Shown piece after piece: positions 1 through 55,734 of a stretch of DNA of 55,734 nucleotides. The notes beneath the pieces were generated by a model. The model searched no databases. It was given only the letters and a program-made list of their open reading frames with translations, and had not been told where the DNA came from. Location of the stretch: the IMG/VR virus record IMGVR_UViG_3300033552_000009, positions 1 to 55,734 of that record; one strand, written 5' to 3'. A program made the position numbers and the translations under genes. Source of the DNA: a virus. Every line of letters begins with the position of its first letter. Position 1 is the stretch's first letter.

Positions 1-127
1 ATTCGGGCTGCTGCGATTGATTCAGCCCACATTAGGGACTTAGCTGCTGAAAAGATTCGCGTCGGTACGCTGTATGGTCATACGCTTTCGGCCTCTGTAA
101 TCAACGGTGCAACCGTTAACGGCGGGG
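1..127. repeat. 127-nt terminal direct repeat, identical to 55608..55734; closure overlap of a circular or circularly permuted genome
   Basis: nt 1-127 (attcgggctgctgcgattg...accgttaacggcgggg) recur exactly as the last 127 nt. The ORF opening at 54015 stays in frame across the junction. Confidence 0.9.
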
Positions 128-606
128 TTGTCAATTCGCCGCAAATCAATTTTGGTTCGCTGAATGGTACAACCGGAAGTTTTTCGGGAGTTCTTACTGC
201 TAGCGCAATCAACGCGGTAAACACAATTAATCTTGCCGGTTTTTCTGTAACGGTTCCGATGTTTTCAGGTTGGACCGGTCAGGGTTCGGGGGCAAGAACT
301 TCGCAATCTTCCTCGCAATATTTTTTAGCTAATGCCGGTATTATTATTATCGGAACGGTTAGCGCAACTTCCCCCGGTACTGGATTTGACTTGAAGTGCC
401 AGTTTTTTGTAGTTAATGCTACTAGCGGAACTCTTTATACGCTTGATGCTTTTACTAGCTCAGGCACAAATAACGCAACTACAACGGGAAGTACCTATTT
501 TACGATTCCTACTGATGATTGGTATTATGTTTATAGTGTAGGAACAACTAATAGCGGTGGTTCTATTTCTAATTCTTCATTATCGGCATTTGGGGCAAAA
601 CGATGA
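1..606 (+). CDS. J-like host-specificity / central tail fibre protein, C-terminal part (same gene as 54015..55734; 732 aa once circularised)
   Basis: Frame 1 is open from nt 1 to the stop at 604-606. It is the in-frame continuation of the 54015 ORF (55608 maps to nt 1, both codon position 1). The Met at 259 in the ORF track is internal. The distal end is Ser/Thr/Gly-rich. Confidence 0.8.
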   Translation: MRAAAIDSAHIRDLAAEKIRVGTLYGHTLSASVINGATVNGGVVNSPQINFGSLNGTTGSFSGVLTASAINAVNTINLAGFSVTVPMFSGWTGQGSGARTSQSSSQYFLANAGIIIIGTVSATSPGTGFDLKCQFFVVNATSGTLYTLDAFTSSGTNNATTTGSTYFTIPTDDWYYVYSVGTTNSGGSISNSSLSAFGAKR

Positions 607-1217
607 TAGCTTATTTTAATGAAAACGGTAGATATACTTGGACCGGTAATGAATCGGTAATGGTGGATGGCGCACCCCCGCCGCCCGCAAACCCTTTCGC
701 AATTGGCGCATTTGGTCGATATGATGGAGTTGTAGATCAACTTACGCAATACCATGATCTTAAAAAGAACGTTCCCGTTGACATACCCGCCGCCCCATCC
801 GTTTATCACGTTTTTAATTGGGAAGTAAAAAAGTGGCAATACCCAAAAACGTTGGACAATTTTCAACTTAGTAAATGGGCAGAAATTAAAGCCGCCCGAC
901 TTGCCGCAAGTGAACAACCGTTGATTACGCCATACGGTGTATTTGACGCAAAAGAAAAAGATCAACGTAATATAAAAGATCAATTATTAATTGCCAATAC
1001 ATTAACGGCGCTTGGCGCACCCGTTGAAATACCGTTTACGCTTTACGATAACACTGTATTAATCATGAATGCCGATATGATTATGCAAGTTGTATTGCTA
1101 TTAAACGCTCAGATAAAAGATGCCAGAAATCGGGCAACTGAGTTACGCGAAGTGATTTTTAGCGATAATATAAAGCCTGCCGCCCTTGCGGCTATCCAAT
1201 GGGCTAAAAATGGCTAA
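603..1217 (+). CDS. tail-fibre assembly / chaperone-like protein (DUF4376-like core)
   Basis: ATGA start-stop overlap with the upstream gene. The segment LSKWAEIKAARLAASEQPLITPYGVFDAKEKDQRNI resembles the conserved core of phage tail-fibre assembly proteins. It sits just after the J-like gene. Confidence 0.45.
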   Translation: MIAYFNENGRYTWTGNESVMVDGAPPPPANPFAIGAFGRYDGVVDQLTQYHDLKKNVPVDIPAAPSVYHVFNWEVKKWQYPKTLDNFQLSKWAEIKAARLAASEQPLITPYGVFDAKEKDQRNIKDQLLIANTLTALGAPVEIPFTLYDNTVLIMNADMIMQVVLLLNAQIKDARNRATELREVIFSDNIKPAALAAIQWAKNG

Positions 1218-2076
1218 TCTACGAATCATTTACGACAATGCCGCTGACCGGGCAACCATAGTAGCCAGTTCTACAACGGGGCTTTTGGGTGTTCAAAACC
1301 TGAAAAGCGAAATCAAAGCCTTGCCGTTTCGTAGTGTGGGCACTTCAGTAACGCTTGATTTGTCATGGGCAACCAATGAGTATTTTGGCGGTTTATTCCT
1401 ACCTGCCAGTAATTTGACGCCACAAGCAACTTGCCGCATACTTGGATTTAGTGATTCTGCTCATTTAACTCAAATTTTTGATACCGGCGTTGCGTTTGCA
1501 AATCCCGGTTCTGCTTTAGGTCAGATAACGTTAGGTCAACCGTTAAACGCAAACGCGACAAGTAGCGATGGCACATTACCGCTAAACGCAAATTCGTTTG
1601 CTTATGGTGCTGGCGCAAAATGTATTCAATGGGCCAATCAGCAATATATCGTTAAATCGTTGCGAGTTATTTTAGATGACCCGCAAAATCCATTTGGCAA
1701 GATTGACATATCCCGATTGATAACTGGCGGTTATTGGTCCCCGCAACATAATGCGTCATACGGGGCCGAATTGATACCGGATGATAATTCTAAAATAACT
1801 AGAACAGATTCCCGCGATTTCATTGTTGACCGAAATGAAATCATTGACATTATGAAGTTTGATATTGAAGGAATGCCGTCTGTTGATAGGGCGGTTCTTA
1901 CCAAAATTATTAAGGGGGTTGGAACTTACCGTTCTATTTCCGTCTTTTTAATACCGACTGGCGATGACCCTTTGCTACAGCAAGATTCGTCAATATACGG
2001 CAAACGCGATAATTCGGGTATTCGTTTCACATCGTTTAACGCATATTCAAATTCATTTTATATTCAAGGGTGGTAA
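1210..2076 (+). CDS. tail-tip/fibre-associated structural protein, function unknown
   Basis: ATG 1210 overlaps the upstream stop at 1215-1217. The ORF-track start at 1186 is a TTG. It lies inside the tail-fibre cluster. Confidence 0.45.
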   Translation: MANLRIIYDNAADRATIVASSTTGLLGVQNLKSEIKALPFRSVGTSVTLDLSWATNEYFGGLFLPASNLTPQATCRILGFSDSAHLTQIFDTGVAFANPGSALGQITLGQPLNANATSSDGTLPLNANSFAYGAGAKCIQWANQQYIVKSLRVILDDPQNPFGKIDISRLITGGYWSPQHNASYGAELIPDDNSKITRTDSRDFIVDRNEIIDIMKFDIEGMPSVDRAVLTKIIKGVGTYRSISVFLIPTGDDPLLQQDSSIYGKRDNSGIRFTSFNAYSNSFYIQGW

Positions 2077-2078
2077 TA

Positions 2079-5000
2079 ATGCCAGTGGAAAAATTTTACT
2101 TTGGACAACCGGGACCGGAGTACATTCAGGCGCTGAATGAACTTTGGGCGGTTGCGTCAGTAGGGGGGACTAGTACAGGATTCACCCCGACTGACCGAAT
2201 CAAACTTGATAGCATAGCTTCGTCAGCTACTGTCAACCAAACCGATGCCGTTTTAAAGGCACGGGCAAATCATACCGGTACGCAATCGGCTGACACGGTA
2301 ACAGACGGCGTAACGAATAAAATACTTACGGCGGCTGAAAGAACAAAGCTCGATTCTGTTGCCGCAAACGCTACGCAAAATAGCACCGATGCTACTTTGC
2401 GGGACCGAACAACGCATACCGGTTTTCAGCCGATTGCCTCAATTACGGGGCTTCAGGCGGCACTTGATGCAAAGCAAGCCACTACCACATTCAAAACCAT
2501 TAACGGACTGTCCATTGTAGGAACAGGCGATTTGGCGATTACGGGCGGTGGCGCGGCTACAGTTACTGACGTTGCGGGTAAAACCGGAAATGTCGTATTG
2601 GTTAAGGCTGACGTTGGACTAGCCAACGTTGACAATACAAGCGATGCTACAAAACCCGTTAGCGCATTAACGCAAACGGCTTTGAATAATAAGCAAGCTT
2701 CGCTTATTGCTGGCACAAATATTAAAAACGTAAACAATCAATCAATTGTTGGCGCTGGTAATATCAATATTTCGGCACTTGAAACGGTGCAGACGTTGAC
2801 CTTTGCTAATCCGATAGTGTGGGATGCTTCGCTAGGCAAAATTGCAAAAATAGTTTTGACCGGGACAACGCCTATTAGTTTGCCCACAAATCTAGTTCCC
2901 GGCTGGTATGCGTTAAACGTCGATCAAGACGCCATTGGTTCTAGAAATCTTACGTGGTCAGCGGGTTACTTTATTGAGGCTGGTTTGTCGCTGTCAACTG
3001 CCCCAAATACTCGTGATGTACTTTTCTTTATGTCTGACGGCGTTGAAATGTACCTTGCATCTATGGCTAAAGGAAAATCCCTCGTAACCGGTGGCGCACC
3101 CGCCCTACTGGCTCCCCCTACTGTTGTTTCTACGAATACCGCAACGTCTAATTCAATGACGATTTCTTACAGCGCCGTTAACGGTAGCTTTGGTTATCAA
3201 GTTGAACGAAATGGCGTTAAGGTCAATACCGGCTCACTTACCGGACTGTCATTTATTGACACGGGATTAAACCCTTCGTCAAGTTATACTTGGACAGTTA
3301 AAACGCTTAATTCCGCGCTTGTTCCCGGCGCGGCCTCTACCGGTGCAGTTGGGACAACTTCACCCGCTGCCGCTGGCGATAACAATTTGATGCCGATGCC
3401 TGCTAACGTTGTTGGCATGTATTTTGAAGTTTACGAAGGTAGCGCAATTACGTTGTTGGATATTCCGGCTGCTGTCAATGTCGTCTATTTGTTTCACGCC
3501 CGCCCCGGTGGTCCTGAAAACCCTTCAGGCCGCTTCAATGCTGACGGTACGCCCATTCGTTCATTTAATTGGGACAATTCCGGGGATGGCACGTTTGTAA
3601 TGCCGAATGCCGGTGAAGCCCATATTTCAATCGAAAAAATTAGGGCGCTTCGTGCTGCCGGTAAACGAGTTATTTTGACAGTTGGCGGTGCAGCTAACGG
3701 ATTCAATTTTAATACCCGGACCCGTTCGCTTAACTTTATCACTTCGTTTAAAGCATTAGTTACGCAATTGGGCGGCAAAATTGATGGTATTGATTGGAAT
3801 ACCTTTGAAGCCTATATGCGTTCCGTTTACGCAAATAATCCGGCTGACTGCACGGCAAATACTGCTGAATTGGTTTTTATTAGCCGCACGTTGCGCGATT
3901 TCTACGGGACTAGTTTCAGCGTGACAATGCCGCCTACGCCTGATGTATTCGGAACCGAAGCTTACCGTAGCCCATACGATTTGGTTGTTGCAAAAGCATT
4001 GAAAGATGACGGCACATTGACGTATGCCGCGCCGCAATTTTACGATACGCATTTCAACAAAGACGTTAACTACGCTTCAGGCAAAATTGCCCAATGGTGT
4101 ACTGCACTTGGCGAAGATAAAGTTGTTTTCGGAACTTCTCACGGCAACTTACGCGGAACCTTTGACGATTGCTTAACCGCTGCTGAAAACTATCGTGAAG
4201 TAGATAAATTCAGGCTGACTAACAAACCGCGTGGTTTCTTTATTTGGAGTATGCACGATTACGTTAGATTGGGATTCCCTGCGTTTCTTGACACGATGGT
4301 TTCCAAAATGGGCGCACCTTCCGCTGTTGTTGCCCCGCCTGCCCCGACTGCCGCCGCTGTCACAAACGCATTCGGTCATGCCGGTGGTCAGAACGGCGCA
4401 CGGTTTGAAATGGTTGCCGCTAACCTCAAACAAGGAACTGCCGCAACGTCAGCCACTGTTACCGCAACAGGTCAATACGTTGGGCGGGTTGTTGATCTGA
4501 GTGCTAATGACAATTCCGTTTCGATTGTTGACCCTGTGCCAAACTTTGGTTTTTATAGGGTTGTCGGTGCAAAAACGCACGTTACGTTTTATCAAGGGAT
4601 GCAATCAACAACTGGCGGGGGTTCTGGCGAAAATACAGCAAATGGGTTTACGCTTTGCGTAGCGGTTGCGCCAAAAGAATATTACACGCATATTTGGTCA
4701 GATAAATCAGGCGCATTTACAGGCCGCAATTTGTATTACGATGCAGACGCAAACGGGTTGGTTTTCTCAGTTGGTACGGGAACCGCAAGGGTTACAGCGG
4801 TAGTTGGCGGTTTGGGCGTTTTGTATTCTGCCCCAACTGGCACGTTTAACGTTAAAGCTTGGCACGATAGGACAGCTAATACTATTAACCTTCAGGTTAA
4901 CGGTGGAACTGTTGTTACTACGGCCTGCCCTGCGTTTGCTGCCGGTTCGCTAAATTATGCGGTTGGTTCACAGTTTGGCGCAAATAATCTCGAAACGATT

Positions 5001-5093
5001 CAAGATATGTGGGCAAGCGTTCACGTAAACCATGAATTGACTGCCGCGCTTCGTGATGATCTGTCAAATTATGTCGGGGCATTCCGGCCATAA
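2079..5093 (+). CDS. tail fibre/spike: N-terminal fibre repeats, FN3, GH18 (class III chitinase/hevamine-like) barrel, C-terminal ConA/LamG-like lectin domain
   Basis: ATG 2079 follows AGGGTGG. There is a twofold T..ER.KLD...A.AT.N.TDA.L..R..HTG.Q fibre repeat, then an FN3-like stretch (PPTVVSTNTATSNSMTISYSAVNGSFGYQVERNG...YTWTVKT). Barrel-like motifs are VNVVYLFHA, KRVILTVGGAANGF and GGKIDGIDWNTFE, compared with hevamine LDGIDFDIE. Confidence 0.6.
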   Translation: MPVEKFYFGQPGPEYIQALNELWAVASVGGTSTGFTPTDRIKLDSIASSATVNQTDAVLKARANHTGTQSADTVTDGVTNKILTAAERTKLDSVAANATQNSTDATLRDRTTHTGFQPIASITGLQAALDAKQATTTFKTINGLSIVGTGDLAITGGGAATVTDVAGKTGNVVLVKADVGLANVDNTSDATKPVSALTQTALNNKQASLIAGTNIKNVNNQSIVGAGNINISALETVQTLTFANPIVWDASLGKIAKIVLTGTTPISLPTNLVPGWYALNVDQDAIGSRNLTWSAGYFIEAGLSLSTAPNTRDVLFFMSDGVEMYLASMAKGKSLVTGGAPALLAPPTVVSTNTATSNSMTISYSAVNGSFGYQVERNGVKVNTGSLTGLSFIDTGLNPSSSYTWTVKTLNSALVPGAASTGAVGTTSPAAAGDNNLMPMPANVVGMYFEVYEGSAITLLDIPAAVNVVYLFHARPGGPENPSGRFNADGTPIRSFNWDNSGDGTFVMPNAGEAHISIEKIRALRAAGKRVILTVGGAANGFNFNTRTRSLNFITSFKALVTQLGGKIDGIDWNTFEAYMRSVYANNPADCTANTAELVFISRTLRDFYGTSFSVTMPPTPDVFGTEAYRSPYDLVVAKALKDDGTLTYAAPQFYDTHFNKDVNYASGKIAQWCTALGEDKVVFGTSHGNLRGTFDDCLTAAENYREVDKFRLTNKPRGFFIWSMHDYVRLGFPAFLDTMVSKMGAPSAVVAPPAPTAAAVTNAFGHAGGQNGARFEMVAANLKQGTAATSATVTATGQYVGRVVDLSANDNSVSIVDPVPNFGFYRVVGAKTHVTFYQGMQSTTGGGSGENTANGFTLCVAVAPKEYYTHIWSDKSGAFTGRNLYYDADANGLVFSVGTGTARVTAVVGGLGVLYSAPTGTFNVKAWHDRTANTINLQVNGGTVVTTACPAFAAGSLNYAVGSQFGANNLETIQDMWASVHVNHELTAALRDDLSNYVGAFRP

Positions 5094-5177
5094 GTAAAAG
5101 CGGTTATGTGGGCAGAAATGCCCATATAATCCAATTTTCCTAACCCCCTTTATTCATTCCTTTATGGAGTTTTAATC

Positions 5178-5687
5178 ATGCGTAAATTCTTTTCCCACAT
5201 TTCAGTGGCGTTTCTTTTTGCAGTCGCCGCGTTTTCTGGACCGGCGCAAGCTTTGTCAATGTCCAACTATCTTGAAAACAAGCTGGTTGATTACCTGTTT
5301 CGGGCGCAAACCTTTGCACCCCCTCTTACCATGCACGTAGGGCTGTTTACAAGCGCCTGCAACGATGCGGGGCCGGGAACTGAGGTATCGGGCGCGGCTT
5401 ACGGGCGCGGGTCAACTACCAACGCGCTAGCCAATTGGGCAGGTACGCAAGCGGCTGCGTCAACCCTTGCCAGTTCTGGCACTGGCGGCACGACAAGCAA
5501 TAACGTTGTAATTACGTTTCCAACGCCTACGGCAACATGGGGCGCGGTTACGCATATGGGTATTTTTGACGCCGCAACGGCTGGCAATATGATGTTTTGT
5601 TTTGCGCTGACTACCGCGAAAACGATTAACACGGGCGATACCATCACGTATCCCGCTGGTTCGCTGACCCTGCAAATTGACAACTAA
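5178..5687 (+). CDS. secreted (Sec signal peptide) small phage fibre-like beta protein
   Basis: GGAG lies 8 nt upstream of the ATG. The N-terminus MRKFFSHISVAFLFAVAAFSGPAQA-LS is a typical signal peptide with an AQA cleavage site. The body (LVDYLFR..P..MHVGLFTS...GTEVSG.AYGR...ITFP..TA.WG.VTHMGIFDA.TAGN) resembles a small family seen in phage tail regions. Confidence 0.6.
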   Translation: MRKFFSHISVAFLFAVAAFSGPAQALSMSNYLENKLVDYLFRAQTFAPPLTMHVGLFTSACNDAGPGTEVSGAAYGRGSTTNALANWAGTQAAASTLASSGTGGTTSNNVVITFPTPTATWGAVTHMGIFDAATAGNMMFCFALTTAKTINTGDTITYPAGSLTLQIDN

Positions 5688-5697
5688 GGTTGACGCA

Positions 5698-6009
5698 ATG
5701 ACGTTGCTAGCAACCAATACCTTAACAGGTGAACCGCTGAATTGGGCCGCTGCCGAAGCATTCGGATACCCTTGGGCCAATTACGTGAAAGCTGACGGCA
5801 CGGCTGGCGTTTCGATTGATATTCTGCAAAACGGAATTATCGAAATTTGGATTCCTGAATCCGATTTGGCGCAAGCCGAACGGCTTTTGGGTAAAAAGGT
5901 TTCCAACAAACCCCAACGGGTTGACCAATTGCGGGCATATATCGCACAACGACTTGGGACAATGATAGACATTCCTGAAGAATTGCTGTTACCGCCTACT
6001 GCTGTTTAA
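5698..6009 (+). CDS. DUF2591-like phage protein
   Basis: ATG 5698 is preceded by AAGG. The ORF-track start at 5677 is a TTG. The N-terminal L.G..LNWAAAEAFGY and C-terminal IDIPEELL resemble DUF2591 (NinX-like) proteins. Confidence 0.4.
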   Translation: MTLLATNTLTGEPLNWAAAEAFGYPWANYVKADGTAGVSIDILQNGIIEIWIPESDLAQAERLLGKKVSNKPQRVDQLRAYIAQRLGTMIDIPEELLLPPTAV

Positions 6010-6024
6010 AGAAAGGTTGTCTTA

Positions 6025-8793
6025 GTGGCAACAGTAATTTCAGGCGTTAATTTCAACGCATCAACCGATGCTGCCACTTATACAACCGCATCATTTACGC
6101 CTGTCGCAAATGATCTGTTAATTATCTTTATTGGTATATCGGGGATGGGGACTAGCCCCGCCCTTTCTACCAATCTTGCCGGTGAAACTTTTACACTGGT
6201 TGAAGAAACCCCGCTAACGACAAATACAAGCAACATGCTTGTTTATATAGCTAATCAGCTTACGCCCGCAACGGCTAGGACGATTACCTATACACAAACT
6301 GGCGTAGCAACCGGCAATTGGATTCAAGTACATCGTATTGCAGGAATGTCCCGAACAGGACTTTCCGCGATTCGCCAAAAAGCTGAAACCGCAAACTCTG
6401 TGCTGAATGCTCAGTTAACGATGACGTTACCTGCTGCCGCGTTAACTGCAAATCCTTTATGCGCGGCATTCATAAATAACGGCACGGGTCCGGCTGCTCC
6501 TGCTGGCTGGACACTGGTTAGCGGGGTTTCTCGATCTTCCCCCACTACTCGTTGTGGTGCTTGGCACATTAATTCAGGCTTTACGGGTACGCTTGTTCAA
6601 AATGACCCGGCAACAAATAGCCCTACTTCTATTTCAGCAACGGTTGTTGAATTAGATACTTCGTCAGCTACCGTTCAAAATCCGCTTGCAGGCGCGGGAA
6701 CAGTTGAAGCAACCGGAACGGGACAAGCAACATTAGATAAGCCGCTTGCTAGTGCTGGCATTAATGAAGCAACCGGAACCGGTAATTTCGTTACCGCTGT
6801 ATTATTAAATTCAACCGGCGAAGTTGTTGCAACCGGAACCGGTGATTTGTCGGCAACGGTCCCGCCTGTTAATCTTGCCTCTGATGGCACGGTTGAATCA
6901 ACCGGAACAGGCAACGCGGCACTTGATAAACCGCTGGTCGGAAATGGCTTAAATGAAAGTACCGGAACCGGCGCTATTGCGCTTGAAATAACAATCGCTG
7001 CCGATGGCACAACAACCGCCACGGGAACCGCTGAAGTCTCGATAAGCAAGCCACTTGCCAGTTCTGATGCTGTTGAAGCTACGGGAACGGGCGCAATCGC
7101 TTTGGATAACCCCCTTGCTGCTGCTGGCGCGGTTGAAGCAACCGGAACGGCTGAATCGAGCATTGACAAACCGCTATCCGCAAGCGGCACGGTTGAAGCC
7201 ACGGTAATAGCTAACGAATCCGTTGAAAAGCCGCTGGCGTCTGCCGGGTCTGTTGAATCTACAGGCTCAGAAAATATTCAAGTAGCTATTATTTTGGCTG
7301 CTGAGGGCACGACTGAGACAACCGTAGCCGGGGATTTTACCCATACCCTAGCTGCAAATACTTCATTGGCGGGCGATGGGGCGGCAATTGCCACGGGGAC
7401 CGGCGAATTCGGCGTTGACAAGCCCCTTTCAGGCGCGGGTGATGGGGTAGCCACGGGTACAGGCGAAACGGCCTTAGACAAGCCCCTAGCGGCTGACGGC
7501 TTCGCAAGGTTTGCCCGATATATCCGCGACTATTTGAATTTTTCTGAAGGCAGTAGCACAAACGCTTGGATTGAAATTCAGGCGTATAACGCTGCCGGTG
7601 TAAATCTGGCTTTGGGTAAAACGGCTACGCTTGATACTGCTATTGGCGAAGGCACAACCGCATTAATTACCGATGGCAATTTAGACACGTTTCCTTATCT
7701 TGCCGCATATTCGGCCAATAACAACGTTACCGTTGATTTAGGTGCAATTCACGATATTACCTCTGTAAAGGTTTATCACTATTACGGTGACGGTAGAACA
7801 TATTTCGGAACAAAAACCCAAATTTCAGTTGACGGTGTAAGTTGGACAACCGTATTCGATAGCGCAATCTCAGGCACATACGCTGAAACCGCGTCAGGCA
7901 AATCAATTACTTTCGCGTCAGTAGAAGCAACGGGAACCGCTGACCTGTCAATAGGCAAGCCGCTAGCTGGCACGGGCGAAGCAATCGCCACGGGAACCGG
8001 TGAAATCGGGGCAGACAAGCCGCTTGCCGGGTCCGGTAGTGCAGACGTAGCCGGGACCGCTGAAACGGCCTTAGACAAGCCCTTAGCAAGTGCCGGTTCT
8101 ATAGAAGCCACGGTAATTGGCGATTTCACAATAGTTGGGCCTGCCGTTACTGATTTGGCGTCTGCCGGTATCGTTGAATCAACGGGAACCGGCGACATAA
8201 GCAAGGCGGTAATTCTTTCGGCTGACGGCTTTAGCACGGTGATTGGCGCGGGTGATCTTTACCAAACCGCCCTTCACGAATTGGGCGCGGCTGGCACAGT
8301 TGAAAGCACGGGAACGGGTGACACAATCCTAGCCGTTCCGTTAACTAGTGTGGGCAATGTCGAATCAACCGGCACAGCAAATATAAATGTTAGCACTAAC
8401 GTAAACATTGGCGCGATTGGTTCTGTTGAAACTACCGGAACCGGTTCGCTTTTGGTTGCTGTTGTCTTGTCGGCAAATGGCGAAATAGTTTCTACCGGCG
8501 ATGGCACTTTGGCAAAGGTTGTTGAATTGGGTAGTGCAGGGGATGGGGTTGTTGTCGGTGACGCTGACATACAAGCAATCAGATTATTTTATTCAAGCAC
8601 CCCTAGCAATCGAACAGTAAAATTCAAGGATTCCGCTAGTCAAGTAGTTATTTCTGCTTTGGCTAATTATGAAAAATACGGGTCAGTAAACAATTCTGAA
8701 GCTTACGGCACAAACTCAAACGCAATTGTCGTTGGGCCAAAAGACAACCGAATTGCTATACCCCCTAACCAAAATCAAATGAGAATCCAATGA
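6025..8793 (+). CDS. repeat-rich fibre/adhesin-like virion protein: about 26 tandem 20-aa repeats interrupted by an F5/8 type C (discoidin/CBM32-like) domain
   Basis: GTG start. The repeat unit is ATGTG-x5-(D/S)KPLA-x-xG-x-VE with a 20-aa period. The central segment NAWIEIQAYNAAG...ITDGNLDTFPYL...VTVDLGAIHDITSVKVYHYYGDGRTYFGTKTQISVDGVSWTTVF matches the discoidin pattern. Confidence 0.65.
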   Translation: MATVISGVNFNASTDAATYTTASFTPVANDLLIIFIGISGMGTSPALSTNLAGETFTLVEETPLTTNTSNMLVYIANQLTPATARTITYTQTGVATGNWIQVHRIAGMSRTGLSAIRQKAETANSVLNAQLTMTLPAAALTANPLCAAFINNGTGPAAPAGWTLVSGVSRSSPTTRCGAWHINSGFTGTLVQNDPATNSPTSISATVVELDTSSATVQNPLAGAGTVEATGTGQATLDKPLASAGINEATGTGNFVTAVLLNSTGEVVATGTGDLSATVPPVNLASDGTVESTGTGNAALDKPLVGNGLNESTGTGAIALEITIAADGTTTATGTAEVSISKPLASSDAVEATGTGAIALDNPLAAAGAVEATGTAESSIDKPLSASGTVEATVIANESVEKPLASAGSVESTGSENIQVAIILAAEGTTETTVAGDFTHTLAANTSLAGDGAAIATGTGEFGVDKPLSGAGDGVATGTGETALDKPLAADGFARFARYIRDYLNFSEGSSTNAWIEIQAYNAAGVNLALGKTATLDTAIGEGTTALITDGNLDTFPYLAAYSANNNVTVDLGAIHDITSVKVYHYYGDGRTYFGTKTQISVDGVSWTTVFDSAISGTYAETASGKSITFASVEATGTADLSIGKPLAGTGEAIATGTGEIGADKPLAGSGSADVAGTAETALDKPLASAGSIEATVIGDFTIVGPAVTDLASAGIVESTGTGDISKAVILSADGFSTVIGAGDLYQTALHELGAAGTVESTGTGDTILAVPLTSVGNVESTGTANINVSTNVNIGAIGSVETTGTGSLLVAVVLSANGEIVSTGDGTLAKVVELGSAGDGVVVGDADIQAIRLFYSSTPSNRTVKFKDSASQVVISALANYEKYGSVNNSEAYGTNSNAIVVGPKDNRIAIPPNQNQMRIQ
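6679..7500 (+). repeat. degenerate 60-bp tandem repeat block A (about 14 units) inside CDS 6025..8793
   Basis: Reiterated ...gaagcaaccggaaccgg...gataagccgcttgc... units, translating to the ATGTG/DKPLA 20-aa repeat. Confidence 0.8.
7915..8575 (+). repeat. degenerate 60-bp tandem repeat block B (about 12 units) inside CDS 6025..8793
   Basis: The same repeat family resumes after the discoidin domain (ATGTADLSIGKPLAGTGEAIATGTGEIGADKPLAGSG...). Confidence 0.75.
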
Positions 8794-9080
8794 TTAAAAC
8801 GTTCTACAAACAACCCCGCGAAGTCTTAGATTTTGACTTTCTATTTGCCGATTTTCTGAAAAGTAGAACCGATTCGTTGGCGTCAGCTTCAGTAACGGCT
8901 GAAGCAGGAATAACTCTTAATTCGGCATTTGTCATTGACGCATCGTTTGTCAAAGTCTTTACGTCAGGCGGGGTAAACGGACAAAAATATCTAGTTACCT
9001 GCATTGCTACAACCGTTGGCGGTAGAGTGCTTGAAGCAGAATTCTTTATTGCTATTAAAGAAATCAGTCGAACAGTGTAG
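8790..9080 (+). CDS. small conserved virion beta-sandwich protein (possible fibre adaptor)
   Basis: ATGA overlap with the upstream stop. The pattern K.P.E.LDFDF...L......S.SV....GIT......I....V.V..SGG..GQKYLVT...TT.GGR..E recurs in small proteins of phage tail-fibre loci. Confidence 0.4.
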   Translation: MIKTFYKQPREVLDFDFLFADFLKSRTDSLASASVTAEAGITLNSAFVIDASFVKVFTSGGVNGQKYLVTCIATTVGGRVLEAEFFIAIKEISRTV

Positions 9081-11061
9081 CTATTTTGGTTCCTTTGATG
9101 TAATCAATTTGGGTTAGCATTTTTGTAGTGTTTGCAATATACCAATCGTAATCAATATCGTCAGGGAATTCGTCAGGCAGATTCATTAACGGCCTAGCGT
9201 TTTCGCTCATTGGTATCTTATTCCCTGATTCAACATATTGGATTTCCCCTTTTTCGCCTTTGGGGTAATACCATCGAATCGTCTTGCCGATATACAAGCC
9301 GTCTTTGTGAGTGGCGCGGGTCAGTTCCCGAACAGTCACAAACTGCGTAATATCCCGGCATTCCCTAATTGTCTTTTCGATTGGCACGTTGCCCACAATC
9401 AACGCTGTCATGGCCTGCAAACAGATAGTCGTTTGTGGGCTTTTGTGGAATCGGAAAATAGCCGTCTTAGGGTCATATCGCGGGTCAAAATAAGCCCCCT
9501 TGCCTTTGATAGAAACCTTGCCGGTTTTTTCGTCTTTCTTAACTGCAATATAGTTGTTAATATCGCGGCTATACAATGCGGTGTATTTGGTTTCTTCAGT
9601 CTTTAGTGACGTTTCGTTTTCCCATTCAGTAATCAATGTCCTAAGCAAAGCATATTGGCTTTTGTGAATGTACTTAACGATACCGTCTGTATTGGCCGAA
9701 ATCACTTTGATATTGTTTATTTCAAGCAATTCAATCAGCATCAAAAGGGCAAGCTGACCGGTCAACGTTACCTGAATCAGCAAGTTAGGCGAATACATGG
9801 CTGACCATCTGGAACCTAGTTTACCGAATGTTCCGTTAATAACAATCTTCAGCGCGTCACTGATAATCTGCTGCTTGTTCCGTTTCGCGGCTAGTCGCTT
9901 TTCAACCAAAAAGTTATAGACCCTTAGAAAGACTTCGCCCATGTTCTTAGGGAACATGCCGGAATTCAGAATCAGGCGCGGGTAATAAGATTCAACGTCA
10001 TCATCAATAATATCGTGTTCTGCGTCAGCCTTATACGATACCGTTTTCTCTTTGCTATGCAAACCGCCCTTGCCAAGCTTATAAACCGTGTCGCCAATTG
10101 ACAGTTCAAACGTTTTCAATTCTTCATTGACAACGGTTCCCTTTTCAGTTACTTCAAAATCCAATTCACAAATACGCTTTAGCGCATCTTGCATAACTTG
10201 CGTTTTGAATTTGATAAACGGGGGCGGCTGATACTTGAATAACCGCCCGCTTTCCACTTCCTCACGCTTAGATCGTTTGCCTGTTATCTTTGATATTTCC
10301 TGCGTAATCACTACTTCAGCAATTTGCGCGTCTGACTTGCTACGCAAATCAAGCCCGTATTCTTTGCCCAACTGAATACGCAATTCGATTTGATCTTTCA
10401 ATTCTTCGTAGATCAATTGCGTATTGTCCAAGTCATTCAGGCAGTAAAGAAAGACGTTGTAAGCTTCCTCTTTGGTCAGCATCCTGTCATGCGGGTAAGG
10501 TAGTTCCTGCATGAATTTGCAATGCAGTTTGGCCGCATATTTCTTCATCGAACCCGATACCGGGCATGGCTCCATAACGTCAATATGATTTACTGACGGC
10601 CTGCTTAAACCGTATTCCTTCAGGATTTCGGATGGGTTTTCACCCTTAATATCGTTTCGGCTGTCGCCAATGATTCGATTGGTTATCTCTTTCAGCTTGA
10701 CGCAATTAGCCCCCTTCAATGCAAAGGCAAGAATAGTCAAATCAAAGTTGTACGAATTGAAGCCGATAAGTAAAAAGCGGTGAAGCATCCATGCGAGAAA
10801 CCTAACGTCTAAATCAATTTCCGGCGTATCTTCAATCGCTACTACCTTGCCGCTTTTTATGTGTTTAAAGCAAATGCAAAAGTAATTGCCGTAGCTTTCG
10901 GCGTCAAATACAAAAGCGTCACCCACATTAACCGCAAACAATTCTTCAGGGGTAAAGAATACAGGCGGTGCATGGGGGCTTTTGATAATCAAATCGCGGA
11001 TTTTCGGCTTTGCTTTTTTGGTTACTGCAAAGCCGTTATCGTCAACAAAAAATTGTTTCAT
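9064..11061 (-). CDS. DNA polymerase with 3'-5' exonuclease, family-B-like motifs
   Basis: Exo motifs are FDAESYG, GFNSYNFDL and YCLNDLD. Polymerase motif A is DDDVESYYPRLIL (DxxSLYPS-like), motif B is KIVINGTFGKLG (KxxxNSxYG-like) and motif C is ISANTDGI (DTD-like). Confidence 0.8.
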   Translation of the reverse strand: MKQFFVDDNGFAVTKKAKPKIRDLIIKSPHAPPVFFTPEELFAVNVGDAFVFDAESYGNYFCICFKHIKSGKVVAIEDTPEIDLDVRFLAWMLHRFLLIGFNSYNFDLTILAFALKGANCVKLKEITNRIIGDSRNDIKGENPSEILKEYGLSRPSVNHIDVMEPCPVSGSMKKYAAKLHCKFMQELPYPHDRMLTKEEAYNVFLYCLNDLDNTQLIYEELKDQIELRIQLGKEYGLDLRSKSDAQIAEVVITQEISKITGKRSKREEVESGRLFKYQPPPFIKFKTQVMQDALKRICELDFEVTEKGTVVNEELKTFELSIGDTVYKLGKGGLHSKEKTVSYKADAEHDIIDDDVESYYPRLILNSGMFPKNMGEVFLRVYNFLVEKRLAAKRNKQQIISDALKIVINGTFGKLGSRWSAMYSPNLLIQVTLTGQLALLMLIELLEINNIKVISANTDGIVKYIHKSQYALLRTLITEWENETSLKTEETKYTALYSRDINNYIAVKKDEKTGKVSIKGKGAYFDPRYDPKTAIFRFHKSPQTTICLQAMTALIVGNVPIEKTIRECRDITQFVTVRELTRATHKDGLYIGKTIRWYYPKGEKGEIQYVESGNKIPMSENARPLMNLPDEFPDDIDYDWYIANTTKMLTQIDYIKGTKIATLFD

Positions 11062-11064
11062 GGC

Positions 11065-12126
11065 TCAAAATGGAATGTCATCTTCAATATCATTTTGCTT
11101 AACCAAAGTTCCTTTAATAACGCCCCTTACTGATTCGTTAAAAAAATAAGCAATATAATCACTAGGGATAAATTGAACCTGCTTAAAATGCTTTTCAATA
11201 AGCTTTAAGAATGACCCGTTAAAGCCCATTCGTTCGGGCAACCCTTTAACTTCATAGGTTGCAACGTTGCCCATATCGCCGGATTTGATAAGGTCAGCGT
11301 CAAAGAAAATCAAACCATTAGCGGAAAACGGCAAAACATGATCTAACCCCTTATACAAATCTTCAGGGGCTGGCGTTGGCGTAAATTCTCGATCAAACAA
11401 TTTCGTAAAGTTTGGATAATCGCATTCAAATAACTGGCTTTTGATAAACGAATCATCTTCAAAATAGAAGGTTGCGCTACGGTCTGAGAAACCGAACCCT
11501 GTTAGATTCTTTGGGCAGTTGGCAACCGCTGCCGCTGCTGCTTTAGGTAAAAGAATTCCGGGCGGTAAGTCAATCCCGTGCCAATATTCGACAAGCACAA
11601 CGCCATTCGTAGCCACTACTGACCCGGATTGAATCAGTACGCCCGCTGCATGGGGTTGCGGTGAAGATTCATTGACAATCGGGTAACAAGCCTTCAGCCC
11701 GTCTTTTAGCGCGTTGGTTGCGTTTGCAACTCGATCATCCGGCATGGGCTTGGGAAAATTGCCCTTGTCAAATTCGTTGTAACAAGGGATTGACGCCGAA
11801 AACTTGCCCGATTTGATTTTGATGGATTTGCCATCACCGGCTTGAACCATCGTAATTTGTTCGGAACATTTCTTCAAAGCGGCTAACAATTGCTTAGTGT
11901 GGGCAAATGCGGTAATTGATTCTTCAATCTTGCATCCTGCCGACATTGCGCCATCCTGCCCGAAAATGATGCCGTCTGCCATTTGGCAAAACGTCTGCCG
12001 GGGTTCGCCTACGTCACGTTGGGCAATGCTGATAAATTCAAGTGCTGCAATAAGGTTTGCTGCACTCGATTCGGCGGCTTTCTCTTTAACTGATTTTCTG
12101 CCTTTGGTAGCCATAAGTTCTTTCAA
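11065..12126 (-). CDS. dnaN: DNA polymerase sliding clamp (DnaN/beta-clamp-like) with SSB-type C-terminal tail EDDIPF
   Basis: VVATNGVVLVEYW compares with E. coli VATDGHRLA, DYPNFTKLF with FPDYRRVLP, and MGFNGSFLKLIEK with IGFNVSYVLDVL. Its size is close to DnaN. The C-terminus is KQNDIEDDIPF. The start is either TTG 12126 (overlapping the upstream TGA) or ATG 12114. Confidence 0.7.
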   Translation of the reverse strand: MKELMATKGRKSVKEKAAESSAANLIAALEFISIAQRDVGEPRQTFCQMADGIIFGQDGAMSAGCKIEESITAFAHTKQLLAALKKCSEQITMVQAGDGKSIKIKSGKFSASIPCYNEFDKGNFPKPMPDDRVANATNALKDGLKACYPIVNESSPQPHAAGVLIQSGSVVATNGVVLVEYWHGIDLPPGILLPKAAAAAVANCPKNLTGFGFSDRSATFYFEDDSFIKSQLFECDYPNFTKLFDREFTPTPAPEDLYKGLDHVLPFSANGLIFFDADLIKSGDMGNVATYEVKGLPERMGFNGSFLKLIEKHFKQVQFIPSDYIAYFFNESVRGVIKGTLVKQNDIEDDIPF

Positions 12127-12359
12127 AAAGGAATTTTCATTACGTGATCTTCACAACCACATACGACAACTGTAACGGGCGGGGTTCCTTTATGCAACCC
12201 GCAAAACGGTATTTCTTCCGTTCCTTTATAATTGTCACAATTTAAACAAGTTTGCCATTGGTCACGTTGAATCAATGTCTTTTGAATCGCCGTGCGGTAA
12301 GTGGCACAGTTTTTGTTATGCTGCTTATTGTTACCGAAACCATCACTATTGGTAGTCAT
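12123..12359 (-). CDS. small Cys-rich zinc-ribbon protein ending in KIPF
   Basis: Cysteine pairs CLNCDNY...FCGLH...VVCGCEDH. It overlaps both neighbouring genes and sits inside the replication operon. Confidence 0.6.
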   Translation of the reverse strand: MTTNSDGFGNNKQHNKNCATYRTAIQKTLIQRDQWQTCLNCDNYKGTEEIPFCGLHKGTPPVTVVVCGCEDHVMKIPF

Positions 12360-13959
12360 AAGATTTCACTTCAGGGTATTTGCAATTCAACCGAACAGTT
12401 ATTTTAGTCGGTTGCCGTAATTCAGATTGCAACTGCAATGCTCTGAATGTTGTTGCCGGGGGGTCAGCGTCATGCCGTTGCCGCCACCAATCGCGGGCTT
12501 TGTGCCGCATAAGATTGCTGGTTGATTCAAAATTAATCCATTCGTCAAACCGGCGCAACCCGCAAAAATAGCCAACTCGCATTGACGGCGGGCTTAACAG
12601 ATTCCCGGCTGCATCTTTTTTCTCATGCAGCGAATAGACGATACGGGATACAGGGAAGATTTCCAATACTTCAGCGTCATCAACCTTCATGACTTCCACG
12701 TTACCGGCGCTACGAAAAATCTTAGGCGCAAAATTAAATTCCATAGCGCAATTGCAGCAAAATCGGGCGCTGGCGTGGTTATATGCCCCGCATGTATCGC
12801 ATATCCTTATGGGGGCTTCACCGGGCGCGCCTGACCCCGGTTTACGCGGTTTAATCGGGTCATTGATGGGGCCGCATCTAAGGACGTTGCCCGCGAAATC
12901 TAAAACAAGGCAATTCGTCTTGCCCGTGTCGGGGCTGATGCGGGTTCCCCTGCCGTACTTTTGAACGTGTTTGCCGGGACTGCAACATGGCTGCATATCG
13001 CCAATAAAATCAATCGGCGGGAAATCGTAGCCTGTTGTCAGTTTGTTGTTGCCCACAATAGCCCGTAGCTGACCGGATTCAAATGCGGCTAGGCGGCTAT
13101 TGTTTTCGGCTGAAGTCAGCTTTGAATGCACGGCGGCTGCTGGAATGCCGAACCCGTTAAGCATTTCGGCAATGTGTTCTGAATGGTTTACGCCTGCCGC
13201 AAAGATCATCCAATGCTGCCGTTCACTTGCATAATCAATTATTTCTTTGCAGGCTTCAAACGTGATATTGGTTTTGTCAACCGCATCTTCAAGCTGTTTG
13301 GCGTTGTATTCGCCGCCTAGAATCTTGACGTTGGATATGTCAAAACGGGTTGCTGTAGGCTTGCCAATCAACGGGGCAAGGTAGCCTTCAGCCACTAGCT
13401 TGTTAAACGCCTGATAGCCTGTCAGGTCATAGCAAACGTCAGTAAACAAACCGTCATCCGTCAATTCCCCTTGCTTCATACGGAACAAGGTTGCGGAAAA
13501 TCCGACAACAACCAAACCCGGATTAATGGCTTTCAGAACAGAAATCGCTTGCGCGTATTGGCTGGCTTGATCTGGTCCGATTAAATGGGCTTCGTCAATG
13601 AAAAGCAAATCCCGATGGCCGAACATTTCAGCCTTTTTAACGCAACTTTGAATATTGCCGTAAATAATAGGATTATAAAAATCCCGCTGCTTTAGTTCGG
13701 CTGAGTTAATGCCTAGCGGGGCATTAGTCCAAATGTTCCGCAACGCCTTTGCGTTTTGTTCAACCAATTTGGAAACGTGAGTTAGCATCATCACGCGCTT
13801 GTTTTGATAATACGTCATTGCTGTATATACAGCCATTGCAATGACTAGGCTTTTACCGGTCCCTGTCGGCATTCCGATTAAGGGGTTGCCGGTTTGGCCT
13901 GAAGTCAAATAGTTGTATAACGCATCATGCGCTTCAACCTGATAATAACGGGGCTGCAT
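12346..13959 (-). CDS. SF2 DEAD/DEAH-box DNA helicase with C-terminal zinc ribbon
   Basis: Motif I is GMPTGTGKSL, motif II FIDEAHLIG, motif III FSATLF and motif VI QKYGRGTR. The zinc ribbon is CDTCGAYNHASARFCCNC. Confidence 0.85.
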   Translation of the reverse strand: MQPRYYQVEAHDALYNYLTSGQTGNPLIGMPTGTGKSLVIAMAVYTAMTYYQNKRVMMLTHVSKLVEQNAKALRNIWTNAPLGINSAELKQRDFYNPIIYGNIQSCVKKAEMFGHRDLLFIDEAHLIGPDQASQYAQAISVLKAINPGLVVVGFSATLFRMKQGELTDDGLFTDVCYDLTGYQAFNKLVAEGYLAPLIGKPTATRFDISNVKILGGEYNAKQLEDAVDKTNITFEACKEIIDYASERQHWMIFAAGVNHSEHIAEMLNGFGIPAAAVHSKLTSAENNSRLAAFESGQLRAIVGNNKLTTGYDFPPIDFIGDMQPCCSPGKHVQKYGRGTRISPDTGKTNCLVLDFAGNVLRCGPINDPIKPRKPGSGAPGEAPIRICDTCGAYNHASARFCCNCAMEFNFAPKIFRSAGNVEVMKVDDAEVLEIFPVSRIVYSLHEKKDAAGNLLSPPSMRVGYFCGLRRFDEWINFESTSNLMRHKARDWWRQRHDADPPATTFRALQLQSELRQPTKITVRLNCKYPEVKSYDYQ

Positions 13960-14843
13960 TAATCGGCCTTGTTAACTGAAATGTGGGCAACGCAACCTTT
14001 AGGAATAAATTCTTCAGGGATGATTGCGTTATGGGCGGGCAAACTGCAATACCATTGTTTATCCGCTACGGGTTGCGCGTACTTGCAAGACCTGCAATTG
14101 ATTTCAACCGGCGCATCTTTAAAGCAAATATCAGCGTAATTGCACATTTTGCAAACAAAATGGGTTGACCTGTCGCTAATTCGATTTGGCAAATGGTCAA
14201 TGTTGATAATCTGAATTGCTTTATCCTTCAGCTTTTCGCCATGTTCATGATCTAAAGCGACAATTTCAACGTGCAAATCCGAATCGTTTTTATTGATATT
14301 CAGATATAAAGCATGGCTAAAGTTGTATATAGGGTCACAACCGTAAACGCACATTTGACCATAATGCACGGGCTTTTCAGCTTCTACGCCATTCTCAAGC
14401 AATTTATTAAACGCTGACCCCGTGCTATTGGTTTTGTATTCGCCCAATACCGGGAAGTCAATACCGTAGCTAGGCGGGAATTTGATAATCGAATCAAGTG
14501 AACCGCCCCCATGACCATTGCCAAAGCTGGTTCGGAATTGTTCGCCATCTTCCGCTTTATCCCAAACCTGAAACCCGGCTTCAGTCAGCCATGTAATAAA
14601 TTTCGGTTCCTGTTCATGGCCTACTTGAAATAACCGTTCTTGTCTGCCGTCATTCTGAGCGGCCTTAACCCATCGAAAGGTATAGTAAATCTTGCGCCAA
14701 CATTGGTCAGCAACTTCCGATGCGCCTAAGTGCCGCCTATGACCGTTTTCTTTATAAAGATTCTGGCAAGCTTTATCTATGTCAGTTAATACTTGCTTGG
14801 CAATAGATTTCCGGTCAATGTTTATGTCGTTTAATTGATTCAT
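13959..14843 (-). CDS. PD-(D/E)XK nuclease, RecB/Cas4-like, with C-terminal Cys cluster
   Basis: GGSLDSII...FPVLGEYKT fits the D...ExK core. The C-terminal CKMCNYADIC....CRSCKY...YC...GC cluster is typical of Cas4-like phage exonucleases. AAGGA precedes the ATG. Confidence 0.65.
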   Translation of the reverse strand: MNQLNDINIDRKSIAKQVLTDIDKACQNLYKENGHRRHLGASEVADQCWRKIYYTFRWVKAAQNDGRQERLFQVGHEQEPKFITWLTEAGFQVWDKAEDGEQFRTSFGNGHGGGSLDSIIKFPPSYGIDFPVLGEYKTNSTGSAFNKLLENGVEAEKPVHYGQMCVYGCDPIYNFSHALYLNINKNDSDLHVEIVALDHEHGEKLKDKAIQIINIDHLPNRISDRSTHFVCKMCNYADICFKDAPVEINCRSCKYAQPVADKQWYCSLPAHNAIIPEEFIPKGCVAHISVNKAD

Positions 14844-15312
14844 ACAATTCCTTTATTTTTCGTTCTTCTTTCTGTTCTTTCTTTTTGCGCCGTCTTACCA
14901 TTATTAGCGCCCCAATAGAAATGAATTGATTCGACACTTCAATTGTCCTAATTAAATCTTCCTTTGATAATTGGCTGATGTTTGCTTTTTCTAATGGCAA
15001 ACCTAACGTATCAGCAAGCCATTGATAGGCTTCAAATCTGGTCATGATTCTTTGCATCCATATTTTGTCGAATGCTTCATGGGCCAATGTTCGGAAAACT
15101 TTTACTTCCCGATTTGCTAAAAGACCTTTCGGTATATTAGTTCCGTAATGGCAACTAACACTTGAACGGCACTTTTTGCAGTAGTAGCACATAGGCCAAT
15201 CGCCCACATTTCGTTTATACAGAACCTTGTTTTCCGCATAAATAACGGCGGGGAATTGGCAAACGTTGCATATAGCTAATGGTTGATTGTTCATAAGAAA
15301 AGAAAGGGGCAT
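14815..15312 (-). CDS. zinc-ribbon phage protein (DUF3268-like)
   Basis: CNVCQ...CYYCKKC zinc ribbon followed by LAHEAFDKIW...FEAYQWLADTLGLP. The start at 15312 (MPLSF...) is preceded by AAGGGGG. Confidence 0.5.
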   Translation of the reverse strand: MPLSFLMNNQPLAICNVCQFPAVIYAENKVLYKRNVGDWPMCYYCKKCRSSVSCHYGTNIPKGLLANREVKVFRTLAHEAFDKIWMQRIMTRFEAYQWLADTLGLPLEKANISQLSKEDLIRTIEVSNQFISIGALIMVRRRKKKEQKEERKIKELYESIKRHKH

Positions 15313-15344
15313 ATAGCCCCCTTCAATCATTTACGAATTACCGC

Positions 15345-16070
15345 TTACTTAGCGCCCCATGCGGGTTTTGCCGCACCGGGGGCCGCGTTTTGCTGCCATC
15401 CTGCGTTAGCAGGGGCAGGGGCCGCTGCTGGCTGTTGGGCTGGCGGCTGATATTGCGCGGGCTGCTGTTGCGTCTGCTCAGGTGCTGGCGCGGCTGGCTG
15501 CTGCCATCCCCCCGCCGCTGGCGCTGCTTGCTGTGCTGGCGGCTGATAGGCCGATGCAGGGGCCGGGGCTGGCGGCATTGGCTGTGCTTGCGAAGGGGCT
15601 TGCGGTGACAAATGTTCTTTGCCGGGTTCGCGGCCATCCATGTAAAAGACCTTGCTGATTTGCGTGAATGGCGTGACTTGTTCGCCTGCCGCCTGCCTTG
15701 CGTTTTGCTGGTCAGTCAGCTTTTGGTTTGTCACTTCGCCAATGAAACATTGACCTTCAAACTGCCGGGTATCGCTGATTTGGGTATGGCCCAAATTGCA
15801 GGCGTAAGCCAACGCGGCCAACTGATTGTGGGCAATTTCAACAGTCTTTGCCTGCTGATGGTACAGGTTGATGCGGTAATCGCCGCTAGCGCCTGCGTTC
15901 GGACCTTCGATGATGGTCACGCCGAATTTCAAATGCCCGCCTTGTTCATCTTTGTTCGGCACAATTGCCGTTTCAGTGATGCGGAACGGATGACGGCCAA
16001 GCGGCAATTGTGCCGAACCTTGAACGGGGTTGTAATTTGCGGGAACGAATGCGTTTTGAAGTAAAGTCAT
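15345..16070 (-). CDS. phage ssDNA-binding-like protein (DUF669-like core) with Q/P/A-rich disordered C-terminal linker
   Basis: The roughly 150-aa N-terminal globular part occupies the position usual for DUF669 SSBs, between the Sak4-like and helicase genes. The roughly 90-aa tail is PQAPSQAQPMPPAPAPASAYQPPAQQAAPAAGGWQQPAAP... Confidence 0.5.
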   Translation of the reverse strand: MTLLQNAFVPANYNPVQGSAQLPLGRHPFRITETAIVPNKDEQGGHLKFGVTIIEGPNAGASGDYRINLYHQQAKTVEIAHNQLAALAYACNLGHTQISDTRQFEGQCFIGEVTNQKLTDQQNARQAAGEQVTPFTQISKVFYMDGREPGKEHLSPQAPSQAQPMPPAPAPASAYQPPAQQAAPAAGGWQQPAAPAPEQTQQQPAQYQPPAQQPAAAPAPANAGWQQNAAPGAAKPAWGAK

Positions 16071-16095
16071 TTGGATATATTCCAGTTATTGAAAA

Positions 16096-16722
16096 TTAGA
16101 TTTCGCGGGTTGCGGATTCAATAGTGATAAGGTTTTTAGGGTAATCGCATCCTTTCAAAGTTACTTTCATGCCCATCATCGTAGCTTTTTCAAGCTCACG
16201 CTGTAGATTATCTATTGCGGTTTGAACTTTGTCTTTCTGTTCTTTGTAAATGTCTGTAACCTTAGTTTCGCCAAATTTAACGTCACTGTTAACTAACGTT
16301 TTAAACATTGGGGTAACGTAAGGATTATTCGGAATAGGGGTATGGTTAAATTCCTGCTTTCTTATGCTAAAGCAATATTCTTTAATTAATTCATTTACGA
16401 TATTGCTTGTGGCAACTTCAAATTTAACCCCTCTGTTTCTGGTTAACGTTTCTTTAACTATAGTTGAAAACCGTTCGCTTTTCAGCAATTGGTCAAATCC
16501 AACTGAAACAATCAATTCCCGTTCGTCTGCCGATAAAACAGGGTGCTTAGGCGCGTCATCCCCCCATTTTTTGAATTGGTAATGACCGTAATACCTTACA
16601 AACGTATCGGCCACTTCTTCAGCGATTTCATATACTTTTTTCTTGCCACTACGCAATGAAAGAATGTCCTGAATTAACAGGCGTACCGCTTGATTTTCAA
16701 ATAACTCTTTTATGCTGTTCAT
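16096..16722 (-). CDS. hypothetical replication-module protein
   Basis: 208-aa ORF, start overlapping the upstream stop. No motif recognised. Confidence 0.6.
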   Translation of the reverse strand: MNSIKELFENQAVRLLIQDILSLRSGKKKVYEIAEEVADTFVRYYGHYQFKKWGDDAPKHPVLSADERELIVSVGFDQLLKSERFSTIVKETLTRNRGVKFEVATSNIVNELIKEYCFSIRKQEFNHTPIPNNPYVTPMFKTLVNSDVKFGETKVTDIYKEQKDKVQTAIDNLQRELEKATMMGMKVTLKGCDYPKNLITIESATREI

Positions 16723-17390
16723 GACATTGCCTTTGCAAACATTTTGGTCAAATTAGGTTCTTCGTATTCGTCAAGCTTACCGCTACGGTTACGAGCCATG
16801 AATTCAAATGTTTCTTTGGTCCTGAAACATACAGTCGGTGCAACCATGCCGGGAATCTGGCTGAGTGCCATGTAGAGTATATCATCATACTTATGCGGTA
16901 TCTTGATATTCAAGTCATTGCCGGGAAAGAACGGCTGATACTTTGCGGCAACCAATGCCCGTTTAGCAACCAAATAGATATGCTTTTGGGGCATAAAATA
17001 AAGCTTATCAGCTATTTCATTGATTTCGGTTGCCATTTCGCCGTAGGCTTTCAGCCCGTGACTAAACAACTTCAGCTTTTCGCTAAGGATGATTTCAGCC
17101 CCGTGACTGATTGAATCCCAACAAAAAGTATCGTACTTTTTAGCTTCAGCCGATGTATGCAACCAAACAAAGAATTCACGAATCTTTGGGGCGGTATAGG
17201 CTTCAAAGGCCGGAACGTTACTGCCGCGCATGGAAAGCAGGCCGGGTTCGCAGACAAGCATAACGGGGCGCGGGGCGGTATTGATGACCGGGGTTTTGCC
17301 TACCCCCGGCGCACCATAGACAAGGGATTTCACCCCGTAGAAACTAGCCAGTTGACCCGCTGGCTTCAGGTCACGTTCATTCATGGGCAT
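16719..17390 (-). CDS. Sak4-like RecA-fold ATPase (AAA_24 family, single-strand annealing/recombination)
   Basis: Walker A is LVYGAPGVGKT near the N-terminus. Its size of about 220 aa and its position next to the SSB-like, helicase and nuclease genes fit the family. Confidence 0.7.
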   Translation of the reverse strand: MPMNERDLKPAGQLASFYGVKSLVYGAPGVGKTPVINTAPRPVMLVCEPGLLSMRGSNVPAFEAYTAPKIREFFVWLHTSAEAKKYDTFCWDSISHGAEIILSEKLKLFSHGLKAYGEMATEINEIADKLYFMPQKHIYLVAKRALVAAKYQPFFPGNDLNIKIPHKYDDILYMALSQIPGMVAPTVCFRTKETFEFMARNRSGKLDEYEEPNLTKMFAKAMS

Positions 17391-17580
17391 TCACCATTTT
17401 GCTGATAACAATGGAATCATCGTCAGAATCTTCCGTTTTGACGGTAAAGCCGATTTCGCGCAAGTGGCGGGCCAATTCAGCAATCAAAATCGGCTTACCA
17501 CTTCCAGTAGGACCGGTCAGCGTCAGCGTAATCGCTTTGCCATAACGGCAACATACTTCAACAACTTGATTGGTTTTCAT
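17377..17580 (-). CDS. 67-aa protein with Walker-A-like GPTGSGKP motif
   Basis: LTLTGPTGSGKPILIAELARHL. It overlaps both neighbours and is too short for a full NTPase domain. Confidence 0.5.
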   Translation of the reverse strand: MKTNQVVEVCCRYGKAITLTLTGPTGSGKPILIAELARHLREIGFTVKTEDSDDDSIVISKMVNAHE

Positions 17581-18017
17581 TTGGGAACCTTTGGGGTCAT
17601 AAGGGAAAGGGACGGCGTACCGGGGGAAATGGTCACAACTTCGTCAAGAATCGCCCGCATTGCTTCAGGCATTGCTTCATATTCGGTTTTTGACAGTTCG
17701 GGTTTCCAACGAATCACACGATTAACAATTAATTCGCCTGCTTCACCCATTTTTTCGATTCGGTCAAGCGCACCGTCAAGTTTCTTTTCATCGAGTTTGT
17801 AATTCTCTTTGAATACCGCTTTCAGGCCGAAACCCTTGCCCAAATCGTAATTGACCGTGCCGGAATCAGGCGGGGTTTCGTAGCAAAGCGTAAGGACTTC
17901 AATGCGGGCGGCTGCTTCAACCTCTTTCCAATAGGCCAATTGGGATTGGGCCGTTGACCATTTCATGATTGCGGTATCGCGCTTGGCTTCAACCGTTTCA
18001 ACTGGTACGTTTTCCAT
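17577..18017 (-). CDS. hypothetical protein (possibly Gp157-like by position)
   Basis: 146-aa helical protein upstream of the Sak4-like gene, the position where siphovirus Gp157-family genes usually sit. The sequence match was not verified. Confidence 0.45.
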   Translation of the reverse strand: MENVPVETVEAKRDTAIMKWSTAQSQLAYWKEVEAAARIEVLTLCYETPPDSGTVNYDLGKGFGLKAVFKENYKLDEKKLDGALDRIEKMGEAGELIVNRVIRWKPELSKTEYEAMPEAMRAILDEVVTISPGTPSLSLMTPKVPK

Positions 18018-18089
18018 TTTGCTTTCCTTAATTGAATCCCGGTAACTGCCGGGTCAGTGATTGAATTCTACAACAAAGAATTCAATGCG

Positions 18090-18533
18090 TCAACACTTTT
18101 TGCCACCATCCTGCAAACGATTTGCAATCTTATGATCTGGCCGTTGCGCGTTGAATTCCATTTTGGCAACAACGATTTCGCCAAGCGGAATTTTCATTGC
18201 CCCCGCCAAATCGTGAATGCGGATAAGGGCGTCGGCAAGTTCAACGTCAAGATTTTTGTATTGCGGCAACTTGTCATCATTAAGGTTTTTGCGGAAACCT
18301 TCCATGCCTTCCGAAACTTCCGTAACTATCAGCATGAGTTTTTCGGGTACACTGAATTGAAGTTCTTTATAGGGAACGTCATGCGATTCGGGTGTGCTGT
18401 CCCATCCGGTTTTTAGGTTTGTCCACCATCCTGAAGTTTTCGCCGCGCCATGACAAAGGGCCGTCAGGCGGTCAACGGCGGCAACCGTAGCTTGAGTGCC
18501 ACGGGTCAAAACAGATTGTGCGTCAAAGGTCAT
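18090..18533 (-). CDS. mazG: MazG-like nucleoside triphosphate pyrophosphohydrolase
   Basis: KLMLIVTEVSEGMEGFRK, ELADALIRIHDLAG and KMEFNAQRPDHK match the all-alpha NTP-PPase EExxE/D pattern. Confidence 0.7.
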   Translation of the reverse strand: MTFDAQSVLTRGTQATVAAVDRLTALCHGAAKTSGWWTNLKTGWDSTPESHDVPYKELQFSVPEKLMLIVTEVSEGMEGFRKNLNDDKLPQYKNLDVELADALIRIHDLAGAMKIPLGEIVVAKMEFNAQRPDHKIANRLQDGGKKC

Positions 18534-18563
18534 TTAGGAGCCTCAAAAGTTGAAAGAGGCTGA

Positions 18564-18598
18564 ATAGTAGCACAAAAATTTCTTTACGCTAAACTTTT
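18564..18598 (-). promoter_or_regulatory. leftward promoter of the replication operon (extended -10 TGcTACTAT, -35 TTAGCG, 17-nt spacer)
   Basis: The minus strand reads TTAGCG-taaagaaatttttgtgc-TACTAT about 30 nt upstream of the mazG-like start. Confidence 0.4.
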
Positions 18599-18612
18599 TT
18601 TCGTGCTACATT
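18583..18612 (+). promoter_or_regulatory. rightward promoter (extended -10 TGcTACATT) ending 7 nt before ATG 18620; possibly a leaderless mRNA
   Basis: TTTACG-18 nt-TACATT, with TG at -15/-14. Only 7 nt separate the -10 from the ATG, and there is no SD. Confidence 0.35.
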
Positions 18613-18619
18613 TCATCCC

Positions 18620-18829
18620 ATGCAAAACATTCCTACGTCATGGCTGTACGAAACAAGCCTGCTTTTACGCAACCGGCCTAGTCATATCAGGCTTAGGACT
18701 ATTGCCGCATCGTGCAAAGTATCAACCGCTTGGCTGTCGAAACTTCAAAACGGCAAGCTGCTTACAGCCCCTGTTGAAAAGGTTCAATCGGTCAATACAT
18801 GGTTGAAAGACGAGAAAAATGTTACATGA
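18620..18829 (+). CDS. small helix-turn-helix DNA-binding protein
   Basis: IRLRTIAASCKVSTAWLSKLQNGK has an HTH-like pattern. It is the first gene of the rightward arm of the divergent promoter region. Confidence 0.5.
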   Translation: MQNIPTSWLYETSLLLRNRPSHIRLRTIAASCKVSTAWLSKLQNGKLLTAPVEKVQSVNTWLKDEKNVT

Positions 18830-21143
18830 TATTCCCGATGAAATGAAAGCTTACCCTCAATGGGTAATGTGGCGATACGAGGAAACCGATGGGGAAAAGC
18901 CTACTAAGGTTCCCTACAATGCCAACAACGGCAAACATGCAAACGTCAATGTTCCGGGTACGTGGTGCAGCTTCGATCAAGCAACGCATACGCTAGCCAA
19001 CCTGCCGCAATTTTATTCGGGCATAGGCTTCGTGCTGACCAAAGATGACCCGTATCTTTTCATTGATCTTGACGCGCCAAAATCAGACGATCAAGCGGAA
19101 ATCAATTCTGTAATGGACAGGCAACGTACCGTTTACGAAGAATTTGATTCATACGCCGAACTATCCCCTAGCGGCAAAGGTCTGCACATCATCGTCAAAG
19201 GTGACATTCCTTCAGGCCGCAAACGGTCAAGCATTGAAATTTATTCAGCCCAACGATTCATGACCATGACCGGTAACGTTTACCGGCCTACCCCGATTCG
19301 GGAATACAACGAATTGATTAATAGCCTATGGGCGCAAATGGAAGGCGGCAAGTCTAAGACCATTGGCGGGGCTATGGGGTTTGACCCTGAAACGTCAACT
19401 GACGCGCAAATTATCGAATGGGCAACTAACGCAACCAATGGCGAAAAATTCCATGAGTTATTCATTAACGGCAACTGGAAACGTTATTACGAATCGCAAT
19501 CTGAAGGCGATTTTGCTTTAGTTAATATCATTGCTTTTTACTCAAATAGCAGGATTCAGGTTCAACGAATCTTTTTGCTGTCCAAGCTAGCCGAACGTGA
19601 GAAATCACGGGCGCAATACCGTATTGATTACATGCTTAACCGGTGCTTTGACCGTAAGCTACCGCCGATTGATCTAAGTCAATTGAAGCATGGAATCCTA
19701 GCGGCATTGGCGAATCAACATAAGAACGTTGCAATGACCGAAACCCCTACAGCGCAAGAATCGTCATACGACTTCAGCCCGCCCACTGTCAACCCATACA
19801 CTCTGCCGCCCGGTCTAACCGGGATGATTGCCCAATACATTTTCACCCAATCGCCACGGGCAGTTCCTGAAATCTCGCTGGTTGCCGCGTTGGGGCTTAT
19901 GTCAGGCATAGCGGGAAGGGCGTACAACGTTTCAGGTAGTGGCTTGAATCAATATATTTTATTGCTTGCGCCAACTGGTACGGGTAAAGAAACTATTCAT
20001 TCAGGCATTGCAAAATTAATGAATGCGGTAAAGGTCAACATTCCTAACGCATTTGATTTTATTGGACCGTCTGACATTTCTTCAGCCCCTGCCCTTGTCA
20101 AATATCTGGCTAACGTTTCACCCCGATTCGTTTCTATTGTGGGCGAATTCGGCATTGCCTTAAAAAATATGTCGGGTCCAAAAGCACCGCCGCATTTGAC
20201 AATGCTACGGCGAATCATGCTTGAATTGTTTGGCCGTTCGGGGCGTGGTGCAGTTCTACAGCCCACAATCTACAGTGACAAAGATAAGAATACAGCGCCG
20301 GTTTTAAGCCCCGCTTTTTCGATGATTGGCGAATCTACACCTGAGCGGTTTTACGAAGTGTTAGACGAAGATATGGTTACTGAAGGATTTCTTCCGCGAT
20401 TAACTTTGGTCGAATACAACGGCCCCCGGCCTGCCGCCAATGACAACGCATCTAAAGCGGTTCCCGCTGATAGGACCGTTAAGCTATTGTCTGACCTATG
20501 CAGCAACTGTAATGCGCTTGATTCTCAGAATCAGGTTATTGACGTTGCGCTTGACGATGAAGCAACCGATATATTTAAGCAACTCGATAAGTTTTGCGAT
20601 ATGAAGATCAATGCTTCAGCCCGCGAAGTACGGCGCAATCTTTGGACCCGTGTAAACCTTAAAGCCATGAAATTAGCGGCATTGGTAGCCGTTGGGAATC
20701 ATCTTTACAAGCCTGAGATTGATGCAGCGGTTGCAATGTGGGCAATCAATATCGTACTGGCTGACGTTTATAGTTTGCTAAACAAATTTGATGCCGGTGA
20801 CATAGGTTCAAACAGTGAAGAATTGAGCCAAATGGTTAAGGCCGCTAACATAATCGGTGAATATCTGGTTAGGTCATGGGCTGAGATTGATGGATACAAA
20901 ACCGGAACCCAATTGCAGCATAAAGAAAAAGTAGTGCCTTACGCTTATATCTACAAAAGATTATCGCAAGTAGGGTCATTTACTAAAAGCAAAATGGGAA
21001 CTAGGATAGCCATTGCCAATACCATTAAAACATTGGTTGAACGTGGCGACTTAATAGAGCTATCAAGAATGGATTGCAAGACAAAATTTCATACGTCAGG
21101 AATTTTGTATATTGTTGCAAATCCTTCAGCCTTTGGAATTTAA
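18819..21143 (+). CDS. primase-polymerase (AEP) fused to P-loop NTPase/helicase (DUF3987-like)
   Basis: AEP motif I is LFIDLD and motif II is SPSGKGLHI. The C-terminal half carries the Walker A LLLAPTGTGKE. Confidence 0.75.
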   Translation: MLHDIPDEMKAYPQWVMWRYEETDGEKPTKVPYNANNGKHANVNVPGTWCSFDQATHTLANLPQFYSGIGFVLTKDDPYLFIDLDAPKSDDQAEINSVMDRQRTVYEEFDSYAELSPSGKGLHIIVKGDIPSGRKRSSIEIYSAQRFMTMTGNVYRPTPIREYNELINSLWAQMEGGKSKTIGGAMGFDPETSTDAQIIEWATNATNGEKFHELFINGNWKRYYESQSEGDFALVNIIAFYSNSRIQVQRIFLLSKLAEREKSRAQYRIDYMLNRCFDRKLPPIDLSQLKHGILAALANQHKNVAMTETPTAQESSYDFSPPTVNPYTLPPGLTGMIAQYIFTQSPRAVPEISLVAALGLMSGIAGRAYNVSGSGLNQYILLLAPTGTGKETIHSGIAKLMNAVKVNIPNAFDFIGPSDISSAPALVKYLANVSPRFVSIVGEFGIALKNMSGPKAPPHLTMLRRIMLELFGRSGRGAVLQPTIYSDKDKNTAPVLSPAFSMIGESTPERFYEVLDEDMVTEGFLPRLTLVEYNGPRPAANDNASKAVPADRTVKLLSDLCSNCNALDSQNQVIDVALDDEATDIFKQLDKFCDMKINASAREVRRNLWTRVNLKAMKLAALVAVGNHLYKPEIDAAVAMWAINIVLADVYSLLNKFDAGDIGSNSEELSQMVKAANIIGEYLVRSWAEIDGYKTGTQLQHKEKVVPYAYIYKRLSQVGSFTKSKMGTRIAIANTIKTLVERGDLIELSRMDCKTKFHTSGILYIVANPSAFGI

Positions 21144-21549
21144 CTGGAATTACCGAAGAAAACCAAAATCAAATTCAACCCATAGCATAGGAAATGGTAA
21201 TTTGTTTTTGGTACAGAATCGTTCGTAATTCCCACGGGGGCCATTTCTGGCTGTGCCGTTTGGCTGGCCGGGCAAAACCGCCTCTGTTGCAAAATCTCAC
21301 AAAAATGACCGATTTGCAACAAACCTAACAAATCTTCACAGATTCTGGATTCTAGCCCCTTGGCGGGCCTTTCGCCTTGCCCCTTGGCATTGCCCTTGGC
21401 AATCGGCTGACAGCCTGACCTTGCCCGCATCCTGTAGGCGGTTTCTAAGCAAGCCGTTTGCCTGTTTTCCCCTAGAAACCCCATAGAAACCGCATTGCAC
21501 TAATAAGAATGGCATTGCCGATGCGTTACAATGCTTTACAACTAATCAA

Positions 21550-21577
21550 TTGACGAATTCAGTTAAACAATTAAAAT
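21550..21577 (+). promoter_or_regulatory. early promoter P1: TTGACG-16 nt-TAAAAT
   Basis: It shares the architecture of the other early promoters and lies about 38 nt upstream of ATG 21616. Confidence 0.55.
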
Positions 21578-21615
21578 AAAGGCTTCAATTAACCGAAACC
21601 TAAAGGCCAACCATC

Positions 21616-21891
21616 ATGCGTAAACTTCAAATTACTAAAGCCGCTACAGCCCACAATCTGACGGCTTCGCAAATTGAAAATAGCTTTTTCGATTCGTTCC
21701 GCAAAATTTATCGGGCTGACGCTAGCCGCCAAAAATTAGCTACAGGCAAGCCGGTAACGCTGGCATTGACGGCAGATTATTACAGCGTGACTGTCAGCCC
21801 CTTTACCTCTGACGAATTTTCTATAGCCCTTTTCATGGCTGGTGATTCATTGCCCGTAGCTTACGCCTATTGCGATTCGATGGATGCCTAA
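21616..21891 (+). CDS. early protein, unknown function
   Basis: Has its own promoter and the AAAGG RBS. Confidence 0.65.
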   Translation: MRKLQITKAATAHNLTASQIENSFFDSFRKIYRADASRQKLATGKPVTLALTADYYSVTVSPFTSDEFSIALFMAGDSLPVAYAYCDSMDA

Positions 21892-21925
21892 CAAACAAAT
21901 TATTACAAACTAAGTTGCCGAAACA

Positions 21926-21954
21926 GTTGACAAAACGAATTAATTAATTAATAA
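21926..21954 (+). promoter_or_regulatory. early promoter P2: TTGACA-16/17 nt-TAATAAT
   Basis: Consensus -35, with the AT-rich spacer aaacgaattaattaat shared with P4 and P5. Confidence 0.55.
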
Positions 21955-21991
21955 TTGAATCTCACCAACCGAAACTCTAAAGGAAACTATC

Positions 21992-22249
21992 ATGGCAAAC
22001 ATTACAGCTTTTTCAGACGATGGCGTTTACGTGAATGACGGCTACGCATTGACAACGAAAAAATTGTGGTTTCAAGAAATGGGCTGGCAATATTCGGCTA
22101 CAGGATACGGGTCTAAAATTCCCACTGTTTACATGCTGAAGATTGGAAAAATTTCGTATCGCGTTTACTGCCGCATTTATGGCAATATCGGAACAACGTA
22201 CATTATCAGCAAGGGCAAAAAATACATCGTTCGGGATTTTTATAATTAA
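21992..22249 (+). CDS. early protein, unknown function
   Basis: Has its own promoter and the RBS AAAGGAAA. GYGSKIPTVYMLKIGKISYRVY resembles small proteins seen in plasmid and phage early regions. Confidence 0.65.
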   Translation: MANITAFSDDGVYVNDGYALTTKKLWFQEMGWQYSATGYGSKIPTVYMLKIGKISYRVYCRIYGNIGTTYIISKGKKYIVRDFYN

Positions 22250-22270
22250 CAAACTGTTTCATTTAAACGG

Positions 22271-22298
22271 TTGCAATAATCAGCCGTTTAATTAAAAT
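22271..22298 (+). promoter_or_regulatory. early promoter P3: TTGCAA-16 nt-TAAAAT
   Basis: Same architecture; upstream of ATG 22334. Confidence 0.55.
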
Positions 22299-22333
22299 AA
22301 AGTTTCTTTCAACCGCAACCCAAAGGAAATATC

Positions 22334-22543
22334 ATGGCAAACAAATCTGAAGTTTCAACCGCTAAACATTTCGTTCATATCACGTTGAAAAACGCTGACG
22401 GTTCGGCACTGCGGGTCCGTGCATCCGGTAAATGCCAAACATGGAAAACGCGCCCAAACGCCTTTAAATTGCCTGTCAAATATGGCCTTTACAATTCTTT
22501 TTACATTACAGAGGAAAACGCTGACCAATGGAAAGTGGCTTAA
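22334..22543 (+). CDS. early protein, unknown function
   Basis: Has its own promoter and the RBS AAAGGAAA. Contains the motif GKCQTWKTRPNAFKLPVKYGL. Confidence 0.65.
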   Translation: MANKSEVSTAKHFVHITLKNADGSALRVRASGKCQTWKTRPNAFKLPVKYGLYNSFYITEENADQWKVA

Positions 22544-22573
22544 AAAGCGTTACAAACGTTTACAACTAAACGC

Positions 22574-22601
22574 TTGCAACAATCAATTAATTAATTAGAA
22601 T
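22574..22601 (+). promoter_or_regulatory. early promoter P4: TTGCAA-16 nt-TAGAAT
   Basis: It shares the 16-mer ttagaatagagttatc with P5. Confidence 0.6.
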
Positions 22602-22603
22602 AG

Positions 22604-22640
22604 AGTTATCCAAGCAAAACAATCAACCGCTTGGATAACT
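22604..22640 (+). promoter_or_regulatory. perfect 12-bp stem-loop at the predicted 5' end of the DUF932 mRNA (or a palindromic operator)
   Basis: agttatccaagc (22604-22615) pairs with gcttggataact (22629-22640) around a 13-nt loop. It starts 3 nt after the -10 of P4. Confidence 0.6.
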
Positions 22641-22677
22641 GGCAAATTTAACTTTTAACCTTATTGGAGTATTTAAA

Positions 22678-23649
22678 ATGGCCCACGAATTAACAATCCG
22701 CGCAAATGGTAAAGTTGAAATGGCTTACGCTGGTGAAGGCTGCTGGCATGGTCTGGGTCAACAATTGGAGCACGGCGCATCAATCGAAGAATGGCAAACG
22801 GCGGCAGGCATGGATTGGAAAATCAACCGTTCCCGCGTTCGGTTCGGCGCTGAAGATAATCCGCAAATTTTCGATGATAAGCATGTTCTGTTTCGTTCTG
22901 ATACAAAAGCCCCTTTGGGCATTGTTTCCCCCAACTTCAAAATCGTAAATCCAAAGGATGTATTGGAATTCTTTCGGGATTTGACAGAATCGGCTGGCAT
23001 GGTACTTGAAACGGCAGGCACAATTTTTGGCGGCAAGCGTTTTTGGGCATTGGCAAATATTGGCGAATCTGCCGTTATCGGTTCCGCTGATGTTGTGGGC
23101 GGTTATTTGTTGCTTTCAACTGGTGCAGATGGCACGATTGCCACAACGGCAAAATTCACCTCTGTTCGGGTAGTTTGCAACAATACACTTTCAATGGCAT
23201 TGAATGGCAAGAACAATAAAGATATTGCAATTACGCATCGAACCGCCTTCAATCCCGCATCAATGAAAGATCGTTTGGGCTTGGCGCATGGTGAATTCTC
23301 AGTATTTATTAACGCAATGCGTGATTTGTCCAAAAAGACGGTTACGGCAAAGGATGCCGAAAGTCTTACGCTGGCATTGGTTGCGCCTGAAGAAAAGGAC
23401 GATAAAGGCACGGCAAAAACGATTGCCTCTAAGCCATTTCAGAATATTCTTGCATTATTCAATGGTGCAGGCAAAGGGGCAACGCTTGCCGGGTCTGAGG
23501 GTACGGCATGGGGCTGGGTCAATGCCATTACAGAGCATGTTGACCATCATGCACGGGCTCAAACGGCAGATGCCCGCATGAATTCCGCATTCTTTGGCAA
23601 AGGTGACGATATGAAAACCCGTGCTGTAGAAATCGCTATGGCAATGTAA
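22678..23649 (+). CDS. DUF932 (phage/plasmid-like protein, TIGR03299-type)
   Basis: GEGCWHGLGQ...MDWKI......F......I.D.HVLFRSDT...LGIVS..FKIVNPKDVLEFF and GGKRFWALA follow the family pattern. The RBS is the strong GGAGTATTTAAAATG. Confidence 0.7.
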   Translation: MAHELTIRANGKVEMAYAGEGCWHGLGQQLEHGASIEEWQTAAGMDWKINRSRVRFGAEDNPQIFDDKHVLFRSDTKAPLGIVSPNFKIVNPKDVLEFFRDLTESAGMVLETAGTIFGGKRFWALANIGESAVIGSADVVGGYLLLSTGADGTIATTAKFTSVRVVCNNTLSMALNGKNNKDIAITHRTAFNPASMKDRLGLAHGEFSVFINAMRDLSKKTVTAKDAESLTLALVAPEEKDDKGTAKTIASKPFQNILALFNGAGKGATLAGSEGTAWGWVNAITEHVDHHARAQTADARMNSAFFGKGDDMKTRAVEIAMAM

Positions 23650-23657
23650 GGCAAACC

Positions 23658-23693
23658 GCCTGCACTCTAATTCAGAGTGTGGGCTTTTTATTT
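23658..23693 (+). terminator. rho-independent terminator
   Basis: 11-bp stem gcctgcactct/agagtgtgggc (two G-U pairs), 5-nt loop, then ttttta. The 3' arm carries the AGTGTGGGC motif variant. Confidence 0.7.
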
Positions 23694-23704
23694 AAGGGGC
23701 TATC

Positions 23705-23926
23705 GTGAAAAACTTCAAACCGAAACCTGAATTAACCATCAATTATTTTTCGGGTTCGCAAGCCGAATGCGTTGTTTCACGTGAAACAATGGCAAAGGAC
23801 TTACGTAAGGCAAGAACGGCAAAGGTTAACGTAAACGTTTTACGCAATCATAAATTTTCAATGTATTTTTTAAACGGTTTCCCGAAAGCTATAAATTCAT
23901 TTTGTTTTACGATTGATAGAACGTAA
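23705..23926 (+). CDS. early protein, unknown function (GTG start)
   Basis: 73-aa ORF between two terminators. The start codon and expression are uncertain. Confidence 0.4.
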   Translation: MKNFKPKPELTINYFSGSQAECVVSRETMAKDLRKARTAKVNVNVLRNHKFSMYFLNGFPKAINSFCFTIDRT

Positions 23927-23966
23927 TTTACATAGTTGCCGCAAAGGTTGCCACAATGTAATTTAC

Positions 23967-23990
23967 AGCCCTTTAAATAGGGCTTTTTGT
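23967..23990 (+). terminator. rho-independent terminator
   Basis: Stem agccct/agggct with a 6-nt loop, followed by tttttgtt. Confidence 0.65.
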
Positions 23991-24027
23991 TGACCTATTG
24001 TTGTTGCAAACTATTACACTTAATCAG

Positions 24028-24055
24028 TTGCAGGAATTAATTAATTGATTAGAAT
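24028..24055 (+). promoter_or_regulatory. early promoter P5: TTGCAG-16 nt-TAGAAT
   Basis: The spacer gaattaattaattgat and the following tagaatagagttatc are almost identical to P4. Confidence 0.6.
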
Positions 24056-24079
24056 AGAGTTATCAAAAGGAGAAACGAA

Positions 24080-24214
24080 ATGACAACTGCAAAATTATTT
24101 TTCTTTATCGTCATTGTTATTTTTGGAATGGCGGTTTTATCTTTCGTTGGGCTTGTCCTGCCGCCTACATCAATCATTGCGCCATTGACTAAATTTGTCT
24201 TTTCACTGAAGTAA
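24080..24214 (+). CDS. 44-aa hydrophobic membrane peptide
   Basis: MTTAKLFFFIVIVIFGMAVLSFVGLVLPP... AAGGAG lies 8 nt upstream. Below the ORF-track size cut-off. Confidence 0.55.
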   Translation: MTTAKLFFFIVIVIFGMAVLSFVGLVLPPTSIIAPLTKFVFSLK

Positions 24215-24231
24215 TTTAAAGGAATTCAATC

Positions 24232-24321
24232 ATGCGAGATTATTTATTGGCTGTAGGTTTGGGCATTGGCTTTGCTGCAATGATGGCCTATGGTCAGGTT
24301 TTTGCATCGTTCATTCGTTAA
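24232..24321 (+). CDS. 29-aa hydrophobic membrane peptide
   Basis: MRDYLLAVGLGIGFAAMMAYGQVFASFIR. AAAGGA lies upstream. Confidence 0.45.
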   Translation: MRDYLLAVGLGIGFAAMMAYGQVFASFIR

Positions 24322-24337
24322 TTCATAGGGGCAAATC

Positions 24338-24541
24338 ATGGCAACTAAAGTCAAGATCAAAACGGCAACCATCACGGTTTATCATATCTTTGGCACTAAA
24401 GGTAGTTATGCCGCTGATATTTTTTATCGGGGCAAAATGATCTTCACAACCGAAAATAATAGCATTCGGGAATGTGCTGAAAAAGCAAACAATTGGTCAT
24501 TCAATAACGGATTTAACCGTTATAAATTGACGTTGAATTAA
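24338..24541 (+). CDS. early protein, unknown function
   Basis: 67-aa ORF with a GGGG RBS, in an AT-rich segment. Confidence 0.6.
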   Translation: MATKVKIKTATITVYHIFGTKGSYAADIFYRGKMIFTTENNSIRECAEKANNWSFNNGFNRYKLTLN

Positions 24542-24560
24542 TCAACCAAAGGAAATTATC

Positions 24561-24788
24561 ATGGCTGTAAAACCATTGTCTAAACTGACCAAACGGGAAA
24601 AAGTAATCGAATTTTGCAGGCGCTACGAAATTGACTGCAATAACCGCAAATCAACCGTCATTGTATTGGCAAGCACGCATAATCTATGGTTTGACGTTTT
24701 CAATTCATGGGAAGAAACCGAACTGTTTTTAATCAATGCCAAGTTAGATAAAGATATTCATAATAAAGAATATCCGTGGTCTGTTTAA
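24561..24788 (+). CDS. early protein, unknown function
   Basis: 75-aa ORF with the RBS AAAGGAAA. Confidence 0.6.
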   Translation: MAVKPLSKLTKREKVIEFCRRYEIDCNNRKSTVIVLASTHNLWFDVFNSWEETELFLINAKLDKDIHNKEYPWSV

Positions 24789-24821
24789 CTGTTTAACTGT
24801 TTAATTAAAGGAGTATTTAAA

Positions 24822-25106
24822 ATGACTTATGCCGTTTATCAACCAAACATGATTAATACAAATAAGGAATTTCTGATTACCTTACGCAACGTTCACATTA
24901 AATTAGCAATGATTTGCGATAGGGATTTGGCGCAATATACCAAACATAGCATTAATCGTGATGTTCCCGATTATGTGAATAAAACGATGCGTCAAAAGAA
25001 AATTGATCTTGATTTGCATACTGAAGTCGTTCGTTTGTTGGTCCTGATGACGGGTGAAACCCCAACAAACGAAATAATCACGCAACTGTTTAACAGTGTC
25101 AACTGA
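24822..25106 (+). CDS. early protein, unknown function
   Basis: 94-aa ORF preceded by the conserved GGAGTATTTAAAATG initiation region. Confidence 0.65.
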   Translation: MTYAVYQPNMINTNKEFLITLRNVHIKLAMICDRDLAQYTKHSINRDVPDYVNKTMRQKKIDLDLHTEVVRLLVLMTGETPTNEIITQLFNSVN

Positions 25107-25195
25107 TTCGGTAATTCATTGCGGTTATTATAGGATGCGCTTACATTTTGCATTGAATCCGGGTACTGTTTAAAACCCTTAGTTTTTAACGATTT

Positions 25196-25240
25196 GCCCA
25201 CATTACAGCCTGTAGATGGTTGCGAATGTGGGCTTTTTAG
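25196..25240 (+). terminator. rho-independent terminator whose stem is an inverted pair of the AATGTGGGC motif
   Basis: gcccacatt (25196-25204) pairs with aatgtgggc (25225-25233) around a 20-nt loop, followed by ttttt. It ends the early cluster. Confidence 0.65.
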
Positions 25241-25550
25241 TGGGCGGTTCGATTTGCGGGCCTACAGCACGTTTTTATGGTCAGTTGATAGGATGGTATC
25301 GCTTGGCATGGTTTGACGGCGTGACGCTATGGTGCAGGGCTTCGCTTTTGAGTTTGTAGGCTTGTCGGTGTAGGGTCTGAGCTGTAGGGGCTAGCGTATG
25401 GCATGGGCTAAAGTTTCCTGACGCCAAACTTACAAAAAAGCCTATAAATCCTATAAATGAAGGTCCAAAATGCGTAAGTCGTTGATTTTATTGAAGAAAA
25501 AGGCAAGAAAAGGCAAAAAGTGAAAAATGTGCCCTTTAAAGGGGCTTGTA

Positions 25551-25782
25551 AACGTGTATCTTTACAAAGGGACTACTTTTTAGACAATACGTATTTATTA
25601 TATTTATTAAATATTATTACTATATAAATCAACAACTTAGCCAACTTTTGAGCATTCGATTCTGCACCGCACCACATTGAATTTCAAACTAACATACACG
25701 TTTATTGTCACAAATAAAAACAATTTAACGTGTATGTTTTTTAACGTGCATGTTATACTGCGATAAACGTGCATGTTAATAT
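25551..25782 (+). repeat. iteron cluster AACGTGYAT(GTT): 5 copies (25551, 25691 inverted, 25727, 25743, 25766) beside a nearly pure A+T block (25575-25640)
   Basis: The exact 12-mers aacgtgtatgtt and aacgtgcatgtt (x2) plus the inverted aacatacacgtt. Two copies run into TGtTATACT (25751-25759) and TGtTAATAT (25774-25782). Confidence 0.7.
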
Positions 25783-25980
25783 CGCTATTGAAATGATAGC
25801 GGAACATGCTTAAATGTTGCAATCAATCAAAAATAGTAGTTGTTTGAACAGTTGCAAAAACGTTGCAATTAAAGGGGCAACCTAAGCGGCAAATAATGTT
25901 AAACTTTAGGGGCATGAAATTCGGCTAATTCGGGCTGACTCATGCAAGAATGTGGGCATACATGCAAAGGAGTTACCGCA

Positions 25981-26283
25981 ATGACTGAAGAATTAAAGGG
26001 CTTTCAATTGCCGCAAAGGGATACAGCGAAGCCTAAAGGACCGGAATTTTATAAGGTTGCATTATCGTCATTTGAAATGATGGTAGCGCCAAAGGCAGGC
26101 CGCAAACCTAATAACGGACCTGCCTTGCCATTCGGCGCGCTTGACATAGGGCAATCGTTCAATGTGCCTTTAGACCGGTCACAAACGGCATTGTTAGACG
26201 CAATGCGTAAGGCAGGATTAAAAGGGGCTAAGTTTCGGCTAGTCACTCATGCAACCCATTATGAAATAGGACGGATTGAATAA
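25981..26283 (+). CDS. small protein with PF..L.IGQSF..P domain (paralog family)
   Basis: ATG 25981 is preceded by AAAGGAG. The ORF-track start at 25942 lacks an RBS. Confidence 0.65.
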   Translation: MTEELKGFQLPQRDTAKPKGPEFYKVALSSFEMMVAPKAGRKPNNGPALPFGALDIGQSFNVPLDRSQTALLDAMRKAGLKGAKFRLVTHATHYEIGRIE

Positions 26284-26573
26284 TGATTAAGATAAAAATT
26301 TACGATATGGTTATTAGGCCCGCAAGTCGTGCCGGTAAATTATTGGTTGATTTTGACGCTGGCAGGAATACTATGCGCTCGGGTCACGAATTCAGGCTAG
26401 ATAAATTGGCTAGTGTGGGCATGAGTGTATTTATCCCGCGATTAACGAATCACCCTTACGTGATGACTATGGCAAGGGGCGCCGTTAGATATGCAAACAA
26501 AACGCTTACGCATAAGCTGATGTTTGCCATTGTCAAGACGAATGACTTAATCGAAATCGTGAGAATTAAGTAA
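26283..26573 (+). CDS. small protein, distant paralog of the GQSF-domain family
   Basis: TAATG junction with the upstream gene. Contains FRLDKLASVGMSVFIP...IVRIK. Confidence 0.6.
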   Translation: MIKIKIYDMVIRPASRAGKLLVDFDAGRNTMRSGHEFRLDKLASVGMSVFIPRLTNHPYVMTMARGAVRYANKTLTHKLMFAIVKTNDLIEIVRIK

Positions 26574-26606
26574 TTGAACGATAAACGAACAATTACAATT
26601 GACAGC

Positions 26607-26634
26607 TTGCAAAGGACTACAGCCCCCATAAAAT
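26607..26634 (+). promoter_or_regulatory. promoter P6: TTGCAA-16 nt-TAAAAT
   Basis: Same architecture as the early promoters; 28 nt upstream of ATG 26662. Confidence 0.5.
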
Positions 26635-26661
26635 AGAGGCTTCACAATAGGAGAATCCGCA

Positions 26662-26841
26662 ATGCTCAAAACGTCATCAATTACCCCTGCACTTGCAAAC
26701 CAATTGGCTAACATTAAAGCCGCAATTGATTCCGCAAACATGCCCGAATTCTCTAATCAATCGTATGACCAATATGTTATCGGCGGTTCAACATGGTTTG
26801 ATGCGCTTGCCGCATTGCCCGCTGACCCGCGTAACGCATAA
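26662..26841 (+). CDS. 59-aa protein, unknown function
   Basis: The RBS AGGAG is 7 nt upstream. It fills the gap ahead of 26849 and is just below the ORF-track cut-off. Confidence 0.6.
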   Translation: MLKTSSITPALANQLANIKAAIDSANMPEFSNQSYDQYVIGGSTWFDALAALPADPRNA

Positions 26842-26848
26842 GGGGCTG

Positions 26849-27160
26849 ATGATGACAACGTTAACTGAAGATCAAAAGGTTGCCATTATCAAACGCCTTG
26901 CCAATGATAGGGTAGCAGGCGCGATAAACGGCTACGTTCTATTGAACCATTCAATAGAGAGGGCTTTTGTAGAGGTATTAGAGAATGCGGAACTAATCCC
27001 GCGATTTACCAAAAACGATAAGCTGAAGTGCCGACAAATAGGCATTGCCATAGGGTATTACGTGAAGTGCGAAAGGTACATTCAACGTCAGTCAAAAGAC
27101 AAAAGCGAAGCATTCATTCAGAATGGCTACGCATACAAACGGGCTGGTAATCATGATTGA
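26849..27160 (+). CDS. hypothetical protein
   Basis: ATG 26849 is preceded by AAGGGG. The longer ORF-track version would overlap the 26662 gene. Confidence 0.6.
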   Translation: MMTTLTEDQKVAIIKRLANDRVAGAINGYVLLNHSIERAFVEVLENAELIPRFTKNDKLKCRQIGIAIGYYVKCERYIQRQSKDKSEAFIQNGYAYKRAGNHD

Positions 27161-27377
27161 TAAAGACGGCAAGCCAATTACCACATTGTTTGAAGTATCC
27201 ATTCGGCAACGTGTAGGGGATAAAACATATTACGGATATGAAGCCGTTGACCTTTACCCCTATCGTGATTCTGAGCCTGACGCAATTGACAAGGTTAAAC
27301 GGGCAATCTATACCCGCGCCCAAATGACGTTAGACAAGGTTATCCGCGAAGCATTGGCAAAGGAGCCAACCGCATGA
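27123..27377 (+). CDS. hypothetical protein
   Basis: 84-aa ORF. An alternative ATG at 27153 would give an ATGATTGA coupling with the upstream stop. Confidence 0.55.
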   Translation: MATHTNGLVIMIDKDGKPITTLFEVSIRQRVGDKTYYGYEAVDLYPYRDSEPDAIDKVKRAIYTRAQMTLDKVIREALAKEPTA

Positions 27378-27634
27378 TTACCACAAATTCATTAATACAA
27401 GGCAAAGGGTTATTTGCGCTTGATACGTACATCGTTGAAGTTTTCGATATGGCGGGCGATACCGAATACGATGCAACCCGAACGGCAAAACGCTGGTTTA
27501 CCCGGTCCTATGCCCTTCAGGTGGCGTTGTTTCATTCGCTTGAATGCGCTTGCATTGACGACATAAATAAACAAATGATTGCCGATAAACAGGCAAAGCA
27601 CGATAAAGTGATGGCCCATTATGTCGGCAAATAA
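27374..27634 (+). CDS. hypothetical protein
   Basis: ATGA overlap with the upstream stop. Confidence 0.6.
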   Translation: MITTNSLIQGKGLFALDTYIVEVFDMAGDTEYDATRTAKRWFTRSYALQVALFHSLECACIDDINKQMIADKQAKHDKVMAHYVGK

Positions 27635-27914
27635 TGACGTTGTTTTTGATGCCCTAAAGGCCGCATCAATCGCCCATGCCAATTTTTGCATTTGGCGCAT
27701 CATTCACCTACAGGAACCCATGACAGACGTTCTATGGCTGGAAGGCTTCGCTTTATTAACTGATGGATGGTCAGCCAATGCCCATGCGGCTAGCGTCTGC
27801 ACCTCCTACGATGAAAGGGCAGGGCTGGAAGATATAGCTGAATGGTTTAAGAAAAAAGCATTAGAAGCATGGAAGTTTGGGGCAGAGGCTGCAATGAACA
27901 GGAAAAAACGATGA
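27621..27914 (+). CDS. hypothetical protein
   Basis: 97-aa ORF in the coupled gene chain. Confidence 0.6.
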   Translation: MSANNDVVFDALKAASIAHANFCIWRIIHLQEPMTDVLWLEGFALLTDGWSANAHAASVCTSYDERAGLEDIAEWFKKKALEAWKFGAEAAMNRKKR

Positions 27915-28168
27915 ACGCAATTACTACACAATTTTGGCGCAATGTTGAAGAAAGTACGTTATTGGCTACAGCGCCCCATTTAGTACCCGCAACGCTAAAC
28001 GCTAGTGTTAGTGAAACGATTAATGGAAACAAATACACTAGCAAACGGGAACAAAAGATTAATTGTTCTATTACGCAAGTTGAACAAACCGAAATAATGA
28101 AAAATCTGTTTAATCAATGCCGGATTGAAAATATAATGAAGGCAAAATTGAAAGCTGACGAAAAATGA
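27911..28168 (+). CDS. hypothetical protein, paralog of 28165..28455
   Basis: ATGA overlap. PATLNASVSETINGNKYTS...VEQTEIMKNLFNQCR compares with PATLSATVTETIDGVEYST...VEQTKALQGLVNDCR. Confidence 0.6.
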   Translation: MNAITTQFWRNVEESTLLATAPHLVPATLNASVSETINGNKYTSKREQKINCSITQVEQTEIMKNLFNQCRIENIMKAKLKADEK

Positions 28169-28455
28169 TTAACGTAACATATTCCCGTAAGGTCATGCCT
28201 GATGCCATAGCGGGCTGTCCTATACACTATCAACCCGCGACTTTATCGGCTACTGTGACCGAAACAATTGACGGCGTTGAATATTCAACAACGGTTGAAA
28301 GGTGCGTGAAAGGCAGTGTTTCGGGCGTTGAACAAACAAAAGCCTTACAAGGGTTGGTTAACGACTGCCGTAGCCACAATAACGAAAAGGCTAAGAAAAA
28401 GGGTAAGCCGGATGAATTACCGGTTAATCAAGGCGTTAACAATCAATTACCATAA
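28165..28455 (+). CDS. hypothetical protein, paralog of 27911..28168
   Basis: ATGA overlap and a shared sequence pattern with the preceding gene. Confidence 0.6.
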   Translation: MINVTYSRKVMPDAIAGCPIHYQPATLSATVTETIDGVEYSTTVERCVKGSVSGVEQTKALQGLVNDCRSHNNEKAKKKGKPDELPVNQGVNNQLP

Positions 28456-28460
28456 AGGGC

Positions 28461-28488
28461 TTGCCGTTAGTTGACGGTTTGCTATACT
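28461..28488 (+). promoter_or_regulatory. promoter P7: TTGCCG-16 nt-TATACT
   Basis: Located in the 55-nt gap before ATG 28511, with the same 16-nt spacer rule. Confidence 0.45.
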
Positions 28489-28510
28489 GGAATCTTTAAA
28501 AGGGGCTTCA

Positions 28511-28696
28511 ATGAATTTCTATCAAGCAATCTTTGTTTTTCTTTTGTTGGCTTACATGAATTGGCTAGCCTACGAAATGATGAAATTTAAGATAACAATA
28601 GCAATAGCGTCTTTTCAATATATAACATTGATTATTGATGGTGTGGCTTTTCTGTTGTCAGTTGTGGCGATATTTATTAAATTAGGTCAGTTGTAA
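28511..28696 (+). CDS. 61-aa two-TM membrane protein
   Basis: FYQAIFVFLLLAYMNWLAY and IIDGVAFLLSVVAIFI are hydrophobic segments. The RBS is AAAAGGGG. Confidence 0.6.
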   Translation: MNFYQAIFVFLLLAYMNWLAYEMMKFKITIAIASFQYITLIIDGVAFLLSVVAIFIKLGQL

Positions 28697-28716
28697 ACAT
28701 TGAAAGGTAATCGAAG

Positions 28717-29103
28717 ATGAAACGCATATTTATAGCCCTTGCCCTATCTGGCATGGTTGCCTCTGTTTTTGCGGGTCATGCGCCCATCACGCATGAGAAG
28801 GATGCCCGTTATTGTGGGCAACCTAAGCGGGATGCCAAAGGCGTGATTATTCGGAGTGCCGCGCAGGTACGCAAATTCGTACAGGTGTTCCCCTGCCCTA
28901 CTACGTTGCTTCACATTCGGGCCTGCAAAGGATGGGACGTAGATCACGTTATCCCGATGGCGTCAGGGGGTTGCGATACTCCGATTAATATGCAATGGCT
29001 ACCGAATACCATTAAAAATTGCACGGCAAGCGATTGCAAAGACCGATGGGAACGGCTTTATCACGGCGTTGATGGAATTAACCGCCAAAAGGTTGTACCG
29101 TGA
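28717..29103 (+). CDS. secreted/periplasmic HNH endonuclease
   Basis: The signal peptide is MKRIFIALALSGMVASVFA-GH. The HNH core is GWDVDHVIPMASGGCDTPINMQWLP. It resembles small signal-peptide HNH proteins of proteobacteria. Confidence 0.65.
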   Translation: MKRIFIALALSGMVASVFAGHAPITHEKDARYCGQPKRDAKGVIIRSAAQVRKFVQVFPCPTTLLHIRACKGWDVDHVIPMASGGCDTPINMQWLPNTIKNCTASDCKDRWERLYHGVDGINRQKVVP

Positions 29104-29300
29104 ACTACAACACAAACGGGCATGATTTTCGGGATGCTGAATTAAAGCGCCTGCAAATGACGGCTGAGTTAATCAGTCCAATGTGGGATGCCTCAAAAGT
29201 ACCCCCACAATCGCCGCAAATAATCAATATGATTAATTTGTTTAACGATGAATTCCCAATCGTTCAACCTATGTCGGAATACTGGAAGAATCAGATATGA
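29100..29300 (+). CDS. hypothetical protein (GTG start overlapping the upstream TGA)
   Basis: 66-aa ORF with a GTGA junction. Confidence 0.5.
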   Translation: MNYNTNGHDFRDAELKRLQMTAELISPMWDASKVPPQSPQIINMINLFNDEFPIVQPMSEYWKNQI

Positions 29301-29389
29301 AAACGCTCTACGTCATTTTTATCGGCGTAGTGTTTTCAGGTACTTTAATTTTACTTTACGCGTTATTTACTGGCGTTTCTCAACCATGA
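29297..29389 (+). CDS. 30-aa hydrophobic peptide
   Basis: MKTLYVIFIGVVFSGTLILLYALFTGVSQP. ATGA overlaps at both ends. Confidence 0.5.
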   Translation: MKTLYVIFIGVVFSGTLILLYALFTGVSQP

Positions 29390-29655
29390 AAATTAGCAGA
29401 CGTAAACCGATGGCGTTGCGTATGGCGTATCGTATGCGCTGGCGTAAAATGGACAAGCGTATAAACCGCATAATCAGTGAACAAATGATTTTGTACCCGC
29501 CTGTAATGCCACAATACTATGAAGCCTGTAGTAATTCCAACGCTCAAAACAAGCTCGATATAACTCAAGTGGGTTGGGAATCTATGCGGATAATGAATAT
29601 TCCGCCAAATTATAACGTTGTCACGCATTTTGATTTAAACATAAGGCCATCATGA
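29386..29655 (+). CDS. hypothetical basic protein
   Basis: ATG 29386 overlaps the upstream TGA. The ORF-track start at 29248 would overlap two genes. Confidence 0.55.
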   Translation: MKISRRKPMALRMAYRMRWRKMDKRINRIISEQMILYPPVMPQYYEACSNSNAQNKLDITQVGWESMRIMNIPPNYNVVTHFDLNIRPS

Positions 29656-29822
29656 CTATGCTTTTGTTTTCGGTATTATTGGCATTGATGATTGAAATAG
29701 TAAACATGCGGTTTTATCAATCGCAATGGCTTATTCGTTTGTCGTCAGTAATCTTTTTGGGGGTATTCATTTATTCCTGTATTGTGACGACAACATTTTT
29801 TCTTGAATGGATTAGAACATGA
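29652..29822 (+). CDS. 56-aa two-TM membrane peptide
   Basis: MTMLLFSVLLALMIEIV...VIFLGVFIYSCIVTTTFFL. ATGA overlaps at both ends. Confidence 0.55.
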   Translation: MTMLLFSVLLALMIEIVNMRFYQSQWLIRLSSVIFLGVFIYSCIVTTTFFLEWIRT

Positions 29823-30088
29823 TGACCGCATATAAATACAAACAACAACGCCGACAAACCAAACTTAATCAAAAGCATGACGCAATGGTTAAGCGGTATA
29901 ACGATTTTTATAATCGCAATATTAGCCGTGATGAATTCTTAGGGTTGCACGGCATTGGACCCGGTTCGATGTTTGCCCCACTTTATCCACGAAGCCCCCA
30001 ATACTTTATGGACCCTGTAGAAACGTTTAATCCAATGCTTCAAAAGCGGATTAAGGGATGGCTTGCCCGTTTAGGAGAATCAGAATGA
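29819..30088 (+). CDS. hypothetical protein
   Basis: 89-aa ORF, coupled. Confidence 0.6.
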   Translation: MMTAYKYKQQRRQTKLNQKHDAMVKRYNDFYNRNISRDEFLGLHGIGPGSMFAPLYPRSPQYFMDPVETFNPMLQKRIKGWLARLGESE

Positions 30089-30213
30089 ACAGTGAATTAT
30101 TTTGGGAAATGTCCAACGATTTTTGCCAAGCCATGATTGAAGAAAGTCACGAATTCCGGTTCAAATATGAAGGGTCATATAATGATCTTGACGCAATGTA
30201 TTGCGGGTTCTGA
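30085..30213 (+). CDS. 42-aa protein ending DLDAMYCGF (twin 1)
   Basis: ATGA overlap with the upstream stop. Paralog of the next ORF. Confidence 0.55.
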   Translation: MNSELFWEMSNDFCQAMIEESHEFRFKYEGSYNDLDAMYCGF

Positions 30214-30342
30214 ATGACAACCGAATTATATTTAGCCCTTGATCTTACGTTTCGGCTAGCTATGCAAATCGAAACGCAAGTATTCTTTTTTAAACACAAT
30301 GGCCTGTTAGTTGATATTGACGCCATGTATTGCGGGTTTTAA
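30214..30342 (+). CDS. 42-aa protein ending DIDAMYCGF (twin 2)
   Basis: Starts directly after the twin-1 stop (TGAATG). Same length and same C-terminal nonapeptide pattern. Confidence 0.55.
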   Translation: MTTELYLALDLTFRLAMQIETQVFFFKHNGLLVDIDAMYCGF

Positions 30343-30344
30343 TC

Positions 30345-30584
30345 ATGAATGCTAAAAATCCGTATTTATTCCCGCGCCCCCTGCCAATTGGCGCATTTTC
30401 CCCTGACGAATGCCTAGCAATTTTAGAAGCGCATTCCGGTATAACCTTGCGGGATCATTTCGCAGGTTTGGCGATGCAAGGTGATTGGGCAGAAGGGGCG
30501 ATTGACCCTAGCGCATATAAAGGGCGGGCTGAAGAATATTACGCAATGGCTGACGCTATGCTGAAAGCTAGGAAAAAATCATGA
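30345..30584 (+). CDS. hypothetical conserved phage protein
   Basis: ATG 30345. GITLRDHFAGLAMQG...YYAMADAMLKAR is a pattern common in small phage proteins. Confidence 0.6.
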   Translation: MNAKNPYLFPRPLPIGAFSPDECLAILEAHSGITLRDHFAGLAMQGDWAEGAIDPSAYKGRAEEYYAMADAMLKARKKS

Positions 30585-30925
30585 AAGCTACACGTAAAGT
30601 AACCCCTGCCCAATTTAAAAAGGGCAGGCTCAAACGTTTGCAGAATGATGCAAATGAATTGCGGGCTGAAATAGACTACGTAGCCGCGCCAAAGGTTGAC
30701 GTAGCCGAAGTAATGGATGGCGTAATTGATTTGTTTAAGCGAATCAATGACGAAATGGCGCAACACAACGCCTTATGGAAGGACAAGGCGAATCAGATAA
30801 AGGAATATCGCGCATGGGTTGCCGCTACACCCGGTAACGAAGAATATCTAATTAAGTTTGATGCGTTGCCGTATGCTGATAAAATGGCATTATTTGCAGA
30901 CAAAAGGTTAGGCTATGACTTATGA
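30581..30925 (+). CDS. hypothetical protein
   Basis: ATGA overlap; 114 aa. Confidence 0.6.
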   Translation: MKATRKVTPAQFKKGRLKRLQNDANELRAEIDYVAAPKVDVAEVMDGVIDLFKRINDEMAQHNALWKDKANQIKEYRAWVAATPGNEEYLIKFDALPYADKMALFADKRLGYDL

Positions 30926-31247
30926 AAAGTTTCGTTTGATTTCTGCTGATGAATTCAAACGGCAATTTTATGAATTGGGCCGCAAGTTGGCTAGCAGTGA
31001 CAACACCCAAGCGGTGATCGTAGGCACTTTGCTAGCCCCTATCAGGGAACGGGGCAAGTCTGACGTACTACGCCGTTTGATAGCTTTGCTAGCTAAAGAA
31101 CAGGCGCTAGAAAAGGCATGGCTCGATAACGTTGAACGGATGCAAATAACTCACGCATACATTGATGAATGTCCTACATTAGAAGCGCCTAAACCCACAC
31201 TTAAAAATAAGCCGTGGTATGGCAAATTTAACAAAGGCAGGTATTAA
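30915..31247 (+). CDS. hypothetical protein
   Basis: 110-aa ORF overlapping the upstream gene by 11 nt. Confidence 0.6.
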   Translation: MTYEKFRLISADEFKRQFYELGRKLASSDNTQAVIVGTLLAPIRERGKSDVLRRLIALLAKEQALEKAWLDNVERMQITHAYIDECPTLEAPKPTLKNKPWYGKFNKGRY

Positions 31248-31529
31248 ATGATAGTCAACGCCAACGTTCCCATTGACGGTAAATTACCCCTTGACTGGTC
31301 CGTTTATCATGCTTACCACATGAAATTTATGGATGGGGTTATTTGGGCCGATGACCAAACTAATCAATATTGCGTTAGGCGCGTACTTGACAATAAGCTT
31401 GTCGAAAGTCTTTACGCTTCAGCCAAAATATTTATCATGCCCCCTATTAAGCTGATAATTATCAATCCCGTAATTGACAACCATCTATTCTACGATTCCT
31501 ACCGAATCATGATGCTAATGAAGAAATGA
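31248..31529 (+). CDS. hypothetical protein
   Basis: TAAATG junction; 93 aa. Confidence 0.6.
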   Translation: MIVNANVPIDGKLPLDWSVYHAYHMKFMDGVIWADDQTNQYCVRRVLDNKLVESLYASAKIFIMPPIKLIIINPVIDNHLFYDSYRIMMLMKK

Positions 31530-31648
31530 TTTACTTAATCTATTTATCGTGGTTTTTTGTGTTGTCAATGGCGATTCTAGCGTTAACCCCTATTGCAGTT
31601 ATCATTGTAGTTATTGCATTGATTGTTGAAAGATTCCAGAATGACTAA
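31526..31648 (+). CDS. 40-aa hydrophobic peptide
   Basis: MIYLIYLSWFFVLSMAILALTPIAVIIVVIALIVERFQND. ATGA overlap. Confidence 0.5.
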   Translation: MIYLIYLSWFFVLSMAILALTPIAVIIVVIALIVERFQND

Positions 31649-31751
31649 CCTAATCGAGTTGCAGCAATTTCTTACAATTTTGATTCGCGTAACTCTTTGG
31701 GTTTGTGTTATCATTTACCTTGTCGAACTTGTTAAACAATGGAAAGGCTAA
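31641..31751 (+). CDS. 36-aa hydrophobic peptide
   Basis: MTNLIELQQFLTILIRVTLWVCVIIYLVELVKQWKG. Overlaps the upstream ORF by 8 nt. Confidence 0.45.
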   Translation: MTNLIELQQFLTILIRVTLWVCVIIYLVELVKQWKG

Positions 31752-31753
31752 CA

Positions 31754-31876
31754 ATGGACAACTTTTTTAACTTTACCGGTATCGTATGGCTTGCCGCATT
31801 AGCTTGCTGTTTGCTTTACGGCTTTTTATTTGGTTCCTCTAAAGAAAAGGACGATGATGATTCCCGTAACTCTTAA
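31754..31876 (+). CDS. 40-aa membrane peptide with acidic tail
   Basis: MDNFFNFTGIVWLAALACCLLYGFLFGSSKEKDDDDSRNS. Confidence 0.45.
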   Translation: MDNFFNFTGIVWLAALACCLLYGFLFGSSKEKDDDDSRNS

Positions 31877-32051
31877 CCGCCACACGGTCAAGCTGTCACA
31901 AAATGAAGCCCGTGACGCGCAAGCACTCTATTCGGCTAAACAACGTGGTGAAGAAATCACAACCATCGCGCTTACTTGGCTGGACAAGTCGCCCAACGAT
32001 GCCTGCCGGGACCGGCGCAAAGATGCCATTCAGAAATTCAATCTGATTTAA
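31854..32051 (+). CDS. hypothetical protein
   Basis: ATG 31854 is preceded by AAGGA. The ORF-track start at 31830 is not an ATG. Confidence 0.55.
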   Translation: MMIPVTLNRHTVKLSQNEARDAQALYSAKQRGEEITTIALTWLDKSPNDACRDRRKDAIQKFNLI

Positions 32052-32060
32052 GGGGCAACA

Positions 32061-32255
32061 ATGGAATCCTACGATTCACTATCCAAAGGCATTAGGCATA
32101 TAACTAAAGAATCGGAATTAAAAGTTTGTCGTGACTTTGGCAAAACAGACGCTTTAAATAATAGCCCTTGTTTTACTTCACGACTTTGGACCGATGAACA
32201 AAAAGCGGCATATCGTGAAGGTTACAACGAAATGAAACTTAAATATCCAGACTGA
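32061..32255 (+). CDS. hypothetical protein
   Basis: 64-aa ORF with a GGGG RBS. Confidence 0.55.
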   Translation: MESYDSLSKGIRHITKESELKVCRDFGKTDALNNSPCFTSRLWTDEQKAAYREGYNEMKLKYPD

Positions 32256-32268
32256 AAGGAAATTAATC

Positions 32269-32619
32269 ATGACAATTTACGAAGGATGGGAACTTGACGA
32301 AGCCCTAATAAAATCAAACGCCGCTGCTATGAATGTGGGCATTAGCACAATTCATCAAACGTTATGGGGGAAATATAAAAGAAAAGTTGAACCTTCCCCC
32401 AAAGCAAAGACCGTGAAAATCGGAATGCTGTTTAACGGGCCATATCAGTACCTTGATACGTCAACCGGGGAAATGCGTCAGACAATGCCTACGTTCACGC
32501 GGGATGATATATTACTCCAAAGGGGCTTGCTAAAACATAATCAGTTGCCACAAAGCATTAATGCGGGCAAACAGTCAGTTGTAACACGGCTTATCGGGCG
32601 CATTTCATCATTTCTATGA
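32269..32619 (+). CDS. hypothetical protein
   Basis: 116-aa ORF with the RBS AAGGAAA. Confidence 0.6.
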   Translation: MTIYEGWELDEALIKSNAAAMNVGISTIHQTLWGKYKRKVEPSPKAKTVKIGMLFNGPYQYLDTSTGEMRQTMPTFTRDDILLQRGLLKHNQLPQSINAGKQSVVTRLIGRISSFL

Positions 32620-32648
32620 CAAACTACCCCCTTTAAAAAGGGGTTGAA

Positions 32649-32813
32649 ATGATTAAATCAGTTCTAGTCCCACTGATAGTAGGCTTATCAACATGGTCAA
32701 CCGTTTACTCAGTGGCAACTTATATTGAACAACGTGAAATTCTATCCATATTAAAAAGCATTAATGCCGAAATATGTCACCGCGAAGATTATAGTAAGGA
32801 GAAACCTAAATGA
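32649..32813 (+). CDS. 54-aa single-TM membrane protein
   Basis: MIKSVLVPLIVGLSTWSTVYSVATYI... The stop overlaps the next ATG (ATGA). Confidence 0.5.
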   Translation: MIKSVLVPLIVGLSTWSTVYSVATYIEQREILSILKSINAEICHREDYSKEKPK

Positions 32814-33091
32814 ACTTAAATCAAACTCAGATTGAAAAATATGCCAAAGACTTTATTGAAGCAAAAGCCTATTTGGTTAACCTCAAAGAAAAACGCCGCT
32901 TACTCAATATTGAGTTTGAGGAACAAGAGGCACGTTACAGCGCGCTTGAATATGAAATTCTGGCTAAGTTTGAAAACTCTACCCCAATTGCTGTAGTTAT
33001 TGGCAAAAAGATTTTCACAATCATTAGCCAGCAAGACCGACGCCGAACCACGGCTAACGCAATTCAAATATGGGATGCGGCATTAGGATGA
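32810..33091 (+). CDS. hypothetical coiled-coil protein
   Basis: 93-aa ORF, coupled on both sides. Confidence 0.6.
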   Translation: MNLNQTQIEKYAKDFIEAKAYLVNLKEKRRLLNIEFEEQEARYSALEYEILAKFENSTPIAVVIGKKIFTIISQQDRRRTTANAIQIWDAALG

Positions 33092-33489
33092 CCCCCGAAG
33101 ATTTGGCGAAAACAGGTACTGAGAGCGGCCATCAACGGGCCGTTTTTTGTTGGGCTGCGCTGAATGCCCACACTTACCCGGAACTGGAATGGTTGCACCA
33201 CATACCGAACGGCGGTAGTCGTGGCGATTGCGCTAAGTCACGGGCAATTGCAGGCGGGGCAATGAAGGCTGAAGGCGTGAAACCGGGCGTATTCGATTTG
33301 TTCTTACCGGTTGCCCGCCACAACTTGCACGGGCTGTATATCGAAATGAAAGCCCCCGGCAAAATAAATCAAACGTCAGATCAACAAAAGAAATTCGCCC
33401 TATTCCTAACAAAGCAAAAATACGCATGGGTTGTTTGTGACGATTGGCAAATGGCTGTAAAGATGATTGTTAGTTACTTGACTGATTAA
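33088..33489 (+). CDS. VRR-NUC domain nuclease
   Basis: ATG 33088 overlaps the upstream TGA. GVKPGVFDLFLPV...GLYIEMKAPGK..SDQQKKF matches the VRR-NUC (PD-(D/E)XK) pattern. Confidence 0.65.
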   Translation: MTPEDLAKTGTESGHQRAVFCWAALNAHTYPELEWLHHIPNGGSRGDCAKSRAIAGGAMKAEGVKPGVFDLFLPVARHNLHGLYIEMKAPGKINQTSDQQKKFALFLTKQKYAWVVCDDWQMAVKMIVSYLTD

Positions 33490-33510
33490 CAAAATGAATC
33501 AAATTACTTT

Positions 33511-33538
33511 TTGATGACCCCGAAACCTGATGTAGAAT
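33511..33538 (+). promoter_or_regulatory. promoter P8: TTGATG-16 nt-TAGAAT
   Basis: Same architecture and the same TAGAAT -10 as P4 and P5. It drives the monocistronic 33592 unit. Confidence 0.55.
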
Positions 33539-33591
33539 TCAACCTGTCATAACGACAACCTTTAACCTTAACCTTAACTGGAGTATTCAAA

Positions 33592-34287
33592 ATGGCTTCT
33601 TCCCGCGCCCGTAAATCAGTTTCCAAAGTTGAAAGCACAACCGGTAGCGTTCCCGCTGCTGCGGAAATCAATAACGCGCATTTGAAAATGATTGTTGACG
33701 CTGGCGAAAACGGTCTGTTTACCCCTGACTCAGTACATACCGCATTGGTTGCTGCTGGTCTGGTCGAACTGAATCCCGCCGCTGTCAATGAACAAGGCGA
33801 AGTTGCAACCCGTGCAACCGATGCCGGATTTGAATTTATTTACCCCGCTGACGGCAACGCGCCTGAAGCAAACAAGGAAACCCCCGCCATGCCTGAGAAT
33901 ACCGCCCCTGCTGCCGATTTGGCCGTTACCCCTGCCGCTACCCCTGCCCCTGCTGCCGCGCCTGCTGCTGCCCCTGCTGGCAAGACCAAACCGGCGTTTG
34001 TGATCGAAGATAACGTTCCGATGCCAGAAAGCGCCCGCCGCGCTGGTGGCCGCACGGAGTTTTACCCGTTTGAATCCCTGCAAGTCGGCCAATCGTTTTT
34101 CATCCCCGAAAAGAAAGCAAAAGAAATGTCAAGCGTGATCTACGGTGCCCGCGCCCGTTATTCCCGCGTGGTCGAAGGCCAAACCCGAACCATGCGTACA
34201 GGCAAGGTTGTTCCCGTTACCGAAGTCGTGCGCGATTTTGAATGCAAGGATGCCGAAGGCGGTTGCCGCGTTTGGCGTACCCTGTAA
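33592..34287 (+). CDS. two-domain protein: N-terminal helical (wHTH-like?) domain, Ala/Pro linker, C-terminal GQSF domain; probably highly expressed
   Basis: It has its own promoter, the conserved leader plus GGAGTATTCAAAATG, and its own terminator. The C-terminus YPFESLQVGQSFFIP...RVWRTL is paralogous to 25981 and 26283. Confidence 0.7.
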   Translation: MASSRARKSVSKVESTTGSVPAAAEINNAHLKMIVDAGENGLFTPDSVHTALVAAGLVELNPAAVNEQGEVATRATDAGFEFIYPADGNAPEANKETPAMPENTAPAADLAVTPAATPAPAAAPAAAPAGKTKPAFVIEDNVPMPESARRAGGRTEFYPFESLQVGQSFFIPEKKAKEMSSVIYGARARYSRVVEGQTRTMRTGKVVPVTEVVRDFECKDAEGGCRVWRTL

Positions 34288-34310
34288 GTTAAAACTTACT
34301 TAACCTTTGG

Positions 34311-34336
34311 AAAAGCGCCTATATGGCGCTTTTTTC
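34311..34336 (+). terminator. rho-independent terminator
   Basis: Stem agcgcc/ggcgct with a 5-nt loop, followed by tttttt. Confidence 0.75.
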
Positions 34337-34398
34337 TTGCGTGTTATTTTTGTTGCGACTATCATCACCCTGTTCATAAAATAATGGGGCTTTATTAA

Positions 34399-34749
34399 AT
34401 GCAAGATAACCAATCAGATACTGCCATGACAAGCCCAATCCGCATAGTTGAAATGAAGTTGCCGCTTACGTGGCTGTTGTCAACCGCAACGGTCATGGTA
34501 ATGGCTATCGCTGGATTAGTCTTTCAAGTTAACGTTGCCACTGGCGGCATTAGCGATTTGAAAGTTGCCATTCAGGATATGCGAAAGAATCAGGAAGTTC
34601 GGGATGACCGAATGAATTTAATGTCCGGGTCCAATATTGAAACCCGGTCACAACTGAATTCTTTGCAGCTTGAACTAACCCGGCTGTCGAACGATATAAA
34701 TGAAATTCATCGTGATAATCGGTCACGATATGGCAACGGTTCTAAATAA
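34399..34749 (+). CDS. lysis-cassette membrane protein (single TM plus coiled coil; holin/antiholin-like)
   Basis: The TM segment is LPLTWLLSTATVMVMAIAGLVFQV. It lies directly upstream of the holin-like and endolysin genes. Confidence 0.45.
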   Translation: MQDNQSDTAMTSPIRIVEMKLPLTWLLSTATVMVMAIAGLVFQVNVATGGISDLKVAIQDMRKNQEVRDDRMNLMSGSNIETRSQLNSLQLELTRLSNDINEIHRDNRSRYGNGSK

Positions 34750-34760
34750 AGAAAGATGAT

Positions 34761-35024
34761 ATGCGTATTCAATTCGTAGAAGCCGCTAAGGTTTGGTGGA
34801 AACTTTGGAGCATTCGCCTTGGCGCGTTAGGTTCCGCTGTCGTTTCGCTGCTGATTGTCTTTCCAGACAAAGCCCTTGAAATGTGGGCAATGATGCCCGA
34901 ACAGTTCAAATCGTTCATTCCCCCTGAATACATGCCGCTTGTCGGTGTCGTTATCTACGTGCTTGGCATGGTTGCCCGTTTGGTTCGGCAACGCAAGCTT
35001 GATAAAGAATTGGGTGCGCGGTAA
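34761..35024 (+). CDS. putative holin (two TM segments)
   Basis: WKLWSIRLGALGSAVVSLLIVF and YMPLVGVVIYVLGMVARLV, followed by a basic C-terminus. The stop abuts the endolysin ATG. Confidence 0.55.
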   Translation: MRIQFVEAAKVWWKLWSIRLGALGSAVVSLLIVFPDKALEMWAMMPEQFKSFIPPEYMPLVGVVIYVLGMVARLVRQRKLDKELGAR

Positions 35025-35707
35025 TGGCTTTCATCAAAAACAGGATAAGCCGCAATCTGAATGCGTTTTTGGATACGCTGGCTTACGCTGAAGGCACTAG
35101 CACCCATCCGTTAACTAAAAACGATGGCTATGACGTTATCGTTACCGGTTTAGATGGTTATGAGATATTTTCGATGTATGGGGCGCATCCATTTGCAAAT
35201 GGCCGCAAATCGAAAAGGATTAATTTAAAAGGTCTAACGTCGAATGCGTCAGGCCGTTATCAGTTCATGCTGAAAGACTATGAACATTACCGCAAACAGT
35301 TGCGGTTGCCTGATTTTGGGCCTGAATCGCAAGACCGTTGGGCTATTCAGTTGATTCGTGAAACGGGGGCTTTGCCTCTGATTGAAGCGGGCCGCTTTAT
35401 AGAGGCTGTCGCCCGCGTAAGGCACTTATGGGCTTCGCTGCCCGGTGCTGGCTATGGGCAGCTAGAAAGGCCGCTGGCTAGCCTGACAAACGTTTATGTA
35501 AACAAAGGGGGTGAAACATGGAAATCTTTAGTGGTTTTATCGGATACATCGTCACGGGTGCCGGTGCAATCTTTGCCGCAATCGCTTTATATTTCGGAGC
35601 CAAGCAAGTTGGAAGAAAAGAAAGCGACTTGGCTAACGCTATTGAACAAGCTAAACGAGTTAGCGAAGAAAATAACGCTACACTTCAAAAGCAAAACGAA
35701 ACCTTGA
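35024..35707 (+). CDS. endolysin, lambda R-like lytic transglycosylase (GH104)
   Basis: LDTLAYAEGT, GYDVIVTG, SNASGRYQFM, DFGPESQDRWAIQLI and LWASLPGAGYGQ match the lambda R family. A roughly 60-aa C-terminal extension overlaps the spanin gene. Confidence 0.8.
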   Translation: MAFIKNRISRNLNAFLDTLAYAEGTSTHPLTKNDGYDVIVTGLDGYEIFSMYGAHPFANGRKSKRINLKGLTSNASGRYQFMLKDYEHYRKQLRLPDFGPESQDRWAIQLIRETGALPLIEAGRFIEAVARVRHLWASLPGAGYGQLERPLASLTNVYVNKGGETWKSLVVLSDTSSRVPVQSLPQSLYISEPSKLEEKKATWLTLLNKLNELAKKITLHFKSKTKP

Positions 35708-35796
35708 AGGATACTTCCGATGCTAAAACCTCTGTTATCGTTATGCCTGACGGTTCCGCTGCTAGTGAGTTGCGCGACAAATGGAAACGTGATTGA
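35518..35796 (+). CDS. i-spanin (Rz-like)
   Basis: Strong RBS AAGGGGGTG. The N-terminal TM is FIGYIVTGAGAIFAAIALYF, followed by a coiled coil. It overlaps the o-spanin gene. Confidence 0.6.
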   Translation: MEIFSGFIGYIVTGAGAIFAAIALYFGAKQVGRKESDLANAIEQAKRVSEENNATLQKQNETLKDTSDAKTSVIVMPDGSAASELRDKWKRD

Positions 35797-35953
35797 AAAA
35801 ATTAACGTTGTAGATACGGCTTGCAGTTGGGTTAAGCCTATTTATATTTCAAAAGATGATGTTTTAACCGATGGCACAGCAAGGCAAATACTTGCTAATA
35901 ATCGGGCCTACGCATCATCCTGTAATTTAAAGAATGTTACTATCCGGCCATAG
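35720..35953 (+). CDS. o-spanin lipoprotein (Rz1-like)
   Basis: Signal sequence and lipobox LLVSC. The RBS is GAAGGA. Its start lies inside the 3' end of the i-spanin gene. Confidence 0.6.
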   Translation: MLKPLLSLCLTVPLLVSCATNGNVIEKINVVDTACSWVKPIYISKDDVLTDGTARQILANNRAYASSCNLKNVTIRP

Positions 35954-35972
35954 CCCTTAAAAGAATAGTCGC

Positions 35973-36380
35973 ATGACTGAAGAAACAAACGAATTAAAGG
36001 CCGCTTATGCGGCTTTACTTTTGCGAAGCCCTAAAGAGGCATTCAAAGCCGCGATGCTGTTGTTTCCCGGCGAGACAAGCCGCGCCCTGAAAGTCTCTAA
36101 CGAATGGCCGATGGATTCGATTGTTATAAAGGAAATGGCGCGATTGGAAAAGGCCGGGTTAAACGGTCTGCCATCTAAAAACGAATTGGCGCTGAAGATT
36201 TGGGAAATGGTAGAAGATGACCGGGGAAGTAAAAACCCACAATGGGCCATTGCACCTAAAGACCGAATCGCTGCCGGTAAGCTTTACGCTGACATAATGG
36301 GTTTTATCGCAACGAATGAACCGCTTGAAGATGACGAAGATACACAAAAGATTCCGGTTTATAAAGTCGTTGACAAATGA
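35973..36380 (+). CDS. terminase small subunit (by position and C-terminal DRIAAGKLYADIMGF pattern)
   Basis: Lies immediately upstream of terL and overlaps it (ATGA). Confidence 0.5.
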   Translation: MTEETNELKAAYAALLLRSPKEAFKAAMLLFPGETSRALKVSNEWPMDSIVIKEMARLEKAGLNGLPSKNELALKIWEMVEDDRGSKNPQWAIAPKDRIAAGKLYADIMGFIATNEPLEDDEDTQKIPVYKVVDK

Positions 36381-37783
36381 AGCCGAATTACGTTACCGAA
36401 ATTTTCCCCGCCTATCTTGAATACCTACAACCGGCGCGATTTAAGGTAGCTCACGGGGGCCGGGGTTCTGCGAAAACCCGCACGTTTGTTTCTATCCTTT
36501 TGAACAACGTTCGCTATTTCGGCTGGCGCGTGGCTTGCTTTCGGGAACTAATGAAGTCGCTTGACGATTCGGTTTATCAAGAGTTTATTGATGAAATCGA
36601 ACGTTGCGGAATGGGCAAGCACTTTAAACCAATCAAAAACAGTATTAAGTGCATTACGTCAGGCGGTTTGATTAAGTTTGACGGTCTGCTACGCAATCAA
36701 CAAAAGATTAAAGGCTATGCCGGATATGATGCCGCATGGGTAGAGGAAGCGGAAAACGTATCAGACGAAAGCTGGAAGTATCTGATTCCTACGTTGCGTA
36801 AAGACGGTTCCGAAATTTGGGTTTCATATAATCCTGACGATGCACTATCAGCAACCCATCAAAGGTTTGTTTCCAATTGCGTTTACCCCGATTTCATGCT
36901 GAATCCTATTACCGGTGAAATGGACCGTTATTGCGTAGTTAAGCAAATTAACTATACCGATAATCCACGGTTCCCGATTGAATTGCAACGGGATATGGAT
37001 TTGATGCGGGAAAACGATTTTGAGTTATACCGCCACGTTTATTTGGGTGAATGCGTAGGAAATAGCGAATTGGCTATTATCAAGCCGATGTGGATTGAAG
37101 CCGCTGTTGACGCCCACATTAAGCTGAATTTGAAAATCACTGGCGGCAAAATGGCCGGGTTTGACGTTGCAGACGAAGGCAAGGACAAAAACGCATTCGT
37201 TGCAAGGCATGGCATTCTTGCCTACGTGGTTGAAGAATGGAAAGACTTGGACCCGAATACAGCCGCTAGGCATGTTTTCTTCAATGCGCTTGATATGGGC
37301 CTGTCAACGGTCACGTATGACAATATCGGCGTAGGCGCGGGCGCTAAGGGCGCAATCAGGGAAGAAAAGGCGAAGCTGTCAGTTAAGACGAAAGCCCCCG
37401 TATATCGCGGCTTTACCGCAAACGCTGCCGTTGTTTCCCCTGAAAAGGAATACAAGCCCGGTAAGAAAAACGAAGATATGTTTTTGAATCTGAAGGCTCA
37501 GGCATGGTGGCTTACTGCCGATAGATTCAAAAATACTTATGACGCAATCCACGGTAAACCGTATGACCCTGAAAACCTAATCAGCATATCAAGCGAAGTC
37601 AGCAATTTGAACAAACTTTGTGCTGAGTTGGCGCAACCACGGCGAGAATTCCAAAACGGAAAATTCAAAGTAGAAGCTAAAAAGGATATGGTTAAGCGTG
37701 GCGTTGTGTCGCCAAACTTGGCAGACGCCCTAATAATGTCCTATGCGCCTGAAGGCGGGTTTAAGTTAGAAGCGTTGATTTAA
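36377..37783 (+). CDS. terL: terminase large subunit (PBSX/Terminase_3-like)
   Basis: The Walker A is HGGRGSAKT near the N-terminus. At 468 aa it is followed by the portal gene. Confidence 0.8.
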   Translation: MKPNYVTEIFPAYLEYLQPARFKVAHGGRGSAKTRTFVSILLNNVRYFGWRVACFRELMKSLDDSVYQEFIDEIERCGMGKHFKPIKNSIKCITSGGLIKFDGLLRNQQKIKGYAGYDAAWVEEAENVSDESWKYLIPTLRKDGSEIWVSYNPDDALSATHQRFVSNCVYPDFMLNPITGEMDRYCVVKQINYTDNPRFPIELQRDMDLMRENDFELYRHVYLGECVGNSELAIIKPMWIEAAVDAHIKLNLKITGGKMAGFDVADEGKDKNAFVARHGILAYVVEEWKDLDPNTAARHVFFNALDMGLSTVTYDNIGVGAGAKGAIREEKAKLSVKTKAPVYRGFTANAAVVSPEKEYKPGKKNEDMFLNLKAQAWWLTADRFKNTYDAIHGKPYDPENLISISSEVSNLNKLCAELAQPRREFQNGKFKVEAKKDMVKRGVVSPNLADALIMSYAPEGGFKLEALI

Positions 37784-37802
37784 CTGAATGTGGGCATACA
37801 AT
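37775..37802 (+). promoter_or_regulatory. possible promoter TTGATT-16 nt-TACAAT upstream of the portal gene
   Basis: Follows the same 16-nt spacer rule. The spacer contains an AATGTGGGC copy. Confidence 0.3.
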
Positions 37803-37831
37803 AACCCAATCTATTTTAGAATCTAAATATT

Positions 37832-39307
37832 ATGTCAAGACCTGTCGGCTCAAAAAACAAACCCCGTAGCACCGATACAGGCGTAACGGTTTTCACCCGT
37901 ACAGACGATGCCTACGGGCAAGCGTTTTTGAATGCCCCCGTTGTTGGTCCCCGCTTTGGCGGCACAACCGGTTATTTAATGGACCGGGGCGCTATTGAAA
38001 ATATCTATTTGGGCAACGGCTTTGGGCGGCTGATTATTGACCGGGTTGCTGAAGAAATGACAAGGGCAGGTTTTGAACTGGAAAACCTAGCGCCTGAAAT
38101 AGAAGATCAAGTTATCGCACGAATTGAAGAATTAAACGCAATGAATAAATTGTGCGATGCCCTTAAATGGTCACGCGCTTTTGGCGGTTCTGCTGTCGTA
38201 TTGGGTTTAAAGGATGGTGGTTCATTTACTACCCCGTTGGTCCCTGAAAAGATTCAATCGGTTGAATTCCTGCGAGTTTATGACCGATTCCAAATTGACG
38301 CCGTTTCTAAATATTCTGACCCAACGTTAGAGAATTATGGCCGGGTTGAAGTATGGCGAATCAATCCCACTAACGTTACCGTAAGCGGTGGCGCAACCTC
38401 TTATGATGTTCACGAATCGCGGATTTTTATATTTGATGGCGATTCGATACCCAATGCCTTGCGTAATCAGAATCAGGGATGGGGCGCATCTATTCTTCAA
38501 AAGTGCCTTACCGAATTGCGCCGATTGAACAATGCCCACAAATGGGCTGAAATGCTGCTGGAAAGGTCACAGCAAGCCGTGCATGGTATCCCTGACCTTT
38601 CAAGTACCCTTGCTGACCCTGCCGGTAAAGCAATGATGATTCAGCGGATTGATATAGTAGATCAAGTACGCAATGCCCAAAATACGGTGGTCATTGACGC
38701 GCTGGAAACCTACGAAATCAAACAGGCTCCAATGGGCGGGGTTCCTGACGTTCTGGACCGCTTTGCTGAAGCCCTGTCGTCAGTTACAGGCATTCCGGTT
38801 TTCGTGCTTATGGGCCGGTCTGCCGGTGGTCTGAATTCCCCCGGCGAATCGAACGAAAAAAGCTGGTATTCGCAAATCGAGAATATGCAAAATACCATGC
38901 TGCGTAATCCGTTGGATAAGCTGATTTCGTATATCATTCTTGCTAGCAATGGCGGTAAAAGTGATGGCGCTGATTATTCGCTTGAATTTAAACCGCTTGC
39001 CGTTCCGAATGACAAAGACGAAGCCGAAATTGAGTTAAAGAAATCTCAATCCCTTAAAACCAAAGCCGATGCCCATAACGTTTATGTGACTATGGGGGCA
39101 TTGGACCCTTCCGAAGTAAGAAAAGAATTGGCGGTTGAAAATGAATTTATTGATGATTCAATCGAACCAATCGCGCCTGCCGAAAAGCTACAGGAACAAG
39201 CAAACGAATTCGCTGAATCTCAAGCTAAAATCATTGCATCAAAGCCTGCTGTCGTTGGACAATCTAAACCCAAACCAAAGCCCGGTAGCTCAAATGCAAA
39301 GGCTTAA
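37832..39307 (+). CDS. portal protein (DUF1073-type)
   Basis: At 491 aa it directly follows terL. GWGASILQKCLTELRRLNNAHKWAEMLLERSQQAV is typical of DUF1073 portals. Confidence 0.75.
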   Translation: MSRPVGSKNKPRSTDTGVTVFTRTDDAYGQAFLNAPVVGPRFGGTTGYLMDRGAIENIYLGNGFGRLIIDRVAEEMTRAGFELENLAPEIEDQVIARIEELNAMNKLCDALKWSRAFGGSAVVLGLKDGGSFTTPLVPEKIQSVEFLRVYDRFQIDAVSKYSDPTLENYGRVEVWRINPTNVTVSGGATSYDVHESRIFIFDGDSIPNALRNQNQGWGASILQKCLTELRRLNNAHKWAEMLLERSQQAVHGIPDLSSTLADPAGKAMMIQRIDIVDQVRNAQNTVVIDALETYEIKQAPMGGVPDVLDRFAEALSSVTGIPVFVLMGRSAGGLNSPGESNEKSWYSQIENMQNTMLRNPLDKLISYIILASNGGKSDGADYSLEFKPLAVPNDKDEAEIELKKSQSLKTKADAHNVYVTMGALDPSEVRKELAVENEFIDDSIEPIAPAEKLQEQANEFAESQAKIIASKPAVVGQSKPKPKPGSSNAKA

Positions 39308-40121
39308 CCGGTGGCTTTACCCCGATACTGCCGAACGGACCTATCAGCGGCTTTTCATCAATCGGCTACGTGATCTGAAGATTGAATTTTTGCGAAGGCT
39401 TCGCGGCATTAATTTGCTGCGAATTGACGCTGACGAAGAAACATGGTCTGATGATCTGGAAGTTGCAATTGCGGGCCTTATGGGCTGGTGGTTTGTCAGT
39501 GTTCAAGCATTACGTATCGAATTCGCCTTGCTTTTCAATCAAGTAAGCCAATTCAACGACAAGCAATTTAAGTTGGCCGTCAAGCAACTGACCGGCGTTA
39601 GTTTGCCGCAATCCCAATCGTTCGGTTATAACGCCGCCGATTTGGTAACGCCCACAATGGCCGCACGGGACATACTAGGGCAGGCCGCTGACGTTAGCAG
39701 GGTTGAAGAATACCTTGCCGCCATCAAAAAGAACTTTGTCGCCACTAGCGTTACATCGTTCGATAAACTAGGACAACAGTTTATTCAAACGTCTGAGATT
39801 GAACTTAGGCGCATGGTTAACAATGGCGCAAAGGTTAATGAAATCATTGCCGATATTAATAACCGTTTAGCTAAGTATGAAAGACAAGCTGTATTAATTG
39901 GCCGTGGTATTGTCGCACGGGTTAATGCTGAGTTAACGCAACGGCGGTTAGTTGGCATGGGCCTAAATGAATATATTTGGCACACTTGCTTAGACGAAAG
40001 AGTTAGGCCAACCCATAGGGCTAATGAAGGCGAAACTTTTCAATGGTCTAAGCCCCCTGCCGTAACCGGTCATCCCGGTCATGATTATCTTTGCCGCTGC
40101 TGGCCCGAAGCCGTTAAATAA
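39294..40121 (+). CDS. head morphogenesis protein (SPP1 gp7 / Mu F-like)
   Basis: ATG 39294 overlaps the portal stop region. The C-terminal DERVRPTHRANEGETF....PGHDYLCRCW is the Mu F signature. Confidence 0.7.
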   Translation: MQRLNRWLYPDTAERTYQRLFINRLRDLKIEFLRRLRGINLLRIDADEETWSDDLEVAIAGLMGWWFVSVQALRIEFALLFNQVSQFNDKQFKLAVKQLTGVSLPQSQSFGYNAADLVTPTMAARDILGQAADVSRVEEYLAAIKKNFVATSVTSFDKLGQQFIQTSEIELRRMVNNGAKVNEIIADINNRLAKYERQAVLIGRGIVARVNAELTQRRLVGMGLNEYIWHTCLDERVRPTHRANEGETFQWSKPPAVTGHPGHDYLCRCWPEAVK

Positions 40122-40156
40122 TTTCCAAGTAATTAAAAATAACCTATACTTCGCCC

Positions 40157-41224
40157 ATGACGCAACGTTTTGATTACTCGTACCTGAAGCCCGTTCGGAA
40201 AACTGACGAAGGTTTTCTGCACGATACGCCCATTGTCGGGCGTATTGGCATTCAGCAATATATGAACGTGGATGGCACTGTAAGGCGCGAATTGCGTCTG
40301 CCCGACGATGTTTTTCACGCTGATTCGCTGGCCTCTTTTGTCGGTAAGCCTATCACTGTTGACCATCCGACAACGGGCAAGGTAACAGATAAGAATGTGG
40401 GCAGTTTGTCAATTGGTACTATTCTTTCAACCGGTAAACAGGACGGCGAAACTGTTGTTGTTGATATTGTTTTGCATAACCCGCAAGCAATCGGGGAACG
40501 TCGCCAATTATCACTAGGCTACAATGTTGACCTAGAAGAAACGCCCGGTGAATGGAACGGCCAAAAATATGACGCAATTCAGCGTAATATCAAGGTTAAC
40601 CATTTGTCAGTGGTTAAAGCAGGCCGGGCAGGAATTGCAAGGCTCAATGTTGACAGTGATGAAATATTAATTGAGGAAAAACCTATCATGCCAAAAATCA
40701 GAATGGATAATGGAATCGAATATGAAGCCGCCCCTGAAGTGGTTGCTGAAGTTGATTCGCTGCGTTCTAAAGCTGGCAAGTTGCAATTGCAGCTTGACGG
40801 CACAACCCCGGCCTATGCCAAGCTTGAAGCGGAACGGGATGGGCTGAAAGCCAAACTTGACGCCGCGCCTGCCGAACTGGCAAAAGCAATCGAAAAAGGC
40901 CGCGCCGATGCGCTTGAACGTCTGTCGCTGGAAAAGGTTGCAGGAACGTTCAAAGTCGATTGCGCTGGCAAGACTGACCGCGAAATTAAGGAATTGGTTA
41001 TTAAGGCCAATCGTAAAGACGCTGATCTTACCGGCAAGTCTGACGACTACGTTAATGCCGCTTTCGATTTCGCAAGTGAATCCGGCGTTAATCTCGATGT
41101 GGCAATGGCCGCACAACGTTTGGCCGCAAATGCTGGCGATAAATCGGTTGAAAAAACTGACGCTGTTGATTCCAAAGCCGCATATACTGCGTACATGGAA
41201 TCTTTGTCTAATCCAAAGAAATAA
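40157..41224 (+). CDS. DUF2213-type head protease/scaffold protein
   Basis: GIQQYMNVDGTVRRELRLPDDVFHADSL..FVGKPITVDHP...LSLGYNVDL...GQKYDAIQRNIKVNHLSVVKAGRAG, then a coiled-coil C-terminal half. Confidence 0.65.
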   Translation: MTQRFDYSYLKPVRKTDEGFLHDTPIVGRIGIQQYMNVDGTVRRELRLPDDVFHADSLASFVGKPITVDHPTTGKVTDKNVGSLSIGTILSTGKQDGETVVVDIVLHNPQAIGERRQLSLGYNVDLEETPGEWNGQKYDAIQRNIKVNHLSVVKAGRAGIARLNVDSDEILIEEKPIMPKIRMDNGIEYEAAPEVVAEVDSLRSKAGKLQLQLDGTTPAYAKLEAERDGLKAKLDAAPAELAKAIEKGRADALERLSLEKVAGTFKVDCAGKTDREIKELVIKANRKDADLTGKSDDYVNAAFDFASESGVNLDVAMAAQRLAANAGDKSVEKTDAVDSKAAYTAYMESLSNPKK

Positions 41225-41251
41225 TCAACCAATCGAAAGCAGGTAATCAAC

Positions 41252-41725
41252 ATGCAAACCATCTACACGATGTATCAAGATGCGGGCCTTGCCGGTCTGA
41301 TCTATGACCTTTCCGCACACGACACGTTTTCCCTGTCGGCTGAAGGCGCTGTTCTGATTGGCGGGCCGCTGGTCCTTGGCACAAACAAAGAACGTCAGTG
41401 CAAATCGGTTACTACTGCCGTTGGGCAAGCCGCTTTGGTTGTCGGCGTTTCCATTCTGCAATACGATTTTGAACAAGCCGGTAATACCCCCGCTGTCGCG
41501 TATGCCGACAAAGAAACCGTTTCGGTTATGAAAAAAGGCCGCATTTGGGTTAACGTCAACGATGCCGTTACCGCTGGCGCTGTTGCAAACCTGCATTTGG
41601 CAAGTGGCAAATTCACTGATGACGCGGTTGCCGTTGGCGTTGAAGCATTCACGCAAATTCTGGCGAAGTTTCTGACTTCAACAACCGGTGCGGGCCTTGC
41701 CGTACTGGAATTCCAACAAAAGTAA
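41252..41725 (+). CDS. head decoration/cement-like protein (DUF2190-like)
   Basis: 157 aa, lying between the scaffold and the major capsid gene as in DUF1073/DUF2213/DUF2184 modules. Confidence 0.5.
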   Translation: MQTIYTMYQDAGLAGLIYDLSAHDTFSLSAEGAVLIGGPLVLGTNKERQCKSVTTAVGQAALVVGVSILQYDFEQAGNTPAVAYADKETVSVMKKGRIWVNVNDAVTAGAVANLHLASGKFTDDAVAVGVEAFTQILAKFLTSTTGAGLAVLEFQQK

Positions 41726-41756
41726 TTGATTAACCATAATCAGAACGGAAACCAAA

Positions 41757-42725
41757 ATGCCTAAAGCAAAAGACCTTACCCGCTACGATGCCGGTGATCT
41801 TCGCGTAATCGAAGCCACGGGCCGCCACGATGCAGGCGAAGCAATTTATTTTGCCCGCCAACTGGAATACATTCGGCCAAAAGCATATCAAACTACTCGT
41901 TTGCCGCTGTCGGCTGTCCGTTTGATTCCAATTTCAACGGACATTCCCGAAGGCGCGAAAACGCATACTTACCGCATGTATGATACGGTTGGTATGGCGA
42001 AGATTATCAGCAACTATGCCGATGATCTGCCCCGTGTCGGCGTGAGTGGCAAAGAATTTACCGCACCCATTCGCGGTATCGGTATCAGCTACGGCTATTC
42101 TATTCAGGACATTCGTGCTGCCGCAATGGCTGGCGCAAATCTGGATACTTCGCTGCAAGCTGCCGCCAAACGTGGTCATGATGAAACGATCAACAAACTG
42201 GCATGGGCTGGCGATACGATTTCGGGTTTGCCCGGTCTGCTGTCGAATGCAAACATTCCGCTGGTTGTGGTGCCGTCTGACGGTGCAGGCGCTGCGAAAA
42301 CGTTTGTTTCAAAGACCCCTTCGCAAGTTCTGCGTGACCTTACTTCACTGGTGAATTCGATTCTGATTTCAACCAATGGCGTACATCGTGCCACTCAGGT
42401 TTGGATGCCGGTTGCCCAATTCGCGCAATTGAAAACGCCGCGTAGCGACACTTCCGATACCACGATTTTGTCGATGTTTTTGGCAAACAATCCCGGCGTG
42501 ACTGTCGAACCGGTTCTGGAAATGAAGGGCGCTGGCGCTGGTGGCACTGACCGAATGATGGCATTGGAAAATGACCGCGACAACTTCCGCATGGAAGTAC
42601 CGATGGCATTTTTGCAGCATTCGCCGCAACTGCACAATCTGGAATATACGATTCCTTGCGAATCGCGTTTCGGTGGCGTGGTTGTTGTTTTCCCGCTGGC
42701 TTTCGCAGTGGCTGACGGTATCTAA
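41757..42725 (+). CDS. major capsid protein (DUF2184 / HK97-fold, encapsulin-like)
   Basis: EAIYFARQLEYIRPKAY...PEGAKTHTYRMYDTVGMAKIISNYADDLPRVGV matches the DUF2184 pattern. 322 aa. Confidence 0.75.
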   Translation: MPKAKDLTRYDAGDLRVIEATGRHDAGEAIYFARQLEYIRPKAYQTTRLPLSAVRLIPISTDIPEGAKTHTYRMYDTVGMAKIISNYADDLPRVGVSGKEFTAPIRGIGISYGYSIQDIRAAAMAGANLDTSLQAAAKRGHDETINKLAWAGDTISGLPGLLSNANIPLVVVPSDGAGAAKTFVSKTPSQVLRDLTSLVNSILISTNGVHRATQVWMPVAQFAQLKTPRSDTSDTTILSMFLANNPGVTVEPVLEMKGAGAGGTDRMMALENDRDNFRMEVPMAFLQHSPQLHNLEYTIPCESRFGGVVVVFPLAFAVADGI

Positions 42726-42751
42726 TACCGCATTTAATAAGGTGAATTGAA

Positions 42752-43024
42752 ATGGCAACCTCAAAGACTTTGAAAGTCAAAAACACGATGGCGCGGCTTG
42801 TTACCATTGATGGTATCGGCCTGATTCCCGGTCAGATTACCGAAATTCCAAATTCGGAAATCAATGCCCGCGATGTGAAAATGGATGGTCTGGAAGTTGT
42901 CAGCGGTGCCGAAGCCGTTGAGGCTGAAGATACCGTTGAAACCGGTGACGTTCTGCATCCTGAGAACAACGCCGAAACCGCTGCTAAGACCGGTTGGAAA
43001 ACCCCTAAAGCGCCCGCCAAGTAA
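42752..43024 (+). CDS. hypothetical acidic head-module protein
   Basis: 90-aa ORF followed by a strong terminator. Confidence 0.55.
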   Translation: MATSKTLKVKNTMARLVTIDGIGLIPGQITEIPNSEINARDVKMDGLEVVSGAEAVEAEDTVETGDVLHPENNAETAAKTGWKTPKAPAK

Positions 43025-43045
43025 ACCCGGCGTAACGTCAAAAAC

Positions 43046-43083
43046 AATCGCCGTGGTTATTAATTAATCATGGCGATTTTTTA
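43046..43083 (+). terminator. rho-independent terminator after the capsid operon
   Basis: About 14-bp stem aatcgccgtggtta/taattaatcatggcgatt (with G-U pairs), followed by tttttt. Confidence 0.7.
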
Positions 43084-43095
43084 TTGCAGGATGAT

Positions 43096-43452
43096 ATGAC
43101 CGCTTTAGAATATTTCAGACAATTTGCACCTGACTTCAATACGTTGAACGATGATGTTGTAGGCGCGTGGCTTGCGACTGCCCTTGTTTTTGTTCCTGCC
43201 CCTACAAACGAAAAATCAACAATGATGCAGGCGCTATACGCCGCGCATTTGTGCTGGTTGCGTAAATACAGTGCGGGTATGCAACGCGGAACGGTTGCCA
43301 ATGAAAAAGACGGCGACATATCGAAGTCATATAACGCATTGCGAAACAGTGATACGTTTTTGGGGCAATCGAGCTACGGGATGCAATACCTTGAACTTAA
43401 AGGCGGTGCCGCCCGTGTACCTTCAATCATTACTCGATTTGGCGCACCATGA
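43096..43452 (+). CDS. head-tail connector protein (DUF4054-like)
   Basis: ATG 43096; the ORF-track TTG at 43084 lies in the terminator. F.QFAPDF......V..WL..A...........ALYAAHL....... follows the family pattern. Confidence 0.55.
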   Translation: MTALEYFRQFAPDFNTLNDDVVGAWLATALVFVPAPTNEKSTMMQALYAAHLCWLRKYSAGMQRGTVANEKDGDISKSYNALRNSDTFLGQSSYGMQYLELKGGAARVPSIITRFGAP

Positions 43453-43955
43453 CAATCATTGCCGAAACCGGTTTAGTCGTAGCTAACGCAAATTCCTACG
43501 TCACATTGGCTGAAGGGCGGGCGCTGGCGGCTGATATGGGCTTTGCCTTGCCAGTGGATGACGTAGCCGCGCAAAACGCGCTGAAGGCCGCTGCCAACTA
43601 CCTTGAAGGGCTGGCGGGGCTGTATCAGGGTCATTCGGCAAACGGTTTTGAACAACCGCTGCAATGGCCGCGCAATTTGGTTTTCATTGAAGGGTACGAA
43701 TTCCCTAGCGATATGATTCCAAAAGCGTTGAAAAAGGCGCAAGTTTCAGCCGCATTTGAATTAATTGAAAATGGCGCTGATCTTTTTCAAGTAGCCGATT
43801 CAAACGTTAAACGCCGCAAAACCGATGTTCTAGAAACAGAATACTTTGCCAGCAAATCAAGCACATTGATTGCGTTCCCCCGCGTAGCCGCAAACCTTAA
43901 ACCCCTGTTGATTCAGTCAACGAATTACGGGTTAGCTGACCGGGTAAGGGGATAA
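43449..43955 (+). CDS. head-tail adaptor (DnaT-like ssDNA-binding-domain family)
   Basis: ANANSYVTLAEGRA...ALKAAANYLEG...QPLQWPR...IP.ALKKAQ follows the family pattern. ATGA overlap. Confidence 0.5.
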   Translation: MTIIAETGLVVANANSYVTLAEGRALAADMGFALPVDDVAAQNALKAAANYLEGLAGLYQGHSANGFEQPLQWPRNLVFIEGYEFPSDMIPKALKKAQVSAAFELIENGADLFQVADSNVKRRKTDVLETEYFASKSSTLIAFPRVAANLKPLLIQSTNYGLADRVRG

Positions 43956-43956
43956 T

Positions 43957-44334
43957 GTGGGCAGATATACCGAAGATATTAAAGCCGCTAAACAGGCTAT
44001 CCGCATGGATGGTCAAAAAGTTATTTGGCGCAAATTTGCAACGGTGCTTATTGACCCCGCTAAACCGTGGCTAGGTCAAACCGTTACCGAAACTGAATAT
44101 CAGCCGTTTATTGCCTTCGTGCCTCAAAAAATGGCATTGTCTGAAGCCTTGCGAGAAATGCAGGGGTCAGTAACAAAAACGGGTAAAGTATCGGGTCTGA
44201 TGGCTGCTGTTAATTTTGTCCCTGATACCCGTGATATTGTCATTCGGGGCAACGTGACTTATCAAATCAGTTCGATTGACGAATTGAATATTAACGGCGA
44301 ATCTATTTTATTCACCATTGACTTTAAAGGGTAA
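43957..44334 (+). CDS. head-closure / head-tail joining protein (GTG start)
   Basis: AAGGGG lies 6 nt upstream of GTG 43957. 125 aa, with the pattern typical of small beta-barrel neck proteins. Confidence 0.5.
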   Translation: MGRYTEDIKAAKQAIRMDGQKVIWRKFATVLIDPAKPWLGQTVTETEYQPFIAFVPQKMALSEALREMQGSVTKTGKVSGLMAAVNFVPDTRDIVIRGNVTYQISSIDELNINGESILFTIDFKG

Positions 44335-44339
44335 TCCAA

Positions 44340-44615
44340 ATGAAAACCAAAGTAATCTTTTTTATTGTTGACGTAGCGCCTACGCCTGAAGAATCCGAAG
44401 CCGTTTTTAAGCTGATTGATACCGGCGTAAATGTCGAAGTGGTTAGCGTTTCTACGCTGGATTATTCGCGCGATTTCGATACTGCCCACATTCAAAGCGT
44501 TGCCGGTGCCGTGCCTCTGCATATCAAAAAACAGTTTGACGATGCAAACAAGGTTGACGATACCGAAGTATTTGTTCCGGCTGCATCTTTTGGCGATAAA
44601 CGCAAAGGCAAGTAA
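44340..44615 (+). CDS. hypothetical neck/tail module protein
   Basis: 91-aa ORF; the stop overlaps the next ATG. Confidence 0.55.
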   Translation: MKTKVIFFIVDVAPTPEESEAVFKLIDTGVNVEVVSVSTLDYSRDFDTAHIQSVAGAVPLHIKKQFDDANKVDDTEVFVPAASFGDKRKGK

Positions 44616-45073
44616 TGCCAACAACATACCGGCAAGCCGTTGACGATATATTTACTTTGTTCGCTGCAAAGTGGAATGCCGAAACGACTGCAATAGTTGG
44701 TTATATTCCTGTCGTTCAATACCAAAATATTGAAGCGCCGGGAAAAATTCCAACAGATAAATATTGGTGCCGGGTTTCTCAAAAGGGCATAGATGAACAA
44801 CAATCATCTTTGTCCAATAGCGTCATTGCCCCCGGTAATCGAAACTATTCGCCAATCGGTTTAGTATTTGTGCAGTTATTCGCGCCCCGTTCGGCGCATA
44901 ATGCTATGCTTACGCTAAGGGCATTGGCTGAAGTAGCTAGAAGTGCGTACAGGGGAAAGCGAAGCCCCAACGATGTAGTTTTTAATCGAACCCGCATTGT
45001 TGAATTGGACCCTGACGAAACATTTTTTTCAATCAATGTCATTTCAGAATACGAATATGACGAAAACGGTTAA
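44615..45073 (+). CDS. tail terminator protein (DUF4128 / lambda gpU-like)
   Basis: 152 aa, immediately upstream of the major tail protein. Contains Y.QAVDDIFTLF...W...and C-terminal FSINVISEYEYD. Confidence 0.55.
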   Translation: MPTTYRQAVDDIFTLFAAKWNAETTAIVGYIPVVQYQNIEAPGKIPTDKYWCRVSQKGIDEQQSSLSNSVIAPGNRNYSPIGLVFVQLFAPRSAHNAMLTLRALAEVARSAYRGKRSPNDVVFNRTRIVELDPDETFFSINVISEYEYDENG

Positions 45074-45089
45074 CTAGGAGTATTTCAAA

Positions 45090-46634
45090 ATGCCAAACAA
45101 AATTGACAGTAACGCAACTGGCCTTGCCATTGCCGAAGAATTGAGCCTAAAGGTTCTGCCGGGAACTGGCGGGGCAGATGCCGTTTGGTACGATCAAGAG
45201 CCAAACGGCTATCCGTCTTTCGGTGGTGAATTGTCAATGGTGGTCCGGTCCCCCATTAACGCATCACGGCAAGATCAAAAAGGTACTGCTACCGGCAATA
45301 CCGCAAACGGCGGCTTTACTGCTGACTTCACGAAATCGAACATGAAGCGTTTGCTTCAGGGTTTCTTTTTTGCCGATGGCCGGGAACTGGCAAGTACGCA
45401 ACCGTTGAACGGTGCCGCTGTTGTTTTGACTTCAGCCGTTGCCATTGATAAGTCGTATAACGCCGCTGCTGGTTTGGGTGTGTTTGCCGCAAACGATTTG
45501 ATTCTGGTTAGCGGTTTTGTCAATGCGTTGAATAACGGACTGAAAAACGTTGTTACTGTCGCTGCTGGCAAGATTACCGTTGCTGAAACTACGGTTGACG
45601 AAGCAACTGCCCCATCCGGTTCCCGCATTGAAAAAGTCGGCTATAAGCTTGCTGCCGGGGATGCCGGTATTGTTGTTTCGTCTGGTATCCCATCAATCAG
45701 CGTCACGGCTGGCGACTTCACCACGATGCCCGGTATGTTCCCCGGTAATTGGGTGTTCATTGGCGGTGACGTAGCGGCCAACCGGTTTGCTAATAATGTG
45801 GGCTTTGCACGAATCGCCACGGTTGCCGCTAAATCGTTGACGTTTGATGATACGACATTCACCCCCGTTACCGAAGCCGGAACCGGTAAAACAATCAATT
45901 TGTATATGGGTTCCGTTGTACGCAACGAAAAACTGGCAAGCCTTATCAAACGCCGGTCCTATCAACTTGAACGGCGTTTGGGCATGGGTGCAACCGCTAC
46001 TCAGGCCGAATACGTTGTTGGCGCGGTTCCGAATCAGTTCACCCTGAATATCCCGAAAGTGGATAAGCTGACCTGCGATATGTCCTTTGTTGGCTGCGAT
46101 ACCGAATATCGTACCGGTGAAGCTGGCGATACCGTCAAACCCGGCATTCACGTAGTTGGCACGGGCGAATCAGCCTATAACACTTCGTCAGACGTTTACC
46201 GCATCAAAATGTCCATTTTGAATGCTGGTACGTCAACCCCTTCGCCGCTTTTCGGTTATGTGGATGGGGCAAGCATTGCCATTGATAACGGCGTGACCCC
46301 TGATACTGCCGTTGGCGTATTCGGCGCGTTCGATTTGACAACCGGCAACTTTAAAGTAAGTGGTTCAATTACCGCTTTCTTTTCAACGGTATCGGCTGTT
46401 CAAGCTGTTCGGAAAAACTCTGACGTTGGCGTATCGGTAATCAGTGCCGCGAAAAATGCCGGTTTCGTGTTTGATATTCCGCTGGTTGGTTTGGGTGGTG
46501 GTATGGTCAATGTCGAAAAAGACAAGGCTATCCAAATTCCGCTGACCGCTGCCGGTGCCGAAAACAAAAACGGCTACACGATGCTTTCCGTTATTTATTC
46601 TTATCTGCCAACGGTTGCAATGCCCACATTCTAA
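45090..46634 (+). CDS. major tail (tube) protein, unusually large (514 aa)
   Basis: It uses the GGAGTATTTCAAAATG initiation region, lies between the tail terminator and the chaperone genes, and is followed by a terminator. Confidence 0.6.
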   Translation: MPNKIDSNATGLAIAEELSLKVLPGTGGADAVWYDQEPNGYPSFGGELSMVVRSPINASRQDQKGTATGNTANGGFTADFTKSNMKRLLQGFFFADGRELASTQPLNGAAVVLTSAVAIDKSYNAAAGLGVFAANDLILVSGFVNALNNGLKNVVTVAAGKITVAETTVDEATAPSGSRIEKVGYKLAAGDAGIVVSSGIPSISVTAGDFTTMPGMFPGNWVFIGGDVAANRFANNVGFARIATVAAKSLTFDDTTFTPVTEAGTGKTINLYMGSVVRNEKLASLIKRRSYQLERRLGMGATATQAEYVVGAVPNQFTLNIPKVDKLTCDMSFVGCDTEYRTGEAGDTVKPGIHVVGTGESAYNTSSDVYRIKMSILNAGTSTPSPLFGYVDGASIAIDNGVTPDTAVGVFGAFDLTTGNFKVSGSITAFFSTVSAVQAVRKNSDVGVSVISAAKNAGFVFDIPLVGLGGGMVNVEKDKAIQIPLTAAGAENKNGYTMLSVIYSYLPTVAMPTF

Positions 46635-46653
46635 ATAGACCGTGTGCTAAACT

Positions 46654-46687
46654 AAAAGCCCCTGATGGAAACGTTAGGGGCTTTTTC
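46654..46687 (+). terminator. rho-independent terminator after the major tail gene
   Basis: Stem agcccct/aggggct with a 12-nt loop, followed by ttttt. Confidence 0.75.
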
Positions 46688-46707
46688 AATTCACATAGGA
46701 TTTTCAA

Positions 46708-47127
46708 ATGACTATTTATTCCCAATTCCAAACGGACCCGGCTAAAGAAAACGACGGCGTACCAATCGAATATGGCTTGAATGATGATGGCACAGTGCCA
46801 ACGTTTGTTATTTCGCGTACCAATCGCAATAACAAAGTTTACGCCGCTGCCGTTGACCGCGAAACTAAACCTATTCGCCGCATGTTGGACAGTGGCAATC
46901 TGCCGCCCGCGCAAGCCGATAAGGTTTATTTGAAAATCTTTGTGAAATCAATCCTGAAGGGTTGGACAAACGTTTTCGGCAAAGACAATGAACTGCTGCC
47001 GTACAACGAAGAAAACGCAATGGTTCTGATGCAGGATTTGCCTGACCTGTATGACGAATTGCAAGACGCATCCAAGCGCGTTGCTAACTTCCGGCTTGAG
47101 TCGTTGGAAGTTGAAGCAAAAAACTAA
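46708..47127 (+). CDS. tail assembly chaperone (gpG-like, zero-frame product)
   Basis: 139 aa, directly upstream of the tape measure region. It ends with the slippery site plus TAA. Confidence 0.7.
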   Translation: MTIYSQFQTDPAKENDGVPIEYGLNDDGTVPTFVISRTNRNNKVYAAAVDRETKPIRRMLDSGNLPPAQADKVYLKIFVKSILKGWTNVFGKDNELLPYNEENAMVLMQDLPDLYDELQDASKRVANFRLESLEVEAKN

Positions 47128-47456
47128 TTGAGGTTCTGTTTTATGTTATGGATTTGGGCGAATCCGAACAACGAATAATCAAACAGGCGATACGGGCGGG
47201 TAATCCAATTCCAGACCGTATCGCCAATAAACCAGACCTAATGATTGGGTTAGACCTGTACTTAATGGCGTATTTTGATTTAAGTACAGAAAGACCCCCT
47301 TCAATGACAATTAGCCCGATTCCGATAAGCAAGATGAAAGAATACGCGCTTTATTGGAATTTAGAGTTTGAACAAACCGAAGATTTGATTTACCTGATTC
47401 GCAGAATGGATGTATCGAATATCGAGCGAATTATTGAAAGTCAACCGAAAAAGTAA
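46708..47456 (+). CDS. tail assembly chaperone -1 frameshift fusion (gpGT-like; 46708..47124 joined to 47124..47456)
   Basis: The downstream ORF is in the -1 frame, with no stop between the slip site and ATG 47148 and only a distant SD for independent initiation. G/GT synteny is conserved upstream of tape measure genes. Confidence 0.6.
47118..47124 (+). promoter_or_regulatory. -1 programmed ribosomal frameshift slippery heptamer A AAA AAC
   Basis: The zero frame reads gca aaa aac taa. The -1 frame is open from 47124 (cta att gag gtt ctg ttt tat gtt atg...) into ORF 47148..47456. Confidence 0.7.
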
Positions 47457-47467
47457 GGTTATTTAAA

Positions 47468-47899
47468 ATGGCAACTTTGAAAGACTTAACTAGACGCATG
47501 AATGCGGTAAGTAAGAATATCGAAGTTGCCGCTTCAAATAAGGTTAAAGAAGTTGTTGCCGTAATGGTCAACCATTTAGCTTACCATACCCCCGTTGATA
47601 CCTCGCAAGCCCTGTCAAACTGGCAGGCGTCTATTAACTCCCCGAACCTTGCAACCGTGGCTGCCCACGTTCCGGGGATGCTTGGCTATACCATGACAGC
47701 CAGCGCACAAGAAACAGTGGCTAGGGCCGCGAATGTCGTTAAACTCAAGCAACCCGGCCAATCCGTTTATATAAGCAATAATTTAGATTACATTCGTAAA
47801 CTAGAAAACGGCGGGTGGTCTAAGCAACCGGGCGGCATGATGGCTGGCGCGATAATGCTAGGCAGGCGCAAAGCAAAAACAAAACTTGAAGGTATTTAA
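47468..47899 (+). CDS. HK97 gp10-like tail-component protein
   Basis: LAYHTPVDTSQALSNWQ and VYISNNLDYIRKLENGG match the gp10-family P.DTG.L / YA..VE.G pattern. Confidence 0.5.
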   Translation: MATLKDLTRRMNAVSKNIEVAASNKVKEVVAVMVNHLAYHTPVDTSQALSNWQASINSPNLATVAAHVPGMLGYTMTASAQETVARAANVVKLKQPGQSVYISNNLDYIRKLENGGWSKQPGGMMAGAIMLGRRKAKTKLEGI

Positions 47900-50800
47900 T
47901 GTCCGATGAATCCCCAATCATTGTTGAAGTTGTTGATAAGGTTGCCCCCTCAATTAAGGCAAATTTGCGGGAAATTGGCGAAATGGGCGAAAAAGCCTAT
48001 TTGTCAATTGACAAGCTTAAAAATGCTTTAGCCAACGTCAGCAAAGGGAATCCGGTTTCTGAATTGCAGGCGCAATTAAAGAAAATGGAAAGCGCATTGG
48101 CGTTAAGCATTACCGCGCAAGACAAGGCAAATCTTGCCACACTGAAGGCCGAAACGGTCCAACAGAAATTAGCGATTGCCCAAAATAACGCGGCTGCGTC
48201 AGCCCAAAAATTAGCTGCCGAACAAGCCCGAACGGCTAAGGCGTTGACAGATTCGCAAGCCGCGTCTGACCGTGCCGCCGCTGCCGCATTGCGGTTGCAA
48301 AACGCGCAAGACGCTGCTGAAAAGGCCGCTCTGCGTTTGGCGAAAGGCAATCAAGCCAGTAGCAATGCCATGCAGGCAAACGGTATATCAGCGCGGGATA
48401 TGACGAATAGGCTGCGTACCATCCCTATGCAAATGACCGACATTATTGTTTCGCTGCAAGGCGGGCAAGCGCCGTTGACGGTTTTGTTACAGCAAGGTGG
48501 TCAACTTAAAGACGTTTTCGGCGGGATACTTCCCGCATTGAAAGCCGTAGGCGGTTATCTGCTGACATTCGTTAGCCCCCTGACTTTGATTGCTGCTGCT
48601 GTTGCTGGTTTGGCATTTGCCTTTAATGCGGGTCAAACTGAATTGCTTGATTTTCAGAATGCCGCAACCATGACCGGTAATTCTATCGGTTTAACTAATA
48701 GTCAGTTTTCGGAAATGACTAACGCCATTTCGGCCATTGCAGGCACAAAAGGCAAAGCTGCGGATGCCCTTACCGAAATCGCCAAAGCAGGCAATCTTAC
48801 CGGGTCTGAGATTCAGAACATTGCCACAACTGCCGTTCTAATGGAAAAGGCAACCGGGCAAGCATTGTCAAAAACCGTTGAACAGTTTTCGGAACTGGCA
48901 AAGGAACCGGTCAACGCATCCCTGAAATTAAACGAAACCTATCAGTATTTGACCGCATCAACGTATGAACAGATCAAAGCGTTGACCGAACAGGGGAATA
49001 AATTAGCCGCTGCCGAACTGGCTGAAAAAAGCTACGCCGATGCCATGACCGGGCGGGCAAAGCAGGTTGTAGAGAATGTGGGCTATATGGAAAGGGCGTG
49101 GCGTGGTCTGTTAGGCACTGTCAAAGGTGTTTGGGACTACATGAAGAATATTGGCCGGGAATCGTCAACCGGCGACAAGCTGGCTTCGCTGCAAAAACAA
49201 TTGGCCGATGTTGAAGGCGCTACGCCTAAGTATGGCGCAAAGGGTGATGCGGCTAAAGAGAATCAAGCGGGCAAGTTAAAAGATCAAATTAACTTATTGC
49301 AGGAACAAGACCGCCTGTTGAAAAAGGGCAATGAGCGTCAGGTTGAAGCAAACGAAACGCGGGAAAAAACCCTGCAAGCTGCCGTTAGGGTTGACGCTGT
49401 ATTAAAGCAAACCGAAACCAATAAAGAAAAGCGCGACAAGCTGAGTATGCAAACCCGTAAAGATATGGTTTTGCTTGGCAAAAGCGAAGTTGAAATTCAA
49501 AAGGCGCTTTCAAACATTCAGGATAAGTACAAAGACCCCAAAGGTCCGAAAGCTAAAAGCACTACAATCTTTACCGAAAATGAACAGTTGATTGCTTCGA
49601 TTAAGCGAGTTTCCGCAAGTATTCAAGAAGAATACAATCAACAGGATAAGCTTACAAAAGTTGAACAATTTGCAGCTAAAACTAACGCGGATATTTCATC
49701 TAGCAAATTTAAATATTCAAAAGAAACATTGGCGTTGAAAGACGCATTGCTTGAAGAAATGAAAGCTACTGAAGCATTAAATCTTCAGCGGGTAGCTGGT
49801 AATAAGGCGCTAGAAGAAAACGTTAAAAATCGTCAAATTGACATTGATAAAACGATTAAAGATATTGAACAAATCGAAGATCAAATAAATAAACAGATTG
49901 ACCACAATAATTCAATATTGATGACAAAAGAGGCAACCGCCCAATTAAGTGCAGAGCGTGAACGGGAAGGGTTGATTATTCAGGAATTGGCGGCTATCAA
50001 AAAGTATGACCGCGATTTAGATATTGAAAGCTACGATTGGACAATGAAGCGCATTGCGTCATTGCGGCAATTGGCCGATTTGAAGCAACGGGGCGGGATG
50101 CTGGAAACTGCTGCATCCGAAGCCAAAGAAGCAGAAAAAGAATGGTCTAAATTTAACACTTCGCTATATAACGGAATTGTTGACAATTTAGAACGTGCTT
50201 TTAAAAAGGGTTCCGGCTTTTTCAATTCGCTTTGGCAAGGTATTAAAGACGCATTCAGGGGAACTGTACTTAAACTGTTAATTCAGGGTTCGGTTACTAC
50301 GGCTGCTAGCGCAATGGGTATGAGTGGTTTGGCGCAAGCGGGTAGCGCATTTACAAACGGGTCGAACCTGATTTCAGGTATTGGCAACCTTTTTAGCGGT
50401 GGTGGAATCGGTTCTAGTGCTGCTGGCATGTTGGGTTCGGGAATTAGTTCGCTTTTCGGCGCAACGGCTGGAAATGCGGCCATTGGCGGGGCTTTGGGCC
50501 TTGGTAGTGGTTCTGCTACTGCCGCCGCCCTTGCGGCTGCTCAGGCAGGGGGCGCAACGCTTACAGCGGGCGCTACGGCAATGGCGGGTTCAATGGCTAG
50601 CCTTGGCTCTACCCTTGCCGCTGTCGCCGGTCCTATCGGGCTGGCAATCGTTGCCGGTAGTCTGATTTCTGGAATGATGTCGAAAAAAGACGCCCGGTTT
50701 GGGGGAACCTATTCTATGGGTGCAAACGGTGAAGCCGCATATCGTCACGGACCTGTCAAAGGGTTCGGCGGGGATTCTGGCGTAGCTGCAAACATTACAG

Positions 50801-52563
50801 GGGCCGCACGGGGCATTAATGCGCTGTTTAAAGGCATGGGGTCAAGCCTGTCATTGTCAGGCTATCAAGCAGGCTCAGAAACGTCTAACAAAGGCCGGGG
50901 CGGGGTTATGGCTGGCGGTACGCTGTCAAACGGCATGACCTTTGGCGAAAGCGGGCAGGGTAGCAATTACAACGGCACGTATTATGAACGTTCTAGTTCC
51001 CAATCGCCTGACGCTGCAACCGCTGCCGCGAATCTGGCAACTGATCTTAAACAATCAGTTATTCAAGCAATGCAGGCCGCTGCCGGGTCAATCCCCAAAC
51101 TTATATCAGATCAAGTACGCGGCATAGATGCAGAATCCCTTAGTGACGATGCCGCAAGCGCAATCATTGCAAACATTGAAGCGCAAGTTAAAGCAGTTGG
51201 CGAATTCCGCGAAGCTTTGAAATCTCTGCCGTTTGAAAATCTTAAAAGCCTTAGCTTTGATGCCGCTGCCGGTCTAATTGAGGCTTCAGGCGGTTTGCAA
51301 TCTTTGTCAAATAACTTAAAAAGCTATTACGATAATTTCTATACTGAAGAAGAAAAGATTGCTAATACCCGCAAAAACATTTCTAGCCAATTGCAAAATG
51401 CCGGGTTGAATGTCAGCACTCAAGACTTGTCGGAAATGTCTCGTAAAGACTTTAGGACGATGGTTGAAGCGCAAGACGTTAATACTGAAAGCGGTAGAAA
51501 AGCATTCGCCGCTTTAATGAGCGTAAATGGCGCATTTGCTGAATTGACAAAAGAGGCTGACGGCATGAGTGAAGCCGCTAAAAAGCTAGCCGATATTATG
51601 GATGGCTTGCGGGAACGGACAATGGAATTGCGTATTCAAGCCGAACGGGCATTGGGCAACGGCTCACGCGCTGATTCTATGCAACGGGCCATTGATACTA
51701 AAGGGTACGATGCCGCCGCACTAGCAATCTACGATTACAACGCCGCACTTGAAAAACAGATTCAAGTTACCGCTACTGCAAAAGAGGCTTTGATTCAAGC
51801 CTACAAAACGGAAGTTGATTCGATGCAGGCTACGGTAAGCAAGTTTACCGATTTCGCAAAGAGTCTTACCCAATTCCGCGAAGGTCTGCTGATAGGTGAC
51901 AAGTCGCCGCTGTCCCCTATGCAGCAATACGCGCAAGCCCAATCGAATTTTGCTGACCTGTCGAACAAGGCTAAAAACGGTACGCCTGCCGAACGTGAAG
52001 ATGCAATGTCTAAATTGCAGTCTGCCGCCACTACCTTGCTTGATATGTCAGCCGTCATCAATGCAAGCGGTTCCGGTTATACAAGCGATTTCGCAACCGT
52101 ACAGGGTGCGCTTAAAGACGCATCAATTTCTGCGTCTGCTACAGCCAGCGTAGCGCAATTGCAGCTTGACGCCGCACAACGTCAGGTTGATTTGCTAACC
52201 GGAATCAATAGCGCGGTGGTTAGTGTGGGCGCTGCTTTGAATAGCTATCGTGACGAAATGATTAACTTAGGCAGAGTAAATGCTGCCGGGGCTAATGCTG
52301 AAATAGTTTATGCTGCCGAACTGGCTGCTAGAAGTGCAAACAATGGCGCTAGCGGTGGCGGTGGTCAAGTCATGAACAACATGGAATTTACAAAAGCCAT
52401 GCAAGATTTGAAAAACGAAATGGCAATGCTTAGGACACAAAACGAATCGAATACGAATTCAATTGTTCAAGGCAATTACGATGCTAACGCACAAAACGCA
52501 AATCGCGTTGCCGAAGAACAAGCACGGCAATACTGGCTTACCCAAAAAACAAAGTTGAATTAA
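47899..52563 (+). CDS. tape measure protein
   Basis: 1554 aa, with long coiled-coil stretches. A Gly/Ala/Ser-rich hydrophobic glycine-zipper block lies around nt 50280-50690. It sits after the chaperones. Confidence 0.85.
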   Translation: MSDESPIIVEVVDKVAPSIKANLREIGEMGEKAYLSIDKLKNALANVSKGNPVSELQAQLKKMESALALSITAQDKANLATLKAETVQQKLAIAQNNAAASAQKLAAEQARTAKALTDSQAASDRAAAAALRLQNAQDAAEKAALRLAKGNQASSNAMQANGISARDMTNRLRTIPMQMTDIIVSLQGGQAPLTVLLQQGGQLKDVFGGILPALKAVGGYLLTFVSPLTLIAAAVAGLAFAFNAGQTELLDFQNAATMTGNSIGLTNSQFSEMTNAISAIAGTKGKAADALTEIAKAGNLTGSEIQNIATTAVLMEKATGQALSKTVEQFSELAKEPVNASLKLNETYQYLTASTYEQIKALTEQGNKLAAAELAEKSYADAMTGRAKQVVENVGYMERAWRGLLGTVKGVWDYMKNIGRESSTGDKLASLQKQLADVEGATPKYGAKGDAAKENQAGKLKDQINLLQEQDRLLKKGNERQVEANETREKTLQAAVRVDAVLKQTETNKEKRDKLSMQTRKDMVLLGKSEVEIQKALSNIQDKYKDPKGPKAKSTTIFTENEQLIASIKRVSASIQEEYNQQDKLTKVEQFAAKTNADISSSKFKYSKETLALKDALLEEMKATEALNLQRVAGNKALEENVKNRQIDIDKTIKDIEQIEDQINKQIDHNNSILMTKEATAQLSAEREREGLIIQELAAIKKYDRDLDIESYDWTMKRIASLRQLADLKQRGGMLETAASEAKEAEKEWSKFNTSLYNGIVDNLERAFKKGSGFFNSLWQGIKDAFRGTVLKLLIQGSVTTAASAMGMSGLAQAGSAFTNGSNLISGIGNLFSGGGIGSSAAGMLGSGISSLFGATAGNAAIGGALGLGSGSATAAALAAAQAGGATLTAGATAMAGSMASLGSTLAAVAGPIGLAIVAGSLISGMMSKKDARFGGTYSMGANGEAAYRHGPVKGFGGDSGVAANITGAARGINALFKGMGSSLSLSGYQAGSETSNKGRGGVMAGGTLSNGMTFGESGQGSNYNGTYYERSSSQSPDAATAAANLATDLKQSVIQAMQAAAGSIPKLISDQVRGIDAESLSDDAASAIIANIEAQVKAVGEFREALKSLPFENLKSLSFDAAAGLIEASGGLQSLSNNLKSYYDNFYTEEEKIANTRKNISSQLQNAGLNVSTQDLSEMSRKDFRTMVEAQDVNTESGRKAFAALMSVNGAFAELTKEADGMSEAAKKLADIMDGLRERTMELRIQAERALGNGSRADSMQRAIDTKGYDAAALAIYDYNAALEKQIQVTATAKEALIQAYKTEVDSMQATVSKFTDFAKSLTQFREGLLIGDKSPLSPMQQYAQAQSNFADLSNKAKNGTPAEREDAMSKLQSAATTLLDMSAVINASGSGYTSDFATVQGALKDASISASATASVAQLQLDAAQRQVDLLTGINSAVVSVGAALNSYRDEMINLGRVNAAGANAEIVYAAELAARSANNGASGGGGQVMNNMEFTKAMQDLKNEMAMLRTQNESNTNSIVQGNYDANAQNANRVAEEQARQYWLTQKTKLN

Positions 52564-54018
52564 ATGACTAATAAAGAGTTTAAAGAATGGCTGTCAAAAC
52601 ATGATTCAATTCGATGCCTATTAGTTGAATTAACTGTTATGACTGACGGCGGGCTTGTAACTCGATATTTGTCAACAAAAGGTTTTGTTACCGGTACGGG
52701 TGACGTTCCCGAAAACACGGCGTACCTTCCAATTATTACCGGTGAATTTACAGTAACTGAAGAATTGTCGCTTGACGGCACAGCGTCAATCGGGTACGGC
52801 GATATTGAAATAAATAACGATGCCGGTCAATATGACAGTTGGCTTAAAGAAGGTTGGAATAACCAATCAATTAACGTTTATTTAGGCGATGTTCGCTGGT
52901 TACGGGGCGCGTTTAAACGTATCTATTCCGGCGCAATTTCTCGCATTGATAGCCGTACCCGCACCCGGCTAAATATCAAACTGCACGACAAGCTACAGTT
53001 TTTGAATAAGCCGCTTGTCGAAAACAAAGTTGGGGGAACCGGTGAAAACCGTGACGTACTGAAGCCCATTTGTTATGGCGAAGTGCATAACGTCAAGCCT
53101 GTAATGATTGATTCTGTTCTGCTGAAATATGCAGTTCACACGGGCGCAATCGAACGAATTATTGAAGTCAGGGATGACGGCAACCCGGTTCCGTTCCTTC
53201 AGGATATTGCAACGGGTACGTTCACCCTTTACTCTAAACCGCGTGGCTTGATTACAGCCAGCGTTCAAGGTGATAAAGCAGGGGGAATCTATACGAATAA
53301 TGTGGGCGAAATAATCAGACGAATAATTAAGTTGAATGGCTTTACTGACGCTGATCTTGATTTGGTTATCTGGAATGAATTTATACAGCTATATCAACAA
53401 CCTGTAGGCATTTACGTAACCGAACGAATTAACACGTTGCAAATTTGTGCTGAATTAGCGTCAAGTATTAACGCAACGTTGTTAATGAATAGCGATAGCA
53501 AAGCGTTTTTGTTCAAGATGAAAATGCCCACATTAAGCACGAATGAAGTGACGAATCAGGTCATGACTTCAGATTCATTTGAAATCTTAGACCGTCCTGA
53601 TATTCAGGCCGCTTTCAAAGTCGGCTATTGCAAAAACTGGACAGTTCAAGAGAATTTGCTTACCGGAATTCCCGAAGCCCATAAGCTTTATTTTGCTAAG
53701 GAATGGCTGTCCCATACTGAAGTAAATACAGTTTCAGCGGCTGCTAATAAACTTTCAGTTGCGCCTATTCAAAAGGACACATATTTATTAACCGAATTTG
53801 ACGCTATCGTTTTATCAAAAGAATTGGTTGATCTATGGTCAACGCCTAAAACGGTTTTTGGCTACGGGGGCGCACCATATTTAATAATTGAACAATTAGG
53901 GTCATCACAAAAGATTTGGCATACCCGTTTTGATTTTTCCAATAGTAAACTAGGGCTAGTCATAGGCATTCAGCGAAAGTACATTGAAGGCCGTGCCGTT
54001 ATTAAGGTTCTAGCATGA
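52564..54018 (+). CDS. distal tail / tail-tip hub protein
   Basis: 484 aa, between the tape measure and the J-like protein. The TAAATG junction follows the TMP stop. Confidence 0.5.
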   Translation: MTNKEFKEWLSKHDSIRCLLVELTVMTDGGLVTRYLSTKGFVTGTGDVPENTAYLPIITGEFTVTEELSLDGTASIGYGDIEINNDAGQYDSWLKEGWNNQSINVYLGDVRWLRGAFKRIYSGAISRIDSRTRTRLNIKLHDKLQFLNKPLVENKVGGTGENRDVLKPICYGEVHNVKPVMIDSVLLKYAVHTGAIERIIEVRDDGNPVPFLQDIATGTFTLYSKPRGLITASVQGDKAGGIYTNNVGEIIRRIIKLNGFTDADLDLVIWNEFIQLYQQPVGIYVTERINTLQICAELASSINATLLMNSDSKAFLFKMKMPTLSTNEVTNQVMTSDSFEILDRPDIQAAFKVGYCKNWTVQENLLTGIPEAHKLYFAKEWLSHTEVNTVSAAANKLSVAPIQKDTYLLTEFDAIVLSKELVDLWSTPKTVFGYGGAPYLIIEQLGSSQKIWHTRFDFSNSKLGLVIGIQRKYIEGRAVIKVLA

Positions 54019-55734
54019 GTGTTATTGTCAATCCACGGGATATTCTGCTACAAGGTACGCCGCCTACGGGGCGCATCCTGCCCGTTGATTTGCCGCCTAA
54101 CGTCATCATTCCGGGGGTAACGGCTGACCTGACAACGCCGCCCATCCCTGACGGTTTTAATGCAATCCCGTCATTCTCAAACGTCCTGATTTCGCACAAC
54201 GTACCTGTTTTCACAATAGGCCACGGGTATAAGCTGACAAAGGTTTACGGGGCAATCTCGCAAGCCGACACTATAAATTTGCCTACGTTTGTTGACGCAA
54301 AGATTTTAGATTCATTTATTGGCACAGTTGGCGCATATTCAACAACGCCGGGTTTAAGGTGGCATTTTTGGATTACATGGGTCAGCAATGACGGCAAAGA
54401 ATCGCTACCTGCCGGGGGTCCAAACGGCAAGCGGGCGCAAACCGGGATTGACGTTGAAAAGGTGGTTGCCCTACTGACCGGAATTGGCAACCCGTTTAAA
54501 GAGGTAAAAGTAGGCTATACGCAACCTGACGGCACTTTTATACCGCCCGGTACATACACTTCAGACGCCTATATCCACAACGGATTCATAAAAAACGCCA
54601 TGATTGGATTGCTGGCGGTAGATGACGGCAATATCGTTAAACTGAATGTGGGAAAACTGGTAACGGGAACCCTTCAAGTCGGAACGTCAATCACTAGCGC
54701 AAACTACGTACCGAATTCGCAAGGCTTTTTGTTCCGTTCCTCTGATGGATTTATTGAAGCAAATAACGCATTGTTTCGCGGGACCGTTTTTGCAAACGCT
54801 GGCGAAATGCGCGGGATAACTATTAAAGACGCTGACGGTAATGTTATCTTGTCGTCACGGGGAAGGATTCCCGATAGCTGGCGCACAAAGAATATGCTTA
54901 GGGTTGATTCATGGGTTGCCGGTCACGACGGCGCACCCGGTTTCATTCGCAACGGCGGTATTTATGAATCGTATAGGGGCATTGCCCAATTGCCTGACGG
55001 TTCGCAGGGTATGGTTTGGGTCTGCTATCCCGGTTTGTATTTAAATAACGCTTATGGATGGGACAACCCTTTACCGGGTGCCGAACCTGCCGGGGATGGG
55101 GATGGCGGTTGGAATACTGATACGTTTGAAGTGAATTCGGCAAAAGCTTATCGGTTTCATGTTTACTTCAAACGTTACGGCGGTTCTAGGGGATTGACTT
55201 ATTTAGGTTGCGCTGGCGGTACTGTTCGGGATATGGGCAATGGTCCTGTTAATCAAAATCCTTATTTTTGGAATGGTCAGCCCCCTTTATTGGATAGATG
55301 GTATTTGGCTGTTGGTTATGTTTATCCGGCGCATCATGTAGCGGCTGGACAATCAAATGCGGGTGGCGTTTGGGATTGCGTTACCGGTCAAAAAATATCA
55401 CAAGGTACAGATTTCGCATGGGTTGATGGCATTACGTTTTCGCAACATAGGGCGTATTTATTTTATTCGGTTGCCCAAAGCCAACAACAATTAGCTTGGC
55501 CGGGTGTTAATTTAATAGATGGGACAGAACCCAATTTAGATTCGTTGCTGAGTATGTCGGCACTCAGCGCAAGGAATCCGTTAAGCCCTGAAAACGCATC
55601 TACCTATATTCGGGCTGCTGCGATTGATTCAGCCCACATTAGGGACTTAGCTGCTGAAAAGATTCGCGTCGGTACGCTGTATGGTCATACGCTTTCGGCC
55701 TCTGTAATCAACGGTGCAACCGTTAACGGCGGGG
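54015..55734 (+). CDS. J-like host-specificity / central tail fibre protein, N-terminal part (continues at nt 1..606)
   Basis: ATG 54015 overlaps the upstream TGA, with AAGG 9 nt upstream. There is no stop before the window end. It has an FN3-like segment (PGLRWHFWITWVSNDGKES) and J/DUF1983-like repeats (AYIHNGFIKNAMIG, IRAAAIDSAHIRDLAAEKI). Confidence 0.75.
   Translation, partial: MSVIVNPRDILLQGTPPTGRILPVDLPPNVIIPGVTADLTTPPIPDGFNAIPSFSNVLISHNVPVFTIGHGYKLTKVYGAISQADTINLPTFVDAKILDSFIGTVGAYSTTPGLRWHFWITWVSNDGKESLPAGGPNGKRAQTGIDVEKVVALLTGIGNPFKEVKVGYTQPDGTFIPPGTYTSDAYIHNGFIKNAMIGLLAVDDGNIVKLNVGKLVTGTLQVGTSITSANYVPNSQGFLFRSSDGFIEANNALFRGTVFANAGEMRGITIKDADGNVILSSRGRIPDSWRTKNMLRVDSWVAGHDGAPGFIRNGGIYESYRGIAQLPDGSQGMVWVCYPGLYLNNAYGWDNPLPGAEPAGDGDGGWNTDTFEVNSAKAYRFHVYFKRYGGSRGLTYLGCAGGTVRDMGNGPVNQNPYFWNGQPPLLDRWYLAVGYVYPAHHVAAGQSNAGGVWDCVTGQKISQGTDFAWVDGITFSQHRAYLFYSVAQSQQQLAWPGVNLIDGTEPNLDSLLSMSALSARNPLSPENASTYIRAAAIDSAHIRDLAAEKIRVGTLYGHTLSASVINGATVNGG
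55608..55734. repeat. 127-nt terminal direct repeat, identical to 1..127
   Basis: Exact duplicate of the first 127 nt. Confidence 0.9.

Follow-up and report, generated by a model that had tools for sequence, protein, structure and literature searches.

Throughout the viral genome IMGVR_UViG_3300033552_000009, examined here over a stretch of 55,734 nucleotides (the window), one short word recurs at dispersed positions on both strands, which raises the question of what reads it and why it is maintained. The 9-mer AATGTGGGC has 20 matches in the window, or 19 without a 127-bp terminal duplicate, compared with 0.76 expected from dinucleotide shuffles (shuffle maximum 3), 0.31–0.37 from Markov models of orders 0, 2 and 3, and 1.45 at order 4. 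Its core, TGTGGGC, has 41 matches (40 unique), where shuffles predict 7.5 and a Markov model of order 3 predicts 3.6, and at k = 7–10 nothing else in the genome is over-represented as strongly as the TGTGGGC word. These counts confirm a previous sequence-only reading of the same DNA, which had reported 19 dispersed copies of the 9-mer (about 0.4 expected) and about 40 of the core (about 7 expected). The one-mismatch relatives that it listed (AGTGTGGGC, seven copies; ATTGTGGGC, eight; TATGTGGGC, two) and two longer exact duplicates embedding the word are exact as claimed, and all its coordinates are correct except 46621, which should read 46622. It had also proposed comparison with composition-aware Markov models, of which orders 0–4 predict far fewer copies than are seen. 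Orders 5–7 'predict' 11–19 copies, figures that are circular and inflated because the underlying 6- to 8-mer counts derive from the motif copies themselves; they leave the enrichment unrefuted.

The full motif in the window phage is 5'-(T)A-D-TGTGGGC-W-3', most commonly as AATGTGGGC, and across phages it takes the form A-N-TGTGGGC-W; the core of seven invariant bases (T-GTGG-GC) with its flanks spans 8–11 nt overall. All sites are given in Table 1. A compositional or codon artefact was rejected in view of the shuffles, Markov orders 0–4, enrichment over GC contents of 0.36–0.58 and site conservation above background, and recent internal duplication was rejected because the flanks of the copies are unrelated. 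The DnaA box has only TGTGG in common with the word, and the GGTTCCGG and GGCTCCGG 'words' of some relatives are tandem coding repeats of no relevance here. Real DnaA boxes are present in Me-ZS1, in a local iteron cluster that is a repeat of another kind.

Table 1 Core sites (TGTGGGC on the + strand, GCCCACA on the − strand) and replication genes of the window; sequences in the first column are the 9-mer versions
Feature	Position	Strand	Remarks
Core site GCCCACA, AATGTGGGC (25–33)	25–31	−	intergenic
Core site TGTGGGC, AGTGTGGGC	1335–1341	+	
Core site, other 5' flank	2882–2888	−	
Core site, TATGTGGGC	5008–5014	+	
Core site, TATGTGGGC	5107–5113	+	intergenic
Core site, AGTGTGGGC	8349–8355	+	
Rest of replication cassette co-occurring with word	9064–18533	−	DNA polymerase, clamp, SF2 helicase, Cas4-domain exonuclease, DUF3268, SSB, Sak4-like protein, DUF7173
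Core site, ATTGTGGGC	9391–9397	−	
Core site, other 5' flank	9434–9440	+	
Core site, AGTGTGGGC	11898–11904	+	
Core site, ATTGTGGGC	13051–13057	−	
Core site, AATGTGGGC	13982–13988	+	
Core site, AATGTGGGC	15202–15208	−	
Core site, ATTGTGGGC	15827–15833	+	
Primase-helicase, 774 aa	18819–21143	+	AEP catalytic domain, helix-bundle domain, SF3-type helicase; proposed word reader
Core site, ATTGTGGGC	20138–20144	+	within primase gene
Core site, ATTGTGGGC	20261–20267	−	
Core site, AATGTGGGC	20737–20743	+	
Core site, ATTGTGGGC	21649–21655	−	
Core site, other 5' flank	23094–23100	+	
Core site, AGTGTGGGC	23678–23684	+	3' arm of terminator hairpin 23658–23684
Core site, AATGTGGGC	25196–25202	−	5' arm of terminator hairpin 25196–25233
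Core site, AATGTGGGC	25227–25233	+	3' arm of terminator hairpin 25196–25233, then T5
Core site, AATGTGGGC	25951–25957	+	
Core site, AGTGTGGGC	26414–26420	+	
Core site, ATTGTGGGC	28813–28819	+	
Core site, AATGTGGGC	32334–32340	+	
Core site, AGTGTGGGC	33166–33172	−	
Core site, AATGTGGGC	34882–34888	+	kept in L002
Core site, AATGTGGGC	37112–37118	−	in large terminase gene; kept in L002, L003, L005, L007
Core site, AATGTGGGC	37789–37795	+	intergenic, terminase/portal; kept in L002, L003
Core site, other 5' flank	38534–38540	−	kept in L002
Core site, ATTGTGGGC	39650–39656	−	lost in L002
Core site, AATGTGGGC	40396–40402	+	
Core site, AATGTGGGC	43956–43962	+	across TAA stop / GTG start junction; syntenic copy in L003
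Core site, AATGTGGGC	44484–44490	−	
Core site, AATGTGGGC	45797–45803	+	
Core site, AATGTGGGC	46622–46628	−	previously given as 46621
Core site, AATGTGGGC	49077–49083	+	
Core site, AGTGTGGGC	52224–52230	+	
Core site, AATGTGGGC	53301–53307	+	
Core site, AATGTGGGC	53526–53532	−	
Terminal-duplicate copy of site at 25	55632–55638	−	127-bp assembly overlap

Seven of the 40 core sites are intergenic or at gene boundaries, 14 lie in one sense frame ([N/S/I]-V-G), eight in one antisense frame (A-H-x) and the remaining 11 are spread over four further frames. The word had been described as frame-independent, which it is not. That the constraint acts on the DNA and not on a peptide is upheld by comparison with the relative L002 (85% nucleotide identity), in which 10 of 11 sites are kept against a background of 39.5% (P = 7e-4); the terminase-gene site persists in four relatives. 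The sites are under purifying selection, with individual sites turning over. Two hairpins, at 25196–25233 (−22.3 kcal/mol, z = −3.3) and 23658–23684 (about −18 kcal/mol, with one full word copy only), are each followed by a run of five U. Both hairpins fold, as had been suggested, but the arrangement is apparently no general property of the word, because 25196/25225 is the only exact inverted pair and the single-copy hairpin is the only other case among the 40 sites.

The same word is found in phages of widely different hosts. TGTGGGCA ranks first among the over-represented 8-mers of Xanthomonas phage Suba (21 copies versus 1.0 expected), Pseudomonas phage vB_PaeS_C1 (20 versus 0.3), E. coli phage FtMidnight (16 versus 0.66), Variovorax phage BAPIC_0004 (20 versus 0.3) and Rhodobacter phage RcSpartan, and of the majority of 66 IMG/VR loci that encode a primase homologue (GC 0.36–0.58); the loci L092, L132–134, L144, L156 and L164 have such a homologue without the word. 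Further hosts, beyond those of the phages examined for the word, occur among the primase matches. The hosts of the phages carrying the core word (E. coli, Pseudomonas aeruginosa, Xanthomonas, Variovorax and Rhodobacter) represent three proteobacterial classes. Where the primase is more divergent the variant TGTGGTCA is enriched instead, namely in a YuA-like Pseudomonas phage (31 versus 1.3 expected), E. coli phage 9g (30 versus 2.1) and the L047 group. Me-ZS1 and Shewanella S0112, with primases 37–39% identical to that of the window, show weak enrichment of TGTGGA-type words (TGTGGAC in Me-ZS1, 27 versus 9.6). A megablast search of the window against cultured phages returned no match, and a single-protein scan of IMG/VR returned no relative.

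These data bear directly on two roles first suggested for the word, a host DNA uptake sequence and a host RecBCD/AddAB Chi taken up by the phage. Like Chi (GCTGGTGG), Neisseria DUS and Pasteurellaceae USS, which are over-represented, dispersed 8–12-mers under selection on DNA and not protein, with some copies as inverted pairs in terminators, the word is over-represented on both strands, and a terminator is built from its one inverted pair, a common arrangement in USS/DUS. Those, however, are words of host genomes read by host machinery, whereas the window word belongs to a phage lineage whatever the host and is evenly spaced on each strand. A sample of 50 kb from E. coli K-12, host of the relative FtMidnight, shows no enrichment of TGTGGGC (4 versus 4.6 expected) and no copy of TGTGGGCA, while Chi itself occurs 14 times (7.5 expected). 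The same core is shared by phages of unrelated hosts from three classes and tracks the phage replication cassette, and we know of no USS/DUS dialect or Chi sequence that it matches. Both suggestions fail on these grounds, and a host-derived word is almost certainly the wrong explanation. The proposed search for the word in hosts and related phages thus gave enrichment in the phages and none in the K-12 sample; the word is a cis-element of the phage lineage. The third role suggested at the outset, a site at which some phage protein binds or primes, is the one that the evidence favours.

Within the phages, the word goes with the replication gene cassette and not with head or tail genes. Septimatrevirus-like phages have the word and the window's replication genes at 34–53% amino-acid identity (primase 50–53%), and do not share its large terminase, portal and capsid genes. 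Phages that have the window's head genes without its tail-tube genes lack the word in the stretches fetched, outside which their replication genes lie, and L047-type phages combine the window's head module, the cassette and the variant word without the tail-tube genes. A packaging or terminase signal was rejected because word and head genes do not travel together, and a link to the tail module because L047-type phages keep the variant word without tail-tube genes. The tail region of the L047-type phages includes a 442-aa ORF, a candidate sheath gene. The SF2 helicase and Cas4-domain exonuclease accompany the word in every lineage examined, DUF7173 is missing in Bonzee and DUF3268 in Suba, and the trees of the primase, SF2 helicase, Cas4-domain exonuclease and Sak4 each split TGTGGGC from TGTGGTC phages. 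Because the whole cassette is inherited together, co-occurrence and protein trees cannot single out the primase.

The sites are spaced strand by strand. Same-strand gaps are more even than random in five complete genomes (per-strand CV 0.27–0.60 versus about 0.9; P ≤ 0.014 each); spacing is even on both strands of phage 9g and on the richer strand of the YuA-like phage, the other strand of which has a CV of 0.67 (P = 0.09). Across 56 non-redundant loci the gap CV is 0.43 versus 0.79 at random, and spacing exceeds random evenness in 96% of strand sets (P = 3e-10). Neighbouring sites on one strand are a median of 2.5 kb apart, and 1.6% of these gaps are shorter than 500 bp, where 16.7% would be expected. 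Spacing is much less even when both strands are pooled, and opposite-strand sites can be 31–194 bp apart, so that a site on one strand is no substitute for one on the other. The strand bias is moderate and genome-wide (25 + and 15 − in the window; 19:7 in both Suba and FtMidnight), and no orientation switch was seen along the genome, sites of both strands occurring along its whole length. This strand-specific distribution is compatible with lagging-strand priming.

Per-strand evenness that is much weaker on pooling would be unexpected for a protein reading duplex DNA. We consider it very unlikely that the sites bind another small conserved phage protein for genome organisation or regulation, the candidates being the product of the 69-aa ORF upstream of the primase gene and DUF7173. 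DUF7173 does co-occur with the word, apart from the absence in Bonzee (and of DUF3268 in Suba) noted above, and in FtMidnight, Me-ZS1 and S0112 the gene immediately upstream of the primase carries the annotation of a small DNA-binding/HTH gene; the window's 69-aa ORF in that position matched no family, and the sites are mostly intragenic and in both orientations relative to transcription.

The virion DNA of T5, phiKMV-like phages and phage tf has localised single-strand interruptions (nicks), which share strand-specific placement with the word and likewise have an asymmetric conserved consensus of about 9 nt scattered through the genome and its coding DNA. The T5, phiKMV-like and tf nicks lie on one strand only, as is reportedly the case in tf, and are few (4–14), whereas the word has 26–40 regularly placed sites per genome on both strands, and the window's 40 sites are divided between the strands. 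For phage tf, PMC3517423 gives 14 nicks at a 9-nt consensus. Opposite-strand nicks 31–43 bp apart, as some sites would produce, would amount to fragile near-double-strand breaks. A search of the window for a dedicated nicking enzyme yielded only a VRR-NUC / resolvase-like nuclease, and the word tracks the replication cassette, making nicks a distinctly unlikely explanation.

Among the cassette proteins, the primase-helicase is the most likely reader of the word, with priming predicted to start there, judging by its characterised relatives. Its sequence matches NrS-1 PrimPol (E about 1e-28) and PDB entry 7OLA ('DNA primase'; E 2e-31), which we take to be the SaPI5 primase-helicase, and its alignment conserves FIDLD, SPSGxGLH and RxMTxTG blocks, presumably the AEP catalytic motifs. 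Pfam family PF22763, the NrS-1 helix-bundle domain, is present in most primase homologues and matches the window protein weakly (E 0.0011). An alignment-based AlphaFold model (pLDDT 90.7), used in place of one from the sequence alone (pLDDT 38, discarded), has a helical bundle at residues 195–306. Over both domains it is matched by NrS-1 N300 (E 3e-17) and by the pRN1 primase (E 1e-7, and 3e-6 for the complex with the first two base pairs). As modelled, the enzyme has the predicted two-domain AEP and helix-bundle fold of the NrS-1/pRN1 primases. According to PMC8718748, NrS-1 PrimPol prefers template 5'-GTGG-3' for priming and uses an 8-nt site as well, with the start at the first base 5' of the site; its template sites are given as 5'-GTGG/GTGA-3' and 5'-TTTGGTTA-3'. 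For pRN1 (ORF904), PMC13469122 describes priming only at GTG immediately 3' of the initiation site, and in its 5'-C-T-GTG model template the initiating ATP appears paired to the T adjoining GTG. The layout of the word, T-GTGG-GC, has a T directly 5' of GTGG, at the initiation position of both enzymes. The predicted likeness extends to recognition on one strand, while the word is longer, with seven invariant bases plus flanks, and differs in its occurrence in a very large phage group, strong over-representation and even per-strand spacing, features unmentioned for NrS-1/pRN1 in the accessible text of these papers.

We consider that the word is probably, though with much room for doubt, an extended primase recognition site setting the starts of Okazaki fragments. 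On single-stranded template DNA, GTGG(GC) would be recognised by the helix-bundle domain of the AEP-type PrimPol, and the primer would be started opposite the conserved T that directly adjoins it on the 5' side. Selection keeps about one site per 2–2.5 kb on the strand that serves as lagging-strand template when forks travel the way late transcription runs, and about one per 3–6 kb on the other strand; with strand-wise spacing kept in this way, the sites would set the beginnings of Okazaki fragments. Several observations weigh against priming. The primase is linked to the word through a cassette inherited together, some primase-homologue loci lack the word, and Me-ZS1 and S0112 have only the weak TGTGGA-type enrichment. 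Most known primase sites are 3–5 nt, and one of 8–11 nt would be unusual, though NrS-1 has its 8-nt site. Sites on both strands genome-wide without an origin switch also mean that a primase site requires forks moving both ways everywhere, which could arise, for example, via recombination-dependent replication.

Other cassette members could instead read the word as a phage-encoded Chi-like signal, recognised directionally on one strand by the SF2 helicase / Cas4-domain exonuclease, perhaps with Sak4, and this we consider unlikely. The word would then make the complex stop degrading DNA and turn to recombination, or would label phage DNA as self. The constant company of these two enzymes, a strand-specific function needing both orientations, and selection that maintains the number of sites while single sites turn over, as for Chi, are all in keeping with such a signal. 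Yet we know of no precedent for sequence recognition by Cas4-type nucleases or such SF2 helicases, which the signal would require; bacterial Chi is not known for even spacing, and even spacing with few short same-strand gaps fits regular starts better than a stop signal; and the T-GTGG layout matches the primase relatives specifically. There is likewise a small chance that the word is a phage 'self' signal through which helicase, Cas4 nuclease and Sak4 protect phage DNA or direct recombination-dependent replication while wordless host DNA is degraded. If so, it would be the first virus-owned Chi-like system, common to Septimatrevirus-like, YuA-like and 9g-like (Queuovirinae) phages.

A primase start site would have a counterpart in T7. 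The sites of the T7 gp4 primase (5'-GGGTC / TGGTC / GTGTC-3') are strand-specific and set Okazaki-fragment starts, and both systems have short strand-specific words and a fused primase-helicase in a phage replisome. They differ in that the T7 enzyme is a DnaG/Toprim-type primase with a zinc finger, whereas that of the window is an AEP, and in that T7 sites are 5 nt long and frequent by chance; we know of no report of selection for their even spacing. No description of the word or its arrangement was found in the searchable literature, where even per-strand spacing at about 2–3 kb is apparently undescribed; the sole phage paper found to contain the word (PMC3483164) does so by accident, in a table of ribosome-binding sites.

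If the word is a primase start signal, a large and medically relevant phage group (Pseudomonas Septimatrevirus-like and YuA-like phages, E. coli 9g and its relatives, and Xanthomonas, Variovorax and Rhodobacter phages) writes its Okazaki-fragment starts into the genome sequence, which would then reveal which way forks preferentially move and how long the fragments are. An odd limit on codon choice in coding DNA would be explained, recoding or refactoring of these genomes would have to preserve the words, and a primase with 8–11 nt specificity would be a possible laboratory tool. The word also serves as a simple metagenome marker for the replication module.

The window is a phage genome, complete at 55.6 kb, that comes from a metagenome assembly. 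Its two ends (1-127 and 55608-55734) are exact 127-bp copies of each other; they overlap because the assembly is circular or terminally redundant, so that the genome measures 55,607 bp. Structural genes include those for a terminase, portal, capsid, 514-aa tail tube protein and tape measure protein, and the replication cassette on the opposite strand encodes a DNA polymerase, clamp, SF2 helicase, Cas4-domain exonuclease, DUF3268, SSB, Sak4-like protein and DUF7173, followed by the gene for a 774-aa primase-helicase on the + strand. A scan of about 45 of the roughly 70 ORFs found no gene for an integrase, a methyltransferase, an HNH nickase or 7-deazaguanine synthesis, and no cultured phage close to the window at the DNA level was found. 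The genome is a mosaic, in which the head module and the Septimatrevirus-like replication, neck and tail-tube genes differ in kinship. The uncultured family sharing the head module is distantly related to phiEt88/DIBBI-type phages. The early intergenic region (21900-24850) is AT-rich, with a GC content of about 0.37-0.42, and its repeated boxes may be promoters or operators. A further repeat, GGTTCCGGT (6772-8434), occurs six times in the window, including four copies on the - strand within the tail fibre-like gene.

Features located in the window and cultured phages in which the 8-mer form of the dispersed word was counted
Feature or phage	Position in window	Host	Description
Tail fibre-like gene	6025-8793		922 aa
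Septimatrevirus-like part	9064-21143 and 43449-47899		replication, neck and tail-tube genes
TTAATTAAT(T) boxes	21940, 22288, 22587, 24037, 24801		repeated, AT-rich early intergenic region
Head module	36377-42725		large terminase, portal, MuF-like protein, capsid; relatives are a large uncultured family
Suba		Xanthomonas	TGTGGGCA 21 against 1.0 expected
vB_PaeS_C1		Pseudomonas aeruginosa	TGTGGGCA 20 against 0.3 expected
FtMidnight		E. coli	TGTGGGCA 16 against 0.66 expected
BAPIC_0004		Variovorax	TGTGGGCA 20 against 0.3 expected

There are 20 copies of the dispersed 9-mer AATGTGGGC in the window (19 once the terminal overlap is removed), against expectations of 0.76 from dinucleotide shuffles, 0.31-0.37 from Markov models of orders 0, 2 and 3, and 1.45 from order 4, bearing out the enrichment claimed in the sequence-only reading. 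Models of orders 5-7 'predict' 11-19 copies because their sub-word counts derive from the motif copies themselves; being circular, they do not refute the enrichment. The core TGTGGGC is present in 41 copies (40 unique) against 7.5 (shuffles) or 3.6 (Markov order 3), and a word with this core is the most over-represented in the genome at all k from 7 to 10. The coordinates, variants and duplicates reported earlier were all correct except that 46621 should read 46622, and each of the two proposed hairpins folds, with a U5 run after it. The description of the word as frame-independent does not strictly hold, as 14 of the 40 core sites lie in one sense frame ([N/S/I]-V-G) and eight in one antisense frame (A-H-x), with 11 spread over four other frames and seven intergenic or at gene boundaries.

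The word recurs in relatives of widely differing base composition. The metagenomic relative L002 (portal 88% identical) carries nine copies of the 9-mer in 14.5 kb, and L003 (portal 61% identical, GC 0.55 vs roughly 0.45 for the window) has nine copies of the 8-mer form TGTGGGCA against 0.25 expected, part of the copies in these two being syntenic with those of the window. L003 is a 56-kb contig (JAOPXB010000357.1) of GCA_025965375.1, binned as a 'Marmoricola sp.' MAG; it is probably mis-binned and resembles a complete phage genome of the window's family. The replication cassette is similar to those of the Septimatrevirus group and Xanthomonas phage Suba (primase identity 50-53%), and TGTGGGCA is again the top 8-mer in Suba, vB_PaeS_C1, FtMidnight and BAPIC_0004. 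TGTGGGC is found 12 times in 21.7 kb of Rhodobacter phage RcSpartan (0.75 expected). Of 66 IMG/VR loci that surround primase homologues (GC 0.36-0.58), most have TGTGGGCA in first or second place among their over-represented 8-mers. A host uptake sequence or host Chi had been put forward earlier. In a 50-kb sample of E. coli K-12, TGTGGGC occurs four times against 4.6 expected and TGTGGGCA is absent, while true Chi occurs 14 times against 7.5 expected in the same sample; the word is the top word in phages of several hosts. These counts exclude both proposals, and a host-derived word is scarcely credible; the word belongs to the phage lineage rather than to the host.

All replication genes and the neck and tail-tube genes are common to the window and the Septimatrevirus-like phages; the large terminase, portal, MuF-like protein, capsid and tape measure are not. 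IMG/VR phages with the head genes of the window and without its tail-tube genes showed no word in the fetched stretches, which exclude their replication genes. The uncultured L047-type phages have the head genes, lack the tail-tube genes and carry the variant TGTGGTCA; a 442-aa ORF in their tail region may be a sheath. They also possess the primase (32-36% identity), DUF7173 and Sak4 and, where the fetched stretch extends that far, SSB, Cas4-domain exonuclease and SF2 helicase. This distribution across head and tail gene combinations excludes a packaging function, the word being present in Septimatrevirus-like phages without the large terminase, portal and capsid of the window, and a tail function, the variant word being present in L047-type phages without its tail-tube genes. 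The word follows the replication cassette, and every cassette gene tree separates TGTGGGC phages from TGTGGTC phages. Cassette genes are co-inherited, and co-occurrence gives no means of telling the primase apart from the helicase, nuclease or Sak4; a Chi-like signal for the phage's own helicase / Cas4-nuclease shares this association, and we regard it as unlikely.

On each strand the sites are evenly spaced, a feature absent from the sequence-only reading. In every one of the five complete genomes, same-strand gaps had a coefficient of variation (CV) of 0.27-0.60, where random placement would give about 0.9; P was ≤ 0.014 in each case and below 0.001 in several. Regularity was weaker when both strands were pooled, and sites on opposite strands can lie 31-194 bp apart. 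Across 56 non-redundant IMG/VR loci the gap CV was 0.43 vs 0.79, with 96% of strand sets evener than random (P = 3e-10), a median same-strand gap of 2.5 kb (10th-90th percentiles 1.2-4.7 kb) and only 1.6% of gaps below 500 bp against 16.7% expected. The strand that is sense for the structural genes is always the richer (25:15 in the window, 19:7 in Suba, 19:7 in FtMidnight), and its site density is constant through the block of oppositely transcribed replication genes. From evenness per strand together with this constancy it follows that the function is strand-specific, needs sites at regular intervals and is independent of transcription. Duplex binding sites for another small protein, a reading without such a strand requirement, are very improbable. 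L002, at 85% nucleotide identity, keeps 10 of 11 sites intact but only 39.5% of all 7-mers (P = 7e-4), and the site at 37112 is retained in four relatives; other sites turn over with density maintained. Selection thus acts on the word sites.

NrS-1 PrimPol (E about 1e-28) and PDB 7OLA (E 2e-31) both match the primase-helicase over its N-terminal third, and conserved blocks of the AEP domain align among them. The 7OLA entry bears the name 'DNA primase'; we take it to be the SaPI5 primase-helicase. Most primase homologues contain the NrS-1 helix-bundle domain (PF22763). An alignment-based AlphaFold model (pLDDT 90.7) places a helical bundle (residues 195-306) after an alpha/beta domain. Over both domains it matches NrS-1 N300 (E 3e-17) and pRN1 primase (E 1e-7 and 3e-6), the pRN1 matches including the complex with the first two base pairs. 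Priming by NrS-1 PrimPol is most efficient at template 5'-GTGG-3'; the enzyme recognises an 8-nt site (5'-TTTGGTTA-3') as well, and its starting position is the first base 5' of the site (PMC8718748). The pRN1 primase primes only at a GTG directly 3' of the initiation site, the GTG being read by the helix-bundle domain; in its 5'-C-T-GTG model template we read the initiating ATP as pairing with the T beside GTG (PMC13469122). Both published specificities fit the word of the window, laid out as T-GTGG-GC.

We therefore lean, by a little, towards the word being an extended recognition and initiation site of the phage PrimPol-helicase, placed at Okazaki-fragment intervals on both strands; the leaning is slight because we infer the link between enzyme and word and the cassette is inseparable by comparison. 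The enzyme would recognise the word and initiate there, with sites kept at such intervals on both strands. Sites on the + strand would serve forks travelling in the direction of late transcription, and their excess would suggest that most forks are co-directional with the late genes. Localized nicks at the word, a further strand-specific reading, seem quite unlikely. Sites recognised by primases are an established class of element. In the searchable literature, which leaves most subscription journals uncovered so that an earlier report is possible, we found no description of the word, nor, within the same coverage, of an 8-11 nt primase site that a large group of phages conserves, with strong over-representation and even spacing per strand. 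The word's one occurrence in the phage papers searched, in a ribosome-binding-site table of Burkholderia phage KL1, is accidental (PMC3483164).

The motif derived from the five complete genomes is 5'-(T)A-D-TGTGGGC-W-3', with an invariant 7-nt core, hardly any enrichment of single-mismatch versions and no C at base -1; the preferred -1 base varies by lineage, being A in the window, T in Septimatrevirus and mostly C in the relative L007. TGTGGTCA occurs 31 times against 1.3 in a YuA-like Pseudomonas phage (primase 32% identical) and 30 times against 2.1 in E. coli phage 9g (26% identical). Spacing is even on both strands of 9g and on the richer strand of the YuA-like phage, the other strand being non-significant (CV 0.67, P = 0.09). 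Weak TGTGGAC and TGTGGAA words were seen in Microcystis phage Me-ZS1 and Shewanella S0112, respectively. At 48300-48950 Me-ZS1 also has 11 TTATGAACA iterons in both orientations, interleaved with DnaA-box-like TGTGGATAA, a cluster that resembles a replication origin and is another type of repeat than the dispersed word. Serratia phage Bonzee, whose primase/polymerase gave no alignment with that of the window, carries another dispersed word, A-A-GTGGTGGAA (16-19 copies vs 0.2-0.3 expected), which includes GTGG and is less regularly spaced. The 'words' GGTTCCGG and GGCTCCGG (L042 19296-19560; L018, L051) were rejected as tandem 6-nt coding repeats.

GATC is scarce in the window, with 58 copies where about 213 would be expected. 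Since 45 of the 58 copies share the context TGATCT/AGATCA, TTGATCT(T) comes out as another 'over-represented' word (23 vs 3.2). FtMidnight, vB_PaeS_C1 and BAPIC_0004 (41-43 kb each) have no GATC, with about 160 expected. In Me-ZS1, 9g and the YuA-like phage, the same cassette has an insertion of 7-deazaguanine synthesis genes (QueC/D/E, FolE, TGT-like enzyme) that parts the clamp gene from the helicase gene; the YuA-like phage has GATC in excess (365 vs 185).

Follow-up and report, generated by a model that had tools for sequence, protein, structure and literature searches.

Why a phage sliding clamp should end in the docking peptide of a bacterial SSB is the question raised by the locus described here. 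The window, by which we mean the whole analysed stretch of 55,734 nucleotides (virus record IMGVR_UViG_3300033552_000009), encodes a protein that a preliminary description took to be a DnaN-like clamp ending in EDDIPF, next to a cysteine-rich protein that also ends in IPF. The C-terminal peptide of bacterial SSB (SSB-Ct) is a hub peptide for chi, ExoI, RecQ, PriA, RNase HI, DnaG, RadD and other proteins. When the replication module of the window was compared by megablast with 50,697 phage records, nothing matched; the window thus has no close sequenced relative among those records.

The clamp and its replication module

The features of the window on which the analysis is based are the following.

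9064..11061, minus strand: family-B-like DNA polymerase, 665 aa (phrog_1252, E 2e-194)
9067..9087, minus strand: C-terminal peptide K-I-A-T-L-F-D of the polymerase, resembling a beta-clamp-binding motif (homologue C-termini)
11065..12126, minus strand: DnaN-type sliding clamp (phrog_947, AF2 and Foldseek)
11068..11112, minus strand: flexible C-terminal tail of the clamp, residues 339-353, …LVKQNDIEDDIPF (AF2 pLDDT, homologues)
11068-11085, minus strand: SSB-Ct-like tip EDDIPF, the last six codons of the clamp (sequence, homologues)
12123..12359, minus strand: small four-Cys (Zn-ribbon-like) protein, 78 aa (phrog_23504, E 3.4e-12)
12126..12137, minus strand: K-I-P-F tip of the Zn-ribbon protein (homologue comparison)
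12346..13959, minus strand: RadD-like SF2 helicase with a Zn ribbon, 537 aa (PDB 6jde RadD, E 1.1e-44)
13959..14843, minus strand: Cas4-family exonuclease, tipless in the window (phrog_1990, E 5.7e-89)
15345..16070, minus strand: DUF669-type SSB, 241 aa, without a bacterial SSB-Ct (phrog_6015 'single strand DNA binding protein', E 2.9e-40)
18819..21143, plus strand: primase/helicase (phrog_3022, E 9e-228)

The clamp gene is a maximal ORF of 353 aa with a TTG start at 12126. The true start is probably the ATG at 12114, which gives 349 aa, because the nearest homologues open with MAT…. The protein ends in …VKQNDIEDDIPF, and its TGA stop occupies positions 11065-11067. The ORF matches the PHROGs family phrog_947, 'DNA polymerase processivity factor' (E 1.6e-56). 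No match to it was found in Pfam, and the NCBIfam model TIGR00663 reached E 1e-4 and 21 bits, far under its cut-off of 138. A profile of the clamp family retrieved the H. pylori beta clamp from the PDB sequences (E 2e-7). The clamp was modelled by AF2 as a monomer with a pLDDT of 91.3 and a pTM of 0.86, and the top 50 Foldseek hits of the model are bacterial beta clamps throughout, with E about 1e-19 and approximately 360 aligned columns; the TM-score against E. coli beta is 0.72-0.76. The predicted structure contains three tandem domains with beta-clamp topology. The DnaN-like fold claimed for this ORF is thus borne out by AF2 and Foldseek, and at the level of the predicted structure the product of ORF 11065-12126 is confirmed as a DnaN-type three-domain beta-clamp. 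It has the fold of bacterial DnaN and a partner polymerase with a QLxLF-like end. The differences from bacterial DnaN are an identity of only about 14%, below the Pfam and NCBIfam thresholds, a C-terminal extension with an SSB-Ct-like tip, and the lack of an encoded cognate loader.

The polymerase gene begins 3 nt past the clamp stop. Besides phrog_1252, its product is matched by the NCBIfam Pol II models (E 1e-9) and by Pfam DNA_pol_B (E 0.009), both under the curated cut-offs; by these profile matches the downstream polymerase, previously assigned to family B, is family-B-like. The protein ends in …GTKIATLFD, which had been loosely compared with clamp-binding peptides. The comparison gains weight from the homologues: [LFMI]F is found within the last three residues of 58 of the 60 homologous polymerases, with the consensus K-x-[QA]-[IL]-[LS]-F-F (cf. 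QL[SD]LF). The C-terminal motif of the polymerase is clamp-binding-like and conserved.

A scan against PHROGs revealed no AAA+ clamp loader of the delta/gamma type among the window ORFs of at least 200 aa, in line with the earlier statement that none is encoded. With its primase/helicase, the phage furnishes its own priming. The DUF669-type SSB ends in …KPAWGAK, a family-specific tip: a tryptophan is present within the last five residues in 46 of 49 homologues, and the consensus is PPWGQR.

The SSB-Ct-like tip and its carriers

In the AF2 model, the final beta strand of the clamp stops at residue 338. The tail that follows has a pLDDT of about 62-64, compared to more than 95 in the fold, and reaches just 10-15 residues or so past it. 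The sequence …NDIEDDIPF runs straight into the stop codon, which places the tip at the extreme C-terminus. A survey of phage DnaN homologues found the tip in 90 of 120 clamps, with the consensus DE[YF][ED]DDIPF. Among these 90, P at position -2 is invariant (90/90), followed by F at -1 (88/90), D at -5 (81/90) and D at -4 (76/90). The E. coli SSB-Ct reads MDFDDDIPF (PMC10238739, PMC3290774), and the clamp tip family, which has an aromatic residue at -7, agrees with it over the last seven residues. The tail extends 11-49 aa past a conserved RG in the clamp homologues, and its linker sequence is variable. The tip holds the bacterial consensus though the clamps share merely 23-40% identity. The tail is terminal, flexible in the AF2 model and strongly conserved in the homologues.

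The clamp tip resembles the bacterial SSB-Ct in its position at the extreme C-terminus, in the D-D-I-P-F sequence with acidic residues upstream and an aromatic residue at -7, and in its variable flexible linker (PMC10238739, PMC3290774). It differs in being borne by a beta-clamp, and in relatives by a helicase, a Zn-ribbon protein or a nuclease, and not by an OB-fold ssDNA-binding domain. Judged by its predicted structure, which has no OB-fold core, the clamp is not an SSB, just the bearer of an SSB-Ct-like peptide.

Among the 443 window ORFs of at least 35 aa in six frames, only the clamp and the adjacent Cys-rich gene have [ILVM]P[FYW] ends. An acidic [IVLM]P[FY] end occurs in one of the 9,609 other ORFs of 81 related sequences, and this one is a Cas4-family exonuclease of the replication module. 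A chance origin of the two IPF-type ends is excluded. All sequence statements of the preliminary description, including the EDDIPF end of the clamp, hold.

The small protein encoded at 12123-12359 contains six cysteines and ends in …HVMKIPF. It has no match in Pfam, and its AF2 model is poor (pLDDT 55.7, pTM 0.30). A single-sequence search with the 78-aa protein retrieved one relative only, and an alignment-based search was used to collect the homologue set. In alignments of 30 and 45 sequences the four cysteines C38, C41, C53 and C69 (C-x2-C … C … C) are invariant; P60, P61 and P77 are also invariant, and F78 is nearly so. The IPF end noticed in this neighbour proved to be a family trait, as 91 of the 92 database homologues terminate in [IV]P[FY]. 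In 88 of the 92 members, D or E is present at -4. This does not apply to the window (…HVMKIPF), L001 (…HCFLIPF) and L093 (…HTMKIPF): the Zn-ribbon tip is shorn of acidic residues in the clade of the window, whose clamp also bears a tip. The Zn-ribbon gene begins within the helicase gene, with an overlap of 14 nt at the helicase stop, and ends just ahead of the clamp start. The overlapping position behind the helicase gene is kept in every case, including phages with the clamp 6 kb off, such as Vibrio phage 1.117, RHEph05 and BcepGomr.

Over 75 loci, the tip is borne by the clamp only in 36, by the Zn-ribbon protein only in 30, by both in three, including the window, and by neither in six. The mutual exclusivity of the two is pronounced (Fisher p = 9e-12, shared ancestry ignored), and the clamp tree requires at least seven changes of the clamp-tip state. 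Where the clamp is tail-less, the tip is found on the Cys-rich protein encoded after the helicase. In the Queuovirinae, the RadD-like helicase carries it, with the ends …DLDDDIPF in PaMx25, …DDPDYVPF in SLUR76 and …DFDDDIPF in JenK1. The latter phage was isolated on E. coli K-12, and the end of its helicase is identical to the last eight residues of the host SSB. The Cas4-family exonuclease is the bearer in one case, L046 (…LDSDIPF). Typically there is exactly one strong tip per genome; where there are two, one is without acidic residues. The clamp-specific tip implied by the preliminary description is therefore not supported. Since the tip does not belong to the clamp as such, any mechanism must work from each of these carriers.

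Near-identical phages, with polymerases and helicases each 99% identical, differ in the tip (EYEDDIPF and EEDDNFPPF), which means that the tip changes without a matching change in those proteins. The lineages L040, L048, L051 and Acinetobacter phage IMEAB3 are tipless; they keep the clamp, and no loader is present in the sequence examined. The existence of such lineages implies that the tip is not indispensable. The earlier statement that no sliding clamp with this tip is known stands for the searchable literature, in which we found no account of an SSB-Ct tip on a clamp, a helicase or a Zn-ribbon protein. It does not stand for the databases, since many deposited phage 'replicative clamps', including those of DLP1, Kopi, RcThunderbird and others, carry the tip unremarked. 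The siphophages concerned include E. coli K-12 phages (Halfdan, JenK1, Seuratvirus group) and the Septimatrevirus phages of Pseudomonas and Stenotrophomonas. In Halfdan, the tip of gp53 reads AQHDFDIPF.

Candidate ligands of the tip

We propose that the clamp tail is an SSB-Ct mimic uncoupled from SSB, which recruits host SSB-interacting proteins, most likely the clamp loader via chi; we consider the chances of this reading to be about even. The host docking peptide (…DDDIPF-COOH) would have been split from SSB and grafted onto other phage replication proteins. The phage ssDNA would be coated by the DUF669-type SSB with its other tip (…PWGQR), and because this tip differs, host proteins seeking the SSB-Ct would not be drawn to the phage forks. 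The host-type tip would be displayed, at the end of an acidic and flexible linker, by one component of the replisome. In the window this is the clamp; relatives would instead use the Cys-rich protein, the helicase of RadD type or the Cas4-family nuclease. The displayed tip would bring at least one host SSB-interacting protein to the phage replisome. The likeliest client would be the clamp loader of the host, reached via chi: a DnaN-type clamp and a polymerase that ends in a clamp-binding-like motif are common to all these phages, and none encodes a loader.

A peptide able to function on any of four carriers would, in the simplest case, be directed at something other than these carriers. The private tip of the phage SSB, set against a clamp tip that stays at the bacterial consensus, would also count for a host ligand. 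From these sequence patterns we infer that the ligand may be a host protein, namely chi. The isolate host genera listed (the ten commonest and those in the table rows) all belong to the alpha-, beta- and gamma-proteobacteria. These are classes in which chi is found (PMC3290774). Among the host proteins, RNase HI and ligase are probably not the principal target, for the Queuovirinae possess an RNase H and a ligase themselves and nevertheless retain the tip. We rejected the possibility that the tip is a clamp-binding motif aimed at the cleft of the phage clamp, since it would be pointless on the clamp and since the polymerase ends in a separate, conserved motif of the QLxLF type.

Several observations bear on the part played by the host loader. 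The tipless lineages keep the clamp yet show no loader, which counts against it. Chi sits on the collar of the loader, far from the clamp-binding face, and the chi-SSB contact left clamp dynamics unaltered in cryo-EM (PMC11436948). With chi so distant and the tail extending so little beyond the fold, the window clamp is unlikely to be tethered to chi and held by the same loader at once. In E. coli, holC is dispensable (PMC3290774).

The tip could instead dock within the phage replisome, and the helicase is an obvious candidate. The window helicase is a homologue of E. coli RadD (YejH), an SSB-Ct-binding SF2 helicase (NF053632 heli_RadD_YejH, E 2.5e-62, under the curated cut-off). In E. coli RadD, the SSB-Ct docks in a pocket of RecA-like domain 1 and stimulates the ATPase (PMC10238739). 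The phage proteins have retained much of this pocket: its hydrophobic residues are kept across 70 phage helicases, R51 is R in 68 of them, and the equivalent of R145 is K in 66. The preserved hydrophobic part and some basic residues make an internal ligand possible. Docking in the pocket might activate the helicase or couple it to the clamp and the polymerase; in other lineages, the link would run via the Zn-ribbon protein as an adaptor, a role suited to a gene that invariably follows and overlaps that of the helicase, or in cis or between subunits when the helicase bears the tail. We nevertheless regard this reading as unlikely. Of the three key arginines that frame the RadD pocket, R21 and R49 lack conservation in the phage proteins, and no correlation of pocket conservation with tip presence was found, the tipless L040, L048 and L051 keeping the pocket equally. 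In the window itself, the positions of R21, R49 and R145 are occupied by T19, N53 and V, and the pocket is degenerate (V145, Y46, A44, L20) though the clamp tip is intact. The tip also switches from IPF to FPPF next to a 99% identical helicase. The Queuovirinae homologue, unlike E. coli RadD, bears the peptide instead of or besides binding it, which is awkward if the tip is a helicase-binding element. In phage T7, the gp4 helicase and the gp2.5 SSB both have acidic tails with a terminal Phe, which share the same basic patches of the polymerase as binding site, and a comparable docking of the tip on the phage polymerase or another phage replication protein is improbable to the same degree. Helicase and clamp are natural partners of a polymerase, and the 3-nt spacer couples the polymerase gene translationally to the clamp gene. 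Other replisome proteins of the family have conserved tips as well (…LFF in the polymerase, …PWGQR in the SSB); with several such peptides, tip-mediated assembly seems to be the style of this phage family. Against this stands that an internal contact would be free to drift, as the phage SSB tip did, while this tip stays bacterial, to the point of matching the host SSB in JenK1, and that tips differ between phages with 99% identical polymerases.

A further reading, to which we give slightly less credence than to either internal ligand, is that of a decoy, in which the tip competes with the host SSB for ExoI, RecJ, RecQ, PriA, chi and others and the carrier is irrelevant. Its effect would be blunted host nucleases or replication, or modulated defence systems that sense ssDNA metabolism. 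Four different carriers suit a peptide that needs display alone. In the Zn-ribbon protein, the invariant residues (the four Cys, two Pro and the Pro of the tip, next to a near-invariant tip Phe) would agree with a scaffold reduced to display. A phage SSB-like protein with FDDDIPF has been proposed to perturb ExoI-dependent processes (bioRxiv 10.64898/2026.04.29.721553). The confinement of the tip to proteins of the replication module argues against a decoy, the single exception among the 9,609 other ORFs being itself in the module. One strong copy per genome, with any second one lacking acidic residues, suggests a stoichiometric over a titrating role, and phage ssDNA under a tip-less SSB would presumably already escape the SSB-interacting proteins. 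That the DDIPF end is a neutral tail without function is hardly conceivable. The tipless lineages would fit it, but the extreme positional conservation against a variable linker, the compensatory distribution over carriers and the near-zero background effectively refute it.

Relation to known systems and significance

The tails of T7 gp4 and gp2.5 likewise represent one acidic, aromatic-ended docking peptide common to several replisome proteins, the helicase included. They differ from the tip described here in that they are not I-P-F and bind the phage polymerase, whereas the peptide of the present family is the host SSB consensus. Closer in sequence is Bas52_0087, a phage SSB-like protein with an FDDDIPF tip that is proposed to engage host SSB-interacting proteins (bioRxiv 10.64898/2026.04.29.721553). 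Proteins of this type also display the host SSB-Ct; they are OB-fold SSB-like proteins, in contrast to the non-SSB replisome proteins that act as carriers here.

The proposed host recruitment can be extended to a general statement, which we put forward only tentatively and consider doubtful in its full form: a large family of siphophages of alpha-, beta- and gamma-proteobacteria may use the SSB hub peptide as a portable label that hops between carriers and captures the host clamp loader via chi for a loaderless clamp and a family-B polymerase.

In bacterial genome maintenance the SSB-Ct serves as the central peptide for recruitment, and it has hitherto been treated as a property of SSB. This phage family suggests that a virus can shift it onto other parts of the replisome. 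It would supply natural separation-of-function material, with one peptide placed on a clamp, a helicase, an 80-aa adaptor or a nuclease. For annotation, the IPF end is a simple marker of the otherwise 'hypothetical' phrog_23504 family, and for therapeutic phages of Pseudomonas and Stenotrophomonas the tip points to a putative, conserved peptide-pocket contact of a druggable kind. The finding also bears on how loaderless DnaN-like phage clamps reach DNA, a question approachable in E. coli K-12 with Halfdan, JenK1 and the Keio mutants holC, holD, sbcB, recQ, rnhA, priA and radD. If true, the capture of chi would be a previously unrecognised viral takeover of a host replication factor.

The clamp and its replication module

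The window has a densely packed replication module on the minus strand at 9,064-18,533. The remainder of the 55.7-kb window carries terminase, portal, protease, capsid, tail and lysis genes, so that it represents an essentially complete siphophage-like genome.

Replication genes of the window, the minus-strand module in transcription order
Minus strand: MazG-like pyrophosphatase (first)
Minus strand: Sak4-like annealing ATPase (second)
15345-16070, minus strand: DUF669-type SSB (third)
Minus strand: DUF3268 protein (fourth)
13959-14843, minus strand: Cas4-family exonuclease (fifth)
12346-13959, minus strand: SF2 helicase (sixth)
12123-12359, minus strand: 78-aa Cys-rich (Zn-ribbon) protein (seventh)
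11065-12126, minus strand: 353-aa ORF, the clamp (eighth)
9064-11061, minus strand: 665-aa polymerase (ninth and last)
18819-21143, plus strand: primase/helicase

The C-termini given in the preliminary description for the clamp, the small ORF and the polymerase were re-read from the window and are all correct. The clamp ORF ends in …VKQNDIEDDIPF and the small ORF upstream of it in …HVMKIPF, each followed by a TGA stop. The polymerase gene begins 3 nt beyond the clamp stop, and its product ends in …GTKIATLFD. The maximal clamp ORF (353 aa) begins at TTG 12126, within the stop region of the Zn-ribbon gene. Because homologues with 86-89% identity begin with MAT…, the start is probably ATG 12114 (349 aa); both codons lie in window 12112-12126, minus strand. 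The reported absence of a clamp loader also holds: no window ORF of at least 200 aa matched one, and apart from the Sak4-like protein, the SF2 helicase and the primase-helicase these ORFs include no ATPase.

No Pfam family matched the clamp, and TIGR00663 (dnaN) reached only E 1e-4. In PHROGs the clamp was assigned to phrog_947, 'DNA polymerase processivity factor' (E 1.6e-56), and a profile built from 63 clamp homologues matched solved beta clamps with E 2e-7. The AlphaFold2 model obtained from the 63-homologue alignment (pLDDT 91.3, pTM 0.86) was compared with the PDB by Foldseek. The top matches were all bacterial beta clamps, including those of E. coli, H. pylori and Stenotrophomonas, aligned over the full length with TM 0.72-0.76 and about 14% identity. 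The DnaN fold proposed for the ORF 11065-12126 is thus confirmed at the level of the predicted structure. In the model the final strand ends at residue 338, and the pLDDT is about 62 over residues 339-353, as would fit a flexible tail.

The SSB-type tip and its carriers

Among 443 six-frame ORFs of the window, ends of the type [ILVM]P[FYW] occur only in the neighbouring clamp and Cys-rich genes. A survey of clamp homologues revealed a P-F or P-Y end in 90 of 120. These 90 tipped clamps all have P at position -2, with F(-1) in 88, I(-3) in 73, D(-4) in 76 and D(-5) in 81; E or D stands at -6, and 42 have Y or F at -7. Their consensus, DE[YF][ED]DDIPF, matches the C-terminal peptide (SSB-Ct) of E. 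coli SSB, MDFDDDIPF (PMC10238739, PMC3290774), over the last seven residues, up to the aromatic at -7. Between a conserved RG and the tip lies a linker of 11-49 residues with weakly conserved sequence, and the tail-less homologues end 6-12 residues past the RG. A fixed tip on a variable, poorly conserved linker is the hallmark of a functional peptide at the end of a disordered tether. One sub-lineage (loci L007 and L045; database proteins P0016, P0018, P0038, P0041 and P0043) ends in …EEDDNFPPF instead of …EYEDDIPF. The polymerases and helicases of the two kinds of phage are about 99% identical; host switch, tail recombination or simple tolerance are possible origins of this variant.

The comparison set comprised 80 IMG/VR loci that contain clamp homologues, together with regions of 13 phage isolates. 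The conserved gene order is helicase, small Cys-rich ORF, clamp, polymerase. It occurs in two main configurations: a long tipped clamp with the Cys-rich ORF missing, or a short tail-less clamp with a Cys-rich ORF of 63-111 aa ending in D-x-[DE]-[IV]-P-[FY]. Where the upstream region is intact (75 loci), the tip is found on the clamp only (36), on the Zn-ribbon protein only (30), on both (3) or on neither (6); this exclusivity gives a Fisher p of 9e-12, uncorrected for phylogeny. A neighbour-joining tree of the clamp core shows at least seven changes of clamp-tip state, with a second tipped clade (L053, L069, L074, L077, L078) nested within the tail-less clamps. At the border of the two large groups stand the window and its relative L001, which carry both tips; L093, a more distant relative outside this tree, has both tips too. 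The Zn-ribbon tips of the 'both' clade (…MKIPF, …FLIPF) have lost the acidic residues and kept I-P-F. The IPF end of the Cys-rich protein, noted earlier in the window, is retained as [IV]P[FY] in 91 of 92 database homologues. C38, C41, C53, P60, P61, C69 and P77 are invariant in this family, and F78 is near-invariant.

Isolated phages with the compact order differ in configuration as well. In Halfdan (E. coli MG1655) the clamp lacks a tail and gp53 ends in …HDFDIPF, the Zn-ribbon protein of Lucius (Sphingomonas) ends in …EDKIPF, and tipped clamps are found in DLP1 (Stenotrophomonas) and RcThunderbird (Rhodobacter). Queuovirinae have a tail-less clamp and a deazaguanine gene cluster between clamp and helicase; here the RadD-like helicases of PaMx25, SLUR76 and JenK1 bear the tip, at the end of an acidic C-terminal extension some 60-110 residues long. 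The JenK1 helicase shares its final eight residues with the SSB of the phage's host, E. coli K-12. In Vibrio phage 1.117 (Queuovirinae; …FHIPF) the tip is on a Zn-ribbon protein directly after the helicase, as it is in RHEph05 (…GDIPF) and BcepGomr (…STIPF), which are outside Queuovirinae and show the same clamp-helicase separation. The fourth carrier is a Cas4-family exonuclease homologue in locus L046, where a tipped Zn-ribbon protein is also present; a scan of 9,609 other ORFs for acidic [IVLM]P[FY] ends gave this exonuclease alone.

Tipped helicases and nuclease
L092 7567-9453, minus strand: PaMx25 helicase, ends …YADLDDDIPF
L091 13854-15830, plus strand: SLUR76 helicase, ends …VDDPDYVPF
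L097 7024-9027, minus strand: JenK1 helicase, ends …LPPDFDDDIPF
L046 6625-7650, plus strand: Cas4-family exonuclease homologue, ends …DFVLDSDIPF

No tip was found in L040, L048, L051 and Acinetobacter phage IMEAB3; in the IMEAB3 locus analysed, clamp and helicase are tipless and the peptide is absent throughout. At the Zn-ribbon gene position IMEAB3 encodes gp18 (L085 6526-6939, plus strand), whose 137 aa include an N-terminal CxxC…CxC and no IPF tip. The SSB-type tip is present on the window clamp as described, but it is not specific to clamps.

Two further observations concern the loci themselves. Lokivirus and Septimatrevirus have a second small conserved ORF of 100-118 aa ending in …NYLQAAI(S/T)… (Halfdan gp54, L081 6721-7023, plus strand; DLP1, L082 6505-6861, plus strand), which separates the clamp from the helicase or Zn-ribbon gene; the window has no such ORF. 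L093 and L094 (GCA_025965375.1, JAOPXB010000357.1) represent a 56-kb contig with the same phage replication and tail module inside a MAG labelled Marmoricola sp., an actinobacterium; this label should not be taken as the host, because the contig has the appearance of a whole phage genome that was binned with the MAG.

Terminal peptides of the polymerase and the phage SSB

The polymerase family ends in …K-x-[QA]-[IL]-[LS]-F-F, with [LFMI]F within the last three residues in 58 of 60 sequences. This C-terminus, …[QA][IL]x[FL]F(F), resembles the bacterial beta-clamp-binding motif QL[SD]LF, and the window end …KIATLFD (9067-9087, minus strand) is a variant of it. Such conservation supports the earlier suggestion that the polymerase end may be a clamp-binding peptide. 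The DUF669 SSB has no SSB-Ct and ends in a conserved tip of its own, …(A/P)PWG(Q/A)(R/K), with W within the last five residues in 46 of 49 homologues. In the window it reads …KPAWGAK (15348-15368, minus strand) and follows a Q/P/A-rich low-complexity linker. It is presumably a phage-private docking peptide.

Candidate ligands of the tip

We propose that the tip would recruit one or several host SSB-interacting proteins to the phage replisome: the phage's own SSB could not do so, and a tip on another replisome protein would. Since the four carriers include the helicase or the clamp itself, the ligand is most simply a party outside them. A host ligand is favoured over a phage one because the tip keeps to the bacterial consensus in clamps that share no more than 23-40% identity, the JenK1 tip equals the host SSB tail, the phage SSB has a private tip, and EYEDDIPF and EEDDNFPPF differ despite the near-identical polymerases and helicases. 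The chances that the ligand is a host SSB-interacting client are about even. Binding to the phage polymerase or to some other phage protein, in the manner of the acidic Phe-terminated tails of T7, is unlikely in the light of these points. The phage RadD-like helicase is an equally improbable partner. The window helicase is a RadD (YejH) homologue (PDB 6jde, E 1e-44; NF053632, E 2.5e-62, under the curated cut-off) with an internal Zn ribbon at residues ~385-405. In E. coli RadD, R21, R49 and R145 frame an SSB-Ct pocket, and binding stimulates the ATPase (PMC10238739). A set of 70 phage helicases conserves the hydrophobic residues of the pocket, with K at position 145 in 66 and R at position 51 in 68; the equivalents of R21 and R49 are unconserved, pocket conservation is equal in tipless lineages, and the window pocket is degenerate (V145 rather than K, Y46, A44, L20), which is unusual compared with its 69 relatives. 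A decoy function of the tip has a slim chance of being correct.

Within the host-client reading, the host clamp loader, reached through chi, is the leading candidate, as no loader was found among the window ORFs of at least 200 aa. The isolate host genera named among the matches listed are all alpha-, beta- or gamma-proteobacteria. Chi is present in these three classes (PMC3290774). Queuovirinae encode their own RNase H and ligase and have nonetheless kept the tip. The assignment to chi specifically is tentative and rather doubtful: chi sits far from the face that binds the clamp, and its contact with SSB left clamp dynamics unaltered (PMC11436948); the window clamp has a short tail; E. coli can do without holC (PMC3290774); and tipless lineages occur.

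SSB-Ct-mediated recruitment and the acidic tails of T7 are known principles. A full-text literature search found no published description of an SSB-Ct tip on a phage clamp, helicase or small Zn protein. The nearest report concerns an OB-fold SSB-like phage protein with FDDDIPF (bioRxiv 10.64898/2026.04.29.721553), whereas the present carriers are a clamp, a helicase, a Zn-ribbon protein and a nuclease. In deposited genomes the clamps are labelled merely 'replicative clamp' and the Zn-ribbon proteins hypothetical. The preliminary interpretation stands with respect to the clamp, its tail, the missing loader and the polymerase motif, but not in treating the tip as a clamp feature. As a feature the tip is broader than a clamp tail alone: a portable SSB-Ct module, shifting between clamp, Zn-ribbon protein, helicase and nuclease.
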